A stretch of 64,000 bases of DNA from Eledone cirrhosa. Its lineage: Eukaryota. The first letter of the stretch is position 1. Every line of letters begins with the position of its first letter. A program made the position numbers and the translations under genes. The stretch spans positions 60,822,001 to 60,886,000 of the forward strand of contig OZ024742.1 of the NCBI GenBank assembly GCA_964016885.1, in the 5' to 3' direction. Positions 1-64,000 of this stretch are shown here, piece by piece. The notes below the pieces were generated by a model, which was not told the DNA's origin, searched no databases, and saw only the letters and a list, made by a program, of their open reading frames with translations.

Positions 1-773
1 TTTATTTTATTAACCACATAAGAATGAAAGGAAAAGCTAATGTTGGCGAGATTTGAAATGTAAAAAGTCTTACCTATATGCCACTAACGACATTGATCGA
101 CGTTCTACCGACACTGCCAATCCAACGCCCACGACACCAGCACTAATAATACTATTGTTTAAGATCCACAATATTTCAAACATTTCTGAGCGAACTCCAG
201 CAACTGTTGTATAATAAACGGTTATACACATGGCTTGGAATAACAATAACGAGCACATATTACACAAACTACGCTGGTGGGAACAATAATGACGACCATA
301 TATAACATATGACGCAACACGTAAACCTTTTAATTTCGATCAGCGGCGGTATTTAATCTCTATTTTGTTATTTATAAATTACTAGGTATTCAAACAACCA
401 ACGTTTGAAGAGCAATTAAGAAAATAAAAAGGAATATTTATGAAAACATATGAAGACATCACTCTAAAAAATCACTGTTAATTTTCTTTCCTGGCGTAAT
501 GTAAATGTTTAAATCTGTTCTAACTCCAACAAAGTCACAGCCACTAATAGTTCAGTTGTCAAAAATGAACAAGTGAAAGAAAGAAAGACTTGAAAGAAAG
601 AAAGAAAGAAATGAACAAGAGAAAGAAAGGGAAAACTGAAGGAAAGATAAAGGGCAAGAGAAAAAGGAAATATACAATTAACTAGGAAATGAATAATGAA
701 GAAAAAAAGGTTTCTGGAAAGGAAAGAAAGAAAGGAATGGAGAAATGTTGAAAAGGCAAAATGAGGATTTACA

Positions 774-812
<39 letters not shown>

Positions 813-1445
813 ATATTTTAAGAAATTGTTTATTGTTCTTTATTGGAAACTCGGGCGTGTTAAACAATGATTAATGAAATGAATCGAACTATTTTATAAA
901 TGGAATCTTATTTCTTTCCATCCACCTTCTCCCAATTTTGCACCCCACCTCTTCCTATGTCTCCTATTATAATTTTTAAATAATATATTTAAATCAATAT
1001 CGAACTGCATCTCTCCTTATCCCCACACAATTCAGCCATTACACCGTAATACCTAATAGGAAATTTACCAATGAGTAGAATTTTAGATTAAATTCCTATA
1101 GTGATGTTGCTTGAATTAATCGTGACTGCAAGTGCATTTAAAGTGTTCGTCATTTACATTTCTATATAATTTGTCTTTTGCTTTAACTTTTCCTTGAATT
1201 TATTTTATGGTATGATAATTGGTTTCCTTTTTACATTTCTATAGTTTCCAACGTTATAGGGAAACATTGTTTGACACAGCTAGATAATTAATATGGCTGC
1301 CAATTCGATATAAATATTGTAATACCTGCTGTTTCAATAATATTGAATACAAACGTCAGTTATAATAATATACCGTTGTAAACTTTAAACAGAAATAAAC
1401 ATAACATTGCACACACCATTTTGTATTAGAGTGTGCATTCATAAT

Positions 1446-1680
1446 TGGCGGTGCGTTAGCAGAGTCTTTAGGGCTTCGGATTAAATGTGTTGGTATTTAT
1501 TCTAGCACACAGCGCCATGAGTTCAAATGCCATGGAGGTCAAATTTGCATTTCTTATTGTCAGGATCAATAAATGATGTATCATTCCTTGGGCAGAGGAT
1601 TGGTAGAATTGTAAACCAGGCGAAAGGGACATTGTGCAGTGTCACTTCTGGTTCTGTACGTTCCGAGTTCAAATCTCTCC
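1446..1680 (+). mobile_element. Two adjacent degenerate tRNA-derived SINE heads
   Basis: A-box-like tagcagagtc / tggtagaattg and B-box gagttcaaat at ~1519 and ~1665; resembles the intact SINE at 42941. Confidence 0.55.
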
Positions 1681-2714
1681 CCTGTAGCCAGGAGATACAA
1701 TCAGCAGATGGTATCAACAATGAAACTCTGAATGGGGACGGTTTCCTTAGTCCATTGTGAAGATCAGCCACTCTTCATTTTTGCAGATTCACAGAGCCAC
1801 ATAGCTTTTGATTGCTAGATTCAACTTTCAGAGAAACGTTCAAGATCATTTGATATAGTATTGTCATACACTGGTAGAAGGCATACCTGTGTGGTTAAGT
1901 TCGCATTTCATGCATCGTTTTGGGGTTTTAATATCCCCACATTGTCTCTCGGTGAAGTGTTTCTGCTATAGCCACGGCTCCACAAAATGTTTGTGACACC
2001 AATGAGGTCGACGAAAACTGTCTAGAAACTAGATGGCACCAAAGAGCAGTCACAGTCAGAAAAGAAACTACGTTATGGATACACGTGTCTATGAAATACT
2101 GAGCGACTTACAAATTTATTTTAGGACTTAGCAATTCTGTTCATTGAACTACTAGATCCAATGGTGGCTTCATTAAACGATCAGCAGAAGATATATTCCC
2201 CAGAAAAACATGGCAAAAGAAACCCCAACTGGTATAATCATAAACGAATTCTCCAATAATTAATCCATAAAGTTATGTTTATATCATTTGATTTTCAATG
2301 ATTTGGGGTTGGAAATACTCAACAGCCATCTTATAAAACGAAATAACTGATTTTATGCATAATTAATTGAACCAGCACACCTGTTCCCATGATCATGTTA
2401 TTGAAATATTTATGCAGAGATAACAATACTAATATAATATTTGTCCTCGCTATTCATATTTTATAAATAATAAAGAATTACATTGCTACACATTTATTGC
2501 TTTCTGGGATCCCTTAGTTATAATTCACATGTCGTTAGTTTAAAAACTTTTCACTAGAAAATCACACCAAATTTTTCACATTAAAATATAAATGTCAAAA
2601 TATATCACAGATCTGATATAATCTAAAGATAGAGAAAACATATTATTATCTACGAAGCTCCTTGTAAAAGCCGCCCAATCTCCATCAAATTACAACGAAA
2701 CTCCTTAAGATGTG

Positions 2715-2860
2715 AAGGCGCGTGGACTAAGGTTTAGGTAACGTTTCGGTTTGATTCCTGGACCGGGATGTGTTATGTTCTTGAGCAGAACACTCCATTT
2801 CAGGTTGCTCCAGTGTACTTAGTTGAAAGTGGGTACCAGTATTTGTTGGCCGTTTTACCC
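2715..2860 (+). mobile_element. Degenerate tRNA-SINE of a second family
   Basis: ggcgcgtggactaaggttagg-like A box, ggtttgattcc B box, then ttcttgagcagaacac...gttgctccagt...gggtacc body. Confidence 0.45.
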
Positions 2861-3076
2861 TGCGATAGAGTAGTACATCTTGACCAAAGAAATAGTAAAG
2901 TAAAATGTGAAAACTTCTCTTGATAAAAATACTCCGTCAGTTACCATATACCTATCAACTGTTCATACACTTATTGATATCTATGACGTGGAGTATATGC
3001 CTGGTTGGACTTATAGTTCGTTGATTCCTTAGATCAACCAGCACCGATTTAAACACAAATATATATATATATATTT

Positions 3077-3420
3077 ATATCAACTAGAAATAGATTAACA
3101 TATATATATATATAAAATAAACATATGAAACAATCACAGGGAATAATTTGTAAAGAATGTAAGCACACATAGATTAATCATTTTAAAAGATATCTATATT
3201 TGAAGTTCTAGTTAAACTTTAATTAGTTACCTACCTAGCTATGTGTGCATACATTCTTTACAAATTATTCCCTGTGATTGTTTCATATGTTTATTTCATA
3301 TATATATGTCAATCTATTTCTAATTGATATGTAATGCTCGGATCTAATCTTTGAGCTTATTCTACAGTGGATATGGCGCATGTCTCTCAGACATGACAAC
3401 CCTTAATTTTAATTTTGGAT
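3077..3420. mobile_element. Fold-back insert family A, copy 1 (probable PLE pLTR remnant)
   Basis: Inverted arms ~3077-3172 / 3239-3330 plus one-sided tail 3331-3420; (TA)n both sides; homologous to 23855-24091. Confidence 0.7.
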
Positions 3421-3629
3421 AAATATATATTTATATATATATATATGTGTGTGTGTGTGTGGGTGTGTGTTTGCGTGCGTGCGCGCGCGCGCGTGTGTGT
3501 GCGTCTAAAATAGATGGCATATTAATGGGAGTTTAGTTTTATTTTACTTGTTTTAAAACTTTATATTTTTCCGTTGGGAAAAGTGTATTAAATGAATTTA
3601 TTTGTGGCTATATGTGGTAATATAATATA

Positions 3630-3685
<56 letters not shown>

Positions 3686-3692
<7 letters not shown>

Positions 3693-3916
3693 ATGCGTTG
3701 GGAGGGTCATGTTGCCAATAAGAAACACACGCACCAGTTGATTTCACCTCAATTTATTATAAATTAAATTTATAAATTTAATTTATAATAAATTGAAGTG
3801 ATGGCAACTGGTGCGTGTGTTTCTTATTGGCAACATGACCCTCCCAAAGCATAACAATATGGGTTTCAACACACGTTTTCAGATAAAGAATCTTGCTAAA
3901 CAAATTCAGAAACGAT
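3686..3916. mobile_element. Fold-back insert family B, copy 1 (PLE pLTR end)
   Basis: Near-perfect palindrome 3686-3859 centred at 3772/3773, tail 3860-3916; terminus atgaccctcccaa..ataacaat shared with the coding PLE ending at 22246. Confidence 0.75.
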
Positions 3917-3976
3917 ATATATATAGAATAAGGAAAAACGAAGTAGTTTCAGATGTTCAAGTCCTTTAATAATAAT

Positions 3977-4050
3977 GCTGTGATATATATTTCAATGACG
4001 ACACTGGCCACACTGTTCTGTGTGCGAGTGTCGTGTCATCATCAGACAGC
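3977..4050 (-). ncRNA. Type I hammerhead ribozyme (family C), long stem II
   Basis: Minus strand: gctgt CTGATGA [45 nt, acgacact/agtgtcgt hairpin] GAAA tatata TC acagc; stem I perfect, palindromic stem III. Confidence 0.75.
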
Positions 4051-4665
4051 TTGTTACATAATAAGGTTATGAATCGACATGGGAACGGATGAAGTTCGTG
4101 CTTTTGGGTTTTTCATCCGTTCCCTTGTGAGTACCAAATCACCCCCACCGGTCTGCGCAAGCGCATGTCCGAAGGAAGTTGACCATTAGCCACCGCAGAT
4201 TTCAACGAAATTTGCTGTCAGTTCACCCTCTCAGCCAAAACTCTTACTCTTAACTTCCAATGTAAAACCATGGTACCTAGAATTAAGTTTATTTTCCCTT
4301 ATGAGTTGATGGTCAGTCTTACTGTCAACGCTTAGTGAAAGGTAGTATTATGACCTATAAAAACTAACACACTCCCATCCCCTCTGGCTTTCGGCTGATT
4401 TCCACAGTCGTGATGGGTAGCAGTAAACTTTGGTAGGGCATAGGTGGGCCATTGTTTTGGCTGAGAGGGGGAACTGACAGCGAATTTCGTTGAAATCTGT
4501 GGTGGCTAATGGTCAACTTCCTTCGGACATGCGCTTGGGCAGACCGGTAGGGGTGAATTGGTACTCACAAGGGAACGGATGAAAAACCCAAAAGCACGAA
4601 CTTCATCCGTTCCCATGTCAATTCAATTTGGATTGCCTCGGAAACATAACCTTATGATGTAACAA

Positions 4666-4739
4666 GCTGTCTGATGATGACACGACACTCGCACACAGAA
4701 CAGTGTGGCCAGTGTCGTCATTGAAATATATATGACACC
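4666..4739 (+). ncRNA. Mutated mirror copy of the family C hammerhead
   Basis: gctgt CTGATGA ... GAAA tatata TG acacc; cleavage-site base is G and stem I has a mismatch. Confidence 0.55.
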
Positions 4740-4962
4740 ATTATTATTAAAGGACTTGAACATCTGAAACTACTTCGCTTTTCCTTATTCGATATTTACT
4801 CCGTCACTCCTATGTGGAAAAAGTACGTTGAGTGCTTGAATTGAATTGCATCAAGGTTTACCCTAATATATATATATATATATTTCATGATACACAGAGC
4901 GGGTCGAACGCGTGGTGTTATTTCTTCGACGGCCGACCCCTGTATGTATATATGTATATATA

Positions 4963-5129
4963 TGACAAAGAGGGTGTGGTAGTACTCAATACTTAGGGTA
5001 GTAGAGTGGGTAATAAGAAAAGAGTCAAGACCCCGACGGATGAGCTCGCGCTGTTTCGACAGCTAGATCCGAACTCGCATCTACCTGTCGAAACGGCCGG
5101 AGCTCAGCCGTCGGGGTCCTGACTCTTTT

Positions 5130-5131
<2 letters not shown>
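4963..5131. mobile_element. Fold-back insert family D, copy 1 (Naiad pLTR end)
   Basis: Arms ~5017-5066 / 5078-5131 (gaccccgacgg...ccgtcggggtc), left tail, ends tttcc|(TA)n like the Naiad at 46604. Confidence 0.75.
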
Positions 5132-5184
<53 letters not shown>

Positions 5185-5222
5185 GTGTGTGTGTGTGCGT
5201 GTGTATGTGTGTGTGCATTCAT

Positions 5223-5289
<67 letters not shown>

Positions 5290-5711
5290 TGCATGCATAT
5301 ATACATTGATATTTACATAAAAAGCTATGTATGTGTGTGTGTTTGAATATATGGGGGGGGGGGGGGCTTGTGTGTATCTGTGTGTGGGATTTACATTTAA
5401 ACTCTATGAATCCTTTTGAAAAGTTTTGATAGGTCTAATCGTGACTTGAATTCATTTAATTACAAACAAAACTCCTGAATGTCAAAGCACAGTATTCTCT
5501 TTAGAAATTACGTATGAAGAATGAATGGACTTTTCTTTTGATTTCCATAATCAATTAGACAAGGTAGCATCCGGTGATTATATAACTGTGTAATTGGTTA
5601 CATAATCGATTAGTAACATCCGGGCATGTTTAAGTTAAGGTGGGTGCTTATTCACTTACACGACTTTTACAAGGTAACATATAATAAAATAAGCTACTTT
5701 TGACGTTGAAC

Positions 5712-6040
5712 GTCATCATCATTATCGTCATCATCATCATTAACATCAGCATCATCATCAACATCATTTTAACCACCATCATGATCATCATCATTATGCT
5801 CATTGTAATAATAATCATAATAATCATCCCCATCATCACAGTCGTTATAATCACCATCAACATAAATATCGCAATCACAATCATCATTACCATCTTTATC
5901 ATCTTAAACATTATTCTCATCAGGTTCATCACTGTTTGCATCACTGCCACACTCATTATCATTGTCATCACCATTACCATAAATTCTACCTCCACCATCT
6001 TCGCTAATATTACAACGACCAACGATATCATCATAACCTT
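5712..6040. repeat. Degenerate (ATC)n low-complexity tract
   Basis: atc/att/acc triplet mosaic; source of spurious poly-I and poly-M ORFs. Confidence 0.85.
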
Positions 6041-6840
6041 ACGACGCATTTACACAAACATCGTTTCCTGCCTTTAAATTAATTAAGACAATACACTCAG
6101 TTGGTCCCATGTTTAACATTATGTAACACTGTTCAAAGTGTTAAATCAATATGACTGTTGTATTATTGTATGTCACATCGGATGAAATGATGTGACTGGA
6201 TAGAAAAGTACAAAGGGACATCAGATTAGAAGTAACTATCCTATAACAGTCTAGAGCAAACCTAGCAGTAAGGCAACTTCAATAACAAAGGTGACAACAT
6301 TAACGACAACACAGGAATGTTGTTAAGAATGAATGTGCAGTTAAGGAGTTTGCTTCGCAAACACGAGGTTCCAGTTTTATTCTCACTGCGCAGCACCGTT
6401 GTCTCGTATGTTCTGCATTTCTTAGGGAATTTTAGTTCATAGAAATTGTAGAAACGTGTCGTATATATGTATATATATGTGTATGTGTGTTTGTGTGTGT
6501 ATGTGTATGTGTGTGTGTGTGTTGGTGTGTGTGTGTGTGTTTGTGCGTGTGTGTGTGTGTGTGTGTGTGCATATATATATATTGTATAATATCTAAAGAT
6601 TAGGTCCAAGTGTGTATCAACCTGCTTGTATTTTCATCGTTGTGGTGGCTTCTGTGGTATTCTCCACTTTTTCGAAAACAACAGTTTTCAATTTGTACAC
6701 CTTTAATGTATGTTTATTACACTGAGATTTAATTTATCCATTTATCGATATCAGGACATTGATTTCTTCGTACAAGCTTCCGAATATAGTTCTTTCGCGA
6801 GATGCTAGCCGATGCTGCAACGATTTTACTCACATTATTG

Positions 6841-6914
<74 letters not shown>

Positions 6915-6917
<3 letters not shown>

Positions 6918-8030
6918 TATATAAAACTGTAGTTGTCCGTGTGTGTGTCCTCATTTTTGCTAAGTCTATACAAATCCACATTTCTATTCCGATTGATTTC
7001 AATATTAACTGCAGCTTTTATTTTTCAGTTTTCTGTTGTTAAAGGGGTGTTAGGCGCTGGTTATCTATCTCCGTCGCCCCCTTATAATATCTGTCTGTAT
7101 TACGACATCATGACAAACATTGATGACGTATTATGTTCGCTATTTTGCGTTCATTGCCAGAGAACGTCTTCGCGAAGCAAAGTATCGTCTTCCCGTTTTC
7201 CTTCGGTTGCAACGTTTTTCGTAATCTTTACTTCTGCGTTCACAGATTGATTTTTTTAGTTTCAGAAGATCCCGTTAAGGGTGAAAGCAGCGATTCTTTG
7301 CTTAAACTTTAATCTGTTATTTTAATATATAATATAAGCGAGCCAAGCCAGCTCAGTTGCCACTTCTTGCCAATAAACAATAACCCTTTGTGCGCCATTC
7401 ATCTAACTGTAGACCAACAAATACCAACTAAACGGAGCGTTGATAAGAACGATGGCAAATGTATCTTCGAGGTAAGCAGTTTCCTCCCGAGCTGTTAGGT
7501 CACGCGGAATTCTCTACTACACCTTTTCGTAATAATACCGAACAACGTACTGCTGGTCACTCCTTCCTCCAAAACCGTACAAAGCGGACATGTTCATCGG
7601 GCAGATCGATCGTGTGCAAATCTACACCAGGTCTACGCGATAATTTCGCAAGTGACTGCACCGAGAGGGATAGAGAGAAAGAGTAACTTAGTGAAAAGAG
7701 TGCGAATGAACTTTTGAGGTAAGTAGCCTACGCCTTACTGCTATTGCACTGTAACCCTCTGCCAACTTAACCTGTGACTTTCTCTTTCACATTTACTCCA
7801 AAAGGTCAAAACAGAGGAGTATGAAAAGAAGGGGCTCAACAATATTTCCATGAACAATGCACGTAGACAGCTAAACTGTACTTTCAACTTCTTAATTTTC
7901 TCCAAATGAAACAAGTTTCCTGTCGGTATACTTTCGTGAGTTTTTAACAGGCACTCAGAAATAAACGTTTCTCATTGGAGGTGCCATTACCAATGTTCTT
8001 ACTCGTGCAACGCCGGGATACACTGCTAGT
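6915..8030 (+). mobile_element. Non-autonomous Helitron-like element
   Basis: 5' tatatataaaactgtagttgtccgtgtgtgtg; 3' cgtgcaacgccggg...ctgCTAG|t; internal block cgtcg-cccttataatatctgtctgtat shared with the 18255-20080 element. Confidence 0.6.
7125..7328 (+). mobile_element. Family F repeat (pLTR-like)
   Basis: Highly similar to 15446-15648, 18048-18250 and rc of 15140-15290 and 19578-19695; all end at ctgttattttaat. Confidence 0.75.
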
Positions 8031-10574
8031 ATATATATATAATGTACAAGTTGTCCCATAATGATGTGACACATCTTATATGCACTCCGATGAGCCATTT
8101 TTCTGTAGAAGGATATTTGTTTAAATATCACAAATGGGGGATATCCATCTTTTTATAATTCATGTATTGGACAATTCATGAAATTCTAAACGGAAATCTG
8201 TACCTTTTTTCATTAATATCTTCTATATTTTGAAATAGAATATTAATTAATTAAAAGCATTGAAGATGTAACTACTTTAGAAATGCTTGTGCCACATATT
8301 GATTAGACAACAATTATATTTGATACTCCAATTTCTCCAAGCAATTAAGATGTAATGAACATTTTAATGTTTAATATGCATTGGTTAAAATAATGGATTC
8401 TTAGGGACTCTGAACGCTACTTTCTGACACACTTACTCGGCTATTGAGATGGCTATGACATTACAGATTAAAATATTTATAGCGAGATTTGTATGCGTTC
8501 ATTGTGCATAAACATATCGTGTATATATATACATATATATATATGTGTATGTGTGTGGGTGTGTGGGTATATGAGTGTGTGTGTATGTGTGTGTGTGTAT
8601 GTGTGTTTGTGTGTGTGTGTGTGTATGTGTGCGTATGTGTGTGTGTGTATATGCGTGTGTGTGTGAGTAGTAATTGGATTGCGTTTGCAGGCAGTATGCC
8701 AAGATGAGCACTCTATGCTATTGGAGAACAGAGTATCAATAATAATTTGGGACCAAAGAATTAGTGTTGCATCATATACATATTTAATCACATATTACAT
8801 GTGTTTCACTGCCGATCAACTCGAGGAACTCTGGAATCGAAACCTACTCAGGTATGTGCTTTCACATGTACAATCACATCCAAATGTTATTGAATTATTA
8901 GACACCTGATTTTTTTTATTTTGGGTTCCAACAAATATAATTATATATATATATAATTATATTCAAAACAACGAACAGCGGAGGACACGTTTCGCACCTT
9001 TCCGACAGACAACCTTTCCCCCACCCCGGAAAAAAACCCTAGTTGTTATTTTTTTTTTTTATCCTTTACACGTCTTATACACGCCACGCATCTCAACTTA
9101 CACCCACTTACATCTCTCTCTCCACCACTGGATCTTGTTACTCGGAGATTTACCCATTTGCATTGTCGAGGCTTCCAAACGACTTAAAGAAATTTGCCTT
9201 ATTATTCTAGAATGCTTCAAGCAAACTTCAATACTCTTTTATATATATATATAATTTAGGCGCAAGGGTGGCGATTTTGATGAGAGTGGAAATTCCATTA
9301 TATCGATGACTACAGAATTTGTACATTATTTTATCAACCCCTATAAAACGAAAGGCAAGTTTGAGCTTCGTGAAGATTGAATGTAAAGGGCTGTAACTAA
9401 ATTCCATTAGGTGTTTTGTCTGAATGATGATATAAATATGATAACGATAATGAGGATAATAATGATAATGATAGCGATATTGATGATAATTATAAAAGTA
9501 ATGATGATAATTATAAAAATATCGCTGATAATATTAATATTATTAGCAACAACAACATAAATGAAATACTCCGCGATGTGGAAAACAATGCTTGAACATA
9601 AATTGAAAACTGAAATCTGATTAGAACGAAATGTTTTATGATTAAAGTCATACTGTATGGTAGATTGCGGTTTGTTACCATAAAACATGATGGTGTCTTC
9701 TGTTTTAGCGGTTGATTTTTAAAATTTCTTCTTCGTTTTTTTTTTACTTTTATAATTTAATAATACCGTTGTCATCTCTATTCGAAAATTTGTTGTTGCT
9801 TCATCATTTAAATTCAGCAGATAAATTTAACACCTTGTAATGATGAAAGATTTGTGAAGTCTTCAATACTTAATCATATTTAAAAAAATATTATTTCATG
9901 CAATCTTTTTCTCATTCTTTTTATTTAATGTCTTCTGCCTTTTCCTTTTACCTCTTCATAACACGATCTACGAGCAAATATCTATAAATGGTTCATAACT
10001 TATAGCTTCTTCGTGTTTAATTCAAGGTCTCATATGCAGGGTCTTTTTTTAGATATATCGACGAAAGTCCAAGGAAAATGCGAAACCATATAAAGAACAA
10101 ATGATAAATACAAAACAAACAATACGCTTATATATAAATTAAGATGATGATTGATAGCGTACACAATTGCTATCATTTTTTATTGCTGCTGTTAATTTAT
10201 GTAGTGTAACCATAGGCTATCTTTGGCCCAGTTTCATGAGACGTTGAGCGTACTAACTATAAAAGACTCCTCAATGATTAAAAGGACACCGATACTTTCC
10301 AATCAGTACCAACAGAAGTAGCTGTCTGTACTAACATTTTAATCTAAGAAAATTGTAACAGCTTACAGTAAAGGGCCTTGATCAAGAATGTAACTCGCCT
10401 CTTTAACAACTAGGCCATGCACCTTCAGCATGGTTGCGTTTTTAATAGATTCATTTGTTTATTCATGTTATTTTATAGCGGAAACGAGTGCAATTGAGAC
10501 GAGAGAATACGGTGTAATGCGGTACAATATAATAAATCAAGTAGAAAACAAAACGAATCACACCGAGGTCTCCG

Positions 10575-10640
<66 letters not shown>

Positions 10641-10648
10641 CGTGTGTG

Positions 10649-10699
<51 letters not shown>

Positions 10700-10789
10700 T
10701 GCGTGTGTGTGTGTGCGTGTGTGTGTGTATGATAACGTTATACCTGTATATATACGGAGCGGGAAACACACACTACGCCAATGTATATT

Positions 10790-11460
10790 TCAATGTACAT
10801 AATTTTAATATAAAGACGTATAAACATGCTAGGAATAGGAATTTCTCCGTAATTTGATAAAATGTAAACACCTTTAATCGTGTTCCAGACCTTGAAGGGT
10901 TTTTTATGAGAAGATGGGCATATCGTCTAAACACCCACGAGGTAGCACGTATTTGATGGGATTATATACTCGTTCACTCTAGTAGAATTCTGAAATGGAC
11001 GTACATATCTTCATATAACTAGCGCTCATGTTGTTTATTGAGATATGTGTTATGAGCGCTAAGGAATCGAAGTGTACGATAAACTTATATGCGTTTATAT
11101 ACAGTGTGGGTAACCTAGACTGCGCCCAAGTTTACATTTAGACACACATTTTTTTTTATATGGAAATTTAAAACATGATAAATACCTTTAATCGATTGTT
11201 AGACCGAGCTGGTTTGTCATACGAATATGTGTATATATTTTAAACAACTGCAAAGAAACGCGTATAAAAAAGGTTATATAACCATTCGCTTTTAGTAGTA
11301 TTCTAAAATGAACAAAGTAACATGCATATAAGTAGTCCATGTTAGTGGTTAATTAAAATGTATATTACGAAGTGCACTAGCAAGCCTAAGTGTACAATCA
11401 ATAACATTTATATCTGTGTATGTACAGTATGGGTAACCGATACTGTGCCAATGGTTATAT
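10790..11460. repeat. Diverged tandem duplication of a ~320-360 bp unit
   Basis: Repeated anchors cctttaatcg, ccagac, tagtagaattct/tagtagtattct, aagtgtac, tacagt.tgggtaacc; an inverted piece at ~11635-11700. Confidence 0.55.
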
Positions 11461-11498
11461 AAATAACCCATCTTTCTGGTTGTTTAGATGATATACAC

Positions 11499-11543
11499 AT
11501 CTTCTGATGAAGACACTACAAGCTCTGAAAATCGATTGAAGAT
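11499..11543 (+). ncRNA. Degenerate minimal hammerhead motif
   Basis: atctt CTGATGA agac-actacaa-gctct GAAA atcgat TG aagat; stem I pairs, but the cleavage base is G. Confidence 0.45.
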
Positions 11544-12268
11544 ATTTATCATTTTCTTTCAATTTAGGAGAAAATTCTTATTTCTGACATGTTTATATAT
11601 CTATATATTTAAAACATATGTACATTTATATACACATCGGTGCAGTCTCGGTTACCCAATTCGCATATACACATATATAATGGTATCGTACACTTTGTCT
11701 GCTTTGCACACTCCTTTATATATATATATACATACATTTTAGTAACACATTTCTTTTGACGTAGCTTTTAGGTAGTAATAACACCACTCAGTAATAATAT
11801 ATTAAAAGATTCATAGATTGATTTCTTAGGGAATTATATTATATAAATTGTCTGCCGTGGAAAATATACAGTCTACTGGCGATGTTTTGTGCAGAGAGAT
11901 TCAATGAAGGCAATCTAGATACATTGATGGAAGTTATGGTGTTATTCAAGTACATGAAATGATGTTTGAAGGATTGGAACCCGATATTTTCTTCTTAAGT
12001 TGCTTTTTCGTAAGATGTTATTGGTATAATTTCGTTGCTGCTGTATTTTGTGTTATGGATTTTTGTATATTAGATACGTCTCGATCACGTCAGAGATCTT
12101 TCTTTTTTAACGCTTCACTGAATTATCGTTCCTGTTTGAAGCAATGAGCTACTTTTAGTATGGAGACGACGCTTCCATCAATATGTATTATGTAAAATTT
12201 TGTCTATCGTAAATCTTGTACTTCAAACGATAAATCACGTAAAGAAAACTAAACTCATTTTATCTACA

Positions 12269-12341
<73 letters not shown>

Positions 12342-13061
12342 TATATAAATATATATATATATTATGTGTGTGCATGTGTGTGTGTGTATGCTTATATACA
12401 TGAATAAATAAATACATACATACATTTGTGTGTGTGTGTTTTTGAATCAGAACATTGGAATTATGTGCAACAAAATATTCCTTTATTTGACTAGACGACG
12501 GTAATTGTATATGAGAAGAAAATATCGTAGACTATTTATCCACTGTGAAATACTGTTACATAATGTGTCTACTAATGATCAATGAAAAGGAGAAATAGCA
12601 GTTGCAATCTTCACTCATTCGTCAGCATATTTCAGTTGAAAAACATTGTCAATATTTTCAATTAATTCTGAAAATAATAAAACATTTTATAGGAATTTTG
12701 AAATATATATATATGAACCGTAGAAAATCACATGGTTCGCTGATCACGTAACTTATTTTAGAGCCGCAAGGATCCTGTCGTGACAAGCAGTGTGTCCTGT
12801 CCATTTTGAGTTCTTTACCCTCAGGAAGAGCAGAAAAATAAGAAGCTCGACATATTAAACACTTGCATATAACTACTGTGTGTGATGAATACATACGTTA
12901 TGATTTTCTTTTGTAATTTTTTTTTGTTTATGTGAATCTTCCAGTTGAAATAACATTATTCGATCAACGGAACAGCATGCTCGTGAAATTAGCGTGCGTG
13001 TGCCTAATCATTTCACAGACACTTGTGCTCTTAACCTAATCCTCGGGGAAATTGATAATTG

Positions 13062-13244
13062 TTTCTACTATTGGCACAAGGCCAGAAATTATCCAGTACA
13101 TTACTGGTACTTTATTTTATCGACCCCGTAAGGATGAAAGGCAAAGTTAACCTCGGCGGGATTTGAACTCAGAATAGCAAGGGCCGTAACTCTATGCATC
13201 AAAACATGGCGTCCGACCCTCTACCGATACTGCCAATCCACCCC
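13062..13244 (-). mobile_element. tRNA-derived SINE with ~22-bp target-site duplication
   Basis: rc of the 42941 SINE; flanked by aatcctcggggaaat(t/c)gataat on both sides. Confidence 0.9.
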
Positions 13245-14009
13245 AATCCTCGGGGAAATCGATAATGATACACAATGTGAAACAAGTCTGACTTTTAGAA
13301 TTACAGGCGCAGTTATTCGGATAGCGTTCCGAAGAGTTTCTTTCTATATTTCCTTCACAGGGATTTGGCCAACGTGTCACTATCTAAACTATAATAAAGT
13401 AAGGAGCGCGGGACTGCGTACGGTTTATAATTTTTTATCTACATGTATATATATACCTGCGTATAATATCAATATACACACTACACATGCCAGCAGAAAA
13501 CCACCCGAAGGGTGGTTTTTCTGCTAGTTGTAAATAACAATTAGTTAGACAGAAACGGTGTGGTGGATGGTCAGATTGATTACAGATGTAATTCAAGTAT
13601 TCAGCCTTGTCACATGGTATGTCACGCTGATTTAATTTAGGAACTACCTTCAGAGTACACGGTTCTGTGGAATACTCAACCACTTTCATATTAATTACAT
13701 GGTGGATGCTGGTTTGACGGAAAGCCGTCGAAATTGACGAAGAATACATCATTACAAAAGATTATAAAATAGCCACTTTTGCTTTGATGCGGGGATTTAG
13801 AAGAGTCATCGATAGGGTGTCGGATATACGATGCTTTATTATATTTGTTAGGACCCGCCCATCCTGACACCATTGCGTTCGAGGTTTGATTATTAAAGCG
13901 CCAGTCTATGGTAATCAGATTGAGAGAATCGGTAAAGCGGTGAAATGAGAAGCTTCGACTTATCTGTTCCTGCTCTTTGTGTTCTCAGTTCAAATTTTGT
14001 CTCCAGTAA

Positions 14010-14223
14010 AGAGGGAGGAAGAGAGAGAGAGGAGTATGATAGAAAGTATGAGAGAGAGAGGCAGAAAAGAAAGAAAGTGAGAGACAAAGATAGAAAAGAA
14101 AGAAAGTGAAAAAGAGAGAGAGACATGTGATAGAAAGTATGAGAGAGAAAGAGAGAGGAAGAAAAGAAAGAAAGTGTGAGACAAAGATAGAAAAGAAAGA
14201 AAGAGAGAGAGAGAGATAGAGAG

Positions 14224-14282
<59 letters not shown>
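14010..14282. repeat. GA-rich low-complexity tract and (AG)n microsatellite
   Basis: Direct reading. Confidence 0.9.
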
Positions 14283-14284
<2 letters not shown>

Positions 14285-15137
14285 AAGTAAACATTGTTTC
14301 TTTGGATCGATCTGACGGTTGACTTCTTTTATTTATCAGTAAGTTTCAATATCTATAAAATTTGTATGTCCTTATAAGATTATATGAAGAAATAATTTGT
14401 CATTATGGACACATACACATTCATTTTGTAAATATTTACTGATACCTGCTGTGATATATTGATATTCTCGGCCTTGATATTCAGGCAGGTGCCGTTGACA
14501 AACCATAACAACATAAACACATCGGGATAATTACCACTATTTTCTCATATTTTCTCATAACTTATTTCATTACAGCTGTTATCCTCGTTAATTTTAATTC
14601 CTAATCCTTATTTTATTTTTACTCCGATAAATGTTAGGTTGCATCCACTATCATATTCCCCACATTAAACACATCACCATGCATCCCCACCCTCATCCAC
14701 AATAACACATACCACATACCCTTGAGGCATACACAAACCACTAGAACGGTACGATTCACCACAATGGTTTGCATCACCTCATTTTGTATAATTAATTTCA
14801 CCACCGTTATTCAACATCACTTGCATTCCCTAGTACACGTTCACCCTTCTCACTGTGGTGCCAGTGTAGGAGTGCCGGATGGCCATCATGAAAACTCCAT
14901 ATCACCTACCACGAGCAGACGCATTTAGCATGGCACGCCCATCCGGCTCCGTGTACCTTCTACGCGGGCCTATGTGGGGTGATATATACATATATATGTA
15001 TGCATGTTTACATTATATATAATATATAGATATATATATATATATATAGTAATAATAATAAAATTGAAGACTAAAATCCAAAGAGGGCTCGATAAGGAAA
15101 ATATATATCAAATATATAAGAACCGTAGAGCAAATAT

Positions 15138-15650
15138 TTATTAAAATAACAGATTAAAGTTTAAGCAAAGAATCGCTGCTTTCACCCTTAACAGGATCTT
15201 CTGAAACTAACAAAGTCAATCTGTAAACGCAGAACTGGATATTTCAAAAAACGTTGCAACCGGAGGAAGACAGGAAGACGATACTTTGCTCCACGCTCCA
15301 CATATGACTTATTATCTTCGTTTTTTCGTTCATTGCCAGAGAACGTCTCTATGCACCACCTAAGAGAACATTAGTCTACGACCTCTTTTATACCATAAAC
15401 GTGGTTCTGTCTGTGCGCGTAATTGTTTTTCACCGCTCCTATTAATGACGTATTATTTGTTTTTTCCCGTTCTTTGCCAGCGAACGTTTCCACGAACCAA
15501 AGTATCGTCTTCCTGTCTTCCTCCAGTTGCAACGTTTTTTGAAATATCCACTTCTGCGTTTACAGGTTGACTTTGTTAGTTTCAGAAGATCCCGTTAAGG
15601 GTGAAAGCAGCGATTCTTTGCTTAAACTTTAATCTGTTATTTTAATAAAT
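15138..15650. mobile_element. Fold-back insert family F
   Basis: Inverted arms ~15138-15290 / 15495-15650, both ending ctgttattttaataaat; a Helitron fragment lies immediately left (15085-15135). Confidence 0.75.
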
Positions 15651-15675
15651 ATATATATGTATATATATATATATA

Positions 15676-17135
15676 GTATTAAGGATACTATTTATGGTTA
15701 TGTATATAATAAAACCTTATATAGTTATATATATTTTAAACCCTAAATAGTGGAAGACAGTAATTCATTACTATCTTATTACCAGTAATATAAATAGCTC
15801 AATGTAATAACATCAGTTGTTTTACAGAGCAGTTATATAGAAATTACATGAATCAAAGTTCAGTTTAAATAATTTATTTTCTTACAATTGTTTCCTCCAA
15901 ACCGAGGTTTGGATTCTTCGGAGCAACTATTCAGTGATTTTTACATACTTGACCTCCTTTTCAACACAAGAGACATATAAAAACATATGTATATATTGAC
16001 CCACAGTGGGTTGACATCCATCATAATAATATAATAATATGGCAATTTACATACATTCATATTAAAGGACAAAATTAAAGTTAAAATTAAAATTAAAATA
16101 AATAACAATAAAAATAAAACATTGGCAGTTTATGAAGATAAAGCAAGAGGGAAGTTTAGAGTAGTCAGTGTACGAAACAGTCTCACGTGTGACATGCACG
16201 CGTGTCTTATTTATACAGTATTATAATGCGGCAGATTGATACATGTAAAACAAGCAGTTAAAGCAGGCAATCAATAGCATCATGGGGTCTGTATTGTTAA
16301 AGCATTTTTCACACACACCAGTACGATATATACGTGTAAGCCCGTTTGTAGAGAAACACCAAAAATATAACAAATGTAACAAATGAGAAGCAAAACAGCA
16401 CCACTGTCCTCGCACCCACCACCACTCACACAATCGAGGAAACGCAATTTATATACTACATGTCTATTATACAATCCATGATGATTCGACATTGGGTGTC
16501 CGGTGAACCATGATACACTTCGATTCATAGATCAGGCTGTTTTTGTTGTGAGAGATGACATTGTATTATATTCCGGAAGTGTGTGTGTGATTAAGGGGAG
16601 TTAATGCGTAAGGGGAGGTAACTAGCTGATTTTCATAGTTAAATTTATTATCCTAAAGTGCATTAATGGTGTTTGAGATGAGTCCCTATTATATAAGGTT
16701 ATAAACAACTTCTAAATTTAAGTATCTTATCTATAAATTACAGTGTGGTCCATCAAGAAGTACTAAAGGTGTTCGTATCAGGATGATTACTTTCTATCAT
16801 GGAGTGCCACAACCGTACATTCTACAAGAAGAGTCAGACCTCCAAATCAATGATCTTTGTAATTGTAGACCACCCGCAGAACCTGGCAGGGTCTTATTAC
16901 TATATATGACTCCCGGTAAGCTCCGGGTCATTGTATGTCTGAATGCATGGCAGAGTTAAATATTACCAGTGTGGTCCAGAGGTCAATTCTCTCATTGACC
17001 TCTGGACCACACTGGTCTGGCCATCAAGCCACACCTATACTCAAAACTCATATATCGTCTGTACATAAACCATTGTATTCAGCATATAGGACATTTAGCC
17101 CTATTAATGAATTAATTACTTAATCATCTATCTCT
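15676..17135 (-). mobile_element. Probable PLE 3' remnant
   Basis: (TA)n-bounded unit carrying a hammerhead on the minus strand; coding signal too decayed to read. Confidence 0.45.
15880..15923 (-). ncRNA. Type I hammerhead, CCGAAGA core variant
   Basis: ct CCGAAGA a-tccaaac-ctcg-gtttgga-g GAAA caattg TA ag; palindromic stem III. Confidence 0.6.
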
Positions 17136-17790
17136 CCTATATATATATATATATGCATGTGTGGATCTGCTGGCATGGATATATGCCTCTGGGTGAGTGT
17201 GTACACATGTTTATTTATTTATTTATTTTCCTTTTTATACCCATTCAAACAATATGCACTGAACAGGTAGGTATCTTGCAACAATGTTTTCTATAAACAT
17301 TTTCTTTTAGTCTTTTCTATGGTCTTTTCATACACAAGCCCCATACCATAATTCTTCATTTGTATATATATTTTTATATATATTCTCATTCACAAACCGC
17401 ATACCTTACGAATCACCTCATAAATTCCTTTCAGTGCATGTCCCCTTTAACGACGTCTAAACAGGATAACCTACGACGCCACTATCCCTGATAAACCGAT
17501 GATCACGTTAAAACCCCCTACCCCTAGTACAACACCGCAATCTTTCATCTCATATTACGCATTGCACTACCACATCCACACCACACACAGCACCTCCGCC
17601 TCACTACGTTCACACCTACATGTCTAGGACTAGCCAAAACACCACACCCCGCAACTCACATCAACCATTGCTCCCCACCACTACCTCGTCACTACGCTCA
17701 CCCCCACCAATCAAAACAACATAAACTGACCAACATATAAACGTTAGGCATCTATATGCCATGTATTTTAATTCCGTCATTACTACAACA

Positions 17791-17875
17791 GGTCCGACGA
17801 TCTTTTGATTCCAGAGTCAGACCAGATAGATACAGATCGAACTTTGAGCTGATCAATAGCGAAACGCATATCACC
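17791..17875 (+). ncRNA. Type I hammerhead, CCGACGA core, 60-nt stem II
   Basis: ggt CCGACGA tcttttgatt...gatcaatagc GAAA cgcata TC acc. Confidence 0.6.
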
Positions 17876-17975
17876 AATCAATAAACTTAATGAAGGCTTA
17901 ACAAATCGTCCTAGGTGAACCTACATTATTCTTAACTCCGAAGCCGAGAATCATTCGGCTTCCTAAATAAAATAT

Positions 17976-18250
17976 CAGTCTACGACTCCTTTTATACCAT
18001 AAAAGTGGTTTTGTCTTTGCCTGTATTTGTTCTCAACCTCCACATAACGACGTATTATCTTCGCTTTTTTCCGTTCATTTCCAGGGAACGTGTTCACGAA
18101 CCAAAGTATCGTCTTCCCGTTTTCCTTCGGTTGCAGTGTTTTTCGAAATATTTACTTCTGCGTTCACAGATTGATTTTTTTAGATTCAGAAGGTCCCGTT
18201 AAGGGTGGAAGCAGCGATTCTTTGCTTAAACTTTAATCTGTTATTTTAAT
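17976..18250 (+). mobile_element. Family F repeat
   Basis: Matches 15372-15648; abuts the CTAG end of the Helitron at 18255. Confidence 0.75.
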
Positions 18251-18810
18251 ATATACTAGCAGAACGGCTCGGCGTTGCTCGCGATTTGCTAAGGGTTCTT
18301 ATATATTTGATATATATTTATCCTTATCGAGCCTCGTGAAATAAATACGTTTGTTTATATTTTGTTATTGTATATGCAAAAATATCCGTACACGAATATA
18401 TAATTATATATATATATTCAGCCTCCGGAATCCTCTCCCCCAACCCCTCTATCCACACACGCACACACACTCCGACCTACACCCCACCCCACACACACCT
18501 CTTCCTGAACATGCAACCCCGTTCTTCCCCCAACCCTTGCTTTCACATACACTCACACACACACACACACACGTACACCTACACACACACACCACCTTCA
18601 GCCCTCCCCGCTCGGACACCCCCCTCTCCCCACCCCCACCCCCTACAAGCCCCACACCCTTCCACCACCTGTTTTACCCCATTTTAATTTTATTTTGATC
18701 ATGCCTTTATTTTTAATTTCATTTTCACCGTTTCATCCCACCCCCTTTTTGCTATATGTCTCTCCACCACTCCCCTACACACCCTTTGAACTCTCTTCCC
18801 ACACACTTTT

Positions 18811-18845
18811 CACCTGAAGAAGGGCTTATGGCCGAAACGTCATTC
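18811..18845 (+). ncRNA. Degenerate minimal PLE-type hammerhead
   Basis: cac CTGAAGA agggc-ttat-ggcc GAAA cg TC; stem I decayed; sits in a C-rich pLTR-like segment ending at (TA)n 18933. Confidence 0.5.
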
Positions 18846-18928
18846 TCCACCACCACCCCACTCTCAAGAGCGTGAAATTAATAAACCTTTGTTCGTACTG
18901 CCTCTCTGTTTTGTTCCCGTTCATTTTG

Positions 18929-18990
<62 letters not shown>

Positions 18991-18993
<3 letters not shown>

Positions 18994-19541
18994 TTCGTTT
19001 CTGAATTTGTTTATCAAGATTCTTTATCTGAAAACGTGTTGTGTTGAAACCGATATCGTTATACTCTGGGAGCGTCATGTTGCCAATAAGAAACACACGC
19101 ACCAGTTGTTTCACTTCAATTTATTATAACCAGTAACATGTATATTAACAAATAAATAAGCAAATAAATAAACAAATATAAACACACACAGACACCCGGA
19201 TGTAACACATGCGCAAACTAAGCACACAACACACACAAAAACAAGATGGCGTAGGACAGATCAAACAACCAACCAGTAACATGTAAATAAACAAATAAAT
19301 AAACAAATATAAACACACACAGACATCCGGATGTAACAAAGAAAAGAATCTCCAGTCACTGAAGGGGTCACAGAATGTGTGATGAAAGAACTTTGACAAT
19401 ATATGAACAATTATCTGGTTGTGGAACGAACCAACCGGAAATTTATAAATTCATAAATTTATAAATTTAATTTATAATAAATTGAAGTGAAATCTACTGG
19501 TACGTGTGTTTCCTATTGGCAACATGACCCTCGCAAAGTAT

Positions 19542-19548
<7 letters not shown>
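18991..19548. mobile_element. Fold-back insert family B, copy 2
   Basis: Tail plus short inverted arm (18991-19129), then plus-strand pLTR ending ataacaat|(TA)n. Confidence 0.75.
19355..19397 (+). ncRNA. Hammerhead (family B), A9G variant
   Basis: gtca CTGAAGG g-gtcaca-gaatg-tgtgat GAAA gaac TT tgac. Confidence 0.55.
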
Positions 19549-19584
<36 letters not shown>

Positions 19585-20074
19585 TAACAGATTAAAGTTT
19601 AAGCAAAGAATCGCTGATTTCACCCTGAACGGGATCTTCTGAGACCAGAAAAATCAATCTGTGGACGCTGAGGTAAATATTTCGAAAGACGTTACACACT
19701 ATATATATATATATACACACACATATAGCGTCATAATGTCGTACACACTATATACACGCAGACACACTATATATACATATATACACACACACAGCATCAT
19801 ACTGTCTTAATGCAGGCATCAGACATACAGACAGATATTATAAGGGCACGACGTTGTAGCTATGTATCTATCTAAAAAGAGACAGATAAGATTTATAGAA
19901 AGAGATCGCAACTTCGCCTAATGCGGTCCCTAGGGCATTGAAAATTTGAGATATGTTCAAAACACTCACACGACCATAAGTATTCCATGTGTAAAGTTTG
20001 AAAACAATCGGTTGGGTGGTTCTCGAGTTTTAGGGAGTCAGACAGACAGACAGACAGGCATACATTCTCTGTTT

Positions 20075-20120
<46 letters not shown>

Positions 20121-20345
20121 AAACAGAGAATGTATATATATTAGGTATAGGATTATATATAAAACAGAGAATGTATATATATTAGGTATAGGATTATATA
20201 TATTAGGTATATGATTAGCCTAGATGCAGTAATGCTTAATTACTACACTGGATAGAGTTGACGTACGGTGAGAGGTTACTCAACGAGTTATGGAAGAATT
20301 GTTGAAGAAACTTACTTCCTGATCCTTCTGTATTCCGGAGTGTAG

Positions 20346-21346
20346 ATAAAGAATGAATAATAACAGGTAGATATCTCCTTTAAATTTCGCTGGTACCGTC
20401 ATCAATTCTCAATTAAACATCCTGATCACCGTTTTGTGACCACGCTCGCCAACAAGACCTGGCAACTCCGTGAACGCAACCAACAGTTCACCTTGAAATG
20501 GGATATACTTTCCAGCGCAAGTGCATATCGGAGTGGATTGAAGTACTGTAGGTTATGTAACCTTGAACTCTGTTACATCTTAAAATCCAAAAATAAATTA
20601 ATAAATGATAGAATCGAACGATCATTATACTGCAACCACAAACTGAAAGCTAAATTCTCTCACTATAAAATAACTTAACATTCGAACCCGTAACTATAAC
20701 ATTGCTTTCTAGCAAACCAATTTCTCTTCCCCCACACTACAAGTCCATACCCTGCTTATCACTATAAATGGGAACTTGTGCAATTCGTAGATTTCTACTA
20801 TGAACCCAATGTTCACCCACCCCTTAGCTTTCGTCTGTCCCCTCTCTATCTCTCCCTCTCTATCCATTCCACTCTCTCTCTCTCGCCCTAGGTCTACCTC
20901 CCTCCCTCTCCACATCTATGAACCTGCCCTCTGGGGCAATAAATAATTCCAACCTTGACTATCAACGCATCGCTTAAGGTGGTCGCTTTAAGAGTAACCA
21001 GTATAATAAAACCCTACCACAACATTTTGATTAAGATATCTACAAACCACTCTATCCCATTTCTCCAACCCATGCATATCTCTCTCTCTCTTCCTCTCCC
21101 TTCTTTTCCTTCTTCCTTTTCTACTCTATCTTCCCCAATAACCTCACTTAAGGGTATTTACATTGTACATTTTAACCACTCTGCTCTGATGATACAGTGG
21201 TCACAGCATTTGATAATTGAGTTTTGCAAATAGTTATAAATTTGCACATAGCATAACTAGGCTGTATACCTACCGTGGAAACATTTGTAAGCACACAGAA
21301 CGAATTACCTTTTTATGATGTCTACCTGTTATTATTCATTCTTTAT
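20346..21346 (+). mobile_element. 5'-truncated Naiad-type PLE (GIY-YIG C-terminus + pLTR) with short inverted arm (family G)
   Basis: ORF 20436-20678 TTLANKTWQL...KWDIL...CRLCNLE...LIN...CNHK; 20346-20375 is the rc of 21317-21346. Confidence 0.8.
21182..21293 (+). ncRNA. Type I hammerhead with 85-nt stem II
   Basis: tgct CTGATGA tacagtgg...ctaccgtg GAAA catttg TA agca; inner pairs acagc/gctgt and tgcaaat/atttgca. Confidence 0.7.
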
Positions 21347-21793
21347 ATATATATATATATACCCAACAAGTACCAACAAGTCCTATATATATATATATAT
21401 AGGACTTGTTGACGAAGTAAATCCTTTGTTCTGTCGTCAAAGGCCATTAACTTGCAAGCGGAATTAGTCGATCTCGGATTTACAGAAACCTAGCGTGGAT
21501 GTTGTATGTTATATGTGATGTATATCGTATGCTATACGATATGCATTATGTATTGCATTCGGTCTCCGCGTGATGGTCCAGAACAGTCAAAAATATTTTC
21601 CTGAGTCCAGTCTTTTTCGTTGCTATGGCAAAACGGCTGGACTGCGGATCATTATATTTGATTTGCAAAGCTGTCTAAAAATATTGTTATTACTCTGGGG
21701 TATTATTCACCATCGAGTGCTAAAGCTACATTCCGAATTTGCATTCCTTAGCATAGCCGCAGCCTAAAGCTTTGTCAATGATGTACTAAAATT

Positions 21794-21834
<41 letters not shown>

Positions 21835-22245
21835 CAAAGAGACAAGAAACACAGGTACAAAAAGTATTAGTTTTACGCTTCATATTGGAAAGAGGAATGA
21901 AGCACTTCACGAGGACAAATAGAGACAGAATGACAATGGAGAAACAGAGAGAAGGTCCAGTAAAGACATAAAGAACGAAAATGAAGACGGAAAACAAGGA
22001 AGCTGTTCGGTAGTCTTGATAACGAGTAGGAACGCAAAGTGGAGTGTGTGTGTGTATTAGTATCGTTATATGTGTGAGTGTAAGTGAAAGTTTAAATGTG
22101 TGTGATTTTAAAGGTAAAATAGTGAGTGCATGTATACGGTGGCGGACTGGCCAGATTGCCAAGAGGCCCCTTGGTAAGCGGGCCACAGGGAGCCCACGGT
22201 AGCGTTGCAGGATTTATGGATATATATATATATATATATATTTAT

Positions 22246-23805
22246 ATTGTTATACTTGGGAGGGTCATATTTGTGTAATATTGCCAGAATTAATAACAGA
22301 ACACACTCACTGTTTGGTTGGTTTTCGCTTCTCGCTTCTGTGTCTTTTATATCGGTAATCTAATTTATTCGGTCCTCAATGTTGCCAATGACTGACCAAC
22401 GGTCAAAAATAATACAGATACAATATAGACATAAACACATATATATAGTTTATCCTAAATCTTTCGTTGCACATCTGCAACATCGTCAGTGGTGCTATAT
22501 TTTCCTCCCGCTGCATTGTATGTGTACGCCATTTTATTCAGTCTGTCTATATATTTATTTATTTATTTGCTTGTTGTTTATTTTATTTTGTCTTCTTTGC
22601 GCATGCGTTTGCGTGTGTGTATAGTGTTTTGTTTGCTGTGTGATTGGTGACTAGTGTGTGTTTATGTGCTTGCTGTTATTGTGCTTGCGTATGTATTTAT
22701 TTATTTATTTATTTATTTATTTTATTTTATTTACTTATTTATACTTCTCTTAGGTCAGTATTGTTTGTTTGGGTGTTGTTGTTATTCCATTCATTCTTTC
22801 TGTTTAGCCTTGGTCTTCTAATTTCTATTTCACTGGCCTCTCTGATTTGCCTATCTGCTGGGTCATTTCTATGTTTAGATATTATTCTAATTTCTATGTT
22901 GTCTATGTTACCGTCATGTTGTCTAGCATGTTCGTATAGTACTGACCCGTTTTTTCGTCCTTTTAGTTCCCCCCAGTGTTGGTCTATCCTTTCACCTATG
23001 CTACGAGCTGTCTCACCTATGTATGTTGTTGTCATGTTTCTGCAAGTACCCTCTGTACTTATTATGCTATAGACTACGTTTCTAGTTTTACAGTTTATCC
23101 GGGGGTTCACCTTACATATGATACATTTCCTATTGGTACAGTGGGTTTTCTTAAAAGGGTAGGTTTTGCTGATCAGGGATTTTATGGTGGTTCCTGGCTT
23201 TTCTACCACCTTTATTTTTAAGTGGGTCTTTCTCAGGGCCTTTCTACACTGGTTAGCTAATTTCCCTCCAGGGGTAGCGTCCATAAACATGACACTCTGG
23301 TATCTCTGGTTGTCGTACCATGAGGTGGCTTTCCCTATCTTATGTCTAGCCCTATCTAAGCTATTCCATGATTTGCTCCTGTATAATGGGCAAATTCCTT
23401 TCATGTCCAGTTCTATGAGGGTCTTATACTTCTCCATGGCTCCTTCGTATACTCTGATTTTGTCTCTTTGGTTGTAGTCAGAGAACTGCATGCGGTTGAT
23501 GAAGTGTTGGATGTGTCTTTCCATTTCTGTTGGGTCTCACATGCGGGACACATTCTTCATCACTCGTACCAAATCTGCGATCAGAATATTAAACTTAGCA
23601 CTACTGGACACTGGTGAGCTTTTGAGTATCAGGTATTTGGAGGCCATGGGTTTAGCATAGTGTGAGTGGAGAATTTGGGCTCTCTCGTCTATAGTGTTAA
23701 TCCAGAGTTCTGTGTCTAATACAGGTAGTCTATTGTTAGGGTGTTTGGAAGGGAAGTCAATAGTTACAGTTATACTCTGGTGTATGGAATTAGCTATCGA
23801 CACAC
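22246..23805 (-). mobile_element. 5'-truncated Penelope-like element (RT thumb + GIY-YIG endonuclease)
   Basis: ORFs 23537-23803 (ITVTIDFPSKHPNNRLPVLD) and 22739-23524 (CxxC...NVVY...YIGETARSIGERIDQH...REA...P.LN); (TA)n flanks. Confidence 0.9.
22453..22493 (-). ncRNA. Hammerhead core in the PLE pLTR
   Basis: CTGACGA t-gttgca-gatg-tgcaac GAAA gattt; stems I and III decayed. Confidence 0.5.
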
Positions 23806-23854
23806 GATTTCATATAAAAAACCTCGCAAAACTATATATATATATATATATATA

Positions 23855-24091
23855 TATAATAACTAGAAATTGATTAACATATAAATAAACATGAATAATC
23901 ACAGGAGATATCTCCTGTGATTATTCATGTTTATTTATATGTTAATCAATTTCTAGTTATTATAAAATTCTCGGACCTACTCGTTAGAATCTTAGAGCTT
24001 ATTTTGCGGGTGATATGGCGCATGTCTTTCTGGCATGACACCCATAATTTTGATTTAGATTAAATTCATTTGATTTATCTTAATTTTGGAT
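23855..24091. mobile_element. Fold-back insert family A, copy 2
   Basis: 110-bp perfect palindrome 23855-23964 plus tail homologous to 3331-3420. Confidence 0.8.
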
Positions 24092-24793
24092 ATAGATATA
24101 TATATATATATACTTACACATACACACGAACTACTGACCAAATAATGTTTGGTACCAATGGGTTAAAAACATCTGTCAAATCAATTAGTGGTGAAGGTTG
24201 TGTATATATATATATATATATACATTGAGTGAGTATAGAATACCACCAAAGTTCATTATTGAAAGTCTCTGAATTTCGCAAAATACATAATATTTTTATT
24301 GGAGACGGTAAGATATTTTTTTCTGCAAAAATGTCATTGCACTGCTTTGTTTCCACTAATTTATTTTTTGAAAATATTTATTCATTATGAAAATTAAATG
24401 ATATGTAGGTTGAGCCCCTTCATCCCCTGGCAACCACTATGATTAGACCCTGTCCGCCACTGTATGTGTATATCCATGTGTTGGTGGTAGTGGACATATA
24501 TGTGTGAGTGGATGTAAGTTTGAATGCGTGTACTGTTTATGTGCGTTGAAGTCATTTTTTTTGTGTGTCATTTTTTGTGTGTATCGGTGGTGTAGCGTAT
24601 GTCAGCGAGAAGAGTGAATTAGTATGTGTGAGAGTATGATAAATTTTAACGTGTGTATGTATGTTGGAGTTTATAATGTGTACGTGAGAAGTATCTAACT
24701 GTGATATGTATGTAAGCGTGTATGTATTAACGAGTATGTGTCATAGGATAAAGTAGGTAGTTTAGTGTGTGATAGAAAGTATGACAGAGCAGA

Positions 24794-25770
24794 TTAAAGG
24801 AAGTTCGGTGGTGCATTGAGGTGAAGGGGAAGAGAGTTCTGTAAGGAGAAGATAAATTGTTGTTCTCCCAACCAGTGCGAGTCAGGGGTCAGGCACAGTG
24901 TCCGAGACCGAAGACAATGAGGTGGTGTGCGGATCGATAATGTCGGAAGGTGTTCAGCATATCTGTCAGCTAGACGACAGCCAGTCTGACTAAGGTAGAT
25001 ATCTCCGCACGGAGTATAACGGAAACCATAGACAAGGCTGGAGTAGGTGCAGCTGAAGGAGTCCCTAACCCGAAAGGACTGTAGGTTGCGGAAACAACGG
25101 AGGATTGTCTTCTGGAGGGGCATGTAGAAGGGTGGTAGAAAGGGGGAAGAGCAGTCGGTGGTGGGGGCGGCGTGGAGAAACGGCTGTGGTGCGATCGACG
25201 CCACGGGCACGAGTGAGGGTGGCTTGGATTAGATTAGTGGAGTATCCGCGTCTAGTAAAACAATCTGGCCATGTCATGAGACTGAAGATGAAAATCACGG
25301 ATTCGTCTACACATGCGGCTTAGACAGAGGACTTGGGAATAGGGCATGGAGTGTTTTGTGTGGGTGGTATGTGATGAGGAGAAGTCTAGGTAGGCCTGGG
25401 AATCCGGGGGCTTGAAGTAAGCGGAGATGACGAGGAACTGACTGGAGGGGTCACTAGTTACAGAGATGTCTAGGAAGTTAACAGAAAAAGTGGATAGAGG
25501 TGGTGAACTCGAGAGTGGAGTCGAAAGAGCAGAACAATGACAAAAAGCAGTCGAGCTGCGTTCGGGTGAAAGATTGAGTGCCAAAACTGTAGTCAATATA
25601 CCAACTGTAATGCTCAGGGTTTGTGCCAGTGTATTATGAAACGGTCTGAGCCTCAACGTAGCCGACAGATAAGTTGGCGTAGCAGGGGCCCATTCTGTAC
25701 CCACGGCGACCCCCGTCATCTGTTGATAAATCACACCCGAGAAGGAAAAACATTTCAGGGAAAGGACTTT
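24794..25770 (-). pseudogene. Decayed PLE RT-GIY-YIG fragment
   Basis: FSFSGVIYQQMTGVAVGT, FLDISV, YLDFSSSH..HTKHSMPYSQ, VYGFRYTPCGDIYLSQTGCRLADRYAEH. Confidence 0.8.
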
Positions 25771-27040
25771 ACGTGCCAAGAATGACATGTTCAGCTTCCA
25801 GTAACCACGTCCTAACTTGTGTGTCTTGTCTGGGTCGACCGTGCAGATCACAAATTTGTGATCTGAATAGGCGACCGTTTGAAAATGCGGATAACCTATA
25901 CTATCCATATCTACTGACTAACAAAAAAAAACTATCTATATACGATCTACATGACGCTATGTGGTTGATCCAGGTCCACATTAGTGCATTAGAGATTTCT
26001 AGTCGGTAACTGCCAGACAGTTGGAACTGGCTGATTAGGTACTTAAGGTGTTTACCCCAACCTCCTCCTATCAGCTTCTCCAACACAATCCCAGTGATAT
26101 TCTAAGATGCTGCTCTAGTATGCCATTAACAGTAATGGGCGAGACATTCCCAGAAATTCTTCCCCGTGCCTAACAGCATTTGGCCTTCCGGCCCCAGCCG
26201 GAGCATAGATGGCCACCAGTCTAAAGGCACCACCTTCACTATTGCTTATGTCCCGTACCAAAAATATACCGTCCGGATCAAGGAAGATCGACCTTTCTTC
26301 GAGATCCAGGCCGTTCCTAAACAGCACTGCCACCCCACCTCTCATTCCCGGTCAATAAAGAGATCCGAAGATATGTTAGTCGTCAAAAATGGGGCCTAGT
26401 ACGTACGTGTCGGAAACCCGTGTCTCGCTGTCGATAGTCGCATCCATGTCTAGTGAGTGACCTGAGGTCGTTCAGATATCGACCCTGCTTCCAAAACCAC
26501 CCCAAGTCACGAATACTAAAGCATTCCTCTCTTAAGATGGCAATGTAGGATGGTTAAGTAAGAGAGGAAAGAGTTACTTACTTCCCTGGGGCTTGTGAAG
26601 GTCAGGTCGTTTGACTTCCCTATTTGGTGAGGTTTCCTTTGGGAACCTACTTAAAAGCCTATTTGAGACTTTCACACAGGGGGTTTCCATCGAGGCTTTC
26701 ACATCGTCGGAGAAGCTCTAATATTTGTATCAGTGTTTACTGGCATCCACACGATCAGCATTATTCTGGGGACTTTGAAGGTGAGGAGCTAATAATTTCT
26801 CCCTCTTTCTCAATATCTTGACTTCATGATACAAGGGCCATTCGTTTGTGTTTTCCCTTCTTAGTAATACGAAGTTGGGTGTTTTCGTCGTTGTTAATGC
26901 CTGAATGTGGTTCCTTTGTGGAGCATGAGTTGTGGTTGTGTCTTTGTTGTTAGTGGTGGTTGCGTTTTGTTGGCGGTTGTGGTGCTGATTGCATGACGCT
27001 GTTGGAGAAGCACTGGGAAATTGCTGTTTGACAGAAGTGG
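25771..27040 (-). pseudogene. Older Tx1-clade LINE fragment (ORF1 3' end + APE endonuclease)
   Basis: GGVAVLFRNGLDL...IFLDPDG...FRLVAIYAPAGAGRP, SDHKFV, GYWKLN; homologous to 33147-33930. Confidence 0.85.
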
Positions 27041-27059
27041 AATTTGAAGCTATCAAAAG

Positions 27060-28585
27060 ACGGGTGTCAGAAAACAGCAGTGAAAGAAATAGTGAAGATG
27101 AAGGTATTACTAAGGAAACTGAAACTACATCAGAGAACAGGGAGGGAATAGATATGTGTTAACCCAACAGAAACAGGGTAGAGATGGTCTGATTGGTGAG
27201 ATAAATGTAGATGGTAAGGAAGAGAATGAAACTAATTGAAACATGACAGGTGAACAGAAGGCAATGTACGACAGAATAAAGGCCAGCTTACAAAAGGACA
27301 ATATGAATCATATTTGCAACCTAAAGAAGGTTGACCAATGCAAGCTGAACGAAGAAACATATAAGGTGAATGAAGTTCTGAAATACAACAAAAACAATAA
27401 CCTCACAGAAACAAATGACTTGGTAAAGTCAGCAAGAAATGTTGTAGCAGAAAATATGGATGTAGATGTCAAGGCAAAGAAAAACAATAAGGAAAACCAA
27501 AAAACTGAGCTATGGTGGAAAAGGAGAATACAAGCCAGTATAGACAGCCTCTTGAAGAACATTTGTCTTAGTCGGGAAAGAGAAGGGGCTGCTTAGAAAT
27601 GAAAAAGAATATATACAGAGCACTGGAAAGAAAGTATGAAACTGAAAGAAAAGGCCACAAAGTAGTAATGGAGGAACTCAAGCAACGTCTCATAACAAAA
27701 TAAAAAAACAAAACAAAACAAATATAGATGCGAACAAAGAATAAAGCAATATCCGTATAATAGACTAAAAGAGATTTTACCAGGAAATAGATAGAGAGTG
27801 TCCAGATGAAACGATTATAACGGTTAACATTGAAAGTCAAAACGTTTAGAGCGACATTTGGAGCAAAGAGAAGGAGCACAAGTAGGACGCTGGTTAGAAG
27901 AACTTAAACAAACAGTTTGCCCACAACAGGTAGAACTAGTCATTTCAGCTAGGGAGGGACATAAAGGAAGCCAGAGAAAGGATGAGCAACAGGAGGTCTC
28001 CGGAACTATATGAATTTGAACTCTACTGGATATGGGGCTACTGGATTTAGACCGAAAGACAAGAAAAATACTGACTAGATATGAGGTATTTCATGAAAAG
28101 AACGACGGAGAAAGATTATATGTACCAAGAAAAAGAGGTAGAAGAGGACTGAGGGGTGCACAGACATTAAAACAGAAGAAAATAAGATGACTTGGTACAT
28201 AAACAATTCAACAGAACAGCTATTGCTGGAAGTAAGAAGGTCAGGGCTGTGCAAAGTAGAAGATTGCAAAGAAAGAACACAATACAAGCATTTGAAGAAG
28301 GATGAAACTGAAAGTAGATGGACAGAAAAAGGAATGTATGGATCATTCCATAGAGATGTTGAAGATAGGACAGAGAAAAACTGTAGTTATGGATGGCTGA
28401 AAGTGATCTAAAGGCGGAAACAGAAGCCTTAATCTGTGCTTCTCAAGAACAAGCACTAATAACTAACTACATGAAGCAGAGAATACAGCAGAAAGTGATA
28501 AGTGTAGAATTTATTAAGAACAGCTAACACTGTAAAACATCTCCAGCGCTAGAAGCTGAGCGAAGGAACAATAATAATTATAAGA
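27060..28585 (+). pseudogene. Deleted/decayed R4-Dong clade LINE
   Basis: NLTETNDLV, WWKRRIQ, KGMYGSFHR, LKAETEALICASQEQAL motifs; ends in aataataat. Confidence 0.7.
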
Positions 28586-28671
28586 AGTAGGAACGAGTCA
28601 TAAATACAGCAACATTATGTTTATTCAGGGGTGAGGCGCATTTCGAGATCGATCAGCTCGAATCACAATCG

Positions 28672-28705
<34 letters not shown>

Positions 28706-28707
<2 letters not shown>

Positions 28708-29040
28708 GTATGGTTGCATGAAAAATGCGACCGAGGGTGGTATGCCGGTTGAGCGCTCGATGCTCGGGCAGAGCAGGCTATACTACGCTTAGGATAAGGA
28801 ACAAGGATTCAGTATTGCATCATAACATATTTAATAAAATATTACATATATTTCACTGTCTCCGATTCTTCGGAATCGGATACGAATGCATATACTAAGC
28901 ATATCTGACAACCTTTCAATTACAGAGTCAGGTTCGATCTATAATAGGTCTTGACTCGAGCTCATCTATAGTGAAACATATGTATTATGTTATTAAATAT
29001 GTTATGATGCAACACAGAATCCTTGTTCCTTATCCTTAGA

Positions 29041-29041
<1 letters not shown>
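28706..29041. mobile_element. Fold-back insert family I
   Basis: Arms ~28792-28858 / 28970-29037 (aggataaggaacaaggattc...), left tail, (TA)n both sides. Confidence 0.75.
28900..28989 (+). ncRNA. Degenerate hammerhead with 61-nt stem II
   Basis: catat CTGACAA ...gagtcagg/cttgactc... GAAA catatg TA ttatg; G8 lost (CpG-type change). Confidence 0.5.
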
Positions 29042-29075
<34 letters not shown>

Positions 29076-29194
29076 AGTCTAATGAGCTGTCGATTCCAGT
29101 GTTGTTCGCGATCGATACCGATCGTACCTTGAACTAATCGATCGTGAAACACACATTACAAATGAGTAAATTTAATGGTGACATATTGAGACCT

Positions 29195-30849
29195 CATTAT
29201 TGTTCTTTGAGTCTCAGTCATTGAGGTTATTTAAATGGAATGTTTGTTGAAATGAATATCAAGCCGCTACCTGCAGCCTCAGATATTCAGGACGTATCGG
29301 AGGGTTCTTACTGTTCCAGCAAGCATGCCTTTTGAAGAGTTCCAGAAAGCGGGGCTGGACTAATCTTCTTTAACCATCCTTGGAAACTCTTTGAGATAGT
29401 ACCTAGTGCGCCTATGACAATCGGGACGACCTTGACTTCATGGCAGTTCCAAATTCTTTAAAACTCCCACTTTATGTCCTGGTATCGGTTAATTTTCTCC
29501 TACTTTTCTTGCACTCTCGTGTCAAATGAGCAGGCTACATCTACAATCAGGCACGATCTTTTTTCCTTGTCCAAAACTAACACGTCAGGCCTATTGTGTT
29601 CTAATTTCTTGTCCGTCTGCATCCTAAAATCCCATAGCACCTTCACCTGATCGTTTTCTATCACCGACTCTGGCCTATGCTCATACCACTTCTCAGAATG
29701 TGGTAAATTGTTTACTTTGAATAGATGCCAGTGGATCACCCTGCCTATCACGTCATGTCTCCAGCCTTTATAGTGAGTCTGGGCTAGGTGTTTACACTCG
29801 GATACAATGTGAGCCACAGTCTCTTCTCTCTCTCCACATATCATACACAGTGGGCTAGCCTCCTCCTTGTAAATATGGTGTTTCACCCACTTCGTTCTGA
29901 GGGCCTGCTCTTGCGCAGCCATTAGCATCCCTTCTGTAGCCTTTTTTAACCAGTTCCATGTCTGTGGATCTCTAAATTCAGTTTTCTTAAAGAAGGTACT
30001 ATGAAGGGATTTTTCATGAAGGTTGCTCTTCCTCCTTGTTGTTATTTCCTCCTTGGACATCCCCTGGTCTATTGTCTTCCCCTTCAGTACAATTTTGAGC
30101 ATTGGCTCCCTACTGTCAGTCACGTATTTGTGCAGGTTGTTTTTCTCCATCTAAACACAGTCCTCTATGCTGATAAGACCTCTTCTACCTTCAGATATAT
30201 TTAACTAGAGTCTATCGAGATCACTCCTCTTGTGGAACATGTTGTAGTTAGTCAATAGCTTCCTAGTCTTCCTATCCATTTCTTGTTGTTCCACAACATT
30301 CCATTTCAGAATTCCTGCACTGTACCTAATAATAGACACAGCTCGGGAATTCACTGCACTTATGACATTCCTACTAGTTAGATGTGATTTTAATACGCTC
30401 TTTGCTCTGCTTATGTACTCACATCTTATCAATTCCTTCATTTTTTTGTTCTTGATGTCATCTGCCTCCAGAACACCTAATTATTTGTGTCCTTCTTCAG
30501 TGTCAATTTCCTTTATCATTTCACCTGTTGGTACCTGGATTCCGTTGCTTCTGCTCAGTTTACCGTTCTTCGTCACTAGGACTCCACACTTAGTAATACC
30601 AAATTCCATATATATATCATTGCTGAAAATACGGACAGTGTCAACAAGTACATCCAACTCCTTCTCACGCTTCCCAAAGAGTTTAAGATCGTCCATGAAG
30701 AGGAGGTGGTTGATGGTAAGCTCTCCCTTTTCCAACTAGTATCCTGCTCTCACTTTTCTCAATATAATGGTCAGGGGTGTCAGGGCAAGGACAAACAGCA
30801 GAGGGGACAAATTATCTCCCTGGAAGATACTTCTCTTGATCTTCACGCC

Positions 30850-30850
<1 letters not shown>
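29195..30850 (-). mobile_element. 5'-truncated R4/Dong-clade non-LTR retrotransposon (RT + CCHC + restriction-like endonuclease)
   Basis: FQGDNLSPLLF, HLLFMDDLKLF, CMICGEREETVAHIVSEC, RHD, KWYEH.P, LWDF, RPDVLVLD..IVDVA; 5' end abuts (TAA)n. Confidence 0.9.

Positions 30851-30901
<51 letters not shown>
30851..30901. repeat. (ATT)17 microsatellite
   Basis: Direct reading. Confidence 0.95.
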
Positions 30902-31111
30902 GGCGACCTACGTAGTAAATCGTATCATCGTGAGCTCCGCAAAGGTTTGTTATTTCCGTTTGTTAAAAATTGCCATTTATGGAAAATTTTTATTGTTAAC
31001 TATATATAAGCGCACATACATTGTTTTCCGAAAAGGACACCCAAAAAGATTGGGGCCTTATGCCCAAAATTTAAACTTTTATGATTATCAGAAAATTTCT
31101 TTGAAAAAAAA

Positions 31112-33112
31112 ATGGCTAATTCACCACTGCACCAATCAGCTGAAAGCCTTTCTCACAGATTAACACCTCACACCGACACCACCATTGTAAATATTACTAC
31201 GTTTGCCAACACAAACAATTTAAGCACTAGCAATATTTTAAATTTGTCTCAGGCAGACATTCATTTCCCGCCATTACGAATGACTGCAGGTGTTAAAGCC
31301 GCCACCACCACCACCACTGCGAGAACCACCACCACCACCACCACCACCGCGACAACAGAAACAAAAGGAAAAAATAAATCAACACGTGATGTCGAAATAT
31401 TTTCAACCAAAATGGACTCTCCCAAACCGAACTTCACTGACGTCACCACCACCACAACTGAAACTAAAATTAATAATAACAAAAATAACGATAGCAACAA
31501 CAACAACAATGACATTAAAAAAACCACCCTGAGTTTTGCCAGAGTAGCAAAACAGTGCGAAGCATTTACGGTAACTCAGGAGGAATTAGAAAATGCCAAA
31601 CAAATGGTAAAGAAAGATGGGTACAGGGTCAGCCTCACCCCCCACCCCCCCACACACACATAATAAAAAGGAGCATCGGCGCCTATGCACCGTGTCGTAT
31701 CGAACAATAAATGTAAAATCGCGCCGAGTGGAACGGGCATCCGAGTCCCAAATCCAAAAAGCTTTGGGACATGTGTGGGCAAGAGAAACCCACATCAGAC
31801 GTGGGCAGAAGTATGGAACCGTGGACGTGTTCTTTGAAACACCAGAGGAGGCTAGAGAACACTCCATGGCCCCATTAAGAAGTGACGACTTCACACTCGT
31901 CCCAAGCTATTGTGGCCAGAGACTCGTAAAGATCAGGGTGACCCACGTTCCACCGGCCAACGAAATTCCCTGGCTAATAGCGGCCGTCCTCGCCGGCATC
32001 GAAGCCAACACAAAGTTAATAGCAATAGCAAAAGAAAAGCAGGAGAACTGGTCCGGATCTGGGATGGAGCTCCTGATCCAAGCGGACCAAAAAAGCATTG
32101 AGGAGATCCCAGAGGTAATAGACCTCACTGACGGCAGCCACCTCACCGTAATTGTCGAGGGCAGAAGGCCTAGGTGTGTCGTTTGTGGTGAATGAACCCA
32201 CCTAAGGGCTTTCTGCCCTCAGGCTAAAAGGTAGAGGCCACCTCTCCTACCCACCCCAGTGACACAACCATCAACACCACCAGTAGCAGAGATGGCAGCA
32301 ACAACTGTAGCAGCAACAACAGAAGCAACTATAACAGCAACAACCCCAGCAACAGTAGCAAAACCAACACTACCACCACCAGCAAAACCAACACCACCAC
32401 CACCCAACGCTTCAGAACTAGCACCAGCGCCTACACCATCCACTACGCCACAACCAAAACTAACGCCTGTGGAGGATTTTCCACTCCCCGGCCTATCACA
32501 ACTGTAGACAGATTGTGACGACGAGGAGTGGGAAACGGTATCAGGGAAAAAAAAGAAACCAAAAAAGAAAAAAATTCTCTTCCTTCTCCCTCCAAAAACA
32601 AAATACAGAGGGAAGCAAATAAATTAACAAACCAAACAGTTAGGACAGATATGCCACCATCCACACCAGCATCACCAACCCCATCGACCCAAACACCAAC
32701 ACCATCACCATCATTAACCCCAACACCACCATCACCTACATCACAAAAGTCACCAAAATGCGAAACAGAAATAAACCCACAACAAACGCAAACAAAACAA
32801 AACAACCAAAACGATACACACTACACAGCATTAAATTTGAACAACAAGCAATAATTACACTACATTCAAGATAACACCAGCATCAGAGAAAAAGACTACA
32901 CAACAACCCAAAAATTCACACCACCTCCACACATACAAATCACTCGCATCACACAGAAAACGTACATGACACTAAAACAAAAATTCCCCAAAGACATCGG
33001 AGACTTCCGACAAGCACTCTCCATGAGGATTTATAAGGACATCCTTCCTGAGGAGGCCACAAGCAGTGAAAAGGATGGAAAAACCGTCCTTCCTCTACGA
33101 GAAGTAAGGTAA
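31112..33112 (+). pseudogene. Tx1 ORF1 (zinc knuckle, Pro/Thr-rich), disrupted
   Basis: MANSP...; frameshift ~31650; knuckle CVVCGE*THLRAFC; ends gta agg taa. Confidence 0.8.
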
Positions 33113-33146
33113 GTGGTCTTTCCCATCTTTTCCACTCCTTTTCAAC

Positions 33147-36100
33147 ATGACCTCACTCAAAATAGGCAGCTTAAATGCGCGTGGCTTGGGGTCGTCATGG
33201 AAGCAGGGCCACATGCTCAACGACCTCAGGTCAATAAACATAGATGTAGTGGCCATCAGCGAGACCAGAATCTCCGAAGCACGGGCCTTCGCACCGATCT
33301 TAGGCGGCTACGATGTGTACGCATCTCCCAGCCGTCCGGGATCGGGGGGAGGAGTTGCTGTGCTTTTTCGGAGAGGTTTGGATCTTGCCATACGGGCCAT
33401 CTTCCTGGACCCAGAAGGTAAGTTGGTGGTGCTGGACGTGACCAGCGGAGACGGGCAAGCTTTCAGGTTAGTGGCCGTCTATGCCCCGACAGGAGCAGGG
33501 CGGCCTGATTTCTTCCGGCGTCTAGAGACCTTTCTTGGAACGTCCCGCTCTTTAGTGTTAGTGGGCGACTGGAACGGGATCTTAGATGCACGCTGGGATT
33601 GTGTGGGATTAGTGGATAAGGAAGGAGGGTGCAAGTGTCTCACCAACCTGCTCAGGCGTTTTGAACTGTCTGACAGGTACCGAATGGATTTCCCGAATGG
33701 ATTTCCCGAATGTACCAGTGTGGACTTGGACAAATCGCATAGGGTCATCCAGATCATATCTAGATAGAGTATTTTGTAGGGAAATAGATAGGTCTAGCAT
33801 AGGCTGTCTACAATTCAAGATAGTCACCTACAAGGACCACAAATTCGTGATCTGTGTGCTTGACTTAGATAGGCTTCATAGACGAGGACCCGGCTACTGG
33901 AAGCTAAACGCGTGCTTACCAGCGCGCAAGGCCTCCAGAGACCGGATTAGCGAACTAGTTAAGCGGGCGTTGACGGGGGCCATCGTCAACAACAAGTGGT
34001 GGTTTACTCTGAAAAGAGCAATTAGAATAGAATCGATTAGGTTTAGTAAGGCTTTAGCAATAGAGAAAAATAGAGCAGAGGGAGAACTAGTTAGAAAATT
34101 AGACGAGGCGCTTAGCAAAGGCATTGCGACCGACGTGCTTGCGGCGAAATTGGCCCTTGACCAATTCTTCAATGCAAAGCACGAAGGCTGCGTTGTCAGA
34201 GCTAGGGTGCGTGCTCTCAGGCACGAGGGGACGAAAGCCGTTCAATGGGCCCGAGTGGCGGAGGCGCGTCGTGGCAACAAAGCCACGATCTGGTCTTTGG
34301 TGGACCACGACGGGCGCATGCTACTCGATCCCGGGCAAATGTGTGAAGCTTTTCAGCGACACTTCGCTCAACTGTTCGGGGGCTGTGGGGAACCAGATCG
34401 AGGGATGGAATTTAGTGTCTACCTCGACGGACTGCCGTGGCTTTCGGCCACTGAGGGGGAGTGTTGCGAAAAGCCGATAACAACCGCTGAAGTACGGGAG
34501 GCAATGACTGGCTGCACAAGGGGTAAATCGCCTGGTTTGGATGGTCTGCCCTATGAACTTTACGTACAAATGCCAGACTTGTTCGGAGGCCTCTTGGCGG
34601 ACGTCTACTGCAACTGGTAACAGAACGTGAGAATTCCCAGCTCTGTGAGCCGAGAGCGGTGGCGCGGCTGAGAAAGGATCCGAACAAGGGGGATAACATA
34701 GATAATTTTAGGCCCATAATTCTGCTAAACACAGAGTTCAAGATTTTGGCCAAGGTGCTAGCAAAGAGGTTGGCGCTTGTCGTTGGTGGTCTGGTGGCGG
34801 AGGTACAGACATGCGCCATTCCCGACAGATCCATCCACGACAACCTCCAGCTCATGCGATACGTCGTAGAGAGGGTAGCTAGGGAACCTGGCACGGGTGG
34901 GTCTTTGATCAATTTAGATCAGTCGAAAGCCTTCGATAAGGTCGACCATCGTTACCTAGCGGCAGTCCTGAGGGCGGCTGGCTTTGGGCCCGTCTTAAGA
35001 GGCTGGATCGCTGCCATGCACAGCGACATCTGCACTGTAGTGAGAGTGAACGGTCACCTTTCGGAAACGTTCAACATCATGCGCTCGGTCCGCCAAGGAT
35101 GTCCCCTCTCGTCCCTATTGTACGTATTGACTCTCAAGCCGTTACTGCACAAACTGGAGACGTTGAGGGGGGTCCCGCGCGAACTAGGATGCGGAAGATC
35201 CGTGTCAGCATATGCGGACGATGTCACCGTAGTGGTGTCGAACGCCAAACCCATCGAGGCGATCGGCACTACACTAAGAGAATACGAAGCGGTGACAGGA
35301 GCAATGATCAACCAGGAAAAGTCAGTAGGCCTGCAGCTCGGCACCTGGAGAGGCAGGTCCATGCCGTCCGACAGCGTCGTCGGGCGCTGGACGGACGGAC
35401 CGGTTAAATTGCAAGGGGTCTGGTTCGGTCCAGACCTCCAGACGGACAAAAACTGGGACGAGGTGACGAGCAGGGTGGCTTCTCTCACCCAGAAATGGGC
35501 CGAGAGGAGGCTATCCCTGAAAGGTCGAGCGGAGGTGGCTAACGCGTACATCGCGTCTGACATCTACTACCGCCTGACCGCCGTACCTTGTCCTAAGCCC
35601 CTCCTGACTGCGCTGGAGCGTTTGCTCTTTCGCCTCTTGTGGAAGAGACGCGCTCCGATGGTCAGGCGGTCCATCTGCTGTCAACACCCGCTACGTGGAG
35701 AGCTGGGCATGCCGTGGCTGATGATGCGCAGACATGCGCTCAGGCTACGACATCTAAACCTCTTCCTCGACGGTGATCAGGTGTGGTTGCCGTTTGCTCG
35801 ACACGTTTTTGCCCAGCTCGTCTCCTTGACGGAGCTGCAGTCCTGGGTCAAGCGAAGACCGAGAGGGAGCGCTTGCAGACTGGAATGTCTTCAGGCGCTC
35901 ACAGCCCTCGACCAATCGGGCAATGTGATCGGTGGAAACTCCACCTTGGCGTTCTATATGGGGATTAGTGGAGGGGAAGAGCGACGACGTACTTGGAGAA
36001 ACTCTAGGCGTCGACGAAGATCAACTAGCCAATCTCTTCGGAAGGACTTTCGGGCTGGGGCTTATGGACAACTTCCAAAAATCCCTGGCCTGGCAGTGCT

Positions 36101-36579
36101 ACCGGGGTGCTTTGCCAGTTCGGGATAAACTCTACAGGCATGGAGGTGCCGTCAGCCGGGCATGTCCGAGAAGCGCACAGGGCGACGAAACCGTCCTGCA
36201 CGCACTCGTCCAGTGTCCGAGCATTGCTGACTTGTGGATTTATGTCGAACACCTGCTATCACGTGTAGGACGGATCCAGCTATCAGCTGAGTCCATCGTG
36301 AGGATTGCCCCGCCCTCCTTCTTTAGCCGGGAAGGGCAGGCAGTTTTTATCTGTCTGGTGGCCATGGCGAAAGAGATAGTATGGTGGACACATTTGAAAG
36401 GGCTGAAGACGAGCACTTACCTCTTCGGTGATGCTCTGATTGACTTTTTCAAATTTCATTTGAAAAGGAAAATCAGAGGAGAGAGGGAAGTGCTCTCTTC
36501 CCAGCATTTTGTTGAAAGATGGGTGAGAGAAGCAAGAATGGCCCGAGTGAATGGGCCTACTCTGAGTATATATCTGTAA
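33147..36579 (+). pseudogene. Tx1 ORF2 (APE endonuclease, reverse transcriptase, CCHC), disrupted
   Basis: SLNARGL, SETR, GDWN, LDR, KSPGLDG, FRPI.LLN, LDQSKAFD, RQGCPLS, YADD, ETVLHALVQC; 13-bp duplication frameshift ~33700, stop at 34618. Confidence 0.92.
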
Positions 36580-36836
36580 ATTAAAGGTGGAAAACTGGGA
36601 GAGGGCACTTGCCTTGGTGGTCAGGGTCATTGTGGCCTTTTACTGGGCTTTCTCCACAAATGTCCCTCCGAAGTCTCCCCCCTATTGGGGAATTTTTTAT
36701 TGTTATTTTTTTGTTACATCCTCTGTTTTTGTTTTTACACGCAGAAATGCCCATTTGTACCGTCCTGTATTGTCCTGTACACTCCTTAATGTCTACTTTA
36801 TGTAAACCCTTGTGGTTAATAAAGAAAAAAAAAAAA

Positions 36837-36837
<1 letters not shown>

Positions 36838-36870
<33 letters not shown>
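36838..36870. repeat. (ATT)11 spacer between the two Tx1 copies
   Basis: Direct reading. Confidence 0.95.
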
Positions 36871-37086
36871 GAATGCTATGGTTGACGGAGGCTCGGATCT
36901 GTAAGGTACTGTAAATTTTGAACGCTTTAACAATTGTAAATTGTTTAAAACTTAGACCAACTTGTAGACAAAAACACCCTCCTCCTCGTGAGAGGGGTCT
37001 TTCTGCCCGTTATTTGGCCCTTCGGGGTTAAATAACTGCTTATTGGGGGTTTGTACCCAATATTTATTTTAAACAAAAAAAACAAC

Positions 37087-39184
37087 ATGGCTACGAAGAA
37101 TTTGCATAGGTCACTCCCACTCATTCCGTCTTCTTCTTCCTCAATCGTCACTACAGCAGAGAGAAGATTGTCTCTCTCCCTCACTTCTTTAAATGTGTCT
37201 CTCTCCCTCCCTTCTCTTTCGCAAGTGACGAAAGAAAAGAAAAGTCTCGTGCAAAGCATGCAAGGTTTCTCCACGACGACGACGACAGCGACGAAACAGG
37301 TGTGCGGGAAATACGAAAACCCAGTTCATTCGTCTGACGTCAGGAATAATAGCAGTAGCAGCCGTAATAACAACAGCAACAGTGACAATGAAAACAACAG
37401 TAGCAGCCGCAACAGCATCACCAGCAGCATAAACAACAACAGCATTATCAGCAGCAACACCAACAACAACCACAGCAACAGCGGCGAAGGCAGTACTCGT
37501 AGTACCTGCAGCAACAACAAAAGTAACAGCAGCTCTGACGACAACAGCAACAACAGCAGCAGAGAAAAACCAATCTCATTTGCAGGTATTGCGAAAAACT
37601 TGGAAACAATCCTCATAACAAATGAGGAATTAGAGGAAGCGAAGAAGATGGTGACAAAGAACGGACAACGAGCAATCTGCAAGGCAGCGGAAAAATTTTT
37701 CGAAACCCAAGAGCACTGTACGGTCACGTACCGTACAGTAAGTACAAAATCCCGTAGGGTGGAAAGAGCCACAGAGACCCAAATACAAAAAGCCTTGGGG
37801 TCTGTGTGGCAGCGGAAAACGCACATCACCCGAGGCAAAAAATATGCCACCATAGACGTACTTTTTGCCACACCCCAGGAGGCAAAGGCCCAATCCGTAG
37901 TGACCCTAAGGAGCGAGGAAATGGTGTTGGTGCCCTCCTACTGCGGGCAAAAAATTGTGAGGGTCAAACTGACCCACGTCCCCCCCCGGAATGGCCCCTT
38001 CTTGGCTGGCCGCGTCTGTCCTCGTCGGAATCGAGGACAAAACAACTGCACTGCAAGTACAGAAAAAAGTAAGAGAAGATTGGGTCGGCACCTCCATTGA
38101 GATGCTATTCCAAACCAACCAGGAGTGCATCGAAGCTATCCCGGATGTGATAGACTTCGATAACGGCACTCAACTGCCCATAAGTGTTGAGGGCAAACGC
38201 CCGAAATGCTTTCGCTGTGGATCGAAGACTCACCTCAGGGCCTTCTGCAACGAGAAGACCCTGAGAAAGGAGAAAACCCCCCTCCTTCCGAATCCGGCTC
38301 CACGGCTACCAGCAACAGGACAAGCGGCAACCAGGAAACATAGGTCCGTGACACCCATACCCACGCCACGGAAATCAAAAACAGCAGCAGTGGAAATATT
38401 AACAACAACAACAGCAATAACAAATGCAGCTGCAACAGAGACTCCAGTGCAAACATCACCAACAACAACAAGTGAAAGAGTGGAACTGGTACTCCTCCCC
38501 GACCTCACAGAATCAGACATGGAGTGTGAGGTGGGAGAGGGATGGCAAAAGGTCGTAAGAAGGCACAAACGCAGATGCAGCGCATCGTCGCCTTTGAAAA
38601 GGGAGGAAAGAAATGAGAAAAGGGTAAAGTCTACTGCAAAGAGACCCACAGCAGCAACACTACCAACACCATCACCACCCACACTAGCACCACCATCACC
38701 ACCGGCGACAACCCCACCGCCAACAACACCTTCAACACCACCACCACAAGCACCAACATCGCAAACACAACAACAAAACACACACACCCAGCAACAACGA
38801 CAAGAAAATAGCAGAACCACACCCCACCCCCAGAAAAACAAATGCACGGCAATAAATACACACAACAAGAAACTAATGAATTACATAATTGAACACACAG
38901 ACATTTCACAACAGGACTACATAATACCAGCACCAATCAAAACGCCAACTAACATAAGACTGCTAAAAATAGCACAGAATCAATACACAAACATTAAAAC
39001 GAAATTCCCCAACGCAGTTGGTGATTTCAGGGACCTAGGGGGAACCATCAATCGAAGAGTATATTCAAACATTCTCTTAGAAGAGCCGACGACCAGCCGA
39101 AGGGACGATTCAACGGTCCCTTCACCAGACGATCAAGAGAAAAGGGATGTAAAAACCATCCCTCCTCTACCAAAAGTACGGTAA
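37087..39184 (+). pseudogene. Tx1 ORF1 (zinc knuckle CFRCGSKTHLRAFC), one frameshift
   Basis: ORFs 37051-38100 and 37991-39184 joined by a frameshift in the C-run ~37980. Confidence 0.85.
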
Positions 39185-39219
39185 GTGGTCTTTCCCATCT
39201 TTTCCACTCTATTTTAAAC

Positions 39220-42200
39220 ATTACCTCACTCAGAATAGGCAGCATAAATGCGCGTGGCTTGGGGTCGTCATGGAAGCAGGGTCACCTGCTCAACGACCTC
39301 AGGTCACTAAACATAGATGTAGTGGCCATCAGCGAGACCAGAATCTCCGAAGCACGGGCCTTCGCACCGATCTTCGGCGGCTACGATGTGTACGCATCTC
39401 CCAGCCGTCCTGGATCGGGTGGAGGTGTTGCTGTGCTTTTTCGGAGAGGTTTGGATCTCGCCATACGGGCCATCTTCCTGGACCCAGAGGGTAAGCTGGT
39501 GGTGTGTGGACGTGACCAGCGGAGACGGGCAAGCTTTCAGGCTAGTGGCCGTCTATGCCCCGACAGGAGCAGGGCGGCCTGATTTCTTCCGGCGTCTGGA
39601 GACCTTTCATGGAACGTCCCGCTCTTTAGTGTTAGTGGGCGACTGGAACGGGATCTTAGATGCACACTGGGACTGTGTGGGATTAGCAGATAGGGGTGGA
39701 GGGTGCAAGAGCCTCACCAACCTACTCAGGCGTTTTGAACTGTCTGACAGGTACCGATTGGATTTCCCAAATGCGCCAATGTGGACTTGGACAAATCGCA
39801 TAGTGTCATCCAGATCATATCTAGATAGAGTATTTTGTAGGGAAATAGATAGGTCTAGCATAGGCTGTCCACAATTCAAGATAGTCAGCTACACGGACCA
39901 CAAATTCGTGATCTGTGTGCTTGACTTAGATATGCTTCATAGACGAGGACCCGGCTACTGGAAGCTAAACGCGTCCTTACCAGCGCGCAAGGCCTACAGA
40001 GACCGGATTAGCGAACTAGTTAAGCGGGCGTTGACGGGGGCCATCGTCAATAACAAGTGGTGGTTTGCTCTGAAAAGAGCGATTAGAATAGAATACATTA
40101 GGTTTAGTAAGGCTTTAGCAATAGAGAAAAATAGAGCAGAGGGAGAACTATTTAGAAAATTAGACGAGGCGCTTAGCAAAGGCATTGCGACCGACGTGCT
40201 TGCGGCGAAATTGGCCCTTGACCAATTCTTCAATGCAAAGCACGAAGGCTGCGTTGTCAGAGCAAGGGTGCGTGCTCTCAGACACGAGGGGACGAAAGCC
40301 GTTCAATGGGCCCGAGTGGCGGAGGCGCATCGTGGCAACAAAGCCACGATCCGGTCTTTGGTGGACCACGACGGGCGCATGCTACTCGATCCCGGGAAAA
40401 TGTGTGAAGCTTTTCAGCGACACTTCGCTCAGCTGTTCGGGGGCAGCGGTGGGCCGGGTCGAGGGATGGACTTTAGTGTCTAGCTCGACGGACTACTGCC
40501 GCGGCTCTCGGCCACTGAGACGAAGTGTTGCGAAAAGCCGATAACAGCCGCTGAAGTAATGGAGGCAATGACTGGCTGCACAAGGGGTAAATCGCCTGGT
40601 TTGGATGGTCTGCCCTATGAACTTTACGTACAGATGCCAGACTTGTTCGGAGGCCTCTTGGCGGACGTCTACTGCAACTGGCAACAGAACGGGAGAATTC
40701 CCAGTTCTGTGAGCCGAGGAGCGGTGGCACTGCTGAGAAAGGATCCGAACAAGGGGGATAACATAGAAAATTTCCGGCCCATAACTCTGATAAACACAGA
40801 GTTTAAGATTTTGGCCAATATGCTAGCAAAGAGGTGGGCGCTTGTCGTTGGAGGTCTGGTGGGAGAGGCGCAGACATGCGCCATTCCCGACAGATCCATC
40901 CACGACAACCTCCACCTCATGCGATACATCGTAGAGAGGGTAGCTAGGGAACCTGGCACGGGTGGGTCCTTGATCAATTTAGATAAGTCGAAAGCTTTCG
41001 ATAGGGTCGACCATCGTTACCTAGCGGCAGTCCTGAGGGCGGCTGGCTTTGGGCCCGTCTTCAGAGGCTGGATCGCTGCCATGCACAGCGACATCTGCTC
41101 TGTGGTGAGAGTGAACGGTCACCTGTCGGAACCGTTCAACATCATGCGCTCGGTCCCGCCAAGGATGTCCCCTCTCGTCCCTCTTGTACGTATTGACTCT
41201 CGAGCCATTACTGCACAAACTGGAGACGTTGAGGAGCGTCCCGCGCGAACTAGGATGCGGAAGATCCGTGTCAGCATATGCGGACGATGTCACCGTAGTG
41301 GTGTCGAACGCCAAACACATCGAGGCGATCGGCACTACACTAAGAGAATACGAAGCGGTGACAGGAGCAATGATCAACCAGGAAAAGTCGGTGGGCCTGC
41401 AGCTCGGCCCCTGGAGAGGCAGGTCCATGCCGTCCAACAGCGTCGTCCGACGCTGGACGGACGGACCGGTTAAATTGCTAGGGGTCTGGTTCGGTCCGGA
41501 CCTCCAGACGGACAAAAACTGGGACGAGGTGACGAGCAGGGTGGCTTCTCTCACCCAGAAATGGGCGGAGAGGAAGCTATCCCTGAAAGGTCGAGCGGAG
41601 GTGGCTAACGCGTACATCGCGTCTGACATCTGCTACCGCCTAACCGTCGTACCTTGTCCTAAGCCTCGCCTTACTGCGCTGGAGCGTTTGCTCTTTCGCT
41701 TTTTGTGGAAGGGACGTGCTCCGATGGTCAGGCGGTCCATCTGTTGTCAACACACGCTGCGTGGAGGGCTGGGCATGCCGTGGCTGATGATGCGCAGGCA
41801 CGCGCTCAGGCTACGACATCTCCACCTCTTCCTCGACGGTGATCAGGTGTGGTCGCCGTTTGCTAGACGCGTTTTTCCCCAGCTCGTTTCCTTGACGGAG
41901 CTGCAGTCCTGGGTCAAGCGAAGACCGAGAGGGAGCGCCTGGAGACTGGAATGTCTTCAGGCACTCACAGCCCTCGACCAATCGGGCAATGTGATCGGTG
42001 GAAACTCCACCTCGGCGTTCTATAGAGGATTAGTGGAGGGGAAGAGCGACGACGTACTTGGGGAAACTCTAGGCGTCGACGAAAATCAACTAGCCAATCT
42101 CTTCGGAAGAACTTTCGGGCCAGGGCCTATGGACAACTTCCAGAAATCTCTGGCCTGGCAGTGCTACCGAGGAGCCTTGCCAGTTCGGGATAAACTCTAC

Positions 42201-42644
42201 AGGCATGGAGGTGCCGTCAGCCGGGCATGTCCGAGATGCGCGCAGGGCGACGAAACCGTCCTGCACGCACTCGTCCAGTGTCCGAAAATTGCTGACTTGT
42301 GGGTTTATGTCGAACACCTGCTGTCGCGTTTAGGACGGATCCGGCTATCATCTGAGTCCATCGTGAGCATTGCCCCGCCCTCCTCCTTTAGCCGGGAAGG
42401 GCAGGCAGTTTTTATCTGCCTGGTGGCCATGGTGAAAGAGATAGTATGGTGGACACGTTTGAAAGGGCTGAAGACGAGCACTTACCTCTTCGGTGATGCT
42501 CTGATTGACTTTTTCAAATTTCATTTGAAAAGGAAAATCAGAGGAGAGAGGGAAGTGCTCTCTTCCCAGCATTTTGTTGAAAGATGGGTGAGAGAAGCAA
42601 GAATGGCCCGAGTGAATGGGCCTACCCTGAGTATATATCTGTAA
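39220..42644 (+). pseudogene. Tx1 ORF2, disrupted; ATT at the start-codon position
   Basis: Same motifs as copy 1, including CPRC..ETVLHALVQC; frameshifts ~39505 and ~41158, stop at 40481. Confidence 0.92.
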
Positions 42645-42892
42645 ATTAAAGGTGGAAAACTGGGAGAGGGCACTTGCCTTGGTGGTCAGGGTCATTGTGG
42701 CTTTTTACTGGGCTTTCTCCACAAATGTCCCTCCGAAGTCTGCCCCCATTGGGGAATTTTTCATTGTTATTTTTTGTTACATCCTCTGTTTTTGTTTTTT
42801 TACACGCAGAAATGCCCATTTGTACCGTCCTGCATTGTCCTGCACTGTCCTTAATGTCTACTTTATGTAAACCCTTGTGGTTAATAAAGAAA

Positions 42893-42940
<48 letters not shown>

Positions 42941-42941
<1 letters not shown>

Positions 42942-43160
42942 AGGGTGGTGGATTGGCAGTATCGGTAGAGGGTCTGACGCCATTCTTTGCAGCAATGAAT
43001 TACAACCCTTTATGATCTGAGTTCAAATCCCGCCGAAGTTAACTTTTCCTTTCATCCTTACGGGGTCGATAAAATAAAGTATCAGTAATACACTTGGGTC
43101 GATTTAATCGACTTTCCCCTCCCCCAAAATTGCTGGCCTTGTGCCTATATAAGAAACCAT
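42941..43160 (+). mobile_element. tRNA-derived SINE (best-preserved copy)
   Basis: A box tggcagtatcgg, B box gagttcaaatcc, body cctttcatccttacggggtcgataaaataaagta, (att)n tail. Confidence 0.9.
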
Positions 43161-43209
43161 TATTATTATTATTATTTTATTATATATATATATATATGTA
43201 TATATATAT

Positions 43210-43398
43210 AACGAAGGAATTGTTGTAAGGAACCAGATGGACCATAACGCACCAGAGTACTCAATACTTAGGTTAGTGGAGTGGGTAATATGAAAAAGTA
43301 TGACCCCGACGGCAGAGATCAAGCCGTTTCGACGGCTATTTCTGGACTGAAATAGCCGTCGAAACGGCTTGAGCTCTGCCGTCGGGGTCATACTTTTT

Positions 43399-43400
<2 letters not shown>
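43210..43400. mobile_element. Fold-back insert family D, copy 2
   Basis: Right arm gaaatagccgtcgaaacggcttgagctc..ccgtcggggtcatactttttcc nearly identical to Naiad end 46553-46604. Confidence 0.85.
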
Positions 43401-43468
<68 letters not shown>

Positions 43469-44116
43469 TTGTCTGCAGGCACTCATTAGCATACCTTAGT
43501 ATATTTCATTGATTTTTTTACGCAAAGATCCGTAGAAGCCGCTTGATAATAGATAGCATAATAAAAACGAAATACTAACGAATATATGTTTCGAGTTTAC
43601 AAATGTATTCCGGAGTTACAACTAGAGAAATGTAATTATTTCTGTTTTTCCTACTTCATTGAATCTCTATTGTGTATCCTTGTTTAACTGAAATAAAATC
43701 TAACAAATTGTTTAGGACACAAATTCAAACATCTATATACGCTTTGAAAATGTTTCTATCGGATATACCCAATCTACCGGTGACATCATGTACCCCGATT
43801 TAGTAGTTCATTACAGTAATTCAGTTAACATTGTGTAGAGATTCAGAATTCCGGTGCAGGTATATGACCTTTGATTATAGTATACTAGAATTAAATTTCT
43901 TAATGACTCATTCTTAATATAAAATCTTGCAGCGAATTCTGATGTTACGTGAAACACATAATATGAAGTCCTGGATTAGGTCTCTAATTTCCAGCTTCTC
44001 TACAATATTTAACTTAATTGAAATAAATAACTTCCTATAAGAACTAAAACACAATGTATTTAGGTAAATGTAAAGTCATATAACATTTATAGATACATAT
44101 ATGTATATATATATCA

Positions 44117-44324
44117 GATAGGGTGTGGTAAATAAACAGGGGACCATAATCCACCAGAGTACTCGATACTTGGTCTAGTAGTGTGGGTCATATAAAAAGA
44201 TTCAGAAACCCGGCGGCTGAGCTCTGGGTGTTTCGACAGCTATATCCGAACTGGCGCTTTAATTCGGTTCTAGCTGCCGAAACAACCGGAGGTCAGCCGC
44301 CGGGGTCCTGATAATTTTCATATG
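44117..44324. mobile_element. Fold-back insert family D, copy 3 (diverged)
   Basis: Same tail (ccagagtactc.atactt) and arms cccggcggctga...tcagccgccggg. Confidence 0.75.
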
Positions 44325-44350
44325 TATTATACACACACACACACACTCAT

Positions 44351-44382
<32 letters not shown>

Positions 44383-44387
44383 ATATA

Positions 44388-44569
44388 ATTGTTTCTACTT
44401 TTGGCACAAGGGAAGCAATTACCCAATGCATTACTGGTACTTTATTCTAACGACCCCGGAAGGATGAAAGTTAACCTCGGCGGGATTTGAACTCAGATCA
44501 TACAGGGAGGTAACTCTATGCTTCGAAGCATTGTATCCGACCCTCTACCGATACTGCCAATCCACCGCC
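44388..44569 (-). mobile_element. tRNA-derived SINE
   Basis: rc of the 42941 SINE; acacacacactcattatata duplicated on both sides. Confidence 0.85.
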
Positions 44570-44600
44570 TATATATATATATATATATACACACACACTC

Positions 44601-44661
<61 letters not shown>

Positions 44662-46602
44662 ATACTATTTAAACTCACCTAAATGTTTCCTGCATTCGGC
44701 GGTGGATTTGTACCGGGAAGATGGGCTCCTCACCTTCAAAGGGTACAACCCCAATAGTACAGACCGGGTCCGTAAACAACTTATCAACTTCTTCCGGGAT
44801 TGGGGATTTAAAATCACCCTACAAATGTCCCTAACCCGAGTCAATTTCCTGGACGTTACCCTAAACCTCAAAAACGATCTGTACTACCCATACAGGAAGA
44901 CAAACGACAATCTGCACTACGTCCACCGCTGCTCTAACCATCCTAGAAACATCACCAATAACCTGGTTAAAAACATCTCCCTCCGCATATCTCGTTTGTC
45001 CGCTAATAAGCAGATATTCGACGAACACGCGCCTCAAAACAACCATGCCCTCAAGCGGAGTGGCTTCCGGGTGGAAATATCCTTTTATCCAGCTTCCCAT
45101 GGCGGAACCAGCAGGCCACACCCCCGATCACGTAACGTAACATGGTTCAATCCTCCCCATAATGCTGAGGTGGCAACACTTATCGGGAAAATCTTATTTA
45201 GACTCGTCGAAAAAAACTTCCCACTACAACACCGCTACCACAACATAATCAACAAAAACACCATCAAACTCTCCTACAGCACCACACATAACAGTCTCCT
45301 CAAACAACAAAAAACTCCACCTCTATGGAATAAATAACCTAGACATTAGTGGAGAGCCGACCAAGAGGTTTAACTGCCCTGATAGATCTACGTGACCCCT
45401 CAACAACAAATGCCGAGAACGTAACGTGATCTACCAGTGCAACGTGAGGACGGGCACCTCCAACAAAGCTTATATAGGATTAACAGCGTGTCTTCAAAAC
45501 CCGGCTCTACTAACACCTACATACTTTCCGAAACCCGGTCCGGCAACATGCCACTACAGTTTCGGGCCACATCTGGGACCTCCAAGATAATAATATAACC
45601 TACAATCTCACTTGGAGCTTACTGTCCAGAGCTAACTTTTACACGGAAGGATCCGTCCGTCTAACTTATGCGCAGAGGAAACATTACAAATGCTGTTTTC
45701 GAAGGACCAACTCCTAAACAAGAAAGACGAACTGGTAACCGCATGCAAACACAGATTGCGTAGGACTTACCTCGCCCTCAAACGCCATAACGACCAGGGT
45801 GGGTAGACAAGGGCTGATACCCCATCCCCCCCCCCACACACACACACTTGCCGAATAAGTTAGGGGAAACCCCAGCTTACATAGGTAATGTATCTCTTTA
45901 CTTTTCCTCTTTGTCTTCTTCTTCCCCTGTCTCATCCTATCACTTCCTTCCACCCCCTATTTTCTTCCTCGTCTGCTTTCCCCTTTCGCCTACCCCGATG
46001 CAGCCCATCGGGCCTCTGTAGCATTAGTTCCCCCATCCCTGTAATTTTAAGATAGAATTGGCCGAATACGTTTTACTAACTACTTGTAGCATATGTGTTA
46101 AACCCCTTTAATTTTGTATCAGTTTTGTTACTACTCAATTTCTATTCTTAACTTATTAACCTGTAATTGTAAGATAGCATTGTGATTTTTTTTATTCATT
46201 TCTCACTATCTAATTTTATATATTTTTTTATTTCTTTCTATTATCTTTTATTGTCTCCTACTCTCATTCGATTTACCTATTCTATAACCTCCCTCCTCCA
46301 CTTCATACACTATCCTTAGAATCTGCTGTATACATATCACTTTCAACGCTTGACTGCTCCACTCACTCCCCTATTCTTCTACAGGCAAGTTCAGCCACCT
46401 CTACCTCCCACCAAATGCCATGATAGACTTATTTGTGTCTACAACAAATTTTAACCAATGCTCTTGGCAACTACAATCTTCCCATATAAGGAAGTACTCC
46501 CTTGACAAGTTCGGCTATTTATTCACCAGGCTAAAAATTCTAATTTAGTCCAGAAATAGCCGTCGAAACGGCTTGAGCTCTTCCGTCGGGGTCATACTTT
46601 TT

Positions 46603-46604
<2 letters not shown>
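44662..46604 (+). mobile_element. 5'-truncated Naiad-type PLE
   Basis: LYREDGL, VNFLDVTLNL, SNHP, TWFNPP, NKNTIKLSYS, NC...*PL..KC..NVIY, YIG, CKHR; pLTR with decayed hammerhead ~46497-46578. Confidence 0.88.
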
Positions 46605-46640
<36 letters not shown>

Positions 46641-46651
46641 TTTATTTTTAT

Positions 46652-47082
46652 TTAGTATGTGTTGGTTGTTTACCGACGCCTAAGTATGCAGGTTGGAGCA
46701 CTCGACGAAGTACGCAGGTTGGTTTGTTTAATCCGGAGTAATTTAAAATAAGTAAGTCAAGCATGTTAAATTTGGCTTCGTTTATTATAAATTCTCTGCT
46801 ATATATATTTCAGTGGCAGCTATTATTGGCTGCGACCTCTTGTTAGTCCTACGAGGAACTGGAATCATGATTCCAGTTCCTCGTAGGACAAACAACAGAC
46901 CCAGGAGCTGGACATATCAATAAATTGACAAAGTGGAACATATTTCAACACCATGTTTAGCAGTTCTTTCTACATTAATTCGTACTGCCCGAAGAGGTCA
47001 CAGCCAATAATGGCTGTCGCTGAAATATATATAGCAGAGAATTTATAATAAACGAAGCCAAATTTAACATGATTGACTTACT

Positions 47083-47085
<3 letters not shown>
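46652..47085. mobile_element. Fold-back insert family H
   Basis: Arms ~46750-46841 / 46992-47083, left tail, nested 44-bp palindrome, (TA)n flanks. Confidence 0.8.
46985..47037 (+). ncRNA. Type I hammerhead, CCGAAGA core
   Basis: ctgc CCGAAGA ggtc-acagcca-ataa-tggctgt-cgct GAAA tatata TA gcag. Confidence 0.65.
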
Positions 47086-47126
<41 letters not shown>

Positions 47127-47131
<5 letters not shown>

Positions 47132-47959
47132 AGGCTCTATTGATTTTTCCCTGGATTTCACTAAATTCTGTGGATGAATCTATATCCTGATTCTCTTTGA
47201 GATGAGTTTGAATTATTTTTCACACATCTTACGTTAACCATTTTTCCCATTTTGACGCTATAGTCACTTATATATTATGGAATACTGTTGGCTTTTTGCT
47301 ACAATGTTTTCTATACCTTTCATTTATATATTCATACTCGGATTTCTTTCCTAGAGTGCTTAAATTATTTGTGACTAATCCCGGTATTTTTTTATAAAAA
47401 ACCGCGATAATATTGCTTTTTGCTGAACTCCTTATTGTAGAGTTTTTATTTGGAATGTGTTTTGACTGTTGTTTCTTGTAAACAAACATTCGTCTCATTC
47501 TGACGTCACCAGCCCTGTCTTTCCACATGTGCGTTTTATGTTTCATAATCACGCATGATGGTGAACTAGCCTGTTTTAAATTCCTTTTTTGGCATATTAA
47601 TCTGTGAGAATTTTGGTTATCGAGTTGGGCTCTTGCTGAGGATCGAATTCCAACCGTGACCATCTCCACTGAAAGTTTTCGTGAAATAGTCTTTAAGGCT
47701 AAACAGAGCATTTGAAGTTTTTTCCAAATTGAAAGATGAGTATTTTAAACTTTATTTTATCATGAGTTAAGGCTCTATTGATTTTTCCCTGGATTTCACT
47801 AAATTCTGTGGATGAATCTATATCCTGATTCTCTTTGAGATGAGTTTGAATTATTTTTCCCACATCTTACGTTAACTATTTTTCCCATTTTGACGCTATA
47901 GCCACTTACATATTATGGAATACTGTTGGCTTTTTGCTACAATGTTTTCTATACCTTTC

Positions 47960-47968
<9 letters not shown>
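47127..47968. repeat. (TA)n-bounded unit with ~204-bp terminal direct repeats
   Basis: 47127-47330 and 47765-47968 differ at only a few bases. Confidence 0.85.
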
Positions 47969-47996
<28 letters not shown>

Positions 47997-48082
47997 GAGA
48001 TAGATAGAGAGAGAGAGAGAGTAGAGAGAGAGAGAGATATTGAGAAAGAGAGAGAGAGAGAGAAATTCGATTACTGGTAAAG

Positions 48083-49102
48083 ATTGGAGGTACCCATTTA
48101 CGTGTGTTGAATTGAAACGAATACTTATGTGTCTACTCTGGAATTTTACATAACATTACCTATTGAGTACGCTGAGATGCAACCGGTATTAGCAGGAACA
48201 CCCATGCTAGTCCCGTTAACGTATTATTATTTTCTCCCAACTAACAGATTAACAATGAGAGTAAATTGAACAAAACTCCGCATATTTTGTGTTTTGTTTA
48301 ATAAGCACTCTAATACATGTTCTATCTTCCCTTCTCACTCACCTATTGAATCGTTCAAGTTGTGAAATTGACCGGTTTACGCACGTGGTTGATGGAAATA
48401 TCTAGAATTCGAATACTAACCAGCACACTAACTCTATATCGCTGTCTAATCGCCTGTTGGCATTTCATGTCCGGAAAGGTTTGAGGCACTACCATTGTTA
48501 CTGTCGCACTAATTTTCCCCAAAGTACTTGGAGACTGGAGCCGAATGCTACCATTCTATTGTACAGCGATTGGAGACTGATTTTATCTAATAAACGAATT
48601 TTCACTCACTTGTTAATTTGTTTTTGAGACACGTTGGCTGAGTGCTTATAGTGGGAGCGGACTATTTGAATTTCGACTCCTACCGTCACGTAAGTTTCTG
48701 AACCAATAGCCAATCGGTTGACAGTATTGTGATGACGCCTAGAGTTACAGTTGCTGACGTTTTACTGTCTTGGCCGTCGCATTCACTGTCATAGCCGACA
48801 GGGACTGGAATTGAATTCTGAGCATCGATTGGTTATTGATTAGGCAAAATCCGCTGATAAAGCCACATGCGCCAATTGTCCATTGTTGCATAATAAATGC
48901 AGGCAGTGGAGGCTGTGCACGCTATTGCTTCATTAAGTGTGGCTGAATCTCGAGTACGAGTATATATTGAAGGTACAATTTACGCTTGTAGTATTGAAGC
49001 GAATAACTATGTGACTACTCTGAAATTTTACATAACATTACCTATTGAGTACGCTGAGATGCAACCGGTACTAGAAGTGAAACCCATGCTAGTCCCGTAA
49101 AC
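48083..49102. repeat. Unit with ~137-bp diverged terminal direct repeats
   Basis: 48083-48220 vs 48966-49102 share ttttacataacattacctattgagtacgctgagatgcaaccggta...cccatgctagtcccgt. Confidence 0.8.
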
Positions 49103-49118
49103 TTATATGTATATATAT

Positions 49119-52100
49119 AAGATAAACTTATATAGGAATACAAGTAAAATCATAAACTCGTCATCTACGTAAACTTCTTGTTGAGTCAAACAACGCCGTA
49201 CGCTAAAACTATCCATAATAAGAAGTATTCACAACCTCTAACTGGATTACCTATAACGATATTTTGTTATCCCTTATACCAAGCTCCCATTAGGTTGAGC
49301 ATTTAATTTAACGCACGGCACTAACATGGAAAAACACTATATAGGAATGTCCTTAAAAAACATACCTATACCTACAAATAAGGAATATATTCTCGGTAAG
49401 ATACAAAGAACTAATGATTTTATCCGTAGAATCAGATGGAAAGCATATCATTACGATAAGGGACATAAGAATAATGAAAGAAATAATGGGTCTACCAGTG
49501 AAAAATATGGGTTTAGTTCCTGAATAAAATCCACCGAGCAACCCACAACTTGATGCCTTTGGACTTGACCTCATGAACATGATAAAAGAAACTAAATTAA
49601 AAAAATGAACACATCATAACAAACTGCAAAATAACATCAATGCACTATTAAAATAATTACGTAACACCAACGCTATTATAGTAAAGGCAGACAAAACATC
49701 AAATGTATACACCATGATCCTTAATACATACAACAATTTTATACGCCGGGAATTTCATAAAAAATACAAGAATACTACAGTCTACACTCAATAGCATTAA
49801 CAAGGAAGGTCTTAACATAGAAACACACTTAAAATATCTGATAGAACCGAATCTCTAACCCCTTGTAAACCCACTTTTAATCTGAAGGATCATAAATGTA
49901 ATTTCGAAACTAACCCTACTATTAGATTAATATGTCCATCAAAATCAGATATAGGCAGAATTAGCAAGTTTATACTAGATAGAATAATACCACAAATTAA
50001 AGAAAAACTAATAATCAAGCTCTGGGGTGACACTAATGAAGCAATAGGTTGGTTTAATAAATTAGACAATAGAGAATCTTTCGACTTTATACAATTTGAC
50101 ATGAATGACTACTACTCTTCTATTTCCCCAGTAACCCTAAATAATTGCACAAAAAATTCTGACCTATCACTAGAGGAAATTAAAATAATATTAGCTGCTA
50201 GAAGAACAATCAGTAGATTCGACAATAGTTACTGGGAAAGAAAAAATAGACAGAATAACTTCGATATAACCATCGAATGATTAAAGCCCAAGTTTACAGA
50301 AATTGTCGGAATTTATATAGCACATATCTTACATAGGGAATTTGATAACCTACAAGGAGGAATTTATAGAAACGATACAATACTTTTAGTTAAAAATCTA
50401 AATACTCAAAACTTAGAAAGATTAAGGAAAATGACTAGAAAATTCTTTAATAATTTAGGCCTTAACATCACTTTTGAACTCAACTCTAAAAAAGCTAACT
50501 TCTTAGATGTATCGCTCAACCTTAACACAGGACTAATAGAACCCTTCCATAAAAATAATGAAAATTTACCTTACATTGATTATAACTCTAATTACCCCTG
50601 ATGCATAATTAACTCCATAGCACATAGTATATCCCTCAGAATCTCGCGCCTATCTTCTAACCTAGAAATTTTTAACGAACCCGCGAACTACTACAACATA
50701 GCTTTACTTATGGCAGGCCATAAGGAAAGACTCAAATACATACCAGATACAAAAACTAACAACACACTTAATATTAATAGCACTATCCACACCTATAGAA
50801 GCAAACAATCTAGGACTAAACTTAGAAATTGGCAACAAGCACGTAAATTAATTGAACAGAATACTAATATAAAGACCACTAATAACTATAGAAGATGCAG
50901 AGATATAAACTACTTATGGTTCAATCCAGTGTTTAACTCCTCTATAAAAACAAAACTACCTTACACTTTCTTCAAACTGGTTGACAAACACTTCCCTAAT
51001 ATTCATAAATATCATAAAATCTTTAATAGAAAAACTATCAAACTATCATACTCCACTGCCAACAACATAGAATCACACATAGATAATATTAACTATAAAA
51101 TAATTTATAATACATGTAGACCGTACCATAACACCGAATAAGTACCATAACACCAAGTACAAAACATAAGCATATAACATCATCACAACCAAACACATGT
51201 CTCAGCACATCACCACAATACATCAACAAACCCAATTCTCAGCCCGTACATAACAACCTACAAAACCATATCGAAGAACCGGCGCATAGAAAAGCATCTA
51301 AATGTAACTGACATCTACTTGACAAATGCCCTTTACAAAATAGATGCCTAGAGACAAATATAGTATACCTATGTACTATAAATTCAGGTAGCTTAGCATG
51401 ACATTTTATTGGCACAAAGATGGAGAGTTTAAGAAAAGGTGGTACGTCCATAGACACTCTATGATTAACATGAACCTCTTAAATACAACGACTCTCGCCA
51501 ATAAAATCTGGCAACTCAAGGATGCAAACATGGAATATAAATCAGCTGGGCGAAGCTATCAAAAGCAGCGGCCTATCAAATTGGTATGTCACACTGCGGT
51601 CTCTGTAATATGGAACTTTTCCAAATTTTAAATTACAACAAAATGCTTCTTAACAGTAAAATTCAAAAGAACTATTTTCTGCCGAAATAAAACGGCGACC
51701 AAATTCCAGAACTTTAGACCAGCTTAATTTCATCTTATCTATTCCATAACCCAAATTGTACCACTTGGATCTATTATAATATCACATCATCATAATTATT
51801 ATTATTATAATTGTCATCAATGAAACATCAAAACCTCTTATATTTACATTCTTATTTTATATATCTTTATCTTTCACTCTCTATCTCTATATTTCTCTAC
51901 CTAAATTTATTTCATCTCTGGCATTTTATTTTATCATATAATATAACTTACAACTAATTAATTAATTTATTAATTGAAATAACCAATACACATATAAATA
52001 TATTTAACATTATCATATTTAAACCTTCGTATCTCTATATATTTTAGCCACTCTCAAAAACCACTTTCAATAATCTTAATATGTTTAAATTTTCTTCACA

Positions 52101-52882
52101 CATTTTTACTTTTTTACTTATTTATTTTCATATTTTCGTTTTTCATTTTTCACATTTTGTACCATTTTGTATCATATTAGAAGTAATTTATTTATTTTTA
52201 TTTTTATTTACATTAACGTTTATTCAGTTATTGTTGACATCATTATTTTCTCTCTATTGCTCTTTCTCTCCTACGTTATTTCTCCTTATGCAAGTCTCTC
52301 CTCTTTCTATAATCATTTATCCATATATTTTCTTCTCTCTATATTTTTGTCTGTATTCATTTCTCATTTTTCTTCTTCGTTCTCTTTTTCTTTTTCTTTT
52401 TCTTTTTCTTTTTCTTTTTCTTTTTCTTTCTTTCTTTCCTTTATCTATCTCCTTTCTTCCTTTTTTTCTCTCTCTATCTTTATTATTAATATTATTATTG
52501 ATGATGTAATTTGAATTTGTAAATTTGCCGGTTATATATATGTTGTGTAACAGGTTCTGATGATCAGATTGAGATAACATCGTATTTGAAATTGAGTGGC
52601 ACTGCTTCTAGTGTTCACAAATTTTTAGACAACTTAATCAGAGAAACAATTGTTAGACAGTAAATAAATCCCCATTTTGTACTGTTGACCATGTTATTCT
52701 ATACGTTTTCAATAATATTACTACAAGATAAATTTACATAGGAATACAAGTGAAATCATAAACTCGTCATCTAGGTAAACCTCTTGTTGAGTCAAACAAA
52801 GCCTTAGGCTAAAACTATCCATAATAAGAAGTATTCACAACCTCTATCTGGATTACCTATAACGATATTTTGTTATCTCTTT
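49119..52882 (+). mobile_element. Full-length decayed Naiad-type PLE with direct terminal repeats
   Basis: SLKNIPIP..F.RRIRWKA, KADKTSN, RLICPSKSDIGRISK, IQFD..DYY, NFLDV, WFNP, IKLSYS, CN*..CPL..CL..IVY; repeats 49119-49276 / 52725-52882. Confidence 0.9.
52553..52658 (+). ncRNA. Type I hammerhead with 79-nt stem II
   Basis: CTGATGA tcagattgag...cttaatcaga GAAA caattg TT agac; palindromic stem III, weak stem I. Confidence 0.65.
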
Positions 52883-53016
52883 TATATATAGATAGATATA
52901 TATATGTATAAATATTTCGTATCTCCACAGAAATACAGTTTTAGGAAGCCGTAGCTATTCAAACAACTGGGGGCTAACGCCCTCTGGTAATGTCCAGTAG
53001 AAGCATGGGGGACAAA

Positions 53017-53056
53017 CGTCTATACATTTCAGACTTAACTGGCCTTCGTCAGGACG
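53017..53056 (-). ncRNA. Minimal type I hammerhead (left arm)
   Basis: cgtc CTGACGA aggc-cagttaa-gtct GAAA tgta TA gacg. Confidence 0.75.
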
Positions 53057-53215
53057 GCCATTCCCACCGCTTACGACTGCTGGACTAGAAGACAGGCGGC
53101 AATATATACTTTTCTCGTCTGTGTAAATGAGGTGTTTAATCTCATTTGCACAGACGAGAAAAGTATATATTCTCGCCTGTCTTCTAGTCCAGCAGTCGCA
53201 CGCGGTGGGAGGGAA

Positions 53216-53255
53216 CGTCCTGACGAAGGCCAGTTAAGCCTGAAATGCATAGACG
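53216..53255 (+). ncRNA. Minimal type I hammerhead (right arm), fully canonical
   Basis: cgtc CTGACGA aggc-cagttaa-gcct GAAA tgca TA gacg. Confidence 0.85.
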
Positions 53256-53405
53256 GTTGTCCTCCTTGCTTCTGCTGGACATCACCAGAGGGCGTTAGCA
53301 CCCCGGTTTTTGCATAGCGACGGCTTCCTAAAACTCTATTTCTTTGGAGATACGAAATAGTTATACATATTGTATAAAGCTATGCTTGAAGCGAAATCCT
53401 ATTTC

Positions 53406-53466
<61 letters not shown>

Positions 53467-54087
53467 TATATATATATATATATGATATACAAATCTGTCT
53501 GATCAGTGGATCTGCTAATATGCATATCTGACTGATCAACCGGTCTGCTAATATGCAAACCAGTCCGATCAGGCAATGTATATATTTGAAACTATCATAT
53601 ATTTTCACTAGCTCTGACTGTTGGCAGGTGAACAGTGAACTGTACCGGTGAAGGGTAATACCCTGAAACATTAGTGTCTGCAGTTCTGTTTACTTGCCAA
53701 CACAAGGCTTTAAAAATGAGGCTTGTTTGCATAATTCCAAACGAATCGATTATTATTATTAATATTCGAAAACCTCAGATTACATTTATTGTATTCAGTC
53801 ATGTAGAGCGAAAACATTTGTTTTATATATATATAGGGTGAGCTTGTGTTTACAAGAAAATTCTCTGAGGCTGATTTCATGATCATTTACTTCTCGAATT
53901 CCAAACCATCCCACTGTCCCAGCCCATTAGTAATATGTATCTGGGCATAAATTGGTATTCCAGGCTCTCAAGGTAACGGGATATCTTTTCTATGTGCCGT
54001 TCTAATGATTTTCTCCAGATCCTCATAGAACTCTTGAATAGCATCACTGTCGTAATCAACTGTTGGAACATAGACATATATGATGAT

Positions 54088-54266
54088 AATTGTTTCTACT
54101 TTTGGCACAAGGCCGGCAATTACCCAGTGCATTACTGGTACTTTATTTTATCGACCCGTAAGGATGAAAGGCAAAGTTAACCTCGGCGGGATTTGAACTC
54201 AGAATGGCAAGGGCCGTAACTCTATACGTCAAAGCATGGCGTCCAACTCTCTACCGATACTGCCAA
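54088..54266 (-). mobile_element. tRNA-derived SINE
   Basis: rc of the 42941 SINE; atgataat duplicated at the flanks. Confidence 0.88.
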
Positions 54267-54686
54267 ATGATAATATTCTGTGGTCATGCAGCCACACGCA
54301 TGGTGATGAGTCTGCTTGATACGGATGTTTAGCTGATGACTGACCTCAATCTGGTTTTGTTAACGATGAATCCCTCTCGTTGTTGGTGTTTGTGTTCATG
54401 AACGTTGTACCAGAGTTTGTGGCCTTCATCTGTAATCGTTTCACCAAATCCAGTCCACCTAACTTCAGGCAACCCTAAGATATAACATGTGTATCTGGCA
54501 AGTTCATGTGTAAGTTATTTCGTCCTTCTACAAACATATACTATGCGGACGTTAATTACACATTCTAACACGTGTTTAATCATCGAGTTAAGTCACAAGG
54601 TCAACGAGAGCTGTGTAGAGATATTAATTACTCCAATCACTCATTCGTATTACATCATTATATACTGAATCCACCAGTTAATAAAC

Positions 54687-56010
54687 TCTTCTTCTTCTTC
54701 TTCTTCTTCTTCTTCTTCTTCTTCTTCTTCTTCTTCTTCTTCTTCTTCTTCTTCTTCTTCTTCTTCTTCTTCTTCTTCTTCTTCTTCTTCTTCTTCTTCT
54801 TCTTCTTCTTCTTCTTCTTCTTCTGCCACTTATTATTGGGATATGGGCGCAGAGTCCTCAAACACGCCTTCCTGCGGGGTCAGTCATGAACAATCGTCTC
54901 CAAATGATCCGGCTGGATCCCCAAGTAAGACAATCTGAGCTCACGGATGTTATCTAACTAACGTGATTGGGGTCTACCACTAGGTCTCCTGCCGGTTGGC
55001 TTTGCGCATAGAATATGTCCAGCTATTTTTTTCCTGAGACATTCTAATCACATGCTCGTAATATCGGAGCTGTGATCTCTCAATTCGGAAAAGTAGCAGC
55101 ACTACCTACAGCGACTCTGATCTGCGTGCCTATCTTCGTAGTCTATCACGTAACGTTACTCCAAAGTAACGATTCCCACACTGATGGTTTCGATTTAGCG
55201 CAAATTATTTGAACTAAAACACCCGGGTATTTGTGTAGAGACATCAGGCCAACAAGAAGCTGCCCATCGACTCCATACCTTTTCAGATCCTCCCACAGCA
55301 GATGCCATGGAATGCGGTCATATGCATTTCCGAGATCTAAAAAGCAAGAATATACATCTTGTTAGTACTCCCACGATTTCTCAAAGACCTTCCACAGTGT
55401 AAATATCTGGTCCGCTGTACTCCGACCGGGGTGAGAAACTTCACTGTTAATCAGCTAACTTGGACTCGATAATTTCTCTACATCCCTTTACCAGACACAT
55501 AGTATAGACTTTACCGGGATCCCTCTATAACTGTGGGGGATCCCTCTATAACTGAAGCAATCACACTAGTCTTCTTTTTAAAAAAGAATTGGTATAACCA
55601 CTCCCGATTGCCATAGCTTAGGTTCGTTTCAATCGATCCAGCCCACTAGGCACACACGATTTATCCAGGAAATACATTCTTTATTTAAGACTTTTAACAT
55701 CTCAGGTCGAATTTCATCTTCCCCTGCCGCCTTTGCCACTTATGAACTCTTTAGTTGCTCTTCTGACCTCAGCCTCTGAGAGATTAGTCATCGCCCCAGA
55801 TGCACCCCATGTACATCAGAAGATGCTGTTGTGATCGGGTTTAGGAGAACAGCAAATTATTCTCTCCACCGCGTGAGGACGCACCTCTCTGAAATGAGAA
55901 GCCCAAACGCGAGAACACTTTATTTGCTGATCTGAAGTCGGATTCCAACTTAACCCCAAAGTCCTGCATTTTGAACGTTTTACAGTCTCAGCTGCGAGGT
56001 TTCGCGCGTG
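54687..56010 (-). mobile_element. Decayed RTE-like LINE with (GAA)n tail
   Basis: Minus-strand DEIRPEMLK, WQSGVVIPI, SCFLDLGNAYDRIPW..LW..L..YGV; (CTT)n at 54687-54824 is its 3' tail. Confidence 0.75.
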
Positions 56011-56420
56011 CTTGTATTGTAAGTGCAAGAAATGGCTTATTTCCAAGAGTGTTCTCATTATAGTAAATACATTGAACATTGCAGCCATTATCATTAATAT
56101 TGACAAGTGTATTCATTATGATTTATTTTACTTTAAGTATCCTTTGTTTTTGAGTATTCATAATATTTGTTCAATATTTATAGAAGACAACTAGATGTAT
56201 TTCTAACAGTAATCACTATACTTCCTTCTCAGTTCAATCGTATTAATTTTACACGCATTAACCTGAAGTATTTCATTTGACATTTTCCAAGCAGAACTCA
56301 TTTTACAAGAAGTTATGTAACTAAGCGACACAGGGAGACTGGCAATTATATGGAGAGTCATGCTATTTCATATTTCCTATCTTAAGGAGATGTTAATTTT
56401 CTAAAGTAGAGTACGTCGTT

Positions 56421-56724
56421 ATTGTGTAACCTCTGTAACCTTTGTTTAGAGTTTATAGTGTTATTAATGTTCTGTTGAGATCGAAGTTTACTTATATACT
56501 TTCTTCTCTCGGGTATTACACATACTGCCCAGGGGACATAACTCTAGTACGTCAGTGGTATTGATATGAAGCACTAAAATGGCGGCTGGTTTATTGTATA
56601 ACCTCGGCGACCGTTGTTTAGAGTTAAAAGTTTTATTAATATTCCCTTGAATATGAAGTTTACGTGTACACTTTCTTCGTTCACATCTTACTCATACTTC
56701 CTAGGGGACATAACTACAGAATGT
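56421..56724. repeat. Diverged 172-bp-period tandem duplication
   Basis: attgt.taacctc...gtttagagtt...gaagtttac...aggggacataact repeated. Confidence 0.7.
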
Positions 56725-57299
56725 CTGAAGTAATTGGTGAAGGCACTAGAATATCAAGGCAGATTATTATTAAATGCATGTTGATTAATTTCAAAGGGAA
56801 GGCGTCATGGTTTAATTATCAAGTGCGAAAATTTTGTTGCTTCAAGCTTGCCCAATGCAAATATATTTAATTAACTCAGCAAATATTGCTTTTATCATAC
56901 GTTCCACCGTATACTATCACAGAAATCTGTATATCAATTTCCAGCAAATAGATAAGTTGTTCGGTTTTCTATCATGAGGTCGTCGTTTCATTGTAACAGA
57001 AAGATGACGTATGCACATTTTTTCTACTACCAGTGTCTCATGTGGATCCCAGCGGAAACTATTTGTGAATTTTTCGTGTTGATGGTGAGTAATTTAAAGG
57101 GCTTTTGTGGGTTTGCATTGTTATACACTGTAATATAGATACTCCATGAGCAGATCACTGAAACTCTCATTATCAAGACTGATTGACATGAATACCTTTC
57201 TATTAATTTTTAGACACATTACACAATTTAATAAATCAGTAACTACATGAATGAATCACTATAAAATAATTAGAAAAGCACTAAAAATATTTAAAACGA

Positions 57300-58680
57300 G
57301 AAAGCAAGTGCTCTGGGGCCACAGAAGCATGGGAGAGGAAAACGGAAAGAGGATGAGCTCTGGGCCTAGGGCGCGGCGGTGTTGAGGCTACACCCCACGG
57401 AGAAGGCCTCAAAAGCATTTCCGCGGACAATGGCCAGCGATATCAGCTGCACAGACACCCCACCCGACCTCACGAGGCTGCTTCCTCAGTTGGGCTGCTG
57501 ACATTGTGATCTTGCGGAGGAGCTCGACAGTGTAGGCTCCAAGCGCACCTGAGGTCTCGACCGGTACGAAGAGTAAGCGGTCGGACAAATCCCAGTATTT
57601 GTTTGTATTCCTTTCCTCTCCATTGCAGGCCACAGTACCGAGGTTTGTGGCCGAAGCGACTAAATTGGAGGCCGAGAACGTGTCACAACATTTGGCGTCC
57701 CAGATGAGGTATCTACCTCCTTCGAATGGGAAGAGTGTACATCCGTCGGGGCGCTTGCCCTCTCCACGGTTGAGGACTGCTGGCCTCAGTTGTGATGGGA
57801 TGCCAGCAGCGTCTAGGCTCCTTCACAATATGTCATTGAAAGCGGCATGTCGGAGAAACCGACCTGCGCTCTGGCGGCAAGAGAGTGGGTGTAGGCCAGG
57901 CTTCTCAACGACCGCCCCACCATGGCATTTATGTAGCTCATACACGCAGAGACCAAGGCTTTGGACGACACCAATGCGTTTGCACACGTCATCAAGAAGA
58001 GTACTACCAGTTGATGAGAAGGGCACCAAATTCAGCTATGCACAGCTGTTTGGATGTGAAGCGGAGCGGGAGTAGGTGAGGTGGAGTTGGTCCAAGATCT
58101 GCATTTGATGTCCTCAAATTACGCTTAAAACTTGTGTACTAAGGGACAGAGAGGCCTTCACCTATCCAGTCGATCAGAGCCTGGTTGAGCACTGGGGCTC
58201 CGCCAGGTTTGGCCGTCTTGCTGGGGAATTCGCTGAAGTGATCGTCACTGAAAGAGATTGAGGAAAGTTAGACAGGTAGAGGCAGATCCGAAGCGGATCT
58301 GATCTCAGGCCATCGAACATCGCTGAGAGCTTCAACTGTTCCCAACCGGCGCTGTCGAAATTGATATTGCAGATGAGTTCTGGACACCGTTGGATGGTGG
58401 CGTCGAGTTCGCCGAGAACTGCATGGAGTAACAATGTGCACTACATAGGCTGAACAGAAATTTGGCGACAGTGAAGCAGTTCCACAAATATGCCGGGTGA
58501 TTGTCAATGAGACGCAGCCACTCTGCCATTCGGGTCAAGCCTGCATATGGTCTGCAGGCACTCTCTCATGGCTTTCGAGAGATTTGTAGAGTTGAGAATG
58601 CAGGCGATGTGTTTGGGCGTTAGCCGAGCCCCGGACAAGACGTGGGTACAGAATCGTGGAATTCAGCCTCTCCACAGCTA
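57300..58680 (-). pseudogene. CRE-clade non-LTR retrotransposon 3' part (Zn finger + restriction-like endonuclease)
   Basis: GLHPLSCRQSAGRFLRHAAFND, GKRPDGCTLFPF..G..LIWD, FVPVETSGALG. Confidence 0.82.
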
Positions 58681-59939
58681 ACGTTTATCACCTCTGACTT
58701 GGATTAGCATTAAGACATCAAATATTACAAATCAATTTTCTAAAATTCCTGGATCATACCTTTGTGACTCCATATACGACTACTTCAATTTTAGCTTCTC
58801 TACATAATTTGAGATATCTTGCATTTGGTCTAATATATCGCTTTAAGTGACACCCAGCCTGCATCTTTCTATATATCTTGGATATTTTTCGTTACTCTTC
58901 TATCAACATATATTATATTGCTTATAATATATTATTTAATTGTGTTACTTGCTTTCATGATTTACTTAAATAGGCAGATACGTTATTTACTATAAATATC
59001 GAGTTGTTTCTGTTGTTTTATTTATTTATATGTTTGTTTGTGTGTGCGCGTGTGCATGTGTGGGGGGCGGGGGATTTACATATATGTGTTTGTCTTGTTT
59101 ATTCTTGAACATAAATAAATATGGTTCATTTTTATGGTTATGCTTCAAAATGCACTTTCGTCCAGATACATTTATTACAGGTGTCAGAATGTGGAGTGGT
59201 GTGTGCTGGAAGTTTGCACCATTAATGAACGTTATTACCTATGACAATTGTTCCGATATCGATCAGCACAGTGTTCGATTATAATGTTCGGGGCCCGACT
59301 CTGCACTGAGATCTTATCAGGAATGCATTCATGGGCACAGAACATTCTAATATATGTAACCAGTCAAGTGAACCTCTTATTTACAGTTATTTTGGACTGT
59401 GCATGGCGGTAAATGAATAAGTGGATGGATCTAAAATGGATAAGTTATAACATGTAGATATATAAATACAATCAAATTTTGCAAAGTATAAAAAACAAAC
59501 GCAATGGACAGAATGGCTAAGTAGAGAATAAACGTGTCTCCAAGGAAACGCCTTCTTTTTTCTGTCTGCCAGTACGGCGAGGGCGGCCAGCGCGTTGTCC
59601 CCATTTGCTCATTGTAGTGCGAGATGGGGAAAGCGAGACAGACGGAAGGAATGACTCTACCAGCATTGCTGAAGTATTTTATAGAGTTAAAAGTTAAGTG
59701 ATTTTACTAATGCAGATGTTTTTATCTCGTATACAAGCTGATACATAGTGAAATTTAATTTTAAAAAAAGGAAAATATGCGACGTGTCTTTGTAAATGCT
59801 TCTTAAAAAAACACATTTTTTAAAATCAAATTACATTGTCTGTAAATAGAAAATTGTATATTTTTCGTACTGCATTCAACACTAAATAAGCTAAAAAAGA
59901 TAACTGAATAACATAATTCAATTCCAAGAAACAAAGTCA

Positions 59940-60096
59940 TGTCTACTATAGGCACAAGGCCAGTAATTTGGAGGAGGGGCAACTCGATTAAACTGACCCC
60001 AGTACGTGTCTGGTACTTTATTTTATCGACCCCGTAACACTATGCTGCAATGCATGGCGTCCGACCCTCTACCGATACTACCAATCCATCGCCCTC
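59940..60096 (-). mobile_element. Internally deleted tRNA-derived SINE
   Basis: ggcacaaggcc, ctggtactttattttatcgacccc, cctctaccgatact.ccaatcc. Confidence 0.8.
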
Positions 60097-60705
60097 AATC
60101 CAAGAAAGAAAGTAGAATAAGATCTTTCGATGAATGTAGCAACAAATAAAACAGCAACAACAACAATAACAGCAACACCAACGGCGATGACAAAAACGAT
60201 ATTAATATGGCGTGGACGTGGTCATGCCTGTTGGAAGACTGCTATACAGGTGGGGTTCCTCAGCGATGCTGCATAGCTGTAAAGCGTAATTGATCGGACA
60301 GGCGGTCTGGAGTATCGATCATCGATGTTTATATCTGTCTACGGTGGGGTGGTTGTGAAACTAGAGTGATCCTGTGGCAGTGGCATTGGGTAGTGATGTC
60401 AACATCAACAAGTCCACCAGCAACAACAATTGCCGCTAACCTATGAGCTGCAACTGAAAAGATATCGATGAGACCCAACATATTGATGAGGCAAGGCGAA
60501 GAAGTAAAATAGTAGGTGGAAAAGGTAGTGAATATACAAACATGATTAAAAGTATTTTCTGTTTGTTGGAGATTAATTCCAAAAAAGACAGCTACAACAA
60601 GCACAGAAGAAATTAAGAAAGACAGAGAAACACGGAGGTGCAAAATAAATCATATCAATTTCAAAAAAGATATATATGTGTATATATATGTATATAGATA
60701 CATAC

Positions 60706-60761
<56 letters not shown>

Positions 60762-60824
60762 GTGTGTGTATGTAAGTATGTATATACATATATATACGCA
60801 TATATATATATATATATATATATA

Positions 60825-60994
60825 TCCAGGGGGTGTAACTGGGAGTTACTGCAGGTTCACCCGGGAAAGCACTCGATGTTTAGGTTCACTTCTGTGATGA
60901 GGTGTAGAGATATACAGAGTGTAATATATTGAAACGATAACAAGGACGATTGATTAAGGAGTAATCAATCGTCCTTGTTATCCTTTCAATATAT
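60825..60994. mobile_element. Fold-back insert family J
   Basis: Arms 60924-60956 / 60962-60994, left tail ~100 bp, (TA)n flanks. Confidence 0.65.
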
Positions 60995-61009
60995 ATATAT
61001 ATATATATA

Positions 61010-62040
61010 TTAGAAAGTCAGGTTTTTTTTAACAAAATGAAAAATAACCGAGGTGTTCTACACGAGTGAAAGTATAAAGAAAAAGAGATGAAATCGAAAA
61101 TGCAACTGGAGTCTTATTTAAAAAAATATATATATATTTATTTGGTTCCTTTACCGGTTTCGCAGTTCTTCTGCTATTCAAAAGGTGAGTTGAGATGGAG
61201 GGTCTGTGGTTTTTCTCACATCTGGTTGGTCTCTGAATGTTACTTGTTTTATATGGAAAAAGTGGCTCGAAAATGCCAGGTTTTGCGAGAAGTAATTTGA
61301 TTGGTTTGTCAATAATTATAATAAATTTCGCGCCAGTTCGCGTTACAATAGCTCTTCGAATAAGATGGGGGGTTGTCACAGGTTGTTTTTTTCATATATG
61401 AGTGTTTGAATTTCTTTTTACTTGAAAAAAGGAGGCTCACGAAGGCTTTTTTTTTGGTTGGTTATAAACGAAATTATGGCTGTCACGTGAACAAATTTTC
61501 ATTAAATTTGTGTGCCCTTATTTAGAAATCCATTCTGTAGCCTTTTTAGAGAATTTTTTGATAAGTGAAAGATAATGGTCAAGATAAAGGGATGGGAGAA
61601 TTGTTCTGGTTCAGTGAATATGGTTAGTTCGCTGGGGTGTCAGAATTCAGATTTTCTATTGAATAAAGAAAGTAAAGATATGTGTGTTTATTTGTGTGCT
61701 TGTGTGTGTGTGTGCGTGTGTGTGTGTGTCTGTTTGAATTTCTTTACTTTAAAAGAAGGGTGGCTCACGAAGGCTTTTTTTAATAAACGTGATTTGATTG
61801 GTTATAAATGAAATTTGGCTGTCACGTGAACAAGTTTTCATTACATTTTTGCGCCCTTATTTGGAAAACTATTCTGTAGTCTTTATAGCGAATGTTATGA
61901 CAATGGAAAGATAGTGGTCAAGAGAAATGGGATTGGGAGAATTGTTCTGGTTCAGTGAATATGGTTAGTTCGCTGGGGTGTCAGAGTTCAGATTTTCTAT
62001 TGAAGTGAAGATATGTATGTTTATTTGTGTGCTTGTGTGT

Positions 62041-62081
<41 letters not shown>

Positions 62082-64000
62082 TATTGGAAGATGATTCTAT
62101 TAGTAGAAATGGGGGAGGGTGTTGTGTGAGTGTGTATATGGGTGTTATGTGTGTGTGTGCGAGTATGTTAAGATGGAGAGAATATATATTTTGTGTGTGT
62201 GTATATATATGTGTGTAGGAAAGTGGTTCTATTAGTAGAAATGGGGAGGGAGTTGTGGGTGTGGGGGTTGTTATGTGTGTGTATGGGTGTTATGTGTGTG
62301 GGAGTATGGTTAGCATGTTAACATGAAGAGAATATATATATATCGTGTGTGTGTGTATGTGTGTGTGTAGGAAAGTGATTCCTTTAGTAGGAATATTTTT
62401 GAATGAACATATTTTCCTTACTTATTCGTGTTTGCTGTTGTATTGTCAGTGCAAACGTATGTTAAGGTTTATTTAGTTCGGGTTTTTATTTTCTAAAGTA
62501 GAAGGTGTTATGTGTGTGTGTGTATGTCATATTATGGTGTTGACATAATGTATATTAAACCATATTTAATGTTGGTCTATATTTTTGAATAAACATATTT
62601 TCCTTATTTATTCGTATTTGTTCTGTTGTATTGTTAGCGCAAATGTAAAATGGGAAGACTTGGAATTTGGGTGTCTTATTACTTGCGCAAATGTCTAGAT
62701 ATGCACTTAGTGGTATCTGTCTCGTGGTTGGATCTCGTAATTGTTGGCGATGAACTGTCATTCTGTTTCTGAGTGTGAGTTTAGTTTGTCCTATATAATC
62801 TTCATTGCATCCTTTACATTTAATGGCATAAATTAGATTTTTTGATGAGCAAGTGAAGTGATTTTTTGCAGTAAAATTTTGTCCTGATTTAAATGTATAC
62901 GTGTTGCCTTCAATGAGGTGAGTGCAGGTTCCACAATTAGAGCGACCACATTTTTCGATACTTGGTTGTGGGTTTGTGGTAAGTAATTTGGCATTGGTGA
63001 GTAATGTTTCCAATTATTTTGGTTGTCTTTTGCTTTTGATTATTTTGTGTGTTTCAAGGGCTTTTTTTCATTCTTGGGTTTTGTTTTAGTAGTGGGATGT
63101 TATTGCAAATAGTGTTGTAAGCTTCCGCATTTCTTGGGTTGTGTGTTGAGATATATGATAGAATATTGGACGTACCTTGAATTTGTTTCTGTTTCCGTAA
63201 TTCATCAATGCCTATTGCTTTAGCCCTTTCTATTCCATTATTTATTAGGGTACTCTCTCTCGAGTAGAATTTCCTTTAATTCTTGAAGTCTTTTATTTCG
63301 CGTTTCATAATTGGAGACAATTGTGCAAATCCTTCTTGCTAGGTTAAAAGGAATGTTCGTCTTCGTGTGCTTTGGATGGTTGGAGGTGAATAGCAGATAT
63401 TGTTTGGAATCTGTTGGTTTGTAAGTATGTCAGTTTCGATATTTGTGTCTTTTTTTAAGATTAAGATGTCCAGAAATGGGAGTTGATCTTGGCTGTATTC
63501 CATTGTTAATTGGATGTGGTTATTGATGCCGTTTATTAAGTTTTTGAAATCCTTCAGTTGGTCGAGTGTGTGGGACCAAAGAATGAGGCAATCATCCAAG
63601 TAGCGTTTCCAATTCTCTGATAAATATTTGTGGAAGTTCAATCCGTATTTTGATTTGGACTGTTCATATATCTGGACTTCTAAGTATGCCATGACTAAGT
63701 TGGTATAAGTTGGAGCGGCTTTTGTACCCATCGCAGTCCCAGATATTTGCTTGTAAGTATTGCCATCGAAATAAAAAAAGTTGTTTTGTAGGATGAATTT
63801 TAATCCCTTGGTGATGAAGCTTTTTTCTATTCTGTCAGGTATCTCATTGGGATATTTCTCTAGCCAGAATCCTATTGCATCTAGTCCGTATTGGTGTGGG
63901 ATATTTGTGTAGAGATTCACTAAATCGAAAGACACAATAATAGTGTCGTTGTTGACATGTTTGGGGAGGTGGTTTAAGAGGTCCAGATCGTCTCTTACAA
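61010..64000 (-). mobile_element. Neptune-like PLE (RT + GIY-YIG), runs off the window; long 3'UTR with ~330-bp tandem duplication
   Basis: SFDLVNLYTNIP, YKQISGTAMGT, WKRYLDD, LPFLD (63339-63935); CGRSNCGTC..FTC..NLIY..C..C..YIGQT..R..H (62555-63013). Confidence 0.9.

Follow-up and report, generated by a model that had tools for sequence, protein, structure and literature searches.

The window, a 64,000-nucleotide stretch of the Eledone cirrhosa genome, contains 14 listed hairpins interspersed with coding copies of Penelope-like elements (PLEs) (Table 1). All 14 units of the first-pass annotation are inverted repeats at the positions it gave, with arms of about 30 to 345 bp and 72 to 100% arm identity, and one more that its count missed, an older fold-back, lies at about 10738-11695. 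A common plan had been described, with arm, inverted arm, and one-sided tail between two (TA)n runs. Several units, at 4963, 20211, and 44324, have no clean (TA)n on one side. Family F, which had been called symmetric, is not, because it has an 85-nt tail. Below, S and L denote the short end and the tail end of each hairpin family, and negative positions count back from S.

Table 1. Hairpins, coding PLEs, and associated motifs in the window
Feature	Position	Strand	Details
Family A hairpin	3077..3420	+	Arms 3077-3330 (80%), tail 3331-3420, stem GCTC..TT-GAGC 3336-3356
Family B hairpin	3686..3914	+	Arms 3685-3860 (94%), about 56-nt tail without stem
Family C hairpin	3926..4865	+	Arms 3918-4241/4454-4798, tail with stem 4798-4833
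Family C hammerhead motif	4045 (intact)	-	Within hairpin 3926..4865
Family D hairpin, diverged subfamily	4963..5131	-	Arms 5013-5134, shortened left tail, stem 4984-5007
Family F hairpin, asymmetric	15049..15648	-	Tail 15049-15133, stem 15087-15131, arms 15134-15288/15498-15652 (97%)
Family B hairpin	18991..19545	-	Tail 18991-19052, arms 19053-19129/19472-19549
Family G insert	20211..21343 (left edge approximate)	+	Left tail, stem 20278-20341, 33-bp inverted arm
Family G long arm	Ends at S, 21343	+	Endonuclease C-terminus and hammerhead-like core, both read by eye
5'-truncated coding PLE, B-related	22242..23832	-	RT thumb and C-terminal GIY-YIG-like domain; ends ataacaat/AT
Family A hairpin	23855..24090	+	Perfect 55-bp arms, tail 23965-24090, first stem strand mutated
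Family E hairpin	28706..29041	-	Tail 28706-28783, stem 28755-28774, arms 28779-29047 (72%)
Family D hairpin	43210..43400	-	Tail 43210-43290, stem 43259-43282; tail arm to -57, short arm from -51
Family D hairpin, diverged	44117..44324	-	Stem carries one change
5'-truncated coding Hydra-clade PLE, family D	44660..46604	+	Ends at short end tttcc/TA
Candidate promoter, D pseudo-LTR	46516..46553	+	TATTTATT at -31, TT[A]GTCC, +1 at 46547 = wall; putative function
Family H hairpin, complex center	46652..47085	-	Stem 46700-46739
Decayed near-full-length Hydra-type PLE	49120..52884	+	Motifs read by eye
Family I hairpin	52902..53409	+	230-bp arms, about 40-nt tail without stem
Family I minimal hammerheads, one per arm	53052; 53220	-; +	Inside 52902..53409
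Family J hairpin	60826..60988	-	Tail 60826-60923, stem 60871-60920, arms 60924-60994

An inverted-repeat scan was run on a sample of 80 evenly spaced 10-kb loci (0.8 Mb of the 3.0-Gb genome), with 40 block-shuffled loci as the control. It found 205 groups in the 80 loci versus 2 in the shuffled loci. In this even sample, 72 of 258 inverted repeats had one end against (TA)n and the other 9 to 160 nt away (12.4 expected for random intervals), and TA flanked both ends of 19 (4.0 expected). There were 89 such units in the sample, and the 14 in the window are typical of the genome. Roughly 110 MITE-like hairpins per Mb, some 300,000 genome-wide, are estimated. In practice they would be catalogued as MITEs or unknown repeats, and if transcribed they could be a large source of intramolecular double-stranded RNA. 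We give practically no credence to assembly or library fold-back artifacts as their source. The arms at 23855 are 100% identical and a few units with two S ends have palindromic flanks (for example, at locus L032), but most arms differ by 3 to 28%, and in another study, short reads of three other samples span the D fold and contain identical joints as well as the loose TA ends at S.

The hairpins are very short inserts of PLEs, each an inverted pseudo-LTR plus tail, and most belong to the (TA)n-targeting Hydra clade. Their arms match PLE 3' ends, and in full-length copies the pseudo-LTR is followed by the tail sequence, which is the element's own 5' untranslated region (UTR). At loci L116 and L118 the tail continues into the 5' UTR and the single open reading frame (ORF) typical of EN+ PLEs, whose translations contain RT motifs (QFDIESYY and GLYRDDG) followed by AYIG and by eye resemble published Hydra proteins. 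Other EN+ PLE traits are also present: a pseudo-LTR in partial tandem, an inverted 5'-truncated copy, and a one-sided tail. In the decayed element at 49120..52884, the tail occurs in the 5' part (49116-49278) and at the 3' end (52722-52884), and the two are 93% alike. The clade description in Craig et al. 2021 (PMC8557442) gives Hydra-clade PLEs a C-terminal GIY-YIG domain, RW-K/R and DKT motifs, a CxCX5C linker, CxxC and CxH without CCHH, a (TA)n target, and a length generally under 3 kb. Family D has RLRWR, SDKTG, CNCPDRSTC, CNLC, and CKH, family F has CNCRNWADC, CDLC, and CKH, and family M has CNLC and CLH. Insertion into (TA)n is also seen here, and D measures about 3.1 kb from tail start to S. 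Families A, C, E, H, and J are provisionally placed in the clade by the shared tail stem alone (see below), and G by that stem and its C-terminal motifs. Family B is of the Neptune/Nematis type (either clade), with a CX2-5CxxC linker and CCHH within a C-terminal endonuclease in the translations of loci L053 and L086. A search for B tails continuing into the element body returned one match, a copy already known.

Families B, D, and G had been said to match the 3' ends of coding PLEs in the window. For D this is correct. B is only patchily similar to the copy at 22242-23832, and its own coding copies sit elsewhere (L053 and L086). In G, hairpin and coding PLE are one 1.1-kb insert, in which the long arm itself is the coding fragment and the tail is on the short inverted arm. 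Pfam searches of eight window ORFs returned one GIY-YIG match (ORF 62555-63013) and one weak zf-RVT match and did not detect the window's RT fragments. Canonical hammerhead motifs occur in C and I, and hammerheads were seen by eye in G, K, M, and P; D has stem II and GAAA with a degenerate core. An Rfam scan gave no hammerhead among 94 matches, nearly all of which were to generic microRNA hairpin models, none at the gathering score. Non-LTR retrozymes consist of tandem units with a type I hammerhead in each, and the 14 units are inverted.

Every family is bounded by two sharp ends, one on each side. The exact L end is followed by TA 5,264 times and continues into the UTR 36 times, and the exact S end occurs 3,905 times. 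In the even sample, D, B, and F have fixed short and tail ends, as had been claimed, and across all loci so do A, C, J, K, M, and N. A hairpin nearly always joins one S with one L. Among 70 D pairs selected independently of the junction, 55 were S/L, 2 were S/S, none were L/L, and 13 had a truncated end. S/S and L/L hairpins do occur, and at L116 both ends lie at a third site.

These ends bear on the possibility that the hairpins move as units, as MITEs or other non-autonomous elements. Like MITEs and foldback DNA transposons, they are short, non-coding, and numerous, with terminal inverted repeats and TA flanks, and some of their junctions recur. However, their ends are asymmetric, with a tail at only one of them, their centers and junctions vary from copy to copy, and their arms are PLE pseudo-LTRs. 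Equal terminal inverted repeats with an invariant interior, as expected of MITEs, were not seen, and the parents encode an RT rather than a transposase; a target-site duplication is unreadable inside (TA)n. A G>T variant that looked fixed on one arm, seen in 15 hairpins on that arm alone, proved to be an artifact of picking loci by likeness to the window copy. We regard mobile units as highly improbable, and the PLE origin without a transposase, as first proposed, is supported.

A second possibility, proposed for the rotifer Adineta vaga Penelope (PMC3846280), is that a single cDNA folds back and primes itself on an antisense template. Bases differing from the majority were common to both arms 34 times, versus 5.3 after permutation (69 hairpins), and some centers are perfect palindromes (23855 and M). 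These would fit self-priming, but common variants could also stem from gene conversion. Nine of 56 D pairs have an L arm that fails to reach S, and hence arms without shared sequence. A fold-back cannot produce such pairs, unless later deletions intervened. Furthermore, either arm can extend further upstream (31 versus 17 of 51 D pairs, with a strict junction parser that makes arms with mutations come out too short), and a single junction can have extra bases on both of its arms. Self-priming is therefore very improbable here. The A. vaga elements are similar in having head-to-head inverted pLTRs with an optional tail on one, a TATA/Inr-like motif in the pLTR, and solo pLTR structures, but the junctions here favor two primings on sense RNA.

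The fold point had been described as variable within a family. B has no wall and K no single wall, but the fold point is not freely variable in D, M, and F. In 56 S/L pairs of D, the end lies at -50 to -61 for 40 S arms and 28 L arms, and beyond that for only 3 and 2, respectively. This D wall lies 57 nt before S (arm ends that BLAST placed at -64 were over-extended, and -57 was used instead). In M, 14 of 25 arms mapped onto one long copy end at -161 to -165. F has a hot spot at -60 to -69, where 11 of 43 arms end, and about half of its arms pass it. These pileups point to an RNA 5' end. Consistent with this, 43 D read-through copies have TATTTATT at -31 and TT[A]GTCC at the wall, and the wall site is initiator-like in D and F; M and F have no TATA at -31. 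From these sequences we infer a capped transcription start at the wall.

An arm often gains an extra G at the D and F walls, as would be predicted if the cDNA ran off a capped RNA 5' end. The base adjoining the F wall and not templated by the partner was G in 17 of 20 cases, a set in which three hairpins are counted with both arms and one case is a likely duplicate. The signal is less clean in D, where short inserts gave G 11, C 8, A 1, and T 11, and the first 100 among the matches listed, counted by eye, gave G 52, C 42, and A 6. The extra G was present in one of three in the diverged D subfamily and is ambiguous in M because the M wall is a palindrome. C-W-G junctions joining two wall-ended arms recur in D and F. 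In long-body copies, 19 of 20 inverted partners, read by eye, pass the wall, suggesting that both arms use the same kind of template. Run-off does not cover all families, because B has no wall, K has no single one, and about half of the F arms pass the hot spot.

Two primings might also be combined with a wall that is an RNA-structure stall or a microhomology hot spot rather than an RNA 5' end. In D the wall falls within the tip of an extended hammerhead stem II, the M wall is a CATATG palindrome, and a blunt -57/-51 junction recurs in D. However, the D wall is inside a stem strand, beyond a 9-bp stem, so a simple stall fits poorly. Arms also end at the wall regardless of their partner, both arms of long inserts pass it, and the extra G and initiator-like sequence occur in both F and D. 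We therefore consider this improbable. Hammerhead cleavage was rejected as the source of the D wall; it is predicted to cut at -17, a position at which only a few arms terminate.

A bulged stem, RCUC…NN-GAGY, is present between S and L in the tails of 22 families that are otherwise dissimilar. It was found in 22 of 66 long-tail clusters (1.7 in shuffled sequences) and in none of 26 short-tail clusters; many of the 44 long-tail clusters without the motif are misparsed or merged units. At least three of four further pairs form in the register with the 2-nt bulge in 19 of the 22 families, and other registers reach at most 1 of 22. B has no such stem. Published Hydra sequences from coral and sea cucumber also show this stem. 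Two start sites, tails, and inverted pLTRs are already known from the literature, but searches of it found no description of the one-S-one-L rule, the wall, or the tail stem.

Two priming events, as first suggested, are the best reading of these data, minus the freely variable fold point in the main families. We think it probable, with considerable reservation, that the mini-inserts are head-to-head PLE ends made by two target-primed reverse transcriptions flanking the conserved RNA stem. The transcript would start, capped, at the initiator within the 5' pseudo-LTR, and its stem would be bound by the element's own protein. The element's GIY-YIG endonuclease would cut both (TA)n strands; one target 3'-OH would prime a few nucleotides 5' of the stem (S) and the other 25 to 120 nt 3' of it (L). 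If the 5' stem copy is used, both cDNAs would extend to the cap and run off there, often with an added C opposite its G. Their 3' ends would be joined head-to-head, leaving blunt, 1- to 2-nt, or short-insert junctions, and each joined cDNA would template the second strand of the other. Use of the 3' stem copy would give long inverted inserts. The mini-inserts would then be dead-end by-products and not a self-propagating family. The orientation is compatible with one priming on each strand of the TA target. A search for empty sites gave matches for 8 of 285 units, none decisive. With slightly less confidence, we lean toward a broader claim: that Hydra-clade PLEs undergo obligate twin priming around a bulged stem that is conserved across phyla and recognized by their telomerase-related RT. 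If true, this would account for the one-sided tail and the inverted pLTR and, via run-off at the capped end, the MITE-like hairpins of this genome.

In the twin priming of L1, the second target strand primes internally, and the joined cDNAs give an inversion. This is occasional, with variable sites and no duplicated arms, whereas here it is the rule, with two fixed sites and overlapping arms. A closer comparison is the green anole Poseidon PLE in vitro (Frangieh et al. 2024, PMC11167929), in which two internal RT start sites bound the tail, as they do here. Both strands are cut and extended, uncleaved RNA is the template, and 5' truncation of the RNA shortens the product. The Poseidon start sites lie in an AC-rich stem-loop of the ORF, with no difference seen between strands and later steps left open, whereas here they flank a stem in the 5' UTR, S is paired with L, and the joined product is visible. 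The Hydra-clade elements described in PMC8557442 resemble those here in motifs, (TA)n target, inverted 5'-truncated copy, and tail at one end. Their tails are given as 30 to 40 nt, whereas here they are about 60 to 165 nt and most inserts are mini-inserts without an ORF. No mention of the S/L rule, the wall, or the tail stem was found in that clade description, yet its consensus sequences show the stem.

The Poseidon protein is predicted to be a dimer, which bears on the most serious competitor of two primings on one RNA. It has the same two sites and run-off, but S is primed on one RNA and L on a second, both RNAs coming from one source locus and held in a protein dimer. The self-complementary GAGY-RCTC octamer in several tails would suit it. 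Most L arms run past S and thereby repeat the S arm, for which a single RNA needs strand displacement. However, independent choice of site, or of 5' or 3' stem, should yield many S/S, L/L, and mixed short/long pairs, which are rare here. Early stops inside the shared region affected 12 L arms but 2 S arms of 56, as if the L arm met the first cDNA. The variants common to both arms count in favor of two primings, whether on one RNA or on two RNAs of one locus. Overall, we regard two RNAs as unlikely, but less so than any other alternative.

How inverted, tailed PLE inserts form has been named an open question in the literature. The mini-inserts are a large natural record of this reaction, with two start sites, a likely RNA 5' end, and base-level junctions in many families. 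From their tail stem a minimal RNA can be defined (in D, about 140 nt), along with point mutations usable in vitro. Twin priming around the stem is thus a testable model for the insertion of a poorly understood class of retrotransposons.

Family P, which lies outside the window, looks like a symmetric hairpin but is a tandem unit with a TA-like segment. By eye, it fits a non-LTR retrozyme.

All 14 fold-backs claimed by the first-pass annotation are present in the window. The hairpins are no peculiarity of this window, and they occur across an even genome sample of 80 evenly spaced 10-kb loci (0.8 Mb). There, a wider inverted-repeat scan found 205 groups; the control of 40 shuffled loci gave 2. 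The arrangement with (TA)n at one end and a tail away at the other accounted for 72 of 258 inverted repeats (12.4 expected). A separate script counted 89 distinct arm-plus-tail units in the sample and 11 in the window. This is roughly 110 units per Mb, or some 300,000 in the 3.0-Gb host genome, an extrapolation from a count affected by missed units and false positives. In three further samples, taken from a separate study, short reads crossed the fold of D, a coding Hydra-clade family of Penelope-like elements (PLEs), with the same joints, and had about 670 to 720 TA loose ends at its short end. Contigs of a sequencing run labelled as another species also had identical D ends. Units from different families were stacked end to end in one TA tract (L141, L160, L202, L207, L212, and other loci), so older inserts act as targets. 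Some of the earlier parsing was wrong: family F, described as symmetric, has an 85-nt tail, and G is a single insert.

The hairpins derive from PLEs. A coding D fragment used as the query identified 30 loci. At L116 and L118, the tail continues into the 5' UTR, followed about 90 nt further on by the ORF. Therefore, the tail is internal sequence of the element. The D protein carries the defining Hydra-clade motifs (PMC8557442). The parental elements of F and M carry them too, and the family B parent has a linker of the Neptune/Nematis type. A match of B to a coding copy in the window, reported earlier without qualification, is only patchy. D has two fixed ends: exact patterns occurred 3,905 times for the short end (S) and 5,264 times for the tail end (L) followed by TA, and 36 tails continued past L. 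A third D end, at a TA-like site inside the 3' UTR, was seen at L116 (at both termini), at L120 (an apparent start, then a jump), and at about 46195 to 46225 of the window.

The two ends follow a pairing rule. Among 70 D pairs selected independently of the junction, 55 joined S to L, 2 were S/S, none was L/L, and 13 had a truncated end; one L/L pair was seen among the listed exact tail-end matches. S/S or L/L units are present in F, K, M, and N. At L032 (231-640), the flanks of an S/S hairpin are also inverted copies, reflecting later conversion or an artefact. The coding arm of a long insert can be either of the two. The fold-back self-priming put forward for Penelope of rotifers (PMC3846280) does not yield D pairs without sequence common to both arms, which were 9 of the 56 S/L pairs mapped after those with long centres were left out at the pairing step. 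The two arms of the same hairpin had a non-majority base in common 34 times (5.3 in permutations), indicating a single source or later homogenisation. We favour a single RNA template over two RNAs because like-ended and mixed-length pairs are rare and the tail arm stops earlier.

The fold point, previously described as variable, is not free in D and M, where arms of both kinds stop at a wall before S, or in F, which has a hot spot; no wall was found in B. K had no single wall. In the 56 D pairs, 40 of the short arms and 28 of the tail arms started 50 to 61 nt before S; no more than 3 and 2, respectively, extended beyond the wall. By eye, 3 of 29 D loci anchored on S alone passed it. The D wall is the A in TT[A]GTCC, 31 nt downstream of TATTTATT. 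In M, 14 of 25 arms stopped at -161 to -165 from S, and in F, 11 of 43 stopped at -60 to -69 (TT[A]GTTT). The 5' pseudo-LTR (terminal repeat) of full-length copies ranges from tens to >1,400 nt, which rules out the wall as a DNA boundary. Copying of an RNA cap would leave an extra G, as in other retroelements. The base beside the F wall was G in 17 of 20 cases in which the partner arm gives no template (from 30 loci, of which 8 with direct joins and 2 with read-through variants were set aside; some cases are non-independent). This signal was weaker in D than in F and ambiguous in M. C-W-G junctions between two wall-ended arms recurred in D and F. By eye, the inverted partner passed the wall in 19 of 20 inserts with a long body. 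Transcription starts inside the pseudo-LTR have already been published for Penelope and Chlamys (PMC8557442).

A bulged stem, with RCTC a few nucleotides after S and GAGY downstream, is common to the tails of families whose sequences do not cluster together. It occurred in 22 of 66 long-tail clusters (one a mis-parsed D unit), compared with 1.7 in shuffles, and in 0 of 26 short-tail clusters; many of the 44 negative long-tail clusters are merged or mis-parsed units. The outer pair was A-T in 12, G-C in 8, and mismatched in 2. With a 2-nt bulge, 19 of the 22 families formed three or all four of the additional Watson-Crick pairs, although their letters differ, and other registers gave at most 1 of 22. 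The F stem was confirmed separately from this count. Among the 14 window units, 11 have the stem (two with one change), and it was not found in B (two units) and I. By eye, among published Hydra sequences (PMC8557442), the stem was also present in those of a coral and a sea cucumber, and a copepod sequence had a variant form of it; it was not evident in the octopus sequence.

The sequences themselves show the PLE origin, the two ends, the pairing rule, the wall, the conserved stem and, in F, the extra G. We suggest that a transcript with a capped start would be bound at its stem by the protein, that both target strands would be cut, and that twin priming would be followed by mutual synthesis of the second strands. 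The hairpins belong to a known class whose structure is partly known; the mechanistic detail is new and testable. In full-text literature searches, no description of the pairing rule, the wall, or the stem came up, parts of which older Penelope papers and Repbase notes may describe, and a text search of the PMC11167929 supplement gave no matches. The comparison covered text of PMC11167929, PMC8557442, PMC3846280, bioRxiv 2026.07.22.740005, and PMC8969392.

Other repeats and PLE copies in the window
Feature	Positions	Strand	Remark
Older fold-back, ~75% identical	10738-11695		hammerhead-like core near 11505; absent from first-pass annotation
LINE-like copies, 3.8 kb, 94% identical	33065-36870, 39136-42927		endonuclease and RT
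Diverged relatives of the LINE-like copies	25781-26511
Dispersed SINE-like repeat, ~190 bp	13053-13242, 42944-43099, 44385-44569, 54084-54266, 59947-60095
F and E copies	7119-7336, 17971-18333, 19567-19696, 8750-8825		solo or one-armed
Element with tail at both ends	49120-52884
RT-element fragment of another kind	57409-58700	-	decayed
5'-truncated PLE	61403-64000	-	GIY-YIG (Pfam match); tandemly repeated 3' region

Oppositely oriented pairs of the SINE-like repeat mimic inverted repeats. The F copy at 17971 has a different F tail, in which the stem is retained. Family P (L041, L063, L065, L070, L077, L078, and L080) is an abundant tandem unit of ~430 bp that contains a TA-like segment as well as a hammerhead-like core. 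It also forms arrays in inverted orientation and resembles a retrozyme or a non-autonomous PLE.

Follow-up and report, generated by a model that had tools for sequence, protein, structure and literature searches.

In the 64,000-nt window analysed here (a stretch of the Eledone cirrhosa genome), a Dong-like element, two LINEs, and a SINE lie in a row with ATT runs at their junctions, and the question is whether ATT is a target that they share or merely sequence that they carry along. The reading that we favour, with a probability of about 0.8, is that four retrotransposons inserted separately into a single ATT microsatellite and that two of them come from an (ATT)n-specific lineage of the Tx1 group whose endonuclease likely nicks the AAT strand; it is based on sequence comparisons.

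Coordinates of the features, which follow one another between 29196 and 43176, are given in Table 1. The order of elements and the repeat counts of the 3 long spacers (17, 11, and 15 units) agree with an earlier sequence-only reading of this DNA, as does its observation that both LINEs begin with G right after ATT and finish with AATAAA...C followed by ATT. Its description of both copies as full length holds for their span, but the ORFs are broken in both. As a background for ATT-flanked starts, 3 ATT units precede just 72 of 99,400 positions in the remainder of the window.

Table 1. Features of the ATT-associated locus (positions in the window).
Feature	Position	Strand	Remarks
(ATT)2	29196..29201	+	short AAT tail or target remaining beside the Dong-like 3' end
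Dong-like element, 5'-truncated	29202..30849	-	RT end, CCHC finger, PD-(D/E)xK-type nuclease; 6 stops
(ATT)17	30851..30901	+	from the Dong 5' junction to LINE A
LINE A, Tx1-group	30902..36837	+	5' module A
LINE A ORF1	about 31112-33112	+	frameshifted
LINE A ORF2	33147-36579	+	frameshifted
LINE A 3' hairpin	36805..36817	+	AACC-CTTGT-GGTT, then AATAAA
(ATT)11	36838..36870	+	LINE A/LINE B spacer
LINE B, Tx1-group	36871..42894	+	5' module B
LINE B ORF1	37087-39184	+	frameshifted
LINE B ORF2	39220-42644	+	frameshifted
LINE B 3' hairpin	42870..42882	+	AACC-CTTGT-GGTT
(ATT)15	42895..42939	+	LINE B/SINE spacer
SINE	42940..43158	+	about 217 bp; A-rich end resembling that of the LINE
SINE 3' hairpin	43135-43145	+	GGC-CTTGT-GCC
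(ATT)6	43159..43176	+	past the SINE; fits an 18-bp target duplication

The same reading regarded the locus as a special hotspot, which is not borne out by the other loci fetched from this genome. According to these, 110 of 193 Tx1 3' ends and 121 of 162 Tx1 5' ends adjoin another Tx1, Dong, or SINE, and since this is true of most ends, the arrangement in the window is typical of the genome. The studied loci are mostly top-scoring matches rather than a random sample, the exceptions being the pattern counts and loci L402-L421.

Tx1-group LINEs A and B

When compared with an intact ORF2, LINE A falls into 4 pieces and LINE B into 3, each with 1 stop, and both retain APE, RT, and zinc-finger domains. 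Searches of the genome itself (3.0 Gb) distinguish the 5' modules A, B, C, and D, carried by ORF2 of two lineages (A/B and C/D), as well as an additional 3' type, E. Between LINE A and LINE B a DNA identity of 94% is confined to the terminal 3.77 kb, and no long alignment is obtained for the first 2.2 kb, which rules out that they are two copies of one family. Because the similarity is limited in this way, A and B are two separate insertions with different 5'UTR/ORF1 modules. Identity of the ORF1 core proteins equals 52-54% for A versus B and 55-60% for C versus D, and protein comparison shows the endonucleases of A and B to be nearly the same. LINE B is the youngest element at the locus, being 97-98% identical to other copies. 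Intact natural copies are also present in the genome (e.g., L099 and L126), and in L126 neither ORF is interrupted. The usual LINE 3' end reads AATAAAGAAA(T/A/G/C)C or AATAAATGAAATC. As for the short A run noted earlier at the LINE ends, the AATAAA...C ending stands, but the long A run of copy A is a local expansion rather than a poly(A) tail.

The intact copies L099 and L126 have the layout of the Tx1 clade, namely, 2 ORFs, the second of which (1139 aa) carries an N-terminal APE domain, RT, and a C-terminal zinc finger. In comparisons with this ORF2, an element residing in U2 snRNA (L377) reaches 462 bits and human L1 ORF2p 180 bits, which supports placing the LINE lineage in the Tx1 group on sequence grounds. 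L377, with a 1150-aa frame and about 30% identity to ORF2, is the top scorer among the 4 metagenome relatives that were scored, and calling it Keno-like rests on its U2 flanks rather than on a named reference. The metagenome relatives are only distant or decayed, and none of them has ATT-run flanks. A quick RT tree, made without named Tx1 references and unresolved at its base, groups the copies of this genome with Argonauta (99) and with an unnamed group as sister (100). Among named proteins, that of Argonauta is the closest (74% identical), and the closest relatives outside cephalopods show 39-46% identity. The Tx1 label is absent from protein cluster names and protein atlas matches.

ATT runs at the LINE junctions

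Flanks of the LINE copies generally support the earlier suggestion of an (ATT)n-specific Tx1 family. Genome-wide, 2,427 of 2,529 exact B starts (96%) follow TTATTATT, and for each of modules A, B, and C all 30 copies have TATT immediately ahead of the first base; ATT is thus not confined to the 3' end. At the 3' side, ATT lies at most 1 base from the element end in 59 of 60 loci chosen by 3' query. The value of 96% by itself, however, overstates targeting if the RNA supplies its own 5' AUU. Since such an RNA-borne head could account for full-length junctions, the test is provided by 5'-truncated copies.

Among the 60 loci chosen by 3' queries, 16 copies are truncated within reach, 2 of which resemble a duplicated pair. 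Five Tx1 loci with their own body upstream (L343, L344, L346, L362, and L370) were excluded as internal deletions, and so were the truncation points of family E (L311-L340) because of a poor reference. ATT is joined to the 5' end of 13 of the 16 truncated copies, the remaining 3 being L002, L019, and L363. Moreover, 6 truncated copies have target duplications (9, 13, 16, 39, 43, and about 50 bp) that begin at ATT and hold non-repeat letters on both sides, so in these cases ATT predates the insertion. Both 96% of B ends and 13 of 16 truncated copies exceed the share of flanks (>20%) taken in PMC4494074 to define a sequence-specific family, and the target is ATT rather than (TC)n or (TTC)n of the Kibi and Koshi type. 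In view of the flanks and the truncated copies together, (ATT)n is very probably the target of the lineage and not merely its tail.

It would be very surprising if ATT were only the head and tail of the element, with tandems arising through read-through or unequal crossover and no target preference at all. This explanation can point to the perfect phasing of full-length junctions and to a ten-copy array, whose members are 0.07-1.4% apart (mostly below the 0.7-3% of dispersed copies) and in which a Dong+A marker recurs, showing that duplication does take place locally. However, copies cut at many different points still join ATT, and the duplications with unique letters that begin at ATT largely refute it. 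In the window, tandem duplication as a source of the pair is ruled out, because A and B carry different modules.

According to the phase of the 5' junctions, full-length A, B, and C copies meet the repeat exactly in register, whereas D copies do not. Judged by eye, an ATT run lies close upstream of the module D start in all but one (L275) of 30 copies, with mixed phases (TATT in 11, TTAT in 9, and others in 10). A random second cut would yield such mixed phases, and something must therefore account for the constant phase seen in A, B, and C. The difference between A/B/C and D suggests that the RNA of the former has AUU upstream, which would anneal to the target, and we consider this somewhat likely. 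An early variant in the 3' flank is mirrored at the 5' side in 0 of 7 full-length A/B/C copies and in 6 of 8 truncated ones (p = 0.007, for cases picked by eye). The phase of A-C is also compatible with a second cut made sequence-specifically at ATT^ATT.

SINE and Dong-like neighbours

Exact matches to the tail pattern of the SINE number 147,543 genome-wide, so the SINE has at least this many copies. The LINEs and the SINE have in common a CTTGT loop on short stems that differ in letters yet are paired (AACC/GGTT and GGCC/GGCC in Tx1, TGGC/GCC(A/T) in the SINE), followed by 11-13 nt of A-rich spacer that closes with GAAA.C or GAAACA. The last 26 nt of the SINE fit the last 26 nt of the LINE best among 5,994 windows for B or 5,883 for C, and comparison of the SINE end with the Dong end gives no match. 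The likeness covers about 25 nt only, with a stem of 3-4 bp and -3 kcal/mol. In 1.9 Mb of fetched loci, a search for the CTTGT end motif reports 171 Tx1 ends, 170 SINE ends, and 66 others; among 60 of these 66 that were listed, which are SINE/Tx1 variants and internal matches, there is no third element with such an end.

Target duplications are found for 20 of 30 SINE copies, in comparison with 5 of 870 in a cross-pair control. With the window copy left out, 18 of 19 duplications are 13-19 bp long, the target positions A-T-T-A-T-T are matched in 16, 14, 18, 18, 16, and 15 of 19 cases, respectively, and 17 of 19 have a T or a C as the preceding base. SINEs sit mostly outside long repeats, with 2 of 30 following 4 or more ATT units, and their copies seem older (about 90% mutual identity) than those of B (97%). 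ARAGORN and Rfam report no tRNA head in the SINE, and box-like motifs are recognisable by eye only.

Two features of a stringent SINE/LINE pair, a common 3' tail with a stem-loop and a common target signature, are found here, and because tail and target coincide, the Tx1 lineage is the likely mobiliser, with the SINE probably its passenger. Dong as the partner is ruled out by the opposite orientation of its tail and the absence of an end match. It is unlikely that some other LINE (for instance of the RTE, CR1, or L2 families, or a Tx1 relative that has died out) moved the SINE and that the hairpin likeness reflects chance or ancestry. The shared stretch is indeed short, and RTE and CR1 are described as abundant in octopus in PMC8967140 and PMC13282606; nevertheless, loop, spacer length, end motif, and the ATTATT target with its duplications all agree, and the listed motif matches offer no other candidate.

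The SINE also bears on how ATT is selected. If priming were guided by RNA, a nuclease with loose specificity for AT-rich TpA would suffice, and read-through (AUU)n at the RNA 3' end would pair with the nicked AAT. We regard this as somewhat unlikely. AATAAA sits 6-7 nt ahead of the LINE end, and cleavage and polyadenylation would therefore fall within the downstream ATT run; ATT is followed by CTT at L019, L366, L370, and L414 (in the last 3, a single ATT and then a CTT run); and the SINE is far less strict than the LINE, all of which would suit such priming. In contrast, SINE copies L175, L187, and L189 join GCTATT or AATATT targets with no ATT added, and the preference for T or C before the duplication lies beyond any RNA pairing. 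In addition, the segment before the catalytic LDR motif of the endonuclease, NR(I/M)GSSRSY, is kept across modules A-D, and outside relatives have a different sequence there. RNA-guided priming and endonuclease specificity can, however, operate jointly.

The Dong-like piece of the window is 83% identical to residues 603-1118 of an intact 1130-aa copy (P0003) and has merely 2 AAT units at its 3' end. The intact relative has a single ORF with RT, a CCHC finger, and a restriction-like (PD-(D/E)xK) nuclease motif, and TAA is found at both junctions; among solved structures its best relatives are R2 proteins. The element is a putative member of the Dong/R4 clade. AAT stands at the 5' junction of 16 of 22 truncated Dong copies, counted with L205 and L225 (own body upstream) excluded as internal deletions and with 5 more reaching the locus edge. 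In all 51 cases in which Dong sequence lies upstream of a Tx1 start, the two elements are antiparallel. Both values support the earlier proposal that Tx1 and Dong converge on one repeat.

For the favoured reading, insertion in the ATT microsatellite, the following course of events is proposed. The APE endonuclease would nick 5'-AATAAT^R-3' (with a register uncertain by 1 base), and the reverse transcriptase would begin at the 3' hairpin of the RNA. The transcript of A, B, and C likely starts within the upstream repeat, so that the cDNA would end in AAT and anneal in register, a step modelled on R2 elements carrying upstream 28S sequence and presumably lacking in D. Every insertion would leave ATT on both sides, by which the target is renewed and arrays may grow. 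The SINE likely borrows the same ORF2 via the common CUUGU hairpin and inserts at short ATTATT sites, and the Dong-like element would cut the other strand with its unrelated nuclease, resulting in its antiparallel position.

Related systems and significance

Among known elements, the Tx1 families of microsatellites described in PMC4494074 and PMC3812793 are the closest in habit: Kibi in (TC)n and Koshi in (TTC)n of teleosts, and crocodilian families in (TTCC)n and (TTTC)n. These are likewise Tx1-group APE LINEs sitting in a microsatellite; here, however, the repeat is ATT/AAT instead of a tract of pyrimidines, the elements reside in a cephalopod and lack a poly(A) tail, and at least four 5' modules occur on two ORF2 lineages. 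Keno, given in PMC4494074 as a U2-targeted Tx1, resembles the best-scoring relative L377 in its insertion site but differs from the present lineage in targeting snRNA genes and ending in an A run. Dong elements target TAA according to PMC3812793, and those of Bombyx, Anopheles, and Biomphalaria (also PMC3774820) thus use the same repeat as the Dong of the window, although Dong has a restriction-like nuclease, a single ORF, and the opposite strand when compared with the ATT LINEs.

As for the SINE, mobilisation of SINEU by Tx1-Mar is inferred in PMC4494074, in the section available, from common target and age; both cases would involve a SINE mobilised by a Tx1 element, whereas here target and tail hairpin are both common. 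A 3' hairpin with a specific loop is also known from the stringent L2 LINE, for which PMC4176376 describes loop-specific recognition of the 3' stem-loop. For R2, PMC3774820 relates uniform versus variable 5' junctions to upstream 28S sequence on the RNA, through annealing of cDNA to the target. The likeness lies in the annealing proposed behind the 5' junctions, and R2 for its part uses a ribozyme and a restriction-like nuclease.

The octopus repeat papers PMC13282606 and PMC8967140, in their accessible parts, count L1-Tx1 and Dong-R4 among the repeats that are abundant or were recently active and contain no target analysis. The searchable full texts contain neither a Tx1 family with an ATT/AAT target nor a tail-sharing Tx1 SINE or a named partner for the SINE of the window. 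The earlier claim that an ATT-specific Tx1 is undescribed therefore stands for searchable papers only, an entry in Repbase or in Fig. 3 of PMC4494074 being quite possible. ATT would be a new target for a clade already known to switch targets, and a likely tail-sharing passenger comes with it. A broader picture can be put forward only tentatively, in which an ATT-specific, stringent-type Tx1 lineage, with an ATT target and a tail-sharing SINE both undescribed, drives an octopod SINE family that ranks among the largest (147,543 copies or more in this genome) and combines CUUGU recognition, target renewal, swapping of 5'UTR/ORF1 on a constant ORF2, and opposite-strand sharing of the repeat with Dong.

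With ATT, the sequence-specific APE retrotransposons gain a further class of target, and the intact young copies can serve in assays of how such nucleases read DNA. Module D in comparison with A, B, and C represents a natural contrast within one lineage for the making of 5' junctions. A likely driver is also named for SINE expansion in a SINE-rich group (SINEs are given as 11.6% of the O. vulgaris genome in PMC13282606). Finally, the results carry a warning that ATT/AAT microsatellites in octopods act as insertion sinks.

Tandem array of module B copies

According to the fetched loci, at least 10 full-length LINE copies with module B, one of the four 5′UTR/ORF1 modules (A–D) of the (ATT)n-inserted Tx1-group LINEs, stand head to tail in a single array of the Eledone cirrhosa genome, separated by (ATT)6–17. 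Divergence among these copies ranges from 0.07% to 1.4%, and ORF2 or ORF1 is open in several of them. Because the Dong+A marker is repeated within the array, its sequence suggests that local duplication contributed to the array in addition to insertion.

Coordinates of the array and of other features (L, individual fetched loci; G000, the E. cirrhosa genome)
Feature	Position	Strand	Loci	Basis
Head-to-tail array of full-length B copies	G000 C4 222.061–222.121 Mb		L125–L130, L154	
Splice-donor-like GTAAGT + pyrimidine tract	window 33107–33149, 39179–39222		L126, L291, L310	
Inverted repeat before ORF1	window ~31055–31076, ~37044–37066		L247, L142	by eye
Old decayed fragment of related LINE	window 25690–26535	−		protein comparison with endonuclease region
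Palindromic elements, (TA)n on flanks	window 52902–53370, 43288–43403, 3685–3860, 23855–23964			

Neighbouring and related elements

A second minus-strand element type, terminating in GCAACTGT(AAT)n, was observed at L109, L123, L148, L168, and other loci. It adjoins Tx1 ends, as the first Dong-like element does, and is likely another Dong-like family. The palindromic elements of the window are likely MITE-like.

As for related LINEs, the decayed fragment, with 41–59% protein identity to the endonuclease region, has no ATT flanks around it. Metagenome relatives adjoin snRNA genes, namely U2 (after L377 and L374) and U1 (after L379), and the 5′ flank of a further one, L375, appears U1-like by eye. 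A single Tx1-like end, at L322 on the minus strand (near 454, counted from the far end), bears a related hairpin and has (TATC)n after it.

Sequences flanking ORF1

The 5′UTRs of modules A–D are mutually unalignable apart from an inverted repeat just upstream of the ORF1 start, which looks similar in all four. At the ORF1 end, each module carries the splice-donor-like GTAAGT and, after it, the pyrimidine tract; relative to the ORF1 stop, this stretch occupies three different frames across the four modules. It is unbroken in 72 of the 73 junctions found, none of which has it removed. In modules A and B, if splicing were to use the AG that lies within ORF2 codon 5, the predicted product would be an in-frame ORF1–ORF2 fusion.
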